NCBI RefSeq assembly: GCF_037042905.1
Contig: NC_087245.1
Location: 33,482,001-33,546,000 of the forward strand
Source: Lytechinus pictus
Taxonomy: Eukaryota
DNA: 64,000 nucleotides
Reading direction: 5' to 3'
Every line of letters starts with the position of its first letter. The first letter of the stretch is position 1. A model generated the notes under the pieces. That model saw only the letters and a program-made list of their open reading frames with translations, was not told where the DNA came from and did no database searches. Positions 1 through 64,000 of this stretch are shown here, piece by piece. The position numbers and the translations under genes were made by a program.

Positions 1-218
1 TCTTGTGGAATTTCAGACTCATCTTGTTTCTTTTTTTCTGCTAGCATTGGATTCTGGGAGTCAAAGTTCACTAGCTGGGTTCCTCTTTCAAGTGGTGGTC
101 TAGCAGAGGCTGAATCTTCACTGCTTTTTGACCTCTGTGACCGATGATGTCCTGGTACTACTAAAGCTGAGCTGGTTTGTGAGGCTGGGTCAGATTTATC
201 TTGCTGAGTGCTTTCCAT
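1..218 (-). CDS. First coding exon of an unidentified gene (runs off the window start); MESTQQDKSDPASQTSSALVVPGHHRSQRSKSSEDSASARPPLERG...
   Basis: The minus strand has acceptor tttcag| with the exon starting at 236, an ATG at 218, and an open frame of 72+ codons to base 1. An upstream GTGAGT donor at 1539 would end a 5'UTR exon that carries an in-frame stop. No family recognised. Confidence 0.65.
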   Translation of the reverse strand, partial: MESTQQDKSDPASQTSSALVVPGHHRSQRSKSSEDSASARPPLERGTQLVNFDSQNPMLAEKKKQDESEIPQ

Positions 219-2229
219 CTTACATTTGACAAGGACCTGAAATAAAAGGAAATTGAACCAAATAGTTACTACTTGCTTGATTGTGAAAATACCAAACAAA
301 CATTGCTTCAATATCATACTTCAAAATTTTAGGAGCTTACAAATGTCAATTATTCTCATGCATTTTGCACAAACATTATTTTGATTCAAACATGAAATAA
401 AATTAAAACAGAGACATAAATTGAAGCCTCACATTATTAAACAGTTTTGGCCATCACTCTAAATACATCTACACTGAAGCCACTTGGACCACACACCTAA
501 GTTTGTTTCTGTGTACGCTATGAGACAAGTCCTAAACTCAGGTATATTTTACATGCAAAACAAACTCAAGAGATAGCTATCAACATTCACAATTCAAGGA
601 TTGAAAATTTGGGATACAAATGTTAGAAATTTTGAGCTCCATAACAATACTCCAGTCCCCATGTTTAAGGATTTTTTCTATAAAAAACAACAACCCAGAC
701 AGAGCACTTGGAACATCATGTATTTTTGCATGGATTTTGATCCCACAGCTGCCACCAAAATTACATAAGAGATTTATTACTAAATTCTTTAATGAAATTT
801 GATTAAATTTTCAGTGTTTTGTTTGTCTGATTTTTCTTAATCTGTTTAAATCATATTCTCAGCCCGGAGCATCCCTTTAAACAGATTTAGAAAAATCAAA
901 CAAAACACTGAAAATTTGATCAATTTGATCAAAATCTGACTAGAAATATCAATGTTATGGCATTTTAAAAATTTGCATTATTCCGGTGAAACAGTTCTAG
1001 GCATGTCTTCATGAATATTCAATGAGCAACTTGATGATGTCATATCCCCAATTGTTCTTTGTATTCTATTATATGACATTTGGTTTATTCAACTGAAAAA
1101 AATTGGATTGACAACTGATTTAGTGCATTAGATATTCATTATAAAGGAGACACATTATTCACACATGTATGAAAAAATGAAACAATTATGATTTCATGTA
1201 ATAACATAAGAAAAAGAAAATGGGGATGTTACATCATCAGCCCACCTAATGAATATTCATGATGATCTGATGTGCATTCTGTTTTCATAAATTATTGCTA
1301 AACTTTGAAATTCAATAACTTCGTTATTTGTTATCTGATTTTGATGAAATTTTCAGCATCTCTTATTCTCTTCTGAACTTCTTCCTCTGTTAGTTTTGGA
1401 GATCAGCAGAGAGATCCTGCACGTAGTAGTCTAATGTTTGTCTTCACAATAGTAGGCCCGGTCTATGTAATAATGTATTGTAATAAGAGTGGTCAGTCAG
1501 AGTGTTTAACATTATTTTCATGTAAGGCTTTATACTCACCAAACGTGCCGAATGAGATAAACAAGGGACCAAAACAGAGTTGAATAGACTGTATGTCTAT
1601 TACTATTAGTATGGTAGTTGGTGCATGGCGAAGCCTCAGGTCAGTCAGGACTCGGGAGCTATGCACTGCAGTGCAGTCTCATCTCACCCAGTCTCAGCTC
1701 AGCTTGTCTGAAAATGAACTGCACTAGCCACTATGCACAGATTCCATTTGATTCCATTCAAAATTTTTAAATTGATCTCAATATAGTGCAGACTGTGGGC
1801 ACTTGTCATGCTTGTCGAATCAAATGTCAAAATGGGCAAGCTATAACAGATATGGGAAAAATAAAGTTGATGACAACTGCCATATTAATACATGGGATGC
1901 CTTCACAGTACACAAACTATAGTGGGGCATCCGTGATTGAAGTATATTGCAAATATGATCTATGAGAATATACTACTACACACGTAGTAGTCTATTCTGA
2001 ATAAAGGGAGGTCAATGGTGGCAGCGCCTTCATCCTGAGCGAATTATGTTAAGTATATACTTTTGCTCATTAACGGAAATTTTCTTGAAAATTGGATTGT
2101 ATAATTTTTAAAACAGTCAATTATCTTTCAGAGGATGTCAGCAGTATTCTTATCTGGAATTTTGGGTCGACTTGGGGACATCAATTTTTCTTTTACCCCC
2201 ATAATGGAATGAAACCTTCCTTTCGCAGA

Positions 2230-2302
2230 CGTCAGAGGTCAAAGATTGATGATGACTTCGGGGATCACCGTGTGAATGCCGACTGAACATCAAAGAATTT
2301 CG
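2230..2302 (+). other. CCNY: Probable non-coding first exon (5'UTR) of CCNY; start approximate
   Basis: CG|GTAATG donor at 2303, next to a CpG-rich stretch (2440-2870). The first coding exon is preceded by acceptor sites (cag 4439, tag 4448), so an upstream exon is expected. Confidence 0.5.
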
Positions 2303-3570
2303 GTAATGTATTGTATTTCTATCTTCAGAACTTATTATTGTCGTATGGTTTTTGTTATTTCAAGCAGTATGTTACTGTTAATTGTAATTTCCATGTTTGT
2401 ATAATATTGTAAAGCATGATTTATTGTATTGTAACGGAAGCGACACAGACGCGGCCGCGGTCAACTTTTTCTCTGTAGACTGAATCTACGTGCCGGTACG
2501 GTCTCCGGAGTCCGGTCCGGGCTGAGCAGGGGAGAGTGTTGGGTGGTGCGCATCATCCAGCAGCATGCATGAAGCCGACGAGTCAAGGGGCAGGCTGCAG
2601 CATAGAGAATGCACTGCCCGCGCAGGCTCTGCTCTGCATGGCAGGGGTTGCCGGGCTCAGACTCTGAGTCTGACACAAGATATCATTACTATTAGACAGC
2701 TGGCAGCCGTCTGCTTCAAGGCGTTTTTTAAGTTAACATTTTTTATTTTTTCTTATTTCTTCTCGTACACAGACGGCTCGCGACCGTGCAGCCGCCGTTA
2801 TGGCGTTAGGGGGGTTAAAAAAATAAAAATTCAAAATCCCCCCGACGCCGACGGGGCTCATTGATTTTTGTCTTTATTTCATAACAAGAAATCTAGGAAA
2901 GTTCATTCTCCTGTCAAGTGCCGACACCAATCAAGATTTAACTTTTTGAGATGAAAAAAAAAACTCCCCATAAACAAAGACAATCTCAATTTATCAAGAC
3001 ATGAACATGATTTGTCTTGGTTTATGAGGATATCCTGGCTTGTGTTCTGGGACAATCCCAATTTTTGAACCAGTCCCTCTACTGGGGATATGATCCGCAG
3101 AGACTTCGTCTAGCTCCACAGTAATAATAATAATAATATGTTCATTTATATAGCGCTCTTACAATATATCATCGTTTCACAGCGCTTTACACAATGATGG
3201 AATAGAAAATTATAATAACTTATTATACTAGCAGATAGATGAGCACCTGGCGAAGCCGGTCGGCCAGACCCTCGCCATGACCATACGATTGGATTTTTCG
3301 CGAGACCGGGGTACCTCAAAACACCCCAAAATAAAAATATAATGGAAATCATGCACTTAGATCAATTCTTTTGATGTTTGCCCAGAGTCACTATCATCAA
3401 TAAGTAGTATTCAGGAGCTTGACCCTGAAAAAAGGAAAATAATCTGGTATCTGTTCTCTCTGATTCAAAATTGCACACAAAATGGCAAGCATGTATGAAT
3501 TCTAACTAAAGTTAGTGATCAAAAGATCTACCCGCGGCAGCTCACCTGTTTTTTTCGCATTCAGTCTATA

Positions 3571-4080
3571 CCGGGGGGGGGGGGGGGGGGGGTACTCGAC
3601 CAAAAAAGTGGTAGGTACATGTATGTGCCGCGGACGAGACAAAAAACGGGGGCCTTGGAGCGGGCTTATTGTAAAAAGGAGGGTCCTCAGAACAGGTTTC
3701 GAAACTACAAATGTTTGTGAAAACGGAGGTCCTTGGAACGGGTCGCCTGCGTGTGAGTGCGTTTGCATCCCTATGGAACAGGCATATACGTGCATGCAGC
3801 TAGCCCGGTGGCACGGGCGCAGGGTGCGCTCGCGCAGAGGCGATTGTCGGACAGCACTCTGCGGCCGCTTTTCCACTAAAATTGCAGCTCAGTGTAGCAG
3901 ATCAATGCGGCCGGCACGGCGTAACGTAAAATATGCTATGCTTTGGAGCGGCTTTCTTTGTTCTTTTTCTCAATAAGACAATAATGCTACGCCTTGGTAC
4001 GGAAATTTGAGTGTAAAAATGGGGGTCCCCTCCACGGCACATGTACCCATTACGCATTATATACTGAGTTGCCCCCTGGG
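3571..4080. mobile_element. Non-autonomous DNA transposon with poly-G/poly-C TIRs
   Basis: Ends CCGGGG...GTACTC / GAGTTGCCCCCTGGG; 8-bp TSD AGTCTATA/AGTCCATA (1 mismatch). Confidence 0.7.
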
Positions 4081-4470
4081 AGTCCATATCAAAATTATGT
4101 TACCTGTGACACTTCTACCAATGTAGGTTTTGAGAAAAGTCTAGCGTATACAGTTTGCTTCTTGTCAACACAGTTCCATTCAGCCCTTGGTACTGGTAAG
4201 CTTAGTATTAAGGATGCCTTTCTGTTTTGACTATAATACTGCTCGCATATTGCCAACAGGCTACAAGCTCACTTAAATCCATTGAACCATTTGAAACTTG
4301 TCTTCCAATGTTTTATTACAGAGAATGTTTGATAACAAAGGCAAATTGTAGCCAAATAAGTTATGAGTAAGTTTTCAGACAAAGTTCAGATAAATTACAA
4401 AGTACAATGTAATCTTTGTTTTCCTTTTCTTTGGAACAGATTTTCTAGTTTGATTCACCTTCTGTGCGTA

Positions 4471-4645
4471 ATGGGGAATAAACATTCATGTGGCTGCATT
4501 CAAAGCTGTCACAAGAATCCAACCAGGCGGGCCCACAGGGCTCCTTCTCAAGAAATAGAACGATACGAGCCGACACCTGAAGAAGTAAATGTGGACGAAA
4601 GATCAAATCTCCAGCATATTGGTGACAGAGAGACTGGCATAGAAG
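4471..4645 (+). CDS. CCNY: CCNY coding exon 1
   Basis: MGNKHSCGC...[13 protein letters not shown]; donor G|GTAAAC at 4646, phase 1. Confidence 0.92.
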
Positions 4646-7600
4646 GTAAACAAGCAACTTGTTTAAATTATAAAAATATAATCCCATACATGTAACTGAA
4701 CACCATTTATACTCTGAATAAACGGTCAAGGCCAATAAATTAATGCAGTTCGACTTAAACAACAAACTGATTTGATGAATAAAAAAATACCATCGTTGGA
4801 ATGAGCAGTGGAATAAAGAGCCCAAACTTTTGAGGGGCACAGCATGCTGTATACATGTAAATGTAAAAACAAATTGCAGGTGAGTGGAGAAGGGGGGAAA
4901 TATTTTGGCATTTTTAAAATGACATGTTTTTGTGAATGTACAAATAATATCAAAGCTCCCCCCCATAGAACTGCCTCCCAATTTGCTCCTCGAGGCCGGA
5001 TTCAAACTCAAAATAGCAAGATGTTGCCTTGACTCTTGACTAGGGACAGGGATTTTCCTTTTCTAAAAATTGCCCTTTCCATTTCAGAAAATCTTAAATT
5101 CTGTTTCAGCATTTCTGAAAACGGAAATTCCGTTTCCGTATCTATAGACTTTGTGTGCAGGAAATTGTGACAATTCCGTTTACATATAAAATCAATGCGC
5201 AATGAGTAGCGATGTCAAAAATGCTCGTGCTGGTCAAAATTTGTATTTCCCACTGTACTAACAATGCTTTAAAATCATTTTTAATTGAAGAGATTCGAGC
5301 ACAAAAATGATTTAAAGAAACAAACATGTAATTAACATGAATGCATCCTCACCTTTGACATTATTAGCATTATTTTATGGTTAAATGAGATTTTATCGCT
5401 GATTTGGGGACTTTTTGGACATCGTTTTGAGCATTCAACGACTTTGGCCTATCCGCCATTTTGGATTTGTTGAATACCGCGATCATGATACTTTGACCGA
5501 ATGCAGAGGGCAGCAACGCACGGCCGTGTTTCTGCTTATACATGTATGCGGACGTGAGTGTTAACTGATTTTTATACGATCTAGTGATGGAGGGGCTGAG
5601 TACAGTCATGATGTGTGGATTGTCATGATTGTTTTAGCGAAGTGAAATCATGTTTCTTTCCAGTTGATATTCATATTTCGTTGAGGATTTGGGAGTAAAT
5701 TTTTGTTGCTATTCTGTGCATTTTGAGAAAAAATATGTTTTCCGTGATTTTCAGTTTGAAAAGCCACTTTCCGTCTCAAGAGGCAGATTCTGTGAAATCC
5801 GTCCGTTTTCAGCTATCGCGGAAAATCACTCTCCCTACTTGACCTCAAACATCTAAAACATCCTTGGCCCTGTCCTTTATATCATTATCCTTAAAACAGT
5901 CTGGCTCTTGCCTTTTTGCACATCACTGTGTCGTTCACACACTTTCTATAAAAATGATATTTTTAAGGGCAAAGGCACTTTTCTACACATGTAGGCAGCA
6001 GGCCTTTTTATTTTGAATATTTTTTTTTTTGGGGGGGGGGGGTGGGAGGGAAGTGCAAGTCCACTCTTCTTTGGAGCATGTCTCTATCTTACAGCACAAT
6101 TATGTGAAAAAATGAAACGGTACATAACTGTCCAATGCCATAGCCTTTAATAGTGGTCTCTGAATTATTTGAGCCAGGTAGGGCATGTATCTGTATCAGT
6201 GTTGAAATTACTTTTTATTTTTAAGGGAGACGGGACGGGCGCGGACGGGAGTGATCTTCATGGTGGGAGTCGCTCGGTACTTGGCAGTTTTGAAAATCTT
6301 TCTAAATTAAGTTTGTTTTCATCACCTTTCATATCCCAGCTCATTTTCCACTGGTTGTTCAATAAAATATACAGCATCTAGGCGAAATAGGCGTTCTTGT
6401 AAAAATCAAACAATATGAGCACAATGAACACACAGAAGATATGTAGTGAGTGAATTGAATGTTTTGAACAATGATACTACATGTAAATGCCACTTTATTT
6501 TAATGGAGCTATAGTTTTGTTTCAACAAATGGGATGGATTTTGTATAAAGATATGGGATGATGTGCAAATATATGTATCTCAAATCTTGTACATGTATAC
6601 TTGAACACGTACTGTACAATTAAAGTTGGTAAAAAATTGTGTATACAGTACATGTACTTGTAGCAATATCACATTCTTTATAATAACATCTTGCTCTAGG
6701 ATGCTTTTTTACTCATTGTATTATGGAATGAATAAGTTCTATACATTGAATATTTTCATTTCCTCATACATTTTATTGTGCAGTACAGTTCAGTTGAATG
6801 ATTGATCTCATATTGGTTTCAGTTCAAATACAAAACACTAAACAAACACGGTCAGAACAAATCAAAAGATGTACTACAGTGCACATGTACTTGCCATCAA
6901 TGTGTTGAACAAAGTATATTGAACTGTTAACAGATTGATCAGCTGTGTCCCCGGGGGGGGGGGGGGGGGGGGGCCACTTCCATTCACGAGTGGATACCAT
7001 GCGCGACCATGAGATCTCAAAAAGCACCCTAAACACGTATTTTCCATATTCTGAAAATGCACCCCTTAACAAGTATTGGCGTGTAAAACCCTACCCTTAA
7101 CAAGTATTGGCGTGTAAAACCCTACCCCTAACAAGTATTGGAAACAAAACGATAGTATTGGCAAGTATTCCCTGAATTGTACCCCTAAACAAGTACAGCG
7201 ATATTTCAAACACGGGTCACGTCGGTCGTCGGTTTTACCTAAAAATTACCTACATCATTGGGTTTAGTACAGTCCAACCCGCGCAAATCGTGGGGCAAAA
7301 AGTACATCCTTTATAAAACATTTAGTCTTGATTGGCCCTCACAAATTTGACCCTAAACACGTAAATTTCCTAGCGAAATAGATACCCTTTTTTCATTATT
7401 TTTGTGTTTTTGACACCCTTATTACGTTACGTATGTAACGTGCCCTATCTTGAAAAAGACATCCTTTTTACATGTTTTTTTGGTCGCCCATGGTATCCAC
7501 TCGTCAATGTAAGTGGCCCCCCCGGGGCTGTGTCACATTAGTAGACCTACACGTAGGCCCTACCTTTATATTTTATGCAGATTTAAAAGGTAATCATTTA

Positions 7601-9179
7601 TTTGATTGATTGATTTACTTTATTATTATTATTGTTTATTTAGTTATTTACTTATTTATTTATTTATTCATTTATGTTATTTTATCAATTAATGATTATT
7701 ATTATTATTATTTTTTTTTGGGGGGGCTCACTGCCATTTATGTTATTCGTGATTGATTGATGTTATAAATTCTATTGACAGTTTTACATGAACACTCACA
7801 TTTATTAGCAACTCATAGAACTACATTTACTTTAATACAAAATTGTGCTGCATTGTGAATACATGTACGACACATTTTTTTCACAAATATTTCAAAGGAT
7901 ATTTGTGATATCGATGCACTTTAAGGGCCACCATAGAAACATGCTCAAGGCAATGAATTAGCCTCTTCGATCAGCATGACCTCAGCCTATCTAGATAATT
8001 AGCAAGGAAGCAAGATGCTTGTCTTGAGGAGGATATGTTTCATCATGTCATTGGTATTTTAGGAATGTTTGTAGAGGAATAGAGCTGTCACAGAGCACGC
8101 AAAAGTGTGCCCTTCACCTGCAGGTATTGAACTTATCCGACAGGTATACACTGTGTATTAAAACAAACTCAATGTACCGTAGGTCTACTTTGAAAGCAAT
8201 GGCGCATATGATGAGCAATATATTTTTTGTTATTGTGAGTGTAAACAGAACATATACAATGTATACAAATGTATCCTTGTTTATAAAATTATGTCATATC
8301 TCAGTTGAACTTGAAAAGAAAAATTATAAGCCTACAATATGAGCAAGTGTATTTGAGAAAATATACTTTTTACCACCCCCCCCTCCCCCCCCCCCCCCCC
8401 CCGACGAGAAAAGATTTTGATGGCTAATGAATCAACACTCAATGAGACAATGTACACCCACATGTTCATGTTCATGTACAAAATTTGTGTATACTGTACA
8501 TGAGTTCATATCTGTACATGTGTTAATGCACATTAATGTGTTCATGTATGAGTACATACATATCACAACATACAGTCACCCGCAGAATGAAACTCTTTTC
8601 TTTATTTTGTATGTATTTATTCCAGTGAACTGTCTATGAATTTTATTACATAACCTGTCATAGTCTTCCTGATACATTCATACATGTGTAACATGGGATT
8701 CATGGGGTTTTGTAACAATTTTTGGCATGATCCATGGGGGGACATTGCAATTTAAAGCTACACTTGATACTGGTTAGTTTCTGCTAATGAAAAAGGAAAT
8801 CGAAGTGCACTGTAAGTATTAAAAAAACTGTTGACAACCAAATGGCCGTACAATATTTAAGGTATCTAAACCCTATAAAGTTAGGTAATTGTGTTCATTG
8901 CTTGCCAATCAGTGAATGGTTGGCAATTAAGTTCGGTAAATCTTGTTGGAATGCTCTCCAAGGAATGACTGGTGTGGGCAATCCAGGATAGACCAGGCTT
9001 AAGCACTTTAGAGACATCTTTCAAATGTTTTGAGAGCTGTATAAAAGTGGATGATGATGTTGATTGTTTTTATTATTATTATATTACTATTATTACTACT
9101 ACTACTACTACTGTACATGTACTATTACTACTACTACTAATACTACTACTAATACTACTACTACTAACTACTACTACTG

Positions 9180-9231
<52 letters not shown>

Positions 9232-9267
9232 ATGTACTACTACTAACTACTACTACTACTACTGCTG

Positions 9268-9327
<60 letters not shown>

Positions 9328-12300
9328 TACTACTACTATTATTATTATTATTAATATTATCATTATTTGCTGAAAATTGTTTAAGTTTCTATGACAACCG
9401 AGAAACCCATATATGTAATCAGGTTCTGCTTTTCCCCCCAATAACTTTTTATGTAAACTACATGTACATCAGAAGAAAGAAAATAATGGAACTACATGTA
9501 TATTTATACCAAGAATAATTTTTCAATGCATCACTATTAATGGTCTGTCCTTCTTTCATGAGCAAAAAAACAAAAAAAAAAAAATGAATGAATGAAAAAT
9601 AAACACCCAAGATCCCTGAATCTGCTTTCACATGCAAAGTCACCTAATTTCACTACCAATCTTCCATCAATATATTTTCTATTATCATTCATGTTAAAAT
9701 GAAAATGTTAAAATTAATAATAATAATAATAATAATAATAGCCAATTTTTATAAAGCGCTTTTCCCAGAATCGCTCAAAGCCATTTAGCAATGAATGAAA
9801 CCTTTGATTGTTACGACGTTGATGAATAGATGGTGATACCCTATCCTGAATGGGATATGATAAACATCGATGTAATCCATTTTAATTTATGTGATGAAAT
9901 AATATATCATGTTTTCTGTTTTTCCTCCCTATCCAGAGGATATATTGGATCCATCAGTACACCCAAGGACTAGTACCATTTTCCTCACAAAGGCAGAATC
10001 ATTAGGTATGAACTGGATTTCAATCTGTAATACAATTTTATTGAATAAACCCTTTTTTTTACTTTGGTTTTGTTTTCTCCAGAAATACTGTGTGAGTCCA
10101 AAAAAAATTTAACACCTCACAAATCCCCAATTTTAGGAAAAGTATTTCTTGAACACATTATTATTTTATATGGCCTGGGGTGTGTTAACGCTTGTGCCAA
10201 ATTAAGGCATGGCTGCAAGGAATGGATCCAGAAAACTACACTACATGATCTGTTGTTATGATGTGATTGTTTAACAAATCACATTTTGCATTAAATGTAC
10301 ATGTAAAGTTCAAAGATGTACCCTATTTCATTTCAAGTTCGGCATAATGCTAGATAGGAATTTTTATTGTTGCATGCGTGTGGTTTGAGAAAGGCTTCAA
10401 GTTGCAGGCGATGATGACATTACAAAATGGAATTGCGTGTGCTTTTATACCTACATTGATGCTTGAAATAGACTGGAATTTCAATATTCATGCCACTTAA
10501 ACTTTGATCATGAGCACTATATAGGTTGGGATGTTCATATCAAATACTATTTAATTATCTGTGAAAATCCGGTCGCAACAGATTATGAAGTGAGCTCAGG
10601 GCTTTAATAGGGAATACTTTCAATTTTAAGTTTGTTTCTGATTTGATGTGTTTCTTGACATATTGCAGATATTGTACAGGATAGGAGAAATCATCACAGT
10701 GACAACAGGCTGAGTAGTACATTGAGTAAGAAGTTCAGTTCATGTTCGACTATCTTTCTAGATGACAGCACAGTATCACAACCAAATCTTAAGTCAACGA
10801 TACGATGGTGAGAACTGTAAACTAAAGCATTTCTGATGATTGACTACTCTGGGTTTAAATTTCAGTCCTGGCAAGCATAAGATGTGGATTCTGTGCAATC
10901 TCAGGAATACTCCACAAAGTAGGCCAGAAAAAGTGGTGTCAAAGTAATTCAAGTATCTCCAGTTTTTTTTTTCTACCTTAGACCTTCAAAGTTTGTCATT
11001 GGAAATTGTGATCTTATTTTTCATATAGTGCTCCTGGGCCATGGGAGAAATGGTGCATGATTTGTCAAAGATATTTTATTTCACAATCTCTATTCATGTC
11101 TTTTATATGTACATGTACATGTAGCTGTACAGACCACTCAAACATATTATGGTAAACTAGGTTTTTTGTTGTAAAAAACATCCTTATTTTATTTATGTAT
11201 CTGGTATTGATTTTCTCATTGAATTTCAGTGTGGCATTGGCAATATACTACCATATAAAGAACAGAGATAGTAGCAGACAAATGGACATCTTTGATGAAA
11301 AGCAGTACCCACTCTCAGTAAGTATGCACTCAAATTGAGGTATTTGTTGTTTCTCCTCTTTCTTCTTATATTTTGTAAAGTCGTCATGGTGCTATAAATA
11401 AAGCTACCAGTGCTTATCTGTTGAAATTTAAAGGCAGATCAGGCAGATTTAGCCTACATGTAGTTATCCAAGATTGAAAAGGTACTCGTGTGAGTCTACC
11501 TTGATTGTTTTCAGTCTACATAACTTAGGTTTCCTGCCCAAATATCTTCAAAAATTAAAATACTTGGTAGGAGGCTAATTACATGCAAGATAGACTGATC
11601 AAGAACAAGCTAGACTTATCAAGATCGTGGTAGACTGGCAAATATCAAACTAGACTAATCAAGATTATTAAAGCTAGACTGATCAGGACCCAGCTATACT
11701 GATCAGGATCTAGCTGGACTGATCAAGATCAAGCTAGACTGATGAGGATATACCTAGACCTATCTGGGGAGTGTTTCATCAACATTTTTATCCGACAAGT
11801 TGTCAGATCTGACATCTTTCTCTGATGTTGATTGGCTGAGAGGTACGGTTACTATGGTAACTGTCGGATAAAATGGGACTTGTCGGATAAAACGTCTGAC
11901 AATTCCTTTCATGAAACGCCCCCCAGGACCCAGCTATACTGATCAGGATCTAGTTAGACTGATCAGGACCCAGCTATACTGATCAGGATCTAGTTAGACT
12001 GATCAGGACCCAGCTACACTGATCAGGATCTAGCTGGACTGATCAAAATCAAGCTAGACTGATGAGGATATACCTAGACTGATCAGGACCCAGCTATACT
12101 GATCAGGATCTAGCTGGACTGATCAAGAACAAGCTGGACTGATCAGGACCCAGCTATACTGATCAGCATCTAGCTAGACTGATCAGGATCTAGCTAGACT
12201 GATCAGGACCCAGCTACACTGATCAGGATCTAGCTGGACTGATCAAGATCAAGCTAGACTGATGAAGATATAGCTAGACTGATCAGGACCCAGCTATACT

Positions 12301-15300
12301 GATCAGGATTTAGCTGGACTGATCAAGAACAAGCTAGACTGATTGACAAATTGGAGAAGGAGGATGAAGGAGTAGGAGGAGGGATAGGAAGAGGAGGAGG
12401 AGGAAGAAGAAGAGGAGGCAGAGGGGAGGTTAACAAGAAAGAGAGGACAGGAGGGGGCGCAGGAAAGAAGTGGAAAAAAAGAGAGGAAGAGTTAGAAACA
12501 AAAGGGCAGTGTTGTGTCCAAGGCCGGCTTGTCAGAGGCCAAGGCCGGATCACCTGAGTTCAAGGCCAAGGCTGGATTGCCAGAGGTCAAAGACAAGGCC
12601 AAGGCTGACTCACCCAAGGCCAAGGCCGGAAGGGACGAGGCCAGACCAAGGCCGAATATTCCAATACAAGGCCGGCTGAGGCTGGAGAGCCAGGAAAAGG
12701 CCAGCCATGGCCAAATATTGTGATATTATTCGGTGGCAACGGCCACAGATTTCATAGGGACCCTAAATACCTGATCTTTGCCCAGTGATGCTCTTTGTTT
12801 TGGTTATGTATTGTTTTTCCACACCTCCATTAAAAAACATACACAGATGCTCATGTACACACTGGTATACATTATATACATGTACATATACAGTACACTC
12901 TTATAGTCCATACACACACACACCCACTCATACATAACCACTTACCCAATTAACCATATTATTAACCCTTTGAGGACGACTAGATTTTTTAAAATTTTGC
13001 CTCAGGTTTTTGGATTGTTATAAAATCAAATTGTCTCAGAGTCTACAGACAATTTTATTTCAAGACAGTCCAAAAGCCTGAGGCAAAGTCAAAGTTAGTT
13101 TGATGAAAAGTGGAATTCATTTTAAAATATTGTTGAATAATGTTGAACGTAAATTTCATAATGAGAATACTAAGAGATTGACATAATGGCGCACGCGCAT
13201 TGTAAAGTCGAGTCTCCATCACGTCATTGTCAGTGCAGCATGCATGCATTGGCTTTGACATTAAGAACAAAATAGAAAGGCTAAAGAAAGTAAGAGAGAA
13301 GAGCGTACTCATACAGGTGAATGGGCATGCTCGACAGTCGACTCTCTCCCCTTCTCTAGTTAAATAATATTTTAGACAAACTTACAACATATGGCATTTG
13401 CACACCCTAAAATTCTCCCGGCCTTGACCCGAGGATTGCGTCCGAGGCCGAGAATTAACCTCCGTCCTCGAGGACAAGTCCGAGGACGATTTTGCGGCCT
13501 TGAGGCCGGCCTCGAGACCCACAACACTGTAAAAGGGGGATGGGGAAGATCGAAGAGCTGTAACTGCAAGAAAAAAGGTTCTATGGATATCAAATATCTT
13601 CTGCATTAGATTTGGTTGGATTTCATTAAAACGTATGTTTATTGAATACCTCCAGTACACAACTAGTTAATCAACCAGTGACACAACATTTGCTCCCGCA
13701 ACAATTACTCCGGGCTTTAATTCTGTCAAAGATCTGGGGTTAGTGTTGCGATATGGTTCTACAGGGTATGTTAGGTTTAGGCTAGGGTATAGCCTTAAAC
13801 CTAGGGTTGAAGTTTGTCATTTGATTAGTGTGTGGAATTTAGAGCAGAGGAATTGTCGCAGGAGGAAATGTCATGGAAGCAATCAAACCTCCAATACATA
13901 GTTGTACTTGTCAGCTATTCATTCTCTTTCAAATCACTGTGAGCTGCATGTACAGAAATGTTTTGATTTTCATTTCCTTGTAATAAGATATTCTATTTTT
14001 AAGCGGACTTTCCATTAGCCCACGATTTATTGATTAATGGATTTTAATTTCTTTTGCTGCTACTGCAAATGGCTTTTCGTATGCATTAATAAATCTTTGT
14101 TATGAAGAAAGTAATTGAAACCATCACTGACATTTTCCTTTTTCTCAATTCATTATCAATAAGGTAGCATTTTTAAGTTATTCAAATGCTCTGTTAAAAG
14201 ATCATTTAAATGAAGACTTGTCTGCTTTTCCTTTCGTACCTTTGCCTTCATGTCATCTGATATCCTGTCCAATTGACATTATTATGCATATATTTGGGGA
14301 AATGTGTTTTTCTTTTTAAGTATTGAAAAATTCTGTGGTAATTTGCATTAAAAAATGAAATACTGTAATATGCAACTTATGATTCCACAGTGGATATGTT
14401 CACACAAATTAATCCTAAAATGTGCATGGACTATTCACTCATATATCCATGATTTGTTGATCCACTTTTTATTATCTTTTTTATTTAGTCTTTGGAATTT
14501 CAGAGATTTTGATTGCTCTTGCTTTTTTATTTCATTTAAATACATGTACATGTATTGATATTATCTTTAATTACTTTTTAGTGACATTCCAATATTAAAA
14601 AAGTAAATAGATAACTAGCTATTTCATAGATATTGTGTTCTTACTTTCCAGTTCAGCCTACAAACATCTCACCTTGTTTACTATTTTCTTGACAGCATGA
14701 CAATTTGAAAATGGTCTGATGTATAAGAAAAATACTCCTTGTACTGTATATTGCATTTTCGTTGCTGATATATATATATATATATATTTTTTTTTTGCAG
14801 AAAATTCCAGTACCAGATGATTATGACAAACACAATCCTGAACACAGACATATCTACAAGTTTATTCGCATGTTATTCAATGCAGCTCAGCTCACAGCAG
14901 AATGTGCAATAGTTACATTAGTAAGTATGAATGAAGAGCGACTTCTAATCAACTGATCTTCAAAATAAGTGAAAGGGGGCAGTGGTCTTAAGGGTAAATT
15001 GCCAATTCGTCTACTGCCAACTCATCCACTCACCACATGGTCTACTTCCATTTTAATAGTCTAATGCCATTTGGTCCATTAACCATTTGGTCCAGTCATC
15101 ACTTCGTCTAATTACCATTTCGTCCCATAACCAGTTGGTCTGATATCCATTTCATTCCGTTGTCAATCGTCAAATCATGTGCTGGAGCTTGTAGTGGAAG
15201 TAGTGAGATGATCATTTAGCATGATATCATTGAACTGATTTGGAAGGGTCAAAATGTTTTGCCACCGCGACAAGAATCGGCCGTAAACTTAGTGTATATC

Positions 15301-18300
15301 GGGTGGTCGGTTTCAAAAGAAGGGTGCAAATGAGCGAATGTAAAATCATCGCATTCCTTGTTTGCCGATATATACGCAAATAGAATCGGAGTCGTCGATC
15401 GAAACATGGGAATCTGATCTAATTTTCTGCACAAATGAGACAAAAACTAGGTAAAACTGATAAATATTTTGGCAAATACGATGCTTCGAACATTAGGTGG
15501 TCGATACGGGGTAGTTCCAACCATACTGTAGGCTTCACCAAGGGATCAAGCAAACAAAAAAAGATTTTTCATTTTCAGGGGCTACTTTTCACAACCTACT
15601 GCCTAAATCTGCAACATTGAATAAGCTTACTACTTTAACATTGAGAGAATGAAAAAAGGGGGCATAATTGCCATTGTGATTTTTTTCCTGCCTGGGATAA
15701 TCTTGCAAAGCTGTTGATTATGATTACTTTCCTGTTTGATATTACATCATTATCATTTTTAATAATGGAGCCTTTGATGTTATTCTTATTTTTATCTGCA
15801 GGTGTATTTAGAGAGATTATTAACATATGCTGAAATTAACATTACGCCTAGCAACTGGAAACGAATGGTCCTTGGTGCTATCCTATTAGCTTCCAAAGTA
15901 TGGGACGACCAAGCAGTCTGGAATGTAGACTACTGTCAGATTCTAAGAGAACTAACAGTAGAAGATATGTGAGTATCAATTATTATATTCCGCATACTAA
16001 GAATCTTGTTATTGGATTGGTCAGAAGTCGGTCATGTGATAAAGGGAAGTTTCCCCCATCAATCATCACTCGCAGTGATGGAACTTTTGTGTTTCGCTGA
16101 TCTTTTTCAGGCCATAGGGTCATAACGTGTTATGAATTAGTTTAAGTATGCGTGAAATGAAGCTATGGAATCCATTGCCACTCGATTTTTTATTGTCCAT
16201 CATTCTCCATCACCTGCAGTGATGATTGCGCAAGATCTAGATGCATGCCTGCAGTGTACATACGCGCTAGCTGTAAAACTTTGCGCAAAGTAAAAGTGCA
16301 TTGCCCCTCGATTGTTTTTTGTGACGGTAAAATGCCTTTGTCAGGTCACAATAAATCTTGCTTGAGCAAGATCACAGATGCATGGGCACAGTTTACATAT
16401 GCGCTAGCATTAAAACAAGCATAATCGTCTGAATGTATTTTTTCTTTCAAAGGAAACCTTGATTTTTTTTCAAACAAATTTCTTCTTTATAGAGATATCG
16501 GTTTCATCGTGGTTCTCGATGCAGGATATAAAGCATATAATCTCCTCTTGATTTCAGGTGACGAGGCACACTATCAATTCCTCGGCAAGCTGGATGTAAC
16601 CGCTATCTTTTCTCGGCTTCGCTTCGGAAAGATAGCTATATCCAGTTTGCCTCGAAAGTGATAGTTTGCCCATCACCTTCACCAACAGTGATTATTTGCT
16701 TTTTATTCATTTAGGTTCATGATTCAAGATTCAAGATTCAAGATTTATTAAAACATATGATCGCAGCTTGTTAAGCTGAATTGACAAATGTTTTACAAAA
16801 GAGCATAGAAATATACATAAAATCAACAAAAAGTAATGTTACAAAAGAGTCATGAAATTACAAAAACAATTGCGGTATAATCATGATAATAATGAAGTGA
16901 TCTTAGTTTTGGAAAGCTTTGAAAAAAGTACATATGTTGGAAAAAAATTCACTAAATATAAAATTATTGTGATGTAATATGGGTTTAAAGAAGAATTGAA
17001 AGAAAATTTGTTATAACGGCTTTAAGTAGATTCAGTATTGACAATTGAAAATGAGAAAAGAGCATCAAAAATTACTGTCTAATGGGAGAGTAACTTAAGG
17101 AAAGTAAGAGAAATAAAATCGGGAGAAATCAAGAACAAATTACCACACAATTATGCTAGATTAATGAGACTGTAAACTAATAAGAAACATTTTCAATATG
17201 CATGTACAGGAAATAATGGATACAATGATTGCCATGGTAATTAAAAGTGTAAAAAATAATTTAAGAACAAAATATATACACCTGTACCACCAGTCAGCCA
17301 CTTCTAACTCACCACTACACCACAAACAGAAAACAACAGACTCGGTCCACCCGGGGTCCACTGCTCTCATGTACTATAATGTGCAAACGACTTTCACTAG
17401 AGCATGTGTAGATCACTTTTTTCATTGAAAATACTGAAGTACAATTTTTTCTTTGAAAGAATCAAATTTTTGAAAGAAAAGGAAAAATTAAACATATTCA
17501 TGGATCCAATAATATCAAGGGAGACCCATCACGAAGGGTAAGAACATTAGGCAAGAGTTACTTGCCTGCTTTTGTCCTTACGGTAATGTGAATTGATATA
17601 CAGTAAAATCTGTACTTCTCCCATGCAAAATCATCTATTCAGTGAATTAAACCCAAACATGAATGGATAGTATCTGAATTAACCTATTAAAGCGGTTTTT
17701 AATTTTCTTTCAGGAATGAATTAGAGCGTCAGTTCCTAGAACTTCTCCAATTCAACATCAATGTGTCAGCCAGTGTATATGCTAAGTACTACTTTGACCT
17801 CCGAGAACTTGCAGACACCCACGAACTTGCCTTCCCACTTGAACCACTCAGTACAGAACGAGCCCAGAAACTAGAGGTAAGAAACACGTTATTATGAATA
17901 GTACAAAAAAGTTGTTAAAGCTCATCAGATGAATGTTCAGTATGACACCATGTGCATGTAACTGTCCATTCCTTCCGTACCTCGTGTCCGTTCTAATAAA
18001 GTGGCATGCCTGAGTCTGACGTTGCCCATCAAAATGTGTTCCCCTCCTTTCTTAGCATCAGCCTGTGATGTCAGTGGGCTGTATGACAGTAGCATCACTA
18101 AGCCAAGAGAGGAATGTCGAGCGCTGCCATCCACATGCCTTCTTTCCTTCTATAGCACCAGTAAGGGCCACTGTCTCTCAAGCATTCTTACGGAGAATGT
18201 GGCCCAAGAAGCGTATCTTTCGAGTTTTTTTAAATTTTATTTTAAACAAGTGCGCACCAAGTTACCAATAATGCATATAGCATTTCCATTTATTTGAAAG

Positions 18301-21300
18301 CAGGATGAAAGAGCAATGTACAATAAATGCTTTGCTCACAGGCATAGGTGCCACGGCCGGGGATCGAACCCCGGACTTTCTATGTATAGCCAGGCGCCTT
18401 AGACCATTCGGACACGGCACCTCCTCCGGTATCTTTCGAGTTGCTATATTACGTAGTAAAGAACAGGATGATATGGCCTCTTCAAGGACATCTACATTGC
18501 TGACATGATCAGTCCAGGAAAATTTGGTCATTCTGCGCAAAAATCACATTTCAACAGCTTCCAAGCATTGTTGCATGGTGTTGTTAAGAGTCCAATATTC
18601 ACATCCATACCTCATGTACTAGGAACAAAACATAAAACATTCTTAAATTAGGTAACCAGGGGCCTTAGGTATCGTGCCCCCTATTTTGCTTGCCTTTTAA
18701 CAGACTGACCCACAGAATCCCGCCTAGTTTTACATTTTGGTTCAAAATTGATGTGCTGATTGATACTTATTTTCAGCACTTTACTATTTTTGAAATAAAG
18801 TACTAGCGAATGGTTCGGTTGATGTTGTAAGCATAGGGCACTTGTGCGAGACCTACCCATGATTTCCATTTAGGTCAGAACTTCCCTATTATACCCCCCC
18901 CCCTCTGTTATGGTAAATAAACATTTTTTATAGTCGTCATGTGGTGTTGCTGTGATACCTGTGTGCATCTCTCTGATGTGTATACATATGAATACAAACA
19001 TGCATGCATGCATGGCATTTGATATGCATGCAGCAGCTGTGTTGTTTAATAGAACATTGCACATTGAAAGGCCTTTTGTGCATCTTTTAATTGTACTCTT
19101 AGACTTATTACAGGGCTTGTTATTGGACTTGTCTCCAACTTCATATTGATTTTAGTTGACCTATTTTTCGGATCAAATGATTCATACACAAAATGCTTAA
19201 TACAAGTACGGTATAAAGGATTGAATTATTCTTAGATGAAGAAAACTTGGAATGCTCGTGTTTTTAATTCAAGAAAATATATATTGGTGGACAGTAGAGG
19301 GAGTCAACATCATTGTAAAATGGTATTGATTATGATATCCATTGCAGCATATTGCATACCAGCATATTGCGCTTCTGTTACTTATGTTTTGTATTTCAGT
19401 TTTTTATTAAGTCACCCAGACTTTTATTACATTACAAAATCTAAATGGAGTACAATTTGGCAAGATATCTATTTATAAAGAGTGTCTTCAGAATTTGTCT
19501 TCATTGCTTATTTTAAGGATTCAACCTCACAATTTGATTCAATATTCTAGTCATTTCATTTGTGTTGCATGAACTTCGTGACCCGAATGTTGTTCATTTA
19601 TACATGGAAGCAGAAATACATGTATGTTTGGTTTGAAAATAAGGCTTTAGGGGCTTCATGTACATATGGTTATTTTTGCTTGTATTGTACCCCAGATGTA
19701 AAAAAAAAAATATTTACTTGATACAATATGATAGAAATATACCAATATACAGTAAGCCCTCTCATAGTCATGTTTTTATATTTATTTGAAAATAACCCTA
19801 TGTAGAAACATATAAGAATTAAATCATAAAATTTTCATCCCATTCCATGGTTGATAATGTTTCTTTTTTTTAAATAAACAATACAAAATATGCAGATATG
19901 TCATTTTGATTTTGTAAAATAAGTATTTATCTAATAAGATACATATCCTCCTCATAATAAGGCACACATGATCGTAGTCTAGTAATGAAATGAAAAGGTG
20001 ACATGCACTATGGGGAGATTTACCAACGCTATAGATAGACTTAACGGCTACATAGAATGACAAAGTTTTAAATTGGTTTATATGAAATTCATTGTTTGTT
20101 AAAAGGAAAAGGCAATTTTTATGAAATGTAACAATCACTTCCAAAATAGCAATGATGTTGATGTCTATGAACCACAACATTACAGTGGTTGTAAAAAAAA
20201 ATGGATCCAAGTGTATATAGTGTTCAAAACAAAATTTTGCGAAAACACATATAAATAGGACATTGATTATCTCTGGAAATTAAAACATTTATTGTACTGT
20301 AATTCAGATTGGTTTTGGTTTCTAATACTTTTGCAGTTGATTATATCATCCATTTACAAACTCCTGTTTCGGTTTCCAATACATGTAGGACTGTGTTTAT
20401 TCCGTCATGTGATCATAATCATTAATATGAGTTGAATAGATCTATTCTTAATATAAGGTTTCGTATCTATTGATCAAGATGTTGTACTACAGAAATGATG
20501 AATTACTCAGCACTCTGGTTGAAACTAAAAAAAAAATAAATGTAATGGTTTATTATGGCTATGGCATTGCTTGACCTTTTTTTTTTAAAAATAAAGTGTC
20601 TCCTCTCATGTCTCAGAGCAATGAGAGCATGTTATGTTGCTATGTGCATGTGCAGTGGTACAGACATACCTTGATATATGAATGAATGAATTTATTTATT
20701 ATCCAATGCAATGATAATTACAAGTTTACAGCCAATCAGTTATGAATACATAGAAAAGCAAGGATAATACAATGAAGGAACCAGAAAATAGCATGAATGC
20801 TAGTCAAGTCTGGTCCCTTCTAGTTTAGATAGAAAGAAACATGTTTCTTAACTTGTTACTTAAGAATGAACACTCGTAAGTCTACTAAATATACTCTGTA
20901 ATATATAAACAATGACTACATAACAATTTAACAAAAACTAACAGTATACATGTGCTGTAGTATGTTGATTGAAAAAAAAGAAATCAGTATAGTGTATATT
21001 TGCCTTGTTATCTTGTGATGCATGGCTTGTTTGTTGCAGTTTACTTATCTGCATGTTATGTACCATACATTGAAAAAAAGAAATTCTTCCAGCTGAATGT
21101 TTAAAGGAGTTTTAAAACCAAAGGCAAGAAAAAATGTATGAGAATTTTGTTACTCTTAAAGGGGAATGAAACCCTTGGAAGAAGTGGGCTTGTGTGGAAA
21201 GAGAAAAAAATCAAAGAATAAGATCAAAGAAATTGGAGAAAATTTGACAAATAATGAGAAAGTTATGGGCATTTGAATATTGCGATCACTTATGCTATGG

Positions 21301-22555
21301 AGATCCTCCTATTGGCAATGCGAACAACTTTCCCTTTGATGGACTATAAAATACCCCCGAAATGTCTCTTTTTGCTCTTTTGGTCTTTTACAAACTCTTT
21401 GAAAATGTGTATTACAAGCTCTCCTATAGAAATGATTTATGATCTACTGATAGATGTGATAAAAGAGGCATTTTAAGTGAAATATATACAAAGCAATGGG
21501 AAAGTTGTTCACATGTGATATCACACATCTTTGTCGCATTGCCAATAGGAGGATCTACATTACAATAATGATCTAAACTTCAAATGCTGATAACTTTCTT
21601 ATTATTCATTCAATTTTTCTAAAACTTTCGTTGATCTGTTTCTTTCACACAAGCTACATGCATCTTGCTCCAAAGGTTTCATTTTCCTTTAAAGCTTTGT
21701 GAAACGTCCCCTGGAAACACTCAACCATTACAATTCACTATTGAACGGTCTATTGTGAAATTCATTGAGTGCTTCCAGGGGATGTTTCACAAAGTTTTAA
21801 GTGTGACTTACAGTCGTACTAGTAGATTCCCAGTTGCATAGTATATGTACAGTACCAGTCACAGTTCTCTGACTCACGTGTATCTGTTATTGTTTGCACA
21901 GACCGGTCAAACCGGGTATCGCGTTGTATATTAACACTTCAATGCATTGTTCAGATCATGCTAAAAGGGCATGCACTACTGCGTATTAATTAATAAGATT
22001 GCGTGTTAAATATCATGTGCTCGTAGACATACCGGTAAGCATTCAAGTATAACTGTAAGTCACACTAATTCACACTTTAATCTTTGTGAAACATCCCTAG
22101 GTCTGTCAAGGAATATTGGCAGCATTCAAGGCATTTGTTTATATAGTGATACATGTATGTACTTGTATGCGAATAATCATATTTTTTTCCACCAAAGTTG
22201 AATGCTATTCAGAATAGACTAACAACGAAACAATGTCCATGTTGGTCATAGGTGGGACGCTTCCAAACTAGAAGAAAAGAATGTACAGTTTATTGGGCAA
22301 TGAATCAGATGTGTCACTTTGTCAGTGCAAATACATGTATTGTCATGTTATAAAGTTCCTGAAGGCCCAAAAAAGAAATTACATGTAACCTTGAAAACAG
22401 CACACAAACCAGCTTGGTCTGTTCTCCAACAGGTATTCTCTAAACCAACAGAGGACAAACCCAGAGACGTTCCATCCCACACCAGTGTAAAGAGATCACG
22501 GAGTGCCGACAGTATCCAAGTAGTGCCTCGATTCTCAAACGCCATAATCTCGTGA
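4471..22555 (+). CDS. CCNY: Cyclin Y, 347 aa; join(4471..4645,9937..10005,10669..10807,11230..11317,14801..14920,15802..15968,17714..17876,22433..22555)
   Basis: All introns are GT-AG with consistent phases, and the CDS is 1044 nt. Hallmark CCNY motifs are present: MGNKHSCGC (G2 myristoylation), [28 protein letters not shown], cyclin box [21 protein letters not shown]...[30 protein letters not shown], and C-terminal KRSRSAD...AIIS. Confidence 0.97.
5041..5837. mobile_element. hAT-like MITE
   Basis: TIR TAGGGACAGGGATTTTCC / GGAAAATCACTCTCCCTA; direct repeat CTTGAC on both flanks. Confidence 0.65.
6950..7526. mobile_element. Non-autonomous DNA transposon with poly-G/poly-C TIRs
   Basis: TIR CCCGGG(G)nGCCACTT / AAGTGGCCCCCCCGGG; perfect 8-bp TSD GCTGTGTC; internal 31-bp tandem repeat at about 7063-7141. 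Confidence 0.8.
9065..9368. repeat. (TAC)n/(TAT)n microsatellite
   Basis: Read directly from the sequence. Confidence 0.95.
9937..10005 (+). CDS. CCNY: CCNY coding exon 2
   Basis: [23 protein letters not shown]; ccag acceptor and GTATG donor. Confidence 0.92.
   Translation, partial: RIYWIHQYTQGLVPFSSQRQNH
10669..10807 (+). CDS. CCNY: CCNY coding exon 3
   Basis: DIVQDRR...[31 protein letters not shown] donor. Confidence 0.93.
11230..11317 (+). CDS. CCNY: CCNY coding exon 4
   Basis: [36 protein letters not shown] donor. Confidence 0.95.
11590..12343. repeat. 20-bp minisatellite (consensus about GACTGATCAGGATCTAGCTA)
   Basis: About 30 variant units with a recurring higher-order order of variants; interrupted by a MITE. 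Confidence 0.92.
11764..11926. mobile_element. MITE with CWG-flanked ends, inserted in the minisatellite
   Basis: TIR CTGGGGAGTGTTTCAT / ATGAAACGCCCCCCAG. Confidence 0.75.
12507..13529. mobile_element. hAT-like non-autonomous element with GGCCAAGGCC/GAGGCC subterminal repeats
   Basis: TIR CAGTGTTGTG / CACAACACTG; 8-bp TSD CAAAAGGG/TAAAAGGG. Confidence 0.72.
14801..14920 (+). CDS. CCNY: CCNY coding exon 5
   Basis: [46 protein letters not shown] donor. Confidence 0.96.
15802..15968 (+). CDS. CCNY: CCNY coding exon 6
   Basis: [61 protein letters not shown] donor. Confidence 0.96.
16721..17400 (-). mobile_element. LINE 3' remnant (CR1/L2-like); extent approximate
   Basis: Minus-strand AATAAA followed by a (TCTTGAA)n tail at 16721-16749. 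Confidence 0.45.
17714..17876 (+). CDS. CCNY: CCNY coding exon 7
   Basis: [60 protein letters not shown] donor. Confidence 0.96.
18150..18424 (-). mobile_element. tRNA-derived SINE; 3' end approximate
   Basis: The minus strand reads GGAGGTGCCGTGTCCGAATGG (A box)...GGGGTTCGATCCCC (B box), followed by a CCTGTGAGCAAAGCATTTA core. Confidence 0.75.
18430..18640 (-). mobile_element. RTE-type LINE C-terminal fragment
   Basis: The translation [21 protein letters not shown] resembles the RTE ORF C-terminal motif. Confidence 0.5.
21160..21688. mobile_element. TTAA-TSD MITE (Kolobok-like)
   Basis: TTAA|AGGGGAATGAAACC ... GGTTTCATTTTCCT|TTAA; paralogous to 52727-53310. Confidence 0.8.
21776..22100. 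mobile_element. MITE with CWG-type ends
   Basis: TIR GGGATGTTTCACAAAG / CTTTGTGAAACATCCC. Confidence 0.7.
22433..22555 (+). CDS. CCNY: CCNY coding exon 8 (last)
   Basis: [40 protein letters not shown]; matches the CCNY C-terminus. Confidence 0.93.
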   Translation, partial: VFSKPTEDKPRDVPSHTSVKRSRSADSIQVVPRFSNAIIS

Positions 22556-23002
22556 TGAAGGCTCGTGTCTTGCGGAGTCTGTCATCGTGTGTTGGGGGTG
22601 CCATCTCATGATCAGTTCGGTCATCGTGCGATGAGTGACATCATTATGCTGCGTTCAGCAGAAGCGGTGGAGCCTGTATCCAGTGGAAAGCGCCCTCTGT
22701 CGAGTACAGCCATCAGGTACCCTGGGTCACATAGGGTAGAACACTGCTTACATTACAGTCCCAGCTCATCGTGATAGGTGATGTCATGTGATGAATGTCC
22801 TGTTATTTATGAACCAACCAAAGCCAAATCTGTTATGAATGCTTTACGGTAGCTCAGATTGGTAGGAAACTCAGAGAATATACGTGTAGTTTTGAAAAAA
22901 AAAACAAGGGACCAAAGATTTCCCTCCTGCTTTATACTCTTCAAATCAGGGCCTTGCTTTTATGAAAATATGGCTTGGAATCTGAACTTCATGCTAACTT
23001 AA

Positions 23003-23926
23003 GGATGTTCCACAGTTAAAGTGAAATCCATGTCATTTTCGCCAAACTTTGCACATAGATACTTTAGAACCTTAATATTCGAAATATGCAAAAATTAACA
23101 TAGGTCCATGTGCTTGATTTTTTGCTATAGAGCTTCAAAGTTCACCCAAATTGATGTTGTTAAGAATCGCGCATTCAAAAGAATTTGGCATTTTTAGACC
23201 TCGCAAGATTACTACAATGAGTTTAAACCTCTATTACTCAGTCAAAATACATGAAAAAGTCATCAAATTTCGCAAGAGAGTTAATACTTGTATCGTTAGA
23301 ATGGAGAATCTATTTATAGTGCTATTTGTTTGCAGTTTTAAGTCTAACAGCACTGTCAGTTCTTAAAATGGCGTAAAAGTTAACAAAAACCCAATCTAAA
23401 CAAATGTGAAATTTCAATAACATACTACAAAAGTACAATAAATGCTGCACTTTATTCAAAATCCATGTCATTTTCACCAAAATTTGCAAAGTTGTAGAGG
23501 AAGGTATACCTAAGAGGTACAAACATTAAAAAATGGGGGTTCATGTGCTTGTTTTTAAACTATCAGCATTTTTATTAGAGCAAATGTGCTTTTTAAAACA
23601 CAAAAAATGTGCCGAACGCTTTTTATCTATGTGAAGAAAAAATCAAAACCACTCTACCATTTATTCAAACTCGGGGACTTATTCGTGATTCTTGGCAGCA
23701 CTGCAGAGTAAAGTATTTTGAAATTGTAGAGATGTTTTTTAAAATGGTCTATGGAATAATTCAATTTTTTAGCTTCATAAGATAATGCATCGGATCTGCA
23801 GATGATGAGAAAAATCAGCTCATATCCAGAGCTAATTAATCACCCGTTCATCCATTGTGACGTCAGCGCGCAGAGTGTAAACTATGCGCAGATCATAATG
23901 CGCACAAACATAACTGTGGAACGTCC
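23003..23926. mobile_element. TTAA-TSD non-autonomous element (Kolobok-like), downstream of the CCNY stop
   Basis: TTAA|GGATGTTCCACAGTTA ... TAACTGTGGAACGTCC|TTAA. Confidence 0.8.
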
Positions 23927-26906
23927 TTAAACTCTGATCTAAACATGTAGTCTAGCTATTGGTCATTAAGGAGCCAAATATTCAAATCATCAACAATGTT
24001 GGCACACTATTCTACTGAAAGCTGCCTTTTCCCCACCATTAAAATATAGGTAAAGAAACACAGAGTAAACATTTTTAGCTTCCCATAAATCTCATCCGAG
24101 ACTTAAGTTACATACTGTACATGTAGACCATGGCTTAGTTAAAGTAAAACCAGAGTTCAGAATACAGACCCTAAAGTTCAGAATCATAAGCATACCATAG
24201 AAATTCTATTTAACAGCATATAATTTCTATGAAATGTCAGGAAAGTGAGAAATAGATTGTTTTATGAGAAACGGACCCCTGATGAAAAGTTAGCTAAGGT
24301 ATGGGTCATTGATAAGGTCAGGATTTTTCCATGCACCTAGCAGATTTAAAAGGGAATGAAACCCTGAAAACTAATTATATTTCATGAAACAGAAAAATCA
24401 AAGAAAAAATAGTGATCTCAACATTCAAATACTGATAACTTTCTTATTTTTATTTAATTTTTTTTCGTAAAGTATCATTTGTGATAGTCTTTGATCATGT
24501 CCAACTTCTTAGAGGGGTTTCACCTTTTGTAGTTGTTGAAATTCAAAATAATTGAGAACTGGTTTTAAGCACGCAAAATACATTCAACTTGTGTGCAACT
24601 TACAAACAGTTTCATCCCCTTGGCCTGTACTGGCCATATTAAAAAGTGGCGTGGATTCTGTCAAGGTCTATATCATGCTGCATTCTTATATTCTGCTATT
24701 AGTTTCATAGTTGAAGCTTTATTATAGATGTATTATTAATACCTCTGTATGTGATATCAATTGGTAACTTTGGATATGAAGTGATCACAAAATAATTGTA
24801 ATTTTGTAAAGGATAAAGAGCAATTAAGTTTGTTTAAAATTATAAGATAACTGTGATTAATCAACTTCTTTATCAGCAACCCAAGACCAAAACAATATGA
24901 GATTGTCCTTTCACATATGTACCTGAAGGCTAATCCTATCCCTACACTTAATATTACAAGGCAATAAGAAATTAATACAATCATTGCTCTGAATATATTC
25001 CATATTTGGCTTGAAATTCTCTACCTCTTTTGACATCCCACCCCTTATAATTCCTATTTTTAGATCCACCCTCCCACTCAATTTGATGTCATTTATATCA
25101 TGTTTATTACTTTTAAAGCTGAATCCTGTATATTCTTATTACAATCTATTTATGTATTTACAATATGTCTGAGAGGATTTGATGACCTCTTTAAAATGAA
25201 ATACTCCCTAAGTTTCTAAAATTGAAAGAGAAAGTCCTTCTTTTTAATGTGTCTTCACCACTAACACTCTGTATTCACTTGAATATTTTCTGTGTCTTTT
25301 TTGTTGTTAACTGACCGTTGCATAAAGAGTTACAATCAAACACAAACTCCAAAAATCAAATGCAGCTTAAATTTCATCTAATGTAATGCGCACTTGAGGG
25401 ACTTGCGCTTGAGTGTTTAAAGGCAACTCTTTATAGTGTAATGGGCTCCAGATTGAGTTGTTGGAGATATATGTGTACATGTACGAGTAATGATCTGTTG
25501 CACTTATATTATTGATGAAACAGTCTCTTTTGAAGACTGTCTAGCTGTCTCTGAAAAATTCCTGTCATCTGTTGGAGGCAATCGAGATTTATAAAGAATT
25601 AATTTGATAAGTTCTTGTCTTGAGATATCAACATATTTAAAGAGTGTGCAAGAGTTTTTTCTTCTGTCTTGAGAGTCTTTGTCTCTGGCATTGAGATTGA
25701 CCTTTCAGTCCTAGCCTGTCATGGTTTCACACTAAGTCAATCAGCTGATGCATAAAACGTGAACTACTTTTCAGTTTCACATTACCCTTGCAGTCTATTT
25801 TATTGATTAATGTGTCACAGCAACCAAATCTTGAACTAGGGTTTTATCTTCAAGTTGTGATTGATTTGAGTCTCAAAAGAAGCAATCAAAAATGTTCATT
25901 GCCCAGAAAGATGAGAGGGTGTCAGTTCTCTAATATCACACATGTACTTGTATGTTACCACTGACTACAATGGGTGATCTCAAGTCCGATGTTGGCCTTG
26001 GTGTTGGTGTTGGAATTCGGATTGCTTCCCCTAGCTCCAAAACCTATTCAGAGTTTGTAAAACTGATCCAGATCACATTATTTACATCTCAACAACTAGT
26101 GAGTGACTTTTCGGGACCATCTTCATTTTATGTTTGTTGTTATAGATTATGTTTTGTGTAAAGATTGATCATCACCAACACCAAGAGGTCAACTCTGAAC
26201 TTGAAATCACTCAATGTCTAATTACACTGTAAATACTTTGCAATAAGGGAGAATCAACTATCCCATTTAATAAGGTAATTAGAATGTGAATCATCACCAG
26301 TCGTGGATTAAATTTGAAAATTGTCCCTTTTTATGCTCTGATCTTTGTGTGCTTGTAGCATTTTTCTACATGTTCCGGTTCTCCGACATACAGGTGCATA
26401 TCAAGTGGCTTGCTTTAAAAGACCGGGCTTGCTTTATAAGACCATTGCATGATAGCTGTGGGCCATGGAATCATGCAACTTGCTCTTTTGTGAAAAACCC
26501 CCATTACCGATATTTATCACCCCCGTTATGTGATAGAAAGTCAATTACTGCTTCAAAATCTATGAATGGTCAAGTCTATCATTTCAAGTAAATACCCTCT
26601 TCATTCACCAAATCTTGACCCATGCTTTAAATTGGCTCATTTTCCTGAAAGTACAGTGCAATTATGCAATCTCCCAGTCTTTTAAAGTTGGCCCTTATGA
26701 TATTAACATCTATTTTTGGAATTACTATTATGCCATTTGTCAATGAAATAGAGACTGTACCGTGTGTTGTATTGCATCATTTAAGCATTAAGCACTGGGA
26801 CCATAAAGCCATTAGACTTGATTAATTTCAATGATAATGAATATTCTGTAGTACAAGACTCTGGCATCATCACCATCATAATCATATATCTTAAAGTTGT
26901 GAAGGA

Positions 26907-27172
26907 CACTGGCGGATCCAAGGGGGGGGGGGGGGGGGGCAAAGCCAGCCTTTGCCCCCTTTTGAGAGGCACAATTAGATTTTTTAGTGTAAAAATTATG
27001 TTACAATAGAAGTGCCCCCCTTTTGGAAGTGGTTCTTTTTTTCTTGCTTGTGAGACTTTTTTGTGGACGAAATGTCCATACTTTTTGGTTAAAACACTTT
27101 TTTTTGCTTGTCAAATTTTTCCTCGGGGGAAAGTGTGTCCCCCCCTTTTGGAAAATCCTGGATCTGCCCCTG
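26907..27172. mobile_element. hAT-like MITE
   Basis: TIR CACTGGCGGATCCA / TGGATCTGCCCCTG; perfect 8-bp TSD GTGAAGGA. Confidence 0.8.
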
Positions 27173-28498
27173 GTGAAGGATATGCTTTACATTCAATGTC
27201 CCATATTCTGAAGTCCAGTCTAAAATAGACCACAAACTAATAGATGCTAAAATTATGGGAAGCCAAAAAATAATTATATATATCTTATTTTTCCTTTTTT
27301 GTCTCCCCTTGCTTTCATAATGAAGGATATTTTGGTTATCATTCCCAGACAATCTTGAATGTTTTCAGCGTCAAATGATTTGATAAATTGAACATGTACT
27401 AATTACATGTAATATTTGTGCCAGAAAGTGGCTATCCATAGTTCAAACCAGAGTATGATTTTAACCAGAGTTTAGAATACTGTCCAAGGAGTTCAATATT
27501 TTTCTACAATTTTGCAGCAAAAGCATCAACAAAACCATATTTCTACACTGAACACGATTAATAATGAATGGCTTGTATACTATAGATGTAATTATTTTGA
27601 ATAGATACATTGGATTATTATGTGACTAAATGGCACTTGGTAGAGAGTTCCAAGGGGTTGGGTCACTGTTAATATTTTTGTGCACCTCAATATAATGTGA
27701 GTTCCAAGTATATCTTAGAGGATGAAAAAAGTAGAGGAAAGAAAGGTAATAGTTGTGTTCATTTGTTGGGAGAATATTCTTTTCCAGTTGTATTCACGCT
27801 TCCCATCAGCATTACTCTGAAATTTGGTTTGGTTTTGTTGAAGCAGTACTCATGTTTTTCTGTTGCAAAGTTTATAACAGCACACATGTACATACCATGT
27901 ACCTTTAATGTACATACCGTGTATCTTTAATATACATGTATTTATTTTCATTGTTAAACAAATCAACGATTGCTTGTAATTTTAATAATTTTTAGTTTCA
28001 TGGAAGATTACCAATTGACTGTAATTGTAATGAAATCACTAATACTAGTAGTTGATTTTATTTACAGGTCATGTTATTTTTTTAAATTTTTTTTTATCCC
28101 AATAGTAGAAACAGGGAGAGCATCATGTTTAAATAATATGTGTGTGAAATTGAGATTAAGAGGAGAAAGTTCTTGCCACAAGTTATCAATAATTGTTATG
28201 TTCAATTTTAGTTCTGTAAAAAGTCCATGTATTCACTTATTTGGAAATTATGTAGTAAATGGATAGTATCTTTTCTTCTGTAAGATCAATGGGAATTCTT
28301 CAGTATGCATGTACTGTACATGAAGCATCATTTTGTTATTATTTTGATTACAGGGTTTTATTTTTTTGTTGCTTTATGTTATTTATAAAGGTATTTATTT
28401 CTGAATATATTACAATATCAAATATACCATATAATGTGTGGTAGGCCAAATATATATGTTTTCCCCCTCATTCTCCCCCTTTACAGTGTATGTGTAAT

Positions 28499-29355
28499 TT
28501 TTGTCTCACCTGCACTGCAGAGTGAGAGTCTATACATGTAGGTGCCGCTTTTCCGACAGTGGCGATAGCGTCAACATCAAATCGTAAACAAAGGTTAAGT
28601 TTTTTAAATGACAGCATAACTTTATAGAAAGTATATGGACCTAGTTCATGAAACTTAAACATAAGGTTAATCAAGTATTACTGAACATCCTGCCCGAGGT
28701 TCAGGTCACATGACCAAGGTCAAACATCATTTAGGGTCAATGAACTTAGAACATGTTGGGGGAGTCAATATCGAAATCTTAACCCAAGGTTAAATTTTTG
28801 AAATGTCATCATAACTTTGAAAGTTTTGGACCTAGTTCATGAAACTTGGCCATGAGGGTAATCAAATATTACTGGACATACTGTGCGAGTTTCAAGTCAC
28901 ATGACCAAGGTCAAAGGTCCTTAGGGTCAATGAACTTTGGCCAAGTTGGGGGTATTTGTTGAATTACCATCATAACTTTGAAAGTTTATGGATCTGATTC
29001 ATAAACTTTGGGTATAAGAGTAATCAAGTATCAGTGAACGTCCTGTGCGAGTTTTAGGTCACATGACCAAGGTCAAAGGTCATTAAGGTCAATTAACTTT
29101 GGCCATGTTTATAGGTAATTATTAAATTTCTGTTATAACTTTCAAATTTTATGGAGTTTATGAATTGTGGACATAGGGGTAATCAAGTATCACTGACAAG
29201 TCTTAGGTCACATGATCAAGGTCAAATATCATTTAGGTTCAATGAATGGTATTTTTTGTGAATAATTATTTTATAGTAGTTTTCAAAGTCAGCACTGCTG
29301 CTATATTGAATCGCATAATGCAGGTGAGACTGCCAGAGGCGCTCCACTTGTTTTT
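28499..29355 (+). mobile_element. Helentron/DINE-like non-autonomous element with internal tandem units of about 160-180 bp
   Basis: T-run flanks, subterminal inverted repeat GTCTCACCTG/CAGGTGAGAC, and repeated GGTCACATGACCAAGGTCAAA units. An inverted paralog lies at 46511-47556. Confidence 0.7.
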
Positions 29356-29398
29356 TCTTAGATGCACATTTGAAATTATACTGTATTGATCTAATTAA

Positions 29399-29993
29399 AG
29401 GGGAATCCAACCAAAATAAAAATTTGTTTTTATAAGGAAAAGAAAAATCAGACAAGTTGATAGGTAAAAGTTTGAACAATATTGGACAAACAACAAGAAA
29501 GTTATGAATTCTTAAAAGTCGCAAATATTGGTAATCACTATACCCATGGATACTTCAAATTGGCCGCATATGGGATGTCATAGTGATGTAAGGCAAGGAC
29601 TACTCTTCCATGTACTCCAATACATTTTGTGGCTAAAATGTCATTTTTCCAAAAAGTTTTATTTCAAATTATATTTTTCTTTCATGAGGATATAAAACAA
29701 TATACTACCTGGGTTATATTTAGATTACTGCCCCAGGGGAATGGGTACTTAGGAGAAAACCACAAATCCTTGATAATAAAGTACATGGCCTATGGGAAAG
29801 TTGTCCTTGCCCCTTGTCATAATTAACTTACCCAGTTGCCAATTTGAAATCTACATAGTATTAGTGATCTCAATTTTAAAGTAGCTATAACTTTCTTATT
29901 GCTTGTCCGATTTCTTTCAGACTTTCACCATTCTGTTTAATTTATTTTTCTCCTTCCCAACACAACATTTTATGGCCAAGGCTGGATTCCCCT
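29399..29993. mobile_element. TTAA-TSD MITE (Kolobok-like)
   Basis: TTAA|AGGGGAATCCAACC ... GGCTGGATTCCCCT|TTAA. Confidence 0.8.
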
Positions 29994-31028
29994 TTAAGAT
30001 TTTTCCTATTAAAAAGATAATGACCTTTTAATATTTGGAATCAAACCTTTCAAGGACATAAATTATGGGGGCTTGTAAATGGAGACCACATGCATTTATC
30101 TCACATGCAGAGCAGAAAGAAGACAAAAGTGGTCCGCTTTTTTTATTGCTGCGAAGGTGCAGTCAACATCACAATACACCTAGAAGGTTAAGTTTGTGAA
30201 AATGTCAAAACTCTGATTACATTATGAAATTTCTTTTGTGAAACCAGGACACAAAGGTAATCTATTATCACTGATTGTTTAGCATGAATTTGTGGTCACA
30301 ATATCAAGGTAGAAGGTCATTTGAGGTAATAAACTTTGAGCATATATACTTTTTGACCAAATGTTGTGATTAATAGTTCAGATGTTTAAGTTTTTAAATT
30401 ACAACTCCCTTTTCCATGAAAATAAAATAAAATAATGTGGTTATCACATGAATAAAAAGCAGTTGGTTTGGTAGAATATCATGGACAAAGGTCATTTGAG
30501 GTAAGCCCCCCCCCCAAAAAAAAAAAAAACCTAAAGCTAAACCCTCTTTTCCAATTCTTTGCCTATGGTAAATTTGAGGACTTACAATGAAAACAAAATT
30601 GCTTGCTGGATTCCTTTGTGAATAACTACTGTTCTGACAATTGGTAAGGTGCCTAACAAAAGATGCTATCCAAGCATCAGGCATGCAAAACAAATCACGT
30701 AAAATGGAAATAATAATGAAAAAGTGCAGAAATTTTGAGCAAATGACAAGGAAGAATCATTGGAAAGGTTTACAGATTTGATGGTATTCTCAAAGAGGCC
30801 TGTGTAATGTAGGATGTATGATTCCCATCAGCTGGGGGTTTATACAGTTTTCTGGGTTTTTTTGTAAGCTTTGCAAAATGTGGTCTACAAATTGGGCAAA
30901 TTTTCATATTATGAAAGCATACAAGCTGACCAGTAGTTCTAGAGAGAGTTCATCTGATGTTACAGCACATTCTATATGTGTATAATTATTGTATATGAAT
31001 GTTTTTTTCCAAATTTTTTCATCAGTTA

Positions 31029-31191
31029 TGCTGCAGTCACATTTCCCCTACGCCGGTCGTATGGCGAGTCGAAAACAGCTGTTTTATTCATGTTTATTCA
31101 AACAACCTATGCGTAGCTGGTACAAAAAATGTAAAAACTGGTGTCTTCGACCCACCGTATTGGCCGTCGTAAGACAAACGTGACTGCGCCA
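31029..31191. mobile_element. PIF/Harbinger (Tourist-like) MITE
   Basis: TTA TSD on both sides; TIR TGCTGCAGTCACATTT / AAACGTGACTGCGCCA. Confidence 0.72.
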
Positions 31192-31815
31192 TTACTCAGA
31201 ACAGATGTGGGACATCAATGAAGTCAGATAGAATGCACGCAGAACAAAATGAAAGGGAAGGCATGAGTTTCTATGCTACTTACATTTAATAATAGGTGTG
31301 GTTGGGCAAATAAATTAATGAAAGAAATCTATTTTCTCAATTACATTCATTTAACTCTCCTTAAAACTGAGAGATATAATAATATGCATGCAGTTTATAG
31401 CTAACATTGAAGTAAACTTGGTTTCACGGTTTGACCCTGGGCCATCTCCCTGGTTTTACCAAGTTTATGCAATCCTGACTATGGCCTACTTCTACTTCTA
31501 CTCCTACTCTACTGTAAACTCACCTGTCAAATATCATGCTTTTATCAACATCCATCACCACTATCACCATCATTTTCTTCATCACCACATATTCTTAAAA
31601 AATTATCTCCATCTATTACAGTTGCAGAGTTAATCAAGATATTCTTATTGGAAAATGAAGTAATTAGTCAAAATGAAAATGCCTAATAGTTTTATCCTGT
31701 GAGCAAAAATTCTGATAGCTTTGTAGAAAATTGCCAAACATTAATTTTCTCAGTGACTGAGTAAAAGACCTTGTGTCAAACATATGGTGTAGAGAAACCT
31801 CCATGTCCATTACCT

Positions 31816-32089
31816 CTGGGCCCCATCTTACAGAGAGTTACGAGAGTTACAATCAATTGTAACTCGGAAATCCATCAGTGCCATAATTTTTTTCTACGAA
31901 AAACTTGCACAATGTCCTCTGTATGCAAAGAGAAGTGCAGTGAATTTTCAAGAAAACAGTGAATGCATGAATATACATCATAGCTAGAAAATATTTTGAA
32001 TAAACATGCATAATAGAAGTTGACGTTGCTGGCCGTCCATAGTTGCGATTGATCGGATCAATCGTAACTCTTTGTAATACTGGGCCCAG
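31816..32089. mobile_element. MITE with CWG-type ends
   Basis: CTGGGCCCCATCTTACAGAGAGTTACGA / TCGTAACTCTTTGTAATACTGGGCCCAG. Confidence 0.7.
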
Positions 32090-33779
32090 ATTTGTCACGT
32101 GTTTCCCTTTGTAGAGGAAAGAGTTTGGGAATAACAAGAGGTGTATTTTTCAGCATATTGAGTGGTATTTATTAAGTATAAATGGTTAAGATCTCTCCAG
32201 GATGCTGCTTATCATCCATACTTGTACACACTTGCGTCCATCAGATATTTTTGTGTGAAATTCATGAATTCACGGAGGTCATTTTAGCTATTGCAAATCA
32301 TGGAAGCATGTCTTTATTCTGCAAATTATTCACAAAGTGATCATATTATTTGTACAGATAATTATGTATGGTAATTTATGCCTTTTTTGTCAGTGTAATA
32401 TATACATTTGTAAGTGTAAACACTTAAAACATATTTCTTTATCATTATTTTGGAGATGTTTCAAAGTGGGGAATAAAGAGAAATAGACACAAATGAAGCT
32501 TTTGTTGTTTCTGTTGTATGTTTTAAAGAAGTAGTATTATTAATCAATGTTTACAGATAATAATGTTTATGTGGTATCCCATCCAAGGCTATGATATAGT
32601 TTGTCAGTTTTTTGTTTCATTTATTTATTTAAACAGGGAGCATATACCTCAGCTAACATACCATTTTTCCGCAGGGCCATGCAGATAAAAGCATGAAATT
32701 CAGAACAACCCATATCCAACATACAACAACATTGATGCTGCAATGGCAAATAATATACATACAAACTAAATTTATCATGACAAAAGTATGAATAACTAAA
32801 AACAGTTTTAAACAATCAAGGCAATTCGCATGTGCATATGTATAACATAAAAGAACATGACAATGTATAAATAAACAAAAATACATAATACATGTTGTGT
32901 GACAAATAGAAATATAATGGACAAACAACAAAGCAATAAATAGGCCTACCTAAGATATTTTTTTTAAAGATCAAAATGACACACATATATCCTGAAACAA
33001 GGAGCTTTGAAGCTCCTTGCATAAAAGAAGATAGATACTATGATCACAAAAAAAGTATATAAAAAAAACATAAAAGACAAACTAAAAAAAAAAAGGAAAG
33101 TTATAGGCATAAATACTTATAATGACATTTTTTTTTTTGGGGGGGGTAGTCATTGATGGCTCGTGTCTCCTTAAATTTGTACTTATTGATATTAAGATCT
33201 ATTTGAAATTCCTGTATTAACTGAACTCTTGTTTTAAAACCTGTGGAATGGAGATTCAGTATTTTGCTCAAAAGTAGCTAAAACTCCTTGTAATTGTTCA
33301 CAATTTTCGCGATAGAAAATTGTAGAATGAGTTTCTTATAATCAAATTCAATTGTTTTATTCAATTCAAATTCAATTTATTCCTTAATAATTATCAAATT
33401 GTACATTCGTATATAGAAATATTACAAGAAAAGGAGGACAACAAAAAGTTTACACTTGAAAATGAGAAGCCTTAAAAAAATACAGTAATTATTATATGTA
33501 CACATCAGATGAAGAGGGGAAAAAGCGAAATATGCACATTCACACACACACACACACACCCACCCACCCACCGAGAAATATCGTTATCATCACACACAAA
33601 AGCACACCCGAACGATCCATCTTGGTTCATTCATTAACAAAAATAATACATGTATAAATGAGATGAGTTTGAGTTCAAGTTAGGAATAGGTATTAATAAT
33701 CTTTTTGAGTTTGCATTTAAACGAAGAAACAGCTGAACATGAAAAAAGGCATACATTGAGATGATTTTTTACAATATTT

Positions 33780-35130
33780 TCGAAAACAAGGTAGTGAAGT
33801 TATTGGTCTATAATTCGAAAAGAGATGTTTATCACCTTTTTTGTGTACAGGGATTATTTTACCTATCTTCATTTTGTTAGGGACTTTACCGGAACAAAGA
33901 GATAAATTTATGATATGAACTAGTCGATCAGCTTTAAGTTGGATAACCTTTTTGACTAAATTAGTACAAACATCAAAACCTGTACTATTAGTACTTTTGA
34001 GCTTAGTTACAATATTTATTCTTTCATTAGCATTTGTTGGATTTAAAAATAACGATTTATTACAAGGATTCATTAAGTATGAGGTAAATTTAGAAATGAC
34101 TGATTTGTTCAACTTTGAACGAGCTAATAAATCAATGTTAGAAAAATATGTATTAAACTCTTCAACAATGTCTACATCTTTATCTATTTTGTTCTCATCT
34201 TTTGTAAAAAATGAGGGAAAATCAGACTTTTTATTCTTGCCAATTAAGTTGTTTAAAATTTTCCATACCTTAGAAAGATTATTTTTATGTACTTGTAACA
34301 ATTCGCAATAATATTGTTTACGGGAAAGCTTTAGTGTATTATTTAAGATATTACGATATCTTTTGAATTTAGTATGCAATTGAACATTACGTTTAATACA
34401 AAATATCTTATAGAGTCTTATTCATACATCTTAGTATTCAAGGAGATACCCAAGGTTTCCTTGGAACAGATTTCTTTTACGACATTTCTTTTGACACTTT
34501 TTATCTACAGCTTCATTGAATTTATGCAAGAATCGTTCATAAGCATAGTCAACATTGTCAAATAACAATCAATACATCAGTCCAACTAATCTCAGAGCTC
34601 TTTTTTCAAAGCATTGATAGTTGTAGAGTTTATGCATTTCATAGAATAATTTGACTGATGTGACCTAAGAGCATTCTCAGTGCGTTTATTTTTAGTCAAG
34701 GAAAAAATGGATTGATGGTCAGTGATGTCATTATATAGGATACCAGCTTTAACATTTTTATCACACATATTAAAAAAATATCTATGAGAGTCATCGATGA
34801 GTTGTTGATTCGAGTGGGTCTATTGATTAGGGGGCGAAAAGAGTTATAAACAATATTTACAAAGTCATTTATATAATTTACAGTTAAAGAATTCATTAAA
34901 TTAATGTTAAAGTCTCCCATTATATAAGTTTCTTTACTTTCATTTGTTATTGTACGTAAACATTTGTTCAGAGCTATATTGAAATCATATATGTTTGTAT
35001 GTGGGTCTGACAGCAACTATGATATTTTTACGTTTAGGTCTACTTATTTCAATAAAGAGAGATTCACAAAGGTTGAGAGATAAATGAAGATCTTGTCTCT
35101 CAATAACATTGAAGGTATTATCAAATATCT
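33780..35130 (-). pseudogene. Decayed non-LTR retrotransposon ORF2 (APE endonuclease end to pre-RT region), CR1/L2-like
   Basis: Motifs YIMGDFNINL, PLINRPTRI, KVWKILNNLIGK, EFNTYFSNI and KKGDKHLFSNYRPITSLP, with frameshifts. Confidence 0.85.
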
Positions 35131-35169
35131 TTCGTTCAAATAGATTGATCAAGTACATGTAACATGGTC

Positions 35170-36340
35170 AATCTTGATTAACTATTTTATACATCATGTT
35201 AAGAGTTTGTTTATATCTTCTAGAGTATAAGGTATTGAAGGTATTTAGTGCTTTGGTAGAATATTTGGAATTTCGTAGAATTTGGAGCTTTTCATGTATT
35301 TTCTTCTCCTTACTCCAAACCACGTCAAAATGATCTGATTTACTTCGTAACATTGTTTTGTAAAATACTATTGTAATATGTTGAGATATATCATGTATAT
35401 AATATCTTATTGTCTTGAAATGTTAAGTTTCCTAATGAAATCTTTTCTAAAAAATGTACAGGTTCATTCCTATTGAGATTAATATCTATTTGTACGCCAA
35501 GATACTTGCAAAATACACCTCATTTCATTTCATTTCTGTATACAAAATGTTTTATCTTTAACGATTGTTCTATATTCAATTTAAATAACCTCACATTCTT
35601 TAGTATTGAGAAACATTTATTTTAGTTCAACTATTTTGAGAGTGTATCATATCGGAATTGATTACATTTTCAATACTTTGTATTATCTTACAGGAGTAAT
35701 TTGTACAACTCGTCTGGATACAATGATATCCAGCATTTTGTTATACAATCCAATATATAATTTATGAAAATGGCGAAAAGCAAGGGACCTAGATTGGCCC
35801 CTTGTGGATTCCACAGATTACATTTCATTTGTCTTATCTTACACCATTTACTACCATGCATTGCCTTCTTTCAGAAAAATAGTTGAGGAACTGTGCACAT
35901 GTCCTTTTGTCAAGTCTGAACAGTCATGTCAGTTTGAACATATTTAGGTGTATAGCATGGTCCACCGTGTCGAACGCTCTAAGATTAATTGCTATCATTT
36001 CTACAATGTCGCCTTCATGTATACTTTCTAACTAATCGTTTGAATCATTCAGAAAGGCAGTTGCAGTTGAATGCTGGGGCCTGAAACCAGAATTCTTCAC
36101 ATCAATGATTATGTTAAACGATAGATATATAATTGGTTAAAGATAAGAACTATAAATCAGTTTCTCCATTTTTAGGATTTAGATTGGTCGATTGATAGTT
36201 TCCATTTCTGATAGTTGTCTTTTTGTCAACAGGTATGACTAAAGAACTTTCTAACCGAGTTGGATTTATTGCAGTTTCTAAACTTATTGATTAAAAATGT
36301 AATTTTTGATATTTTCATAATCGCGACTGATCACAAACCT
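35170..36340 (-). pseudogene. Older, heavily decayed LINE reverse-transcriptase fragment
   Basis: Degenerate SGFRPQHSTATA and RAFDTVDHAI motifs around 35950-36100. Confidence 0.55.
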
Positions 36341-36419
36341 GTGTGTTAAAGCCTTTCATGCAAGCTACCAAACATTTCACAACCCAAAAATTGCATTCCC
36401 CTTTAAACTGTAATTATCA

Positions 36420-36778
36420 CCCTGTTCAGACTGTCCCCGTCACCCGGGACATCCACCGGGGGATCCCCCGAAAAATCGACAGTCTGGACGGTCTGGAGGA
36501 TTGTCCCCCGTCTCTATCCCCCGGGTTTTTCGAAGGAAGAGCGACCTTGGCTCGTAATCCGAGATCGCGCACCTGTTTTAATCATAACTGCGCATGCGCG
36601 AAATGTGGTGTCAAGAGAACTGCTTCCGCTCAGGTTGATCATGATCGACTATAATTGCATTTCCCGCGTTATCATGTGCGGGCGCGCCTTACGTAACCAT
36701 GCCGATGCCCACTCGTCCCTCGTTGCCAATCTCCCGGACACCGGGGGATGTATGGACGGGGGACAGTCTGAATGGCCT
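36420..36778. mobile_element. GC-rich MITE with Harbinger-like ends
   Basis: TIR TTCAGACTGTCCCCGTC / GACGGGGGACAGTCTGAA. Confidence 0.65.
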
Positions 36779-36966
36779 GTATGAAATACAATGTAGGCCT
36801 ATAAAATAATGATTGATATGCTGCCATAAAGTACTTGTAACCAAATCAGTTTGAGTGATAGTAACTACGTGATAAGATCTTCATCCTTAAAAATCAAATT
36901 ACCACCAGTGAAAACCAACCATGAGAAAAGCACAAGACACGGCGTTCTATGTGATATTAAGTTGGT

Positions 36967-37274
36967 AAATGAAGAGGCTTTAATAGGAGGACATTATAAT
37001 TTGTTTACAAATTTTCGGCATTACTCCTATTTGTTTAAGATCGGTATGCTCGATCTGTAATGAAAATCATAAGTCAGAAAAATTGGAACCAGTGGGATTC
37101 GAACCTGCCATCTACTGCTTTCCGGGCAGCGACTTAACCACCAGGCTATTCTATTAGATGGCAGGTTCGAATCCCACTGGTTCCAACTTTTTCTGACTTA
37201 TGATTTTTATTACAGATCAAGCATACCGATCTTAAACAAATAGGAGTAATGCCGAAAATTTGTAAACAAAAAAA
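36967..37274. mobile_element. Palindromic tRNA-derived retro-insertion with a 14-bp TSD
   Basis: GATATTAAGTTGGT at 36953-36966 and 37275-37288; inverted arms 37000-37114 / 37155-37270; Pol III A and B boxes on the minus strand. Confidence 0.8.
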
Positions 37275-37327
37275 GATATTAAGTTGGTTTCCTCAGTAAG
37301 TCTGGTTGGTATTGGTTGTCCTGAGTA

Positions 37328-38474
37328 CTAAGAATGTGAATATTTCTTTTGGCAAGATGTCATGGGAACATAAAGGACATTGTCAATCATCCTATCTGTG
37401 TCTGTCAAGTCAGTATTGCCATAGACCCTACTACGAATGGTATTGCCCTGTGAATTTGTATTGATTGGTGCATTGTGTGCAAGGTGGCCATCTCCCAAAT
37501 ATGGACCTTGGTTATCTTGCCCAAGGCTCCTTGGTAGTTCATATTTTTCGAGAGTATGGTAGAAAGGGGTCATATCTTGGCCCATCCCTTCTTTTTCTTG
37601 TTCATGTTTCTTGGGGATGTGGTGTAATCCTTTTGAATCTACTGAGAAAGCTCTGGGAAAATTATTGTTTTCTGGGTCGATATTACTGTCTCTCTGGTTC
37701 ACAAGAAAATGTTTTGGGCCTCGTGAGGATTTTCTAGGAGGCAGAGTTGGCCCTTCGTTGCAGTTAGCAGATGATGGTCTATGTGGCAAAGGGCGAAATT
37801 CCATAGATATTCCTCCAGAAAGCACTGCCTTTGACTGTTCCTGTTCATCAGATGTACCTTGATAATCATGATCAACCATATCCACAGCGGACGGTACTTG
37901 ATAGGCTCCTTCATAACTCGTTGCACTACCACTACCTATTTCCAGTGAGCTAGATATATAGTGGTATGAATTGACATTTTCCAGCATTATGTTTGTCTGT
38001 ACATCATCAGTTGTACCTTCGTATGCGTGATTATAAATCTCCACAGAAGTCGGTTCTTGGTAAGCGGCTTCCAACCTGACAGTATCATCTGACCTATAAT
38101 CAGAGCTAGATGCGTAGTAATGCGGAATTGGGGCACTGGGCGAGGACACATATTGATTATTGCTTCTTGGATAATTCTGATGAGGCAGACGAAATATGTG
38201 ACTTGACATATTATGTCGTGGAAAAGGTGGACCATGTGTATGTAAGGGTTGTTCAGGTGTATTCTCAGGTACTGCCAATGGTATCACAACTCTAGGTGTT
38301 GTTGAGTGGTTTGTGCTGGGATTGGGTGGTCTGTTGCTACTTCGCACTGCGTTGCTCCTGTTTGAATCATCTGTGTTTCTTGCTGAGACTGAAGGGGCTG
38401 CTGTTCCTGGATGGGTTGTGAGAGTTGAGTGTGTGATGTCTGTGTGTCCCTTGCTCTGCTGGAATCTCCATATC
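37328..38474 (-). CDS. Receptor last exon: disordered cytoplasmic tail of about 381 aa with many Tyr motifs
   Basis: atacag acceptor; long ORF containing YQEP, YQVP, YHTL, YELP and the C-terminal MIDNVLY (NxxY). Confidence 0.85.
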
Positions 38475-41400
38475 CTGTATTAAAATAATTGTTGAATAAT
38501 AATTTTTCAAATGTTTTACCATCCTTGCAGTCTTGCCTCTTCTAATATTTTTCTTGGAAACTGAGCATACTAATAAGGAACTCGCTGAATCTTTACAAAT
38601 TATGACGTAAACATCTTTAACACATGTATGTGAACGAGTTCGGCAGGCGTTCTGTTAGCAAAACATGGTATTATTCCATGGTAATGAAACAAAACAAACT
38701 GTAGAAAAGAATCAGGCTCACCAATATAAAAGGCTATATCACTAGTTTCATGCGACATGCTGTGTACTGAGCCTTGGTTTGTGTTAATACATGCACACAC
38801 TATTGTAAGAAGCTCTTACCCAGACAACCTTAAGGTCAGGTCTTGTGAGGATAATTTTCAAGAGGAGATGAAACACCCATGACTATTTTGTTACCATGAT
38901 GCACTGACCACATTTCTTTTACTTGTAGTAAAAAGCTAATTTCATGAGGAATAGTGCGTTAGTTTGCTGTCAGCATACCTTGCAGCCCAAATGAAGGGGG
39001 GGGGGGGTGGGTGGGAAGGCAATTTACCCATCTACTATTTGGAATCTTTGCCCCCTTAAATTTAAAAAAATGAAGGAAAAAATGTATTGTGATTTGTAAA
39101 TAGTGCGACCTTCCCCCATTTTTGCCCTCCACTTCCCCCTAATTTGAACACGGCGATAATTGGACGCCACATGTGGTATCATAGAGAACTGAGGAAGGGG
39201 GGGGGGGGAACAGGTGGAGGAATAACAGGTGGAGGAATGGAGACAGATAATATATATTGGAAGAAGGAAAATAAATTCTGAAACTTTCTGGCAGCTTCAA
39301 TGAATCCAATGCTAAGCCGTTATACTACGCTTTTGACGCTATTGACACCAGCAATAACACGTTATGAAATTTAATAGGCAGAATATGAAAGAGACGATAG
39401 AATAGAAAACAAGGAAATAAATGTTTAAAATGTATGTATCAAGGAGCCGAGGAGTCAGAATATATTAAGGAGAGTTACGTTGTAAAGCGTTTTTGTTGTT
39501 GATTTGTCTGATAATTCTCAATTCTAAATGCAGTTCATGCATTTAGAGCAAATATGATTATCAGCTTTTTTATGGAAGATTGAGCAAGATAAAAGGGTAT
39601 TTATGTCATCTTTAAATACTGCTTTCATGATGAATGCAAGAAAATAAAGGGCATAAAATTAGTAATAATAGTTTGTTGAATGTTACCATTGCATTTATTA
39701 GAAGAGATCGGTAATATTTTGTGATCAGATAATTCATCCAATATTATTATTTGAGGGGATTAAAAATCTGTAGTATCAAAAATTATTTTGACTCCCCTAA
39801 AAAAAACGTATTAAGCCCTTAAAAAGGAGGTCCTGCTTTTTATTTTGGGGAAAAGCATTATAATCATTTCTCTTTAGGCTACCTTGTGGTTGCTGTTCAC
39901 ACATATGTGCATTATTCTGTTTGATTTGGAAAACGATGAAACGTTTTGACTTGGCCATGTGACATATCGTGACTATGATGATATAAAAGAACACATTCCT
40001 ACTCCGATGTCATTCATGAGAATTAAGTATGTAGATTGTGTGAATTCAAATGATTGATGTCGATTGCAATAAATTGATAATCAGACGGTTAGCGTTAATT
40101 TTTTCCAAAAAAAGAATAAAATATGCTACTTACACTCCCAGTCACAATTCCTCGGCCCGCTATCACCCGTCAAAACCCAGAGAACAATGGATTCAGTGGA
40201 CCGAATCCATTGTTCTCCGGCTCCAGGCCAGCCAACAAAGAACCAAAGAACCGTGACTGGTAGTGGATTCACTCGAAGTAGTAGTCCAGGATAGAAGAGG
40301 CCTAACCTTGTTTTTTTATATATACAATATTTTTTTATGGTTTCTTGTCAATTCGAGGGTGCTGATTACGAATCTGGATGATGCCACTCGTGTAGCCTTG
40401 AGCATTTTCCGCAAATTGGCAAAATCCAATATGGCCGCCAAAATATGCAAATTACCCATGAAAATCATAAAATTGTCCACACATTGGCTATGAAATGCAT
40501 GAAATTGTGTGGAAGGAGTGAAATACTCTCTGAAAAAAATATTTTTTGTCAAAATATTTATTATCCCGATCTTCAAAATGGCCGCCAAAAGCCCTTGTAT
40601 ACTCTATTATGTACAATATGAATAGGGAAAACTAATTTTCACATAAATGAGCACTAAAGTGCAAAAATCGTATGAACGAAGTAATATATGCAAATCATCA
40701 TTACTAATGAGATATATCATTTATTATGTCATATATGGGAACATTTCTGTATTTTGATATCTAAAATAGCCGCCACTGGCCCAAACACTATTGCGTACAA
40801 TGGCAATGGGGGCAAAAAAATTCACAAGAGTGATCACTAAAATGCATATTATTAAGATTAAACGAGTGGAATACTGACTAAAAACATAACTGTTAACGAA
40901 ATATATTATTAATATGCCATGTATGTGATGAATGATTTATTTTGATATTCAAAATGGCTGCCAAAGGCCCTAAACGTATTATGCACAATGAGAAAGAGGA
41001 GCAAAGAAATCACAAGAGAGAGCACTAAAATGCATATTATATGTGATAAATTAATGGGATACTGTCTAAAACATATTTTCTAACGAAATATATCATCCAG
41101 GTTTCAAGTTTGTGTTAAATACTGTATTTTGACTTTCAAAATGGCCGCCATAGACATTAACAGTATCATGTACAATGCAAAGTGGGAAACCAATATTCAC
41201 AGAAGTGAGCACCATAAATGCATGTAATAGTGATCTATGAGTAAAATATTGTCTGAAAGCATAATTTCTATTAAGATATATCATTTATTCTGTCAGTTAG
41301 GTGATAAATACTGTTATTGGAAAGTCAAAATGGCCGCTACAGGCCCTTATGGTATTATGCACCATGTGAATGGAAACAAATTATTTCAACAGAATTTGGC

Positions 41401-44400
41401 TTTGCTTGTCCAAATGGTGATGTATGAGTGAAATATTGTCTGAAAACATAATTTATAACAAAAGATATCATATCCTATGTAATTTAGGTGATAAATACTG
41501 TATTTCAACATTCAAAATGGCTGCCATATGCCCTTTTTGTGAACATTATTTGTCTCCACTCAAATTGTATATTTATGGTGGTGGCCATTTTCAATTTAAA
41601 AAATGCAGCATTTATCAACTTAATTACACATGATATGATATATCTCAGTAGAAACCATGGTTTTAGACAATATTTCACCCTTTCACAATTCACAATTCAC
41701 AATTATATGCAATATTTAAAGTCAAGCAAAGCCAAATTCTGTCAAAATTATATGTCCCATGTTACAATGTACAAAATACTTTTAGGACAGATGGCAGCCA
41801 TTTTTTTTTTCAAAGTACAGCATTTATTACCTCCACGACCAATATGTGATATATTCACTTAGAAATCATGTTTAAGACAATATTTTTACTAGTATATCAC
41901 AGTTATATGCAATTTATGATTCTCACTCTTGTGAAAATTAGTTTCTCTATTCGCATTGTACATGATAAATATAGGGCTTATGGCGGCCATTTTGAATGTC
42001 AAAATACAGCATTTATCACATAAATGGTATATAAATGGCAAAGATGTTTTTAGTATTCAACTCGTTTATCTTAAAAATATGCATTTTAGTGCTCAGTCTT
42101 GTCATTTTTGGGTCCAGGCCATTGCCATTGTGCATAATACTCTTTGGGCCAGTGGTAGCTTTTAGATATAAAAATACAGTGTACACAATACTTTTAGGAC
42201 CTATGGCAGCCATTTTGGATTTCAAAGTACAGCATTTATTACCTCCACGACCAATATGTGATGTATTCACGTAGAAATCACGTTTAAGACAATAGTTTTA
42301 CTCGTATATATCACAGTTATATGCATTTTATGATTCTAACTCTTGTGAAAATTAGTTTCTTCATTCGCATTGTACATGGCCTATGGCGGCCATTTTGAAT
42401 GTCAAAATACAGCATTTATCACATAAATGGTATATTAATGGCAATGATGTTTTTAGTCAGTATTCCACTCGTTTATCTTAATGATATGCATTTTAGTGCT
42501 CACTCTTGTCATTTTTTGGGCCCAGGCCATTGCCATTGTACATAATACTCTTTGGGCCAGTCGGGCGGCTTTTAGATATCAAAATACAGCAAGGTCCCAA
42601 TATATGACATAATAAATGATATATCTCGTTAATAATGATGATTTGCATGTATTACTTCGTTCGTACATCGCGATTTTTTGCGGTTTAGTGCTAATTTTTG
42701 TGAAAATAATTTTTTCCTATTCATATTGTACATAATAGAGTATACAAGGGCCTATGGCGGCCATTTTGAATATCAGGAAAATAAATATTTTGTCAAAAAT
42801 TATTTTTTCATAGAGTATTTCACTCCTGCCACACGATTTCATGCATTTCATAGCCAATGTGCGGACAATTTTATGATTTTCATGGGTAATTTGCATATTT
42901 TGGCGGCCATATTGGATTTTGCCAATTTGCGGAAAATGCTCAAGGTTACACGAGTGGCATCATCCAGATTCGTAATCAGCACCCTCGAATTGACAAGAAA
43001 CCATCAAAAAATATTGTATATATAAAAAAACAAGGTTTGGTCAAGTTTCTATGGAGCCTATCCTGGACTATAGTGTTTCGAAGTCACGGCACAACTAACA
43101 CACTCTGGACAAAATGATGATTTGTAATGTAATGATTGTCAGTGCGCAATCAAGATCTTTGAATTGCCAGGCAAATCTAAAATGAATACCCAAAACGAAT
43201 TGAATAACAAAGGAATTGAGATAGAGAGAGATGTAAAGAGAGAGAGAGAGAGAGAGCCTGAGGTGAGGGGGGGGGGGGGGGTGGAGAGAGAAATGCCATT
43301 GCGTTTTTTCTGTCCTGGGGCCCGTAACACAAAACATAGCAATGATTGTAGAACATTTTTCTACGATTGATTCCATTGACTACAATGTACAATCAATCGT
43401 GAAAATCAAGCGTACGATCAATCACTAACCTTTGTGTTATGGGACCCAGGTTGCCTAGAACCTTTGTGACGTAATAAAAAAAAAATCGGCAGTATATTTA
43501 GTTATCCTATTGATTTGTTCTTTGTTGAATATTGGAGGGGCCTTGGGACAATTTTGAAAAAGTGTGGGTGGGGGGGGGGGGGGGGTGGTGGATGGCTATG
43601 TAGAAAAAATACAATCAGATTGCGAATTGTAATTTACAGGGCCCCTGTATTAGGCATTCGCGTTTCAAGATCCGCATCCAGATACCCATATGCATGTTTC
43701 ACACAGCAAAGCATACAGAATACACTACACTCAAACTATTTTCATGATTTTTCTCTAATCAAGCACATATAAGTAAAAGGCTATCATGCACAAAGCAGGC
43801 TGACAAAATGCACTGCAGCATAGGCTACATTCAATATTTCCAAATTCCCATACCTTACCAATTTGCACTCTTCCGGTCTCACCTTTAAAACATGAAAAGG
43901 ACAGTTGTATGGGTGTATGTGATAAACATGGAATGTTAAGAAGTATTTCACAATAAAGTTTGCCATGCTCTTTTAAAATGACTGCTTTCAACTATACATG
44001 AAGATACAAAAAGCATAATCGTGTTGGCGTGATATACGATATATTGAACAATAATTGCAGTACTTCAAACATGGAACAAATATTTATTGTTTATTTATTC
44101 TAGATATTTATACAGGATAAAATAGACCCCCCAAAATAATCAGCAAGGCTATTTGTTTAAAAGTAGATGAAAAGGTGCTGATAGTATACTGAGGGAAACA
44201 TTGTTGGCATTTCACCGAGTAAAAAAAATTGAATGAAAGATTTTTGACCATCCTCGGATGTGGCATGCATAATCATCGTTATGAACGCTTTGATGATAAT
44301 AACTATGTCCCATCACCAAAGTGAATAGTAATACAAAAGTGTGACTGCATGAAGTCAATGGATTGTTATAATAAACTTGAAAAGTTAAAGTTAATGCCGA

Positions 44401-46141
44401 ATGGTCTATATCTAGTTTATGTGTGGTAATTAGGGTCACATTCAATGACATTTCAAAATAGTGAACCAAGGACCAATATAATTAATTTCTATTATTTTCC
44501 AATCGTTTTCTTAAGTCAGCAATAATTTTGTTATTTGGTTTCTTGATTGTTTTCAAATCTCATCGTATTTTGGACCCCCTAACTACTGTGACCATGATGA
44601 CCACCCATGTGTTCAGCGAGGATTGTTTAAAAGGAAACCAAAATTCAAGGAGAGAATCAATCTTATTGGAAAGACTAAAATAGGATAATGATAGGAGCAA
44701 TCTAATATAAGTTTCATTAAAATTGGGTATAAAATAAGAGAGTTTGAAAAGTCTTGGAACACTTTCTATAGGGATCGTCAAACTGGCAGTCATAGATTCC
44801 ATTTTTCTCCATGTGACAACTGATTCAACTTTTACCAGTTATTTAGCTATTTCTTCCACCACAATCATCAATATCATATTCTGTACTGTTGTCGGTTACA
44901 CTTCGTAATTCCGAAGGTTCGTAATTCCGAAGGTTCTTTATTCCGAAGGTTCGTAATTCCGAAATACGTAAATTGCCTATACCTCGATGTTCGTTAATCC
45001 GAAAATGTGAAAGGGTTCGTTAATCCGAACATTTGTGGCGTTATTCCGAAGGTTCGTTATACCGACGGTTCGATAATCCGAAAACGAAATAAAGTTCGAT
45101 GTTCCGAAGCTTCGTTAAACCGAAAACGAAATAAGGTTCGTTGTTCCGAAGGTTCGTTAATCCAAAAACGAAATAAGGTTCGTTGTTCCGAAGGTTCGTT
45201 AGTATGAAAACGAAATTATGTTAGTTAATCATTTCGTTTTCGGACTAACGAACCTTCGGAATTACGAACCTCATTTCGTTTTCGGACTAATGAACCGTCG
45301 GAATTACAAACGTTCGGAAATACAAACCTTCTGAATAACGAACCTTCAGAATATCCGAAGCTTCGGAATTACGAATGTATGCGACTGTTGTCAACCATGT
45401 TTACAAAGTTGAGGGTCCCCATATAAAGTATCACCGAAGTTTTAAAAATTATTTTATAACCAAGTAGTACTAAAACCTAAAGAAAAGAGCTAAAACTACT
45501 TTTATATTGACCCTCTCATTCTACTCTTTCTTTTACATTGATTCTTTCCATTTATGCAGTCGCTTACTTTGGCTCTCAGCACATATTGTGCGATAAATAA
45601 TCCAGGAACTAGCGGTAGGTTTGGAATAAATACAAAGAGAAAGAAAATTTGAATACTTTCAAGTTCTGTTAAAAAAGAATATTTCATTAGGATGTTTATA
45701 AAATGATCATAAAAACATTTGAAATAAATTACATGATACTATTGACTATTATTCAGTCCATTCCCCTTGATTTTTTTCGTATATAAGTAGGAGTCCTTTA
45801 AATACGGATGAAATGATGACTTCTATCATCATTGTCTCCTATGTGTAGTAATTCATTGGAGAAATGATATGTATGATCATGTATTTTTATTTTCGATATC
45901 CATGGTGATTTATTTAAGGCACAACGTATGAATGTATTCTTTCAACGTCAGCCAAAGTGTCAACTGTCATTCCGTCAATAAGCATGAATCGAACGAGCTT
46001 TATCCTGTAGCTTTGATCAAAATCAGATGTATAAATATCTAAAATTTGAAAAAGGGTAAACTTGAGCTAAGTTTGCCAAATGATTAATACAAAATAATAA
46101 CCTAATAGTTGTACATTTTATTTAGGGAACCGAACATGTTG

Positions 46142-46172
<31 letters not shown>

Positions 46173-49100
46173 GGCAATTCCATGAAATTCCATGAAATAA
46201 CCTTTTGTACGCCCGACCTCCATTTTTCTCAAGTCTTGCTACTTCTTATACTGACCAAGTCACGGTCATTTGAAGGCATTACAGACAGTCAAAAGAACCA
46301 TAAATCAGAGACAGAAAATTTCATGAAGGGCCCACACAATAGGGGATCGGACGTACATATTTTATGGAATTGCCTATGGGCATTCAATAAAATCTGAAAT
46401 TTTCCCTATATATAATGTTTAAACACACATTTTACTGGTCCATGCATGTGTGTAATCGCAATTACTGTAACTGTCTGTGGATCAACAAAGAGCTTATTCT
46501 ACCAAACCTTAAACAAGTGGAACGCCTGTGACAGTCTCGCCTGTATTACGCGATTTGATATACCAGCAGTGCTGACTTTAAAAACAGCTATTCAATATTT
46601 ATTCACAAAAGAAAACACTCAAATGATAATAGAATACTTTGTCCATTTACCCAACATGACCTTTGACCAAGATCATGTGACCTCAGACATGTGCAAACAA
46701 TCATTAAATCATCAATGTCTATGTTTCATGAACTACATGCATAGATCCATAAACTTTCTAAGTTGTGATGACAATTCCACAAATACCCCCAACATTATCA
46801 AAGTTCGTTGACCCTAAATGACCTTTGATTTTGATCATGTGACCTGAAACACACAAAAGATATTCAGGGATACATGGTTACTCTAATGTCCCAAGTTTCT
46901 CCGAACTAGATCTATAAACTCTAAAAGTTATGACAATTCCAAAAATACCCCCAATATTATCAAAGTTTATTGACCCTAAATGACCTTTGACCTTGGTCAT
47001 GTGACCGGAAACACGCACAGGATGTTCAGGGATACATATTTGCTCTTATGTTTAAGTTTCATCAACTAGATCCATGAAATTTCAAAGTTATGATGACAAT
47101 TCCACAAATACCCTCAACATGGTCAAAGTTCGTTGACCCTAAGTGACCTTTGACCTCGGTAATGTGACCTGAAACTCAGGCAGGATTATTAGTGATACAC
47201 TATCACCCTTATGTCCAATTTTCATGAACTAGGTCCATATACTTTTTAAGTTATGATATTTCAAAAACTTAACCTTGGTTAAGATTTCGATATTGATTCC
47301 CCCAACATGGTCTAAGTTCACTGACCCTAAATGACTTTTGACCTTGGTCATGTGACCTGAAACTCAGGCAGGATGATCAGTAATACTTGATTACCCTTAT
47401 GTCCAAGTTTCATGAACTAGGTCCATATACTTTTTGAGATGACATTTCAAAAACTTAACCTTGGTTAAGATTTCAATGATGACGACGCCGCCGACGCCAT
47501 CGCCGTCCGAAAAGCGGCGCCTATAGTCTCGCTCTGCTATGCAGGCGAGACAAAAAGGGATAATTCATAAATATTTTTTTGGTTGAAAAATCAAGAAAAA
47601 CTTAAAAGTACAATATTTGTTATATCAAATTTTCAGCGTTATGCATAAAAAGGCCATATTAACCAAATCAACTAAGTCATATGTGGTGTGTGTGTGTGAG
47701 AGAGAAAGGGGGAGTGTGACCTTAACCTTTAAAGGGTAAGATCTTCATTCGTCTTTGAAAGATCACCGAGACTTGTATCACGGCATGAGAGTAAGTTATG
47801 AGTTCGTAATAATACATACCAACAGCACAACAACACTAATGATACCAAGACCACTGGAATGACTGTGGCATAGATTTGTTGACCTCGTCCACCATCTGAA
47901 ACACCTGCAAAGGTAATAATGAATATAATATATAAAGCCTCATCGGAAGCGAAAAGAAAATATTATACACCTAAGGAAGTTTAATAAGGTACAAATTACG
48001 GGAAGGGTCCACGAGGCCGAGGATTTTCTCACCACGCCGATTTTTCTCATATTGCATTTTCTTTTGTCTATGTCAATTGAAGTCTTTGGGATTCGCCTAT
48101 TCAATGTAAGCTAAAATGTACCCTATACCATTCGAATAAGTTATGGTTAAAAACAGCCTAATATTATGTTGGTTTAAGTTACGGGTATGAAAATAGGCCT
48201 AACATTTGCTCCAATTCTCCTACCAAAAAGAACTTTTTATAGATATACACTCTCAATATCTTGGATTAAAGAAGTCTAAATCCATCAGATTTATTTTTGG
48301 TATGAATATCAATTTATCAAAACACTTATCATTGAGATAACTTATTCAGAGATTGACCGGTCATTATCAACAGCCTATCTGCATGGAATAACTTTAAATC
48401 CGTGAATTGATTTAAGTCTAAAATAAATTGTGGGCATAACAAATACATACCTTCTGTTTCCCATATCCCGGATAACAACCAGGAAGAGATCTTTGTTGAA
48501 CCAAAAATGTGTATGGACTTTGCAAAATGAAAAGGCTGTCAAGCGTACATTTCAAATTGCATATCGTTCTTTTATTGAGGGAAAATATGTGGAAACAGTA
48601 AAATTGCTCTTTCATACCAGCTTTCACTCCATCAAAAGCTTTTTGCTGACAACCGCAACCAACAACAATAATATTATAAATATTTCTTATATTAAACATG
48701 TTAAAGCAGAATAAATTAGTAGCTTGTGACTGGTAATTCTAATTCTTGTGAATCATGTTAACGTGCGATAAAATAATTTCCTTCTGTTGCCATTTAAGCA
48801 TCATTTGTGTTTTGTATTATACTGTATAAGAACATCAGTGAAAAAATAATTTCCTTTATGTACAATTAAGTTTAATGCTATTCTTTGTGCAATTTATGTT
48901 AATGGTTCGATGTGATGCGAACCAAATTCAGGCCAAACATACCCCCGCTCTGTAGGCATCTCTCTTTCATACACCCACACACATTACCCACCCTCTTTTA
49001 AATGCATTGCACTTTATACGAGTTTAAATAATTAAAAAATTAATTATTGGGAGCCGTTTAATTTGTAGGTATTAAAATAAATTTGATAATAAAATCGGAT

Positions 49101-52100
49101 TATCCATCTGGGAGTCTATTAGTGAAAGGTGGCTTTCATAACATTACAAATCATAGAATCTCATTGAAAACACATCCGGCTACCTGAAATTGAGCGGTAA
49201 TCACTGATCTGTACAGTGTAACCATGGGCGGCCTCGCAGCGGATAAGAGCGACCAACCCCCTTTCATTTTGTTAATGGGAAAAAAGAATAAGAGAAGATA
49301 CAGGAAGAAGAGAGAGAGAGAAAAATGAGATACTTGGGTTGTGTAACTTAAAGGGATGCTCAATAAATAGAGTAAAATTCACAGAGCAAAATGCTAAAAA
49401 AATTGATCAAAATCTGACAAAAAATAACGAAGTTATTGAATTTCAAAGATATGCCTAGAACTGTTTCACCAGAATAATGCAAGACTTAATGAATATTCAT
49501 TAGGTGGGCTGATGATGTCATATCCTCATTTGTCCTTTTGTATTTTATTATATGAAATTAGGTTTATTCAAGATTTCCCTACCAAGAACTAAAACAATTC
49601 GTTTGACAAATTATTCAGTGCATTAGTTATTTATTGATGTACCCTATTTCTTAATAATGTAGACACGTCATTTACACATTTATGAAAAAATGAATCATTT
49701 ATGATTTCATGTAATAACATAAGAAAAATTAAAGTGGGGATGTGACATCAACCCACTTCATGAAGACATGCCTAGAACTGTTTCACCGGAATAATGCAAA
49801 TTTTTAGAATTCATTAATTTTGTTATTTGTTATCCGATTTTGATGAAATTTTCAGCATTTTGCTGTGTGAATTTTACTCCACTTATTTGGAAATAGATAT
49901 TTTCATCCCGGAGCATCCCTTAATAATAAAATTGAAACAAATTCAGATACATTATACTTTTCGCTCTAACTACAGACCTTTTTTACTTCCTCTCTCGCTA
50001 ATGGCGCTCGTATATTTGAATACGGACTGTTGTGTATTGTTAAAGATAAACAGCATCAAGTGAAACTAGATCTGCATTTTTTATCAGAACGATGTGCATG
50101 CATTGGCGCCTGTGATTAAATAGAGGGCAAGAAACACTCGGAAACAGAGAGAGAAAGCTCTAGATGATGATTTATATATACATGTACTTATTTCAATGGC
50201 AATTCGTGGGTGAAGTAAGGTTTCCGCGTGAAACCGATTACTGCCATCATAGACGTTGTTTTCAAATATGTTGCCGTAGAGTGTGCATTGTATAGTTTGC
50301 CACGTGATCAAATCGGATTACCTCCAAATTTTCTGTTATATTGGTATCAATGGACAGTAAATTTTAATGCGGTGGCATTGCTACCACCTTTATTTGTGCA
50401 CAAGTAATAGATCGGCAGTAAAACGGATATAAAGTAATACATTAAAAATGAAGGGTTTTCGCGATAATTTTAAGCTGACGTCAGCTCTTTGTCTTGACGA
50501 ACGGTTGAGGTATACATTATCCTCATATCTGCCAAGTTTGAAAGGTTTCCCTTCAATAATAAAGAAATACGAGCTAGTTGAAGATTTCTAATATTGTGCA
50601 TTTTTTCGAATGTTGAGATTTTCAGGCGCATTTTTGAGATATTTCGTCAATTGTAAGGCACATATTTTTGTTAAAGTCTTGAAAGGGCATATTTTGAAGA
50701 TGACGCAATATGGACATTTTTAAAACTAGTGGGCGCTATTTATAACAATAGTGGTCACTTATGTGTAAAATACATTTTGATTATGTGGCATGATACCATG
50801 AACAAGCCCTGAAAATATGAGACCGAAATGAATAACTACAAGGAAGTTAGGGCTATTTTACAATTTTCTGACTTTGCATTTAGATATGAACCCTTTCAAG
50901 TAAGTCTATTTGAATTTGAATTTAGAGCATGAAGATGGCATTTTGAAGGACAGGTCATGGTCGCAGATGAAAGACTAACTCTTAAACAATCTACAGCAAT
51001 TTGTTAGGAGCCTTTAGCATGCAGGATAATGGAGATATGGAAGAACGAAGAATGGTATGCAAATGGACTTTGAAAATTACAAAATGGCGCCTGGATGGTC
51101 ATGCATTAATGATTTTGGAAGACTGAATGTCAGGTGCACAACTAGGGGTGCTAGAGACCATGTCTGCCAAATTAGGAGGAATTTGGATGAGGAACGGGGC
51201 CAGAGCCGTAGCCATAAACTCCATGTATTTGATTAATGGGATTTTGGCAGAAAAAGAAGATTGAGGAATAGGAATAATGAACAAAAATAAGGCTTTGTTG
51301 CCATTTGGCGTCAATGCAATGATAAGTCTGACTATACGGCATTGTTTCGCAACGCAAACAGATTAGGGAAGCGAGATGACATAAAAATCGAATAAGCCTA
51401 CTTATCGTATTATGAAATTATAATAATACTAATATCGTTAGAATTTTTTGTTGTTGCGCGTTGCGCTCAATTATTAAATCGAAGACGTGGTATTTTTAGA
51501 CAGAAAAACAATATCCAACACGTTAGTTGTGAATAGGGAATAGAAAAATTCGAGAATTCTTTTACTTGATTTCACCCAATTCATGTTCACATGCGACACT
51601 TATCCTATAAGAGAGAGAGCGTAACACGATTACCATTTTGGTATTGATAAAAATGTGCTCCATGGTGTCTAAAGCATGTTCAATGACAGCAATGTGACAC
51701 ACCACTACTGTTATACGATGTACTCAAAACCAAATCTGATATTCTCCACAAATATTCAGGAGGTTATCATATGCCGATGACATCCAGATTTTTATGACGT
51801 TCATAAATGGATGATACCAAATCAAATCCCGATTTTGGTTTCCGCTTCACAATGCTACACCAGCTGACCTATCCGGTCAGCTACATGTTGAGCATGTTTC
51901 CTCACGAAAGAGAATGATTTAATAATGTATATGAAATGTTCATTTTGTGTGTCAAGTTGTTTAAATTTTAACCGTTTTCATGCAATTTAACTAAGATTTT
52001 ATATTTCTATACTTTGTTGAATTGTAAATAAAACTAATAATGCACTACAGAATGATACAAAAGAATATCGAAATATAGAAAAAAATAAAATTAAATGAAT

Positions 52101-55100
52101 CACGGGGGCCCCCAGTTGAAGAGTGGAAAGGGGCCATAAATAACCTCAAGTAGATGATTTGTGATATCAAAATATAATTGAATATATAAATAGAAAATAT
52201 TTTCTCATTCAGCAGTGATAGCAAAAGCAAAACGCTAACAAAATAAACTTAAATCAAAGTACGACGAAGCATTCACACTTGGCTGTTTAATTAGTGAGAT
52301 TTTTTGTTGTTGTGGAGGCTAATATGGGTTTATTCTCACCGGTCGTTAAAGGCAACTGAGGTATATATTCAGTGGCAAGATCAGAAATCATATTCGTAGA
52401 AGTACCTTCAGGTTATTTTAAATTGAATAGAATAAAGCAAGAAAAAATGTTGGACATATATTTTCAATAAAAGAAACCCCATTGCTTATATTCCATGCAT
52501 TCAGAACATTTGGTTGTTATTTCACAAGATATCTTGTGCAATAACAACCAAATACAATAATGCACAGTTGGTCGTCAACAAACCCGAGTGTTCAGCTATC
52601 CTGTAAAATGTCTTCATTTGATAACGAATTATTGAAAAATCGAGCATCATTTCAAAGAATCAGAACTTTGTTAATCCTTGATATATATATTTTTAAATTT
52701 TGTTAAAAGCTGATGTGGAACTTTAAAGGAGAATGAAACCCTTGAAACCAGCTGAATCCATATCAAAGAGAAAAATCAAAGAAACATATTGTTGAAAGTT
52801 TGAGGAAGATTGAATGAATAATAAGAAAGTTATGAGCATTTGAATATTGAGATCACTAATGCCATGTAGATCCTCCCATTGGCAATGCGACCAAGATCTG
52901 TGATGTCACACACGTACAACCCCCTCATTACTTTAGTACTTATTTCACTTATATTCTCACTTTTATAGAGTCTATCACAAGGTGATGTGTTCTCTTTATG
53001 AGAGGACAAGTACAGAGGTTTCACAACATTATATCATTGATGAATCGTTTGTCATATGATTAGAATGAGCAAAAAGAGATGTTTTGGGGTATATTTTCAG
53101 TGTCCAAAAGGGGAGAGTTGTTCATCTGTGAGATCATAGATCTTGGTCGCATTGCCAATGGGAGGATCTCCATAGCATTAGTGATCTCGACATTCAAATG
53201 CTCATAACTCTTTTATTGCTAGTCCTATTTTACTCAAACTTTTGTTGATCTTATTCTTTGATTTTTCTGCTTTAACAAAAGCTAACTTGCTCCAAGAGTT
53301 TCATTCTCCTTTAAAGACGTGATGTTTCTTAAATTGTGTTGATACCGTCCGCCAAATTTCTTCATATTGTTTTACTCACTCATGGTGAATTTTTAATCAT
53401 GTAAGTAATACTAGATGAGAGGGAGAGACTAGAGAAGTAAGCTTAACAATGATTGGTCACAAGTCTATTTAAATTTGGGATATGACAAATCATCGATTGA
53501 TTATAGGTTTCAAATTTCTCAAATTTCTTAACGTATTTTACAACATTTACACGAAAGATTGTTACAAATATTAAAAAATTTCTCCCCTGAATTTTTGCAA
53601 TTTTGATACCATTTTTTTAAATACTGTTTTCCCTCCAGGACATCAAAAGCGACTCTTATACGCATTTTTTATACGACCGTGGTGTCTACCTTGCAATAGC
53701 ACCGCCCCTGAGCTTTTCCTAAACGAACGTGACAAATTTGAAGTGAATATGAAACCGAAAAGACCTGTCGATTGTATCAACATTTTCAATTATTCTTTGT
53801 ACTTATTGCTTCAAATTATTCTAACACATATTTAAGAAACCAACTCTCGACGTCTTACGTTTGCATCAGACAAAGATCATTGATCATTTCATAACTTTAT
53901 TCTAATTTAGGAATTATCATAGAATCGGAATCCACTATTAGCTTATTATCAACTAATTACATAGCAATATAGAGTTGTAGTAATACGTCTAAAAATAAAT
54001 CCACTGAGGTTTTCATGTGACTTCGCATATTTTCATAATTAGATTAAATATTTTCCGTCAAAACAATGACCATCGCTTAGTGGGGAAATGTTTGGGTAAA
54101 AACTAATAATTAAGTCGATCCGGCAACTAGTTATTAGTCCAAACTTCCAAGTCAATTCCTTTTATTAGCGAGGAAATTCCTTCACTATTATTAACAAGCC
54201 AACTTATTTTTTTTTTTCATCAAACTGGAGAGTGAAGCTTAAAATGGATAAAAAGCATGAGATAATTTCATAAGAGTACATACTTGTATCTCCATCAGGC
54301 AATGCAGTGGAACCTGTAGTTTTAAAGAAATATTACGAAATTTTCATGTTTTGGGGTAAATGTGAAATTCTAGAATAATGACCTTTTTATTATTGTTACA
54401 TTCAAGTTTGCTTTAAATGATTGGAAGTGCCATGGTTGGTATTATGATCCTTTGAGGTGAAATCACATAACGCTGGCAGGAAGTTACTGAAGCATTTCGT
54501 AGTTCAGGACTGAGGAAACAATTTCGTCATAAGGATTGCATGAAATAATGAAGAAATTGAAGAAACGAAATCCAATTGAATGAAGAGGGAGAATAACAAA
54601 CTCTCCTTTTCCAAATGAAATAGTGTTACATTCATATCAAGTCGTCTTGTTTTCCCAATCTCTTTTTAATTCAATTTTCTGAATAGGTCCCCCCCAAAAA
54701 AAAAATCAAAGTCAGCACTGATACTATATCAAATTGCGTAATAAGGCGAGACTGGCAGAGGCGTTCCATTTTTTCATTTTGGATATATCGACAAGGCAAT
54801 TTAAAATAAAACCAAACTGTAAAAAATTTAAGTAATGAAATTAAAAAACTGCCCTTGGAGGAAAACGCCTCGAAAATAAGGCCCTATCATTTGTTTGTTG
54901 TCGATAATTACCTTTTAATTCACAATTTGGAATCGAATCATTCCATATTGGATAGTATGGCGTTCCTCCTGGCACACACTGGATGGTTCCATTGCCTTTC
55001 AGGGTATATCCATCCATACAGGTAAGATGAACGATCGAACCAAACCATGTGATGATAGGATCCCATGATCCACCAATCGTGTCGTTGAGCTCTTCACAGA

Positions 55101-56699
55101 AACCTACAGAAGCTATGAAGAAAGTTCAACATGTCTTTGAATTTCTTATGACCAAAATGCGGTTCTCATATCTTACTCGAAGAAAAATTTAAAATGGTTG
55201 ACTATCTACTTTACAGATGATTGGAAAGGCAGATATAAGCTTGGTAGCAAATTGTCAGAAAAAACAACAACAAAAAACCCGTATACAAACCGTAATTCTT
55301 GTGATATCCTAAATTACGAAGCTGTCTAAAATTATAAAAGCTTAATTACTATCATAAATTGAGCAGGATAAATCAGAAGGAGCAGTTTGTATGATTTGGC
55401 AATAAAGTAGATTCGAATGAAAATTACAAAATGTATCTATGTATCCAATGTTTTGGATTCATAGATACATTTTGTAATTTCTAGTCGAATATTCTCTGAT
55501 ATGAATATTCATCGTGATGATGTAAAATGCATACCTTTTTTACCTACCATCATAAATTTCCACGTTTGATTCAAAAGGCGAATTATCGACACACTTTGAG
55601 ACATCATCAAGTTGGACCTCCGCAGATGGGGAACAAACACAATCCGTTTTATTCATGAGAGCGATAATTTTGATCCCATGTGTTTTACACAAGTGCATAC
55701 AATGTGCAGTTGATGAAAACGTATATGTGGACCTGTTCCGTAATTGGTTCGTTTGAAGCTTGTAACATCCTCTATATCCGGGCTCTATACAGAACACATG
55801 AGAATGCAAGAAACAATTAAACACAAAAGGTTACCCTACTCCCCTCTTTCATCTTTTGACCCACACTCACACCCCCTCAAAACCCATTCGAACTTTTCTG
55901 TTATTTCACTATCCACTGACATATATACTTTACTTTGTATGTGCCGTTTCCTTATCCCCACCCCCCGCCCACTCTTTCTTGTAATAGCTATTATTCAAGA
56001 AGTTCAGGCTGTTTCCTTCCATTGAAAGTAAAAAAATACGTATACACTGAGTAATATTATTCCTATTATGGATTTGGTAAAACTGTTTATTTTGTGAATT
56101 AATAGGAGCAGTCGTAAATGGTAGGCCTATACATACATATCCGTCTCAGTCCATCTTGCTTCAGTTGTATCTCAGGGAAGATCTGAAATAAAATACAATC
56201 ATCTTGTACAAAAGGAATCCGATATAAAGAGAGAAATCTTCACTTACCGTGACATTTTATGTTCACAACCTGGTCAGATTCGCAGCTTGAATACTTGAAT
56301 GTGCAATCAACCAAACGATACGTATCTGTGTTTATAGGTCACCAGGAAAGATTAAAAAAAGATGTTTAGAATATATTGCACTGAAATCCAACATTGTTGG
56401 GGATAAAGTCTTGCTGTTAAAACACTAAAACAGATGAAGAAGGGGCACATACTTACACTCTCTGCAACTTGGAGCTCTTGTACAGTTTTGTGTAAGATTG
56501 TCCGAAAGACATGTCCCATTCAGAAAGATGATATCTTTGACACCAGGATAGCCAAGCTCTCCACAAATTACTTCTGCTACCCTTTCCGGTAGGATTTCCT
56601 CGCAGACTCTCGTCCATCTACCTAATGATGTCGATAGTTCGAGAAATCCCTCTGACGGTGTGAGACCACCATTTAAACGAACTGATGCATTGTCTTCCG
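37328..56699 (-). CDS. 5'-partial type-I membrane receptor: SRCR + WSC + Sushi/CCP + stalk + TM + Tyr-rich tail; complement(join(37328..38474,38820..38841,43859..43882,45568..45608,47820..47904,52340..52405,54284..54313,54912..55112,55548..55784,56248..56325,56457..56699))
   Basis: Eleven GT-AG exons with compatible phases give about 723 aa of open frame. Domains were recognised from their Cys/Trp patterns. The signal-peptide exon(s) were not found in the window. Confidence 0.8.
38820..38841 (-). CDS. Receptor 22-nt microexon (DLTLRLSG)
   Basis: cctcacaag acceptor, GTAAGA donor, phase 1-2; restores the frame of the last exon. Confidence 0.5.
40282..43070. mobile_element. 2.8-kb foldback non-autonomous DNA transposon (Academ-like)
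   Basis: TAG...CTA termini (TAGTCCAGGATAG / CTATCCTGGACTA), a 3-bp TAG direct repeat on both flanks, several hundred bp of near-perfect inverted arms, and internal repeats of about 190 bp. Confidence 0.8.
43315..43449. mobile_element. MITE with CWG-type ends
   Basis: CTGGGGCCCGTAACACAAA / TTTGTGTTATGGGACCCAG. Confidence 0.65.
43859..43882 (-). CDS. Receptor 24-nt microexon (SETGRVQI)
   Basis: ttttaaag acceptor, GTAAGG donor, phase 1-1. Confidence 0.55.
44893..45383. mobile_element. MITE built of TTCCGAA/TTCGGA short repeats
   Basis: TIR CGGTTACACTTCGTAATTCCGAAG / CTTCGGAATTACGAATGTATGCG; perfect 8-bp TSD ACTGTTGT. A truncated copy lies at about 61125-61260. Confidence 0.82.
45568..45608 (-). 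CDS. Receptor 41-nt microexon (CSWIIYRTICAESQ)
   Basis: Pyrimidine tract with ctag acceptor, GTAAGC donor, phase 2-1. Confidence 0.6.
46511..47556 (-). mobile_element. Helentron/DINE-like element, inverted paralog of 28499-29355
   Basis: Ends AAACAAGTGGAACGCC...GCAGGCGAGACAAAAA; tandem TGACCTTTGACCTTGGTCATGTGACC units. A 3'-end fragment also occurs at about 54705-54770. Confidence 0.72.
47820..47904 (-). CDS. Receptor transmembrane exon (QIYATVIPVVLVSLVLLCC)
   Basis: ttgcag acceptor, GTATGT donor, hydrophobic helix. Confidence 0.82.
49352..49920. mobile_element. TTAA-TSD MITE (Kolobok-like)
   Basis: TTAA|AGGGATGCTC ... GAGCATCCCTTAA; related rearranged pieces at about 790-1360. Confidence 0.7.
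52340..52405 (-). CDS. Receptor S/T/P stalk exon (STSTNMISDLATEYIPQLPLTT)
   Basis: GTGAGA donor, phase 1-1, open frame. Confidence 0.6.
52727..53310. mobile_element. TTAA-TSD MITE (Kolobok-like)
   Basis: TTAA|AGGAGAATGAAAC ... GTTTCATTCTCCT|TTAA; long inverted arms. Confidence 0.82.
54284..54313 (-). CDS. Receptor 30-nt stalk exon (GSTALPDGDT)
   Basis: ctacag acceptor, GTATGT donor, phase 1-1. Confidence 0.65.
54912..55112 (-). CDS. Receptor exon: Sushi/CCP domain
   Basis: FCEEL...FGSIVHLTCMDGYTLKGNGTIQC...WNDSIPNC has the 4 Cys and conserved Trp. An alternative in-frame acceptor would start the exon at 55103. Confidence 0.88.
55548..55784 (-). CDS. Receptor exon: WSC-like domain
   Basis: PGYRGCY...HCMHLCKTHG..IIAL...CVCS...IYD follows the WSC YxGCY...C...C...CxC pattern. 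Confidence 0.85.
56248..56325 (-). CDS. Receptor exon: C-terminal part of the SRCR domain
   Basis: YTYRLVDCTFKYSSCESDQVVNIKCH; phase 1-1, GTAAGT donor. Confidence 0.85.
56457..56699 (-). CDS. Receptor exon: N-terminal part of a divergent SRCR domain
   Basis: VRLNGGLTPSEGFLEL...WTRVCE...AEVICGELGYPG matches the SRCR VRL-GG-x-EG-x-E...W..VC...A.V.C.QLGY pattern; GTAAGT donor. Confidence 0.88.
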
Positions 56700-57601
56700 C
56701 TTAAAAAAATAAGTCCATAACAAAGGTGTAGGATCAAATAAAAAATATTAGAAATAAAAGGGGAAAGAAGACGAACATAACATATGCAATTTACTTATTT
56801 TTACAGTTCATTATACAATATCATTAGTATACGTAAATTTTGAATTTCTCTCGTGCATTCATATTTCATAAACGCACGGAGAAATTTGAAATCTATGGGT
56901 ACTCATATTATGGTATATTGAACTCCATAGCATGCACTCTATGTATAATATTATGTTATATTTTGGTGTAATTCTAAAAATATCAGCATGCGCTTGGCGC
57001 TCGTATTACATTTCTATGGTGAGATATGGATGCTCATGAATTCCTAAAAAATAGTTCTTAAACTGCCCATTTCTTCTGGTCTGAATATAAAAAAAATTCA
57101 GCTTACCCGTCGCGCTCACATCATTTGGTATACATAATGCTAAGTTCACACCAACGGCGAATGCCGCGCTTTAAATCGGCGATCAATTCGGCGTCATTTT
57201 TGTTTACTTTTCAAAAATTTCACGATCTCCTCAGATATGTTATGCTCTGATAAGCTCTGACACGCTCTAATACGAAGTTCGTTCCCGCTTTGGGCGACAA
57301 ATTATTTGCCGAATCGCTACGGCTTCTCACGCTTTGATGCCGATTGATCATGATTTATTACACTTTAAATCACGCTTTCATATGCTTTATTACTCTTTCA
57401 TAAGCTTTGATGCGCTTATCACGCTTTAAATGACGCTCTGATACGATTATCAAGCTCTCTTGTGCATTGATAGGCTCTGTTAAGCTCTGTTACGCAATGA
57501 CAAAATTCGAGATTCTAATTTCATCCCGCCTCTGATCCAGAGTATATATAAAGATGCAGCAGATACACGAAATCATTGCATCTTAGGCAGAAGAACAAGA
57601 T

Positions 57602-58770
57602 ATGGAAGTTCAATATGTACCAGAGTATGAACCATCTTATGATGTAGACATGACCTTTGTCTCCCTGCTATATTACTACATCCTAGCCCTCGAGGCAGAG
57701 GAGAGAGAGGAAGAACAGCAAAGACAAGAGGAGATTGAACAACCAGCAGGAGGGAGAAGACCATTCATCAGGTGCTGCTGGACCAGGCCATGGCTCACTG
57801 AAGAAAGAAGACAGCAGTATGGCCAGTACGCTATCCTCTTGGACACACAACTGAGGTTGCGAGAGTGGCACCAGTCATCCAGAAGCAAGAGACTAACTAC
57901 AGGTACCCTTTGTCAGCTGACCACAAACTGGCAGTCACCTTAAGACATCTGGCCACTGGGGACAACTACAGATCACTGGCATATGGTTTCAGATGTGGTA
58001 TCTCAACCATATCAGAGTTGATTCCAGGAGTGTGCAGGGCCATTCAACATACCTACCACCCCTGAAGCATGGAGCACCCTTGCCCAGCAGTTTAAACAGA
58101 GAATATCCCCCATGCAATGGGTGCCTTGGATGGAAAGCACATAGCCATTAAGAAGCCAGGAACACAGGCAGTCTCTACTACAACTACAAGGGGTTCTTCT
58201 CTATACCTCTGCTGGCATTGGTAGATGCAGAGTACAAGTTCATCTGGATTGAGCTGGGAGGTAAAGGACACATGTCTGACTCCCAGATATTCACAGACTA
58301 TTCCCTACTTCATGCTGGGTGACGATGCTTTTGCCCTGAAGATCTACATGATGAAGCCATACAGTAGAAGAGGGATGACAGATGAACAGAGGATCTGCAA
58401 CTCCAGGATCTCAAGGGGGAGAAGAGTGGTGAAGAATGCCTTTGGCATCATGGCCAACAGGTTCCGGTGCCTGTTGGGAACACTGGAACAGAAGGTAGAT
58501 AACGTCAGATATTTGGTAGAGACTGCTGTGGTGCTCCACAACCTGCTGAGGAAGAGGGTGGCGCTGGCAGCCAATGCGGTGGACCGCGAAGATGAAGAGC
58601 ACAACTTCGCACCAGGGGCCTGGAGAGATGGACCTCACTGGGAAGATGTTCCGAAACCACCTGCAAGGGGGAACCTCGCCACTGTGGATGCCAGACATCA
58701 GAGAGATCATCTCAGAGAATACTTCGTCTCTCCAGTGGGTGCTGTTGACTGGCAACAAAGAATGGCGGGG
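57602..58770 (+). pseudogene. Harbinger DDE transposase (DDE_Tnp_4/HARBI1-like), frameshifted
   Basis: Motifs [59 protein letters not shown] and RRVVKNAFG (expected catalytic E reads K), spread across several frames. Confidence 0.92.
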
Positions 58771-59423
58771 GGGGGGGGGTACTTCCTGATTGAGTTAAGA
58801 AAGGAGTGGCTCAGGTATCGTCAGAAGCAGATGATGAAGATAAAGACTTTTGTGTCTGGAAATAAGAACATTCTCCCATATGCACACTTTGTTTATTTGT
58901 AATATAATTTTGAAATAATTCTTGTATTATGTGTACTTGTGAAGATATTATTATTGATGTTATTGTTGCTGTTATGTATTTCATCTGCTTGTAAAAAATA
59001 TGAATAAAGACTTTATTGATTTTTTACCCATGAAAAATCAGATAATACTTCTATTGTAAATCAGGAGTGAACATTTAAAGGAATCAAGTTGCAGAATTTG
59101 AAATTTAGATATGTGCGATAAAATATCTTAAAAATACGCAATTTTTGTTAAACTGATTATTACAAATTATTAGAAATTGATTTTCTTACTAATGAAAAAA
59201 TTAGTAAGAAAATCAATTTTATATGTGAGATAAATAACCCTTATTGTAACAGAAAAAATTAAACAAAGGAAATAAAATATAAACATTATAAAATTCAAAA
59301 AATGAAATATAATAAAAAAAATAAATAGAAAAAACTTTGTGGAAAACTCAGAGTTTTCAACAGAGTTTTTCTATTTTTAAAAAATATAATTCTATTGCCT
59401 TTTCTATTTTATTATGTTTTATA

Positions 59424-59827
59424 CAGGGTGTCCCGTAAAAAAATGCCCGGTACACTTCCGGTCGTTTTTTTTGTTTCATTATTTTTTGTTTCATTGAAGA
59501 GACCAACTCTTCATTTAGTAACTGATCCAAAATACCCAACAAATTCAGTTGTTTTTGTGTTATAATACTTCTTGCAAAGGTCTGTAAGCGGTAAAAATCA
59601 GGCTGAACGAACCCTTAACTGTAGGGCCTATGGGCAAATTATCAAAAGTACATGATTTTACTGCTTGCATCCCTTTGCAAAAAGTGTATGAAAATAAAAA
59701 CTACCAAATCATATTTCGTAAAGTTTTGGTCAGTAACTTATAAAATGCTGCCCTTTCCAATGATATCGAAATTGTTGCGCATTCCGGACCAGAAGTGTGA
59801 CGGGCATTTTTTTTGTAGGACACTTTG
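59424..59827. mobile_element. Tc1/mariner-type MITE nested in the Harbinger
   Basis: TA|CAGGGTGTCCCGTAAAAAAATGCCCG ... CGGGCATTTTTTTTGTAGGACACTTTG|TA. Confidence 0.75.
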
Positions 59828-61264
59828 TATTTTTATTTCTTTTTGTTTTATTTTTTTCCTCTTTTTTGGTTGGGGGATTTGTGTGTATTTTGTATTGTTT
59901 ACATTATTTTAGTTTAATATGTTCTATTTTTTTTATTACATTTTATTATAAAATGCTTTTTTTTATTAACATATTCTCTTTTACTATTACATGGAACATG
60001 TTATCACTATGTACAAAAAGCATAAAACTTAACAAAACAAAATATTTATCAGCTTTTACATTTTTTTTCTTAAAATAATGCATCCAACTTTAGGCCCAAA
60101 ACCATTAAAAATGTACAATTCGGGTTTCGTGATTTTTTCAAAACCATTCTGACTACGAAAAAATGCAAGAGAATACACTGAATTTCAACTTAAAAAAAGG
60201 GGGGGGGGGCAAGAAATGTTGCAAACTTTGAATTTTTCTGAAATTTGAAGCTGAACATGCACATGTAACTCTGTAACTTACGTTACTGCGCTTATTTTTC
60301 TTTGACCATAATCATTCTGTTAAGGGATGGATAATGAGACTATCCTTCGTTTGTTGGATAGTTTCGAAGATATGACTATTCTTATTTCAATGTTTCTACT
60401 ATTTTTTCATTCATTTGATGAGTTACTGTAACCATGAATTAAGATATTGATAGATATGATGGAGGTTGTTAACTATGTAAAGTTAGACTGTTCCTATTAT
60501 TATTTTGATTCGTACACATAAAACTTACAGATAACTGCCAAATGCTTTTAGATGGATTTGTGTTTTCTCAAATGGATTTCTCAAAGAATCTCTGTCACCA
60601 CATGACAAAAGAAATAGTTACTGTTTAAACCTTGGTAACGTTTGTTACGCATATGAGTCACGTATGTTACATATATTAAACTCGAAAAAGAAGATAAATT
60701 GGTGAAAGAGCGTACAAAGTGGGGTCACCGCTTTGAACCAAGCTCTCTTAAACTCTGTTAAGCTTTCCTACGACTTTGTTAAGCTTTGTGACGCTTTGAT
60801 AAGCTTTAATACGCTCTCCCCGCTTTACGCAATCCGTGACAGATCGCTTCATATTTTTAAACGTTTAAAAATTGTTGGTGCTCTTGCCGAATGTCCCGAA
60901 TTGCTCAAAGCTTTCTCATGCTCTCTTACAGTCTTTACGCTTTAATTAAGCTTTGTTACGCTTAGCCGCCGCTTTGCACGCCGCTTTAAAGCGCCGTTGG
61001 TGTGAACTTAGCATAAGGTCTTGATGAATTCCGACATAAAAGCCATAGAATGCCCCTCTTCAGGTCTGAATATAAAACATTTTCAGCTCGCGCTTCGCGC
61101 TCGCAATATTTGATTAGAGAGATACGGGTTACACTTCGTAATTCCGAAGATTCGTTATTCCCAAGGTTCGTAATTCCAAAACGCGTAAATTGCCTATACC
61201 TCGATGTTCGTTAATCCGAAAATGAAAAAGGGTTCGTTATTCCGAAGGTTCGACAATCCAAAAG

Positions 61265-63350
61265 CCTTGAACCTTGAAGAGTAATCCTTTCCAGCAGCTT
61301 CAAAGCTATCCCGGGATGAAAACATTCTGTGTATCAGCGCGAGGTGCCATGCTGAGGTAATTTGAAATTTCACCTCTATACATTAAAAGTGAGTGTGCAC
61401 CGTGCAAGTAAAAAGAGCCTCTTGGTTTACAGCATAAGACTTAGAGACCCAACAGGAGGCTGCATCGCGCGGATGAATGGCAGTGCGACCTCTCTAAATA
61501 CAGCTCGGTTTGTTCCTATTACAACAGGTCCTGGTAGGTGATTCCAAATTTTGACGTACGTGGGAAGAAAGAGAACTTGTATGCATCAGTGGTTGCTTTC
61601 GGGATAGCATATTTAAGGCTGTGATCATGTCGTCCAATATATATGGCAGGACCAATGGTAGGAGGAAAAGGTACAGCAACTAGACGATGATGAATTTTAT
61701 GGAAGAGGGTACACTGAGCAATAAGAGAGACTATCCCATCCGAGTGCAGATACAAGGGCTGAGGAAGATGTTGAGGTCCTTTAGACACCCTGTACAAAGC
61801 GAGCAGCTGATCTTTGCACTTTTTCAATTGAGCTAACAAACTGTATGCGGGTTCCATGCCTCTGATGCATATTCCTATTGTGGACGGACCAATGCAGTGT
61901 AGGCTCTGGCTTTCACCTCTTTGGTACATGGTGACAGTCCTAAAGTACGACTTGCTTTGTGTCTGATGTTCTGGCAGTCCTTATTCCAACGTAAATCAGC
62001 AGTGATCGTCACACCTAGGTACTTGTATTCACTTGCTCTTGGTATAAGATCATTGCAGAGAGAGTAATCACATAAGCCAGGCACACATTTTCAAGTTATT
62101 GGTAGAACTGCACACTTCTTCAAATTAAAAATCATCAACCAGGTTGAAGACCAATTGGATAGTTGCTGGAGATCCTGTTGAAGAATGTGATGGTCCATAC
62201 TTTTGGAAATATCTCTATAAATAACACAGTCATCAGCAAATAGCCTCATACTTTACCTTTTCTGATCTTGGATGTCATTTATTAATAACAGAAAGAGAGT
62301 CGGGCCGATCACAGAGCCTTGCGGCACTCCAGAAGTGACACTTTTCCATTGTGACTTGGTTCCGTCAACTACCACAGCTTGTCGTCTGTTGTTAAGGAAT
62401 GACATGATCCAGTTGAGCGTATCACCTGTGATGCCATAATACAGGAGCTTTGAGTGTAACCGTTGGTGAGGTACTCTGTCAAAAGCCTTCTGGAAATCCA
62501 AAAAGATAGCATCAACTTGTTCTTACTTCTTGATGACAGAGGTCCAGTCATCAATTGCTGACGTTAGTTGGGTGACCATTCAGAGTCCTTATCGGAATCC
62601 ATGCTGTGCATCTGTCAGGATATTATTAGATGCAAGGTGCTTTGAGACATGACTAAGGACAACATGCTCCATGATGTTACAGCATATACATGTGAGTGAA
62701 ATAGGGCGATACTGTGAAGGTTCACTCTTGTCACCTGACTTGTGTACTTGGGCAACAAGTGCTTGTCTCCAGTGTGATGGGGTAACACCAGAGTTGCAGC
62801 TCTGCTGGTACAAGAAAGAGAGGGCAGGAGATATTTCTTGGGATACAAGTTTCAGGAGTCTTGGTGGGATTTCATCTGGATCACATGTTTTGGAGGGATT
62901 CAGCTGTCTCAACTGCTTTTCCACATCAGTCCTATGGAAATGTAGGTGCCCTATTGGTGGGTATTGAGAATTATCTTTAGATGGCAATGTTTGACTACTT
63001 TCTAGAGTGAACGTTGACTGAAGATGGTCATTAAGGGCCTCTGCCTTTTATTTGGTTGTAGCACACATCTTGGTAGTTGTGCGTAGATATGGTATTCAAA
63101 GGAATTCAGAGCGGCAGCTTTTGATGTATGACCAAAAGTTTTTGGGGTTTTCAACAAGACTGGTTCCAATGATGTTGTTCACGTAGTCAGAATGAGCCCT
63201 GTTAATAAGCTTAGCCACATGATTCCTGAATCTTCTGTAGATTTCCCAAGCAGCAGTACTAGGCTGTCGTCGTGCTCTTTTAAAAAGCCTGTCTCTTTTC
63301 AAATATCAGTGGTAATCCATGGTAGATTTTGCTTTCCTTGATCTTTGACA
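61265..63350 (-). pseudogene. 5'-truncated non-LTR retrotransposon (CR1/L2-group-like RT), frameshifted
   Basis: Motifs YRPISLTCICC, QHGFR, DFQKAFDRVPH, GVPQGSVIGP, RLFADD, YKYLGVTI and YKFSFFPRT; (TTCAAGG)n 3' tail at about 61265-61280. Confidence 0.9.
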
Positions 63351-64000
63351 AACATTTATTTGTTTGGTATTATTTATACAGGGTAACCCCATCAGTAGTC
63401 AAATACTGTTGTACTTGGGGGCCCTGTATAACTTAAAACAAAACAAAATACAAGCATATATACAATACAAATGGAAAATACAAATCCTGAACATAAACAG
63501 ATGGAAATTTCAGTCATAAATCTAATAACATAAAATTGTGTATGAAATTTAGAACAATAATTTACAGAGCTACAAGCTGAAAGCAATAGGGGAAAGAAAG
63601 ATAGAAAGTAAGGATGAGTTGAGGTAAAAAGAACACGGCAGAGAGCTAGAGCGGGAGAAGAAGTTACATCACCATTTACACTATAATGCAATATTATAAT
63701 AATATCTGTCAGTTCTTAGCTGCATGGATCCAGATTTAACATACCAGATCGACCGCGGCCAGGGACCAACCGAACTCTAGACCTACCTTCAAATCAAAAC
63801 CCAAAAGAATTCAAGAAAAAAAGTAAAAACCAAAACAAACACCTAATGAATCCCAAACCCGGGAGGTCACCGACCACAGCTATCCAGAAGCAGTCCTGGG
63901 TCAATGAAGTTTGTAGTGAAACAAGGTAAGAAAAAGGACAAAGATTGTCGTGTACAATAGTCCCAAAATACAATTCTTGCTTATATATTAAACTGGGTGT

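Follow-up and report, generated by a model that had tools for sequence, protein, structure and literature searches.

Abundant TACATGTA words across a cyclin-Y gene of Lytechinus pictus resemble excision footprints of Tc1/mariner transposons

Genes in the window

We analyzed a 64-kb stretch of the Lytechinus pictus genome (contig NC_087245.1, positions 33,482,001 to 33,546,000), which we call the window; coordinates are relative to its first letter. The left part contains a cyclin-Y gene with eight coding exons, which encode 347 amino acids, and all of its introns are GT-AG. Exon 6 matches the Cyclin family of Pfam and also Cyclin-Y in PDB (9r2i_D, E = 4e-28). Farther right is a receptor-like gene with SRCR, WSC, and Sushi exons and a tail exon that has no match in Pfam and that presumably belongs to the same gene.

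4471..22555, plus strand: cyclin-Y gene
4471-4645, 9937-10005, 10669-10807, 11230-11317, plus strand: cyclin-Y coding exons 1-4
14801-14920, 15802-15968, 17714-17876, 22433-22555, plus strand: cyclin-Y coding exons 5-8
37331..56700, minus strand: receptor-like gene
56428-56700 (SRCR), 55543-55830 (WSC), 54844-55125 (Sushi), minus strand: receptor exons
37331-38479, minus strand: receptor tail exon, 383 amino acids

Judging by eye, the stretch from about 2200 to about 2302 is likely the first, non-coding, exon of cyclin-Y, and a minus-strand gene at 1-1540 seems to lie head-to-head with cyclin-Y, with a coding-like exon at 1-237 and a donor-like site near 1535. At 32472-32520, AATAAA is followed by a GT-rich tract, which may be the poly(A) site of cyclin-Y; if so, the 3' UTR would be 10 kb long, and the region from 28.6 to 32.5 kb, which is free of the word discussed below, would lie inside the transcript. 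Intron 4 of cyclin-Y includes a 20-base minisatellite and then a GGA-rich tract (11586-12343). About 60 bases past the last exon of the receptor, at 37000-37270, there is a near-perfect palindrome of 271 bases (98% arms), whose center resembles two head-to-head pieces of a tRNA-derived SINE. In an RNA-labelled run (X21), depth was about 0 to 2 in single-copy bins and was high only over repeats. When runs were searched with 3500-13400, there was no RNA run among the matches listed, which had shares of at most 0.14.

An excess of TACATGTA on the cyclin-Y side

The 8-mer TACATGTA occurs exactly 32 times in the window: 29 times at 3616-28540, and then at 33647, 35154, and 50179. These counts and coordinates are the same as those that the initial annotation had obtained by eye.

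3616..28540, no strand: TACATGTA field, 29 exact words in 27 separate runs
11110/11116 and 14541/14547, within the field: tandem TACATGTA pairs

Dinucleotide shuffles of the window contained an average of 1.97 copies and a maximum of 7, and none of 100 shuffles reached 32. For 2.2-28.6 kb, Markov models of orders 1 to 4 predict 0.8 to 5.9 copies, as compared to the 29 observed, and no other 8-mer, aside from homopolymers, is as common in this region. Among palindromic words of the form NN-CATG-NN in the left region, the runner-up occurs 5 times and most occur 0 to 2 times; the 15 others sum to 13. Across the cyclin-Y gene, the excess over expectation is about 15-fold, and the adjoining receptor-like gene has nearly none (one copy, at 50179, in 37331..56700).

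Relative to TA sites, TACATGTA is present at 29 of 2,149 on the left versus 3 of 3,042 on the right (odds ratio 13.9, p = 8e-9), so the density is uneven across the window, as the initial annotation had proposed. Its statement that the words "saturate" the locus was too strong, since they occupy about 1.3% of the TA sites in the left region. A change-point scan gave p < 0.0005 by permutation (0 of 2,000, considering all cut points). No abrupt edge is evident: a cut at 28.75 kb (29 versus 3) fits about as well as one at 35.25 kb (31 versus 1). Whichever boundary is used, the density of TACATGTA on the cyclin-Y side exceeds that on the other side by a factor of 12 to 25, and the receptor side from 35.3 to 64 kb has just 1 copy. 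There is also a word-free gap of 5 kb within the cyclin-Y gene (14547-19617).

Within the field, 23 words are in the introns of the cyclin-Y coding region, 1 is upstream (3616), 5 are downstream of the stop codon, and none are in the 8 coding exons. The words do not cluster significantly (8 close pairs, p = 0.29), and two tandem pairs is about what we estimate, from the observed rates, for chance re-use of a TA. A contig of run X7 matches 21954-22374 without any difference, and this match spans the words at 22150 and 22332, which rules out assembly error for both. The excess of TACATGTA and its patchiness are real features of the window.

The left region is poorer in CpG (observed/expected of 0.47 versus 0.69 on the right), and the initial annotation had described the marked gene body as methylated. 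But across 2-kb bins, the density of TACATGTA was not significantly correlated with CpG observed/expected (rho = -0.29, p = 0.10). At a ratio of 0.34, the stretch 28.6-33.6 kb is free of words (p = 0.005, or 0.04 discounting repeats). The first 1,500 bases have a ratio of 0.17 and also no words. In 27 loci from other contigs, which are described below, rho was -0.16 (p = 0.43). These ratios suggest a weak link, if any, between TACATGTA density and methylation.

Insertions at TA sites

The initial annotation read the words as six-base insertions. Comparisons to empty sites cover the exact words at 28533 and 9229 (2 of 32) and the variant at 21655, and at these sites the reading holds.

28533..28540, no strand: TACATGTA in a dispersed repeat; the twin at 47516-47526 is 6 bases shorter at TA
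21655..21662, no strand: TACATGCA in a TTAA-type MITE, +6 at TA with one later change
9114..9236, no strand: two TACATGTA interrupting a (TAC)n array
46735..46744, no strand: TA-CATGCA-TA (+8 variant), carried by one unit of a 163-base tandem repeat

In the BLAST alignment of the twins at 28533, the extra CATGTA is present as claimed, and another indel, of 2 bases, lies immediately upstream; MAFFT places a single gap of 8 bases. The MITE at 21653 had been compared to its twin within the window (53281), and that alignment by itself is ambiguous, but copies in four public runs lack the six letters at 21656 (14, 14, and 5 contigs, and 168 of 310 reads). A competing two-letter gap was seen in 4, 11, and 1 contigs and in 17 of 235 reads. 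As for the two words said to interrupt the (TAC)n array, the one at 9229 breaks it by exactly CATGTA, a clean +6, while the one at 9114 reads TA-CTG-TA-CATG-TA and requires an extra TG. Thus, 28533, 21655, and 9229 each have a net insertion at TA, with the TA duplicated.

The alignment at 3616 is compatible with a 4-base duplication. The +8 variant at 46735 is missing from all six of the other aligned units; it sits in the word-poor half of the window and does not fit one simple cycle of insertion and excision. Neither 28533 nor the single-copy sites were among the 12 indels listed, out of 565. At 20769-20775, other copies of a repeat lack 7 letters, and the window reads TA-CAATG-AA, which is possibly a decayed seven-base scar.

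A target preference beyond TA

In the window and in other loci, the TA sites that bear TACATGTA have a palindromic preference beyond the TA itself. At the collapsed empty sites in the window, A at -3 or T at +3 was present at 29 of 56 half-sites, as compared to 33% of TA sites (p = 0.003) and 34% around other TA-N4-TA words. R-1/Y+1 was present at 38 of 56, as compared to 55% (p = 0.03). A-3/T+3 is common to the target motifs of Tc1 (CAYATATRTG), Tc3, Minos, and Sleeping Beauty, as given in Table 1 of PMC2577343.

For other organisms, we used contigs that were fetched for a triple TACATGTA, so their word densities are biased. Of these 119 loci, the flank tests relied on 27, chosen for a length of at least 1 kb, GC below 43.5%, and few TATATG/TACATA; the other 92 were short, GC-rich, or microsatellite-like, and in many of the fetched loci, TACATGTA sits in (TACATG/TATATG)n microsatellites. 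In the 27 loci, which are from unrelated marine contigs, T+3 was present at 73 of 145 sites, as compared to 31% (p = 1e-6), or at 45 of 96 if only dispersed sites are considered. With positions +4 to +6 at the background level, T+3 is not attributable to tandem copies that have decayed. Some of these contigs have many dispersed words: L025 has 17 (0.6 expected) and L047 has 9 (0.2 expected). L047 also contains a TA-flanked MITE with CAGTGGAACCTC (CAG...CTG) ends, at 308-495. Another word-rich contig, L026, from another organism, contains a short TA-flanked MITE with CA...TG ends (3738-3884). Among the 119 fetched loci, we found 13 clean indels of 4 to 8 bases and no clear CATGTA-at-TA scar outside microsatellite-like DNA. 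A 25-base repeat from the window had no matches in metagenome contigs.

Companion scars and decay

TA-CAG/CTG-TA adjoins TACATGTA at 3 of 60 half-sites in the window, versus 0.6% (p = 0.006, or 0.05 without the microsatellite), and at 4 of 158 in the other loci, versus 0.5%. In both sets, this is 5 to 8 times the background, with small counts. One-sided scars (TACATA/TATGTA) are 1.6-fold richer on the left (p = 0.05). Footprints of the Sleeping Beauty type read TACAGTA/TACTGTA, and these five-base scars are 1.9-fold richer on the left (p = 0.17).

Words with one mismatch to TACATGTA are also in excess at 2.2-28.6 kb (40 versus 15 to 23 expected) and not in the right region (32 versus 24 to 30). 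The mismatches are spread over most positions of the word, as in neutral decay. With 0.6 to 0.9 one-mismatch words for each exact word in excess, the implied mean decay is 7-10% per base. Also, the density of TACATGTA is higher where bins are single-copy (9 in 12) than where they are repeats (4 in 18; p = 0.03-0.06). Together with the one-mismatch excess being on the left only, this argues for slow accumulation and not for a single recent burst. The decayed copies, and the lack of a source element in the window, do not support the initial annotation's "very active" transposon, if present activity is meant. Over the 26 kb, some 45 scars would amount to about 1-2% of the point changes in the same time.

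Search for a source element

The 138 open reading frames of the window do not include a Tc1/mariner transposase: the only matches to proteins of mobile elements were to DDE_Tnp_4 (Harbinger type) and to LINE reverse transcriptase. Nor did we find a convincing TA-CA...TG-TA element in the cyclin-Y region, which makes for about 45 scars and 0 survivors. A relaxed search for element ends gave 25 matches, as compared to 2 to 13 in 10 simulated sequences. The best of these were rejected as source elements, as they are internal arms of other repeats. The CA/TG inner bases of TACATGTA fit Tc1-type ends, and the only such remnants in the window are two tiny ones of the form TA-CAGGG...CCCTG-TA, which are listed with a lone end; they hint at a TA-targeting family with CA...TG ends.

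63377..63428, no strand: TA-CAGGG...CCCTG-TA remnant, 52 bases
43635-43649: TA-CAGGG...CCCTG-TA remnant, 15 bases
59422: lone TACAGGG end

The window contains several other repeats. A TTAA-bounded palindromic element of 928 bases (22998-23925) is missing from a near-identical contig of run X7; its presence is thus polymorphic, a short way past the stop codon of cyclin-Y. A PIF/Harbinger-type element with terminal inverted repeats (57141-61010) has a broken DDE_Tnp_4 transposase at 57.8-58.9 kb. There is a foldback-like element of 2.7 kb at 40301-43040, with 246-base arms at 96% and internal repeats of 188 bases. Decayed minus-strand fragments of LINEs are at 33720-35016 and at 61500-63300, with a match to RVT_1 at 62256-62522.

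Origin of the words

The TACATGTA words are probably accumulated double-end excision footprints of Tc1/mariner transposons. The initial annotation had suggested Tc1-family footprints, and both the target-site signature and the published precedent from worms favor that suggestion. A Tc1/mariner-type DNA transposon with 5'-CA...TG-3' ends would duplicate the TA upon insertion. Excision would leave two-base 3' tails at the donor site, with CA on each side, and if end joining retained and filled both tails, the product would be TA-CA-TG-TA, six bases over the original site. Each word would represent one such insert-and-leave cycle. The scars would be neutral in introns and flanks, would be purged from coding exons, and would build up over a long time while decaying by point mutation. 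Most likely, the element would land, or would be excised and end-joined, more often in the chromatin of germline-active genes, which would account for the density in cyclin-Y. We infer a single origin for all of the TACATGTA sites, the identity of the element, and the reason for the patchiness.

The breaks made by Tc1 do have two-base, non-complementary 3' overhangs (PMC4490562). Among germline revertants of C. elegans, in an assay that selects in-frame products only, TA-CA-TG-TA (TACATGTA) accounted for 24 of 103, second only to clean excision (25); it accounted for 10 of 36 in lig-4, which lacks ligase IV, and for 3 of 39 in polq-1, which lacks polymerase theta (PMC4490562 and its supplement 4). 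With reference to Eide and Anderson 1988, PMC3520976 lists TACATGTA among Tc1 footprints and describes it as rare. According to PMC13148408, somatic empty sites arise by NHEJ, and homology-based repair dominates in the worm germline. The available portions of PMC2872659, PMC1636448, and PMC3276498 contain nothing on TACATGTA.

Among the alternatives, the one that we take most seriously, while still considering it unlikely, is that TA sites in active chromatin are attacked by a transposase, domesticated or of the Tc1/mariner type, and that the same cell reverses or aborts the reaction, so that a scar forms but no stable insertion allele does. This would account for 26 kb having about 45 scars and none of the elements themselves, as well as for the one dominant product, and the A-3/T+3 signature would be equally expected. 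However, ordinary excision of Tc1 already yields exactly TACATGTA, and survivors could be lost through selection or deletion. We know of no pathway that leaves such scars without a resident element. Slippage or short duplication of TA/CATG-rich sequence could be relevant to the two tandem pairs, to the microsatellites in many of the fetched loci, and to 3616. But the CATG inserted at 28533, 21655, and 9229 has no template at the empty site, most of the words stand alone, and slippage does not produce A-3/T+3, so we give it little chance of being the general origin.

The words might also be protein-binding sites that selection maintains across a housekeeping gene, for Myb, a homeodomain of the Irx type, or a BEN protein that recognizes CATG; this seems about as improbable as slippage. 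PMC3520976 gives TACATGTA as the site that Irx prefers and as a promoter motif abundant in Phytophthora, for which it rejects an origin as footprints, and a Myb protein has been linked to the word (PMC11134190). Against this, the words arise as insertions inside repeats and a microsatellite, the one-mismatch words show the pattern of neutral decay, there is no clustering, and just one word is near the promoter. Finally, deamination of methylated CpG could convert TACGCGTA or TACACGTA to TACATGTA in a methylated gene body, and the left region is indeed poorer in CpG. But the window contains no TACGCGTA and just two TACACGTA/TACGTGTA, and no other palindromic NN-CATG-NN word comes near the count of TACATGTA, so CpG decay fails as an explanation. 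Also, the sites that we compared are changes in length. We consider deamination, which the initial annotation had named as the competing origin, to be effectively ruled out.

Returning to excision footprints, they are usually encountered singly, in experiments. If some genes carry about one scar per kb and others do not, then past cut-and-paste activity is recorded that counts of elements would miss. Accumulated scars would mark where transposases act or how breaks in the germline are repaired, and they would be a reason for caution, as an abundant "motif" from motif discovery can be a mutational scar. A bolder idea, which we view as conceivable but rather doubtful, is that the germlines of marine invertebrates have a standing, domain-targeted transposase cycle that leaves TACATGTA in 1 to 2 of every 100 TA sites of germline-active genes and almost no elements. 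If so, indels would be arising by an unrecognized process, at roughly 1-2% of the rate of point mutation in those introns, germline chromatin would have left a fossil map in the density of TACATGTA that is legible from one assembly, and motif-1 of Phytophthora might share this origin.

Comparison with known systems

The scar itself is already known, while its scale and patchiness here are unusual. Outside of subscription papers and preprint supplements, we found no description of TACATGTA scars as a dense, regionally bounded feature of an animal genome. The closest system is Tc1 of C. elegans, whose footprint has the identical sequence, adds six bases at a TA, arises in the germline of the worm, and shares the target preference at -3/+3. 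However, the worm data describe a single selected site with 26 products, this being one of them, whereas the window has about 1 per kb over a whole gene, a 12- to 25-fold drop next door, and no element that we could find.

The footprints of Sleeping Beauty, ZB, and Frog Prince consist of 0 to 3 bases of the element's end plus TA (PMC7913693). Like the words in the window, they are TA-bounded scars of element ends, and TACAGTA/TACTGTA adjoin TACATGTA more often than expected by chance. But those elements leave three-base tails and add five bases, whereas in the window, +6 is dominant and +5 is barely enriched. Motif-1 of Phytophthora is the identical word and is highly abundant in its genome, but, as described in PMC3520976, it is a conserved promoter element, whereas in the window the word is intronic, inserted, and decaying.
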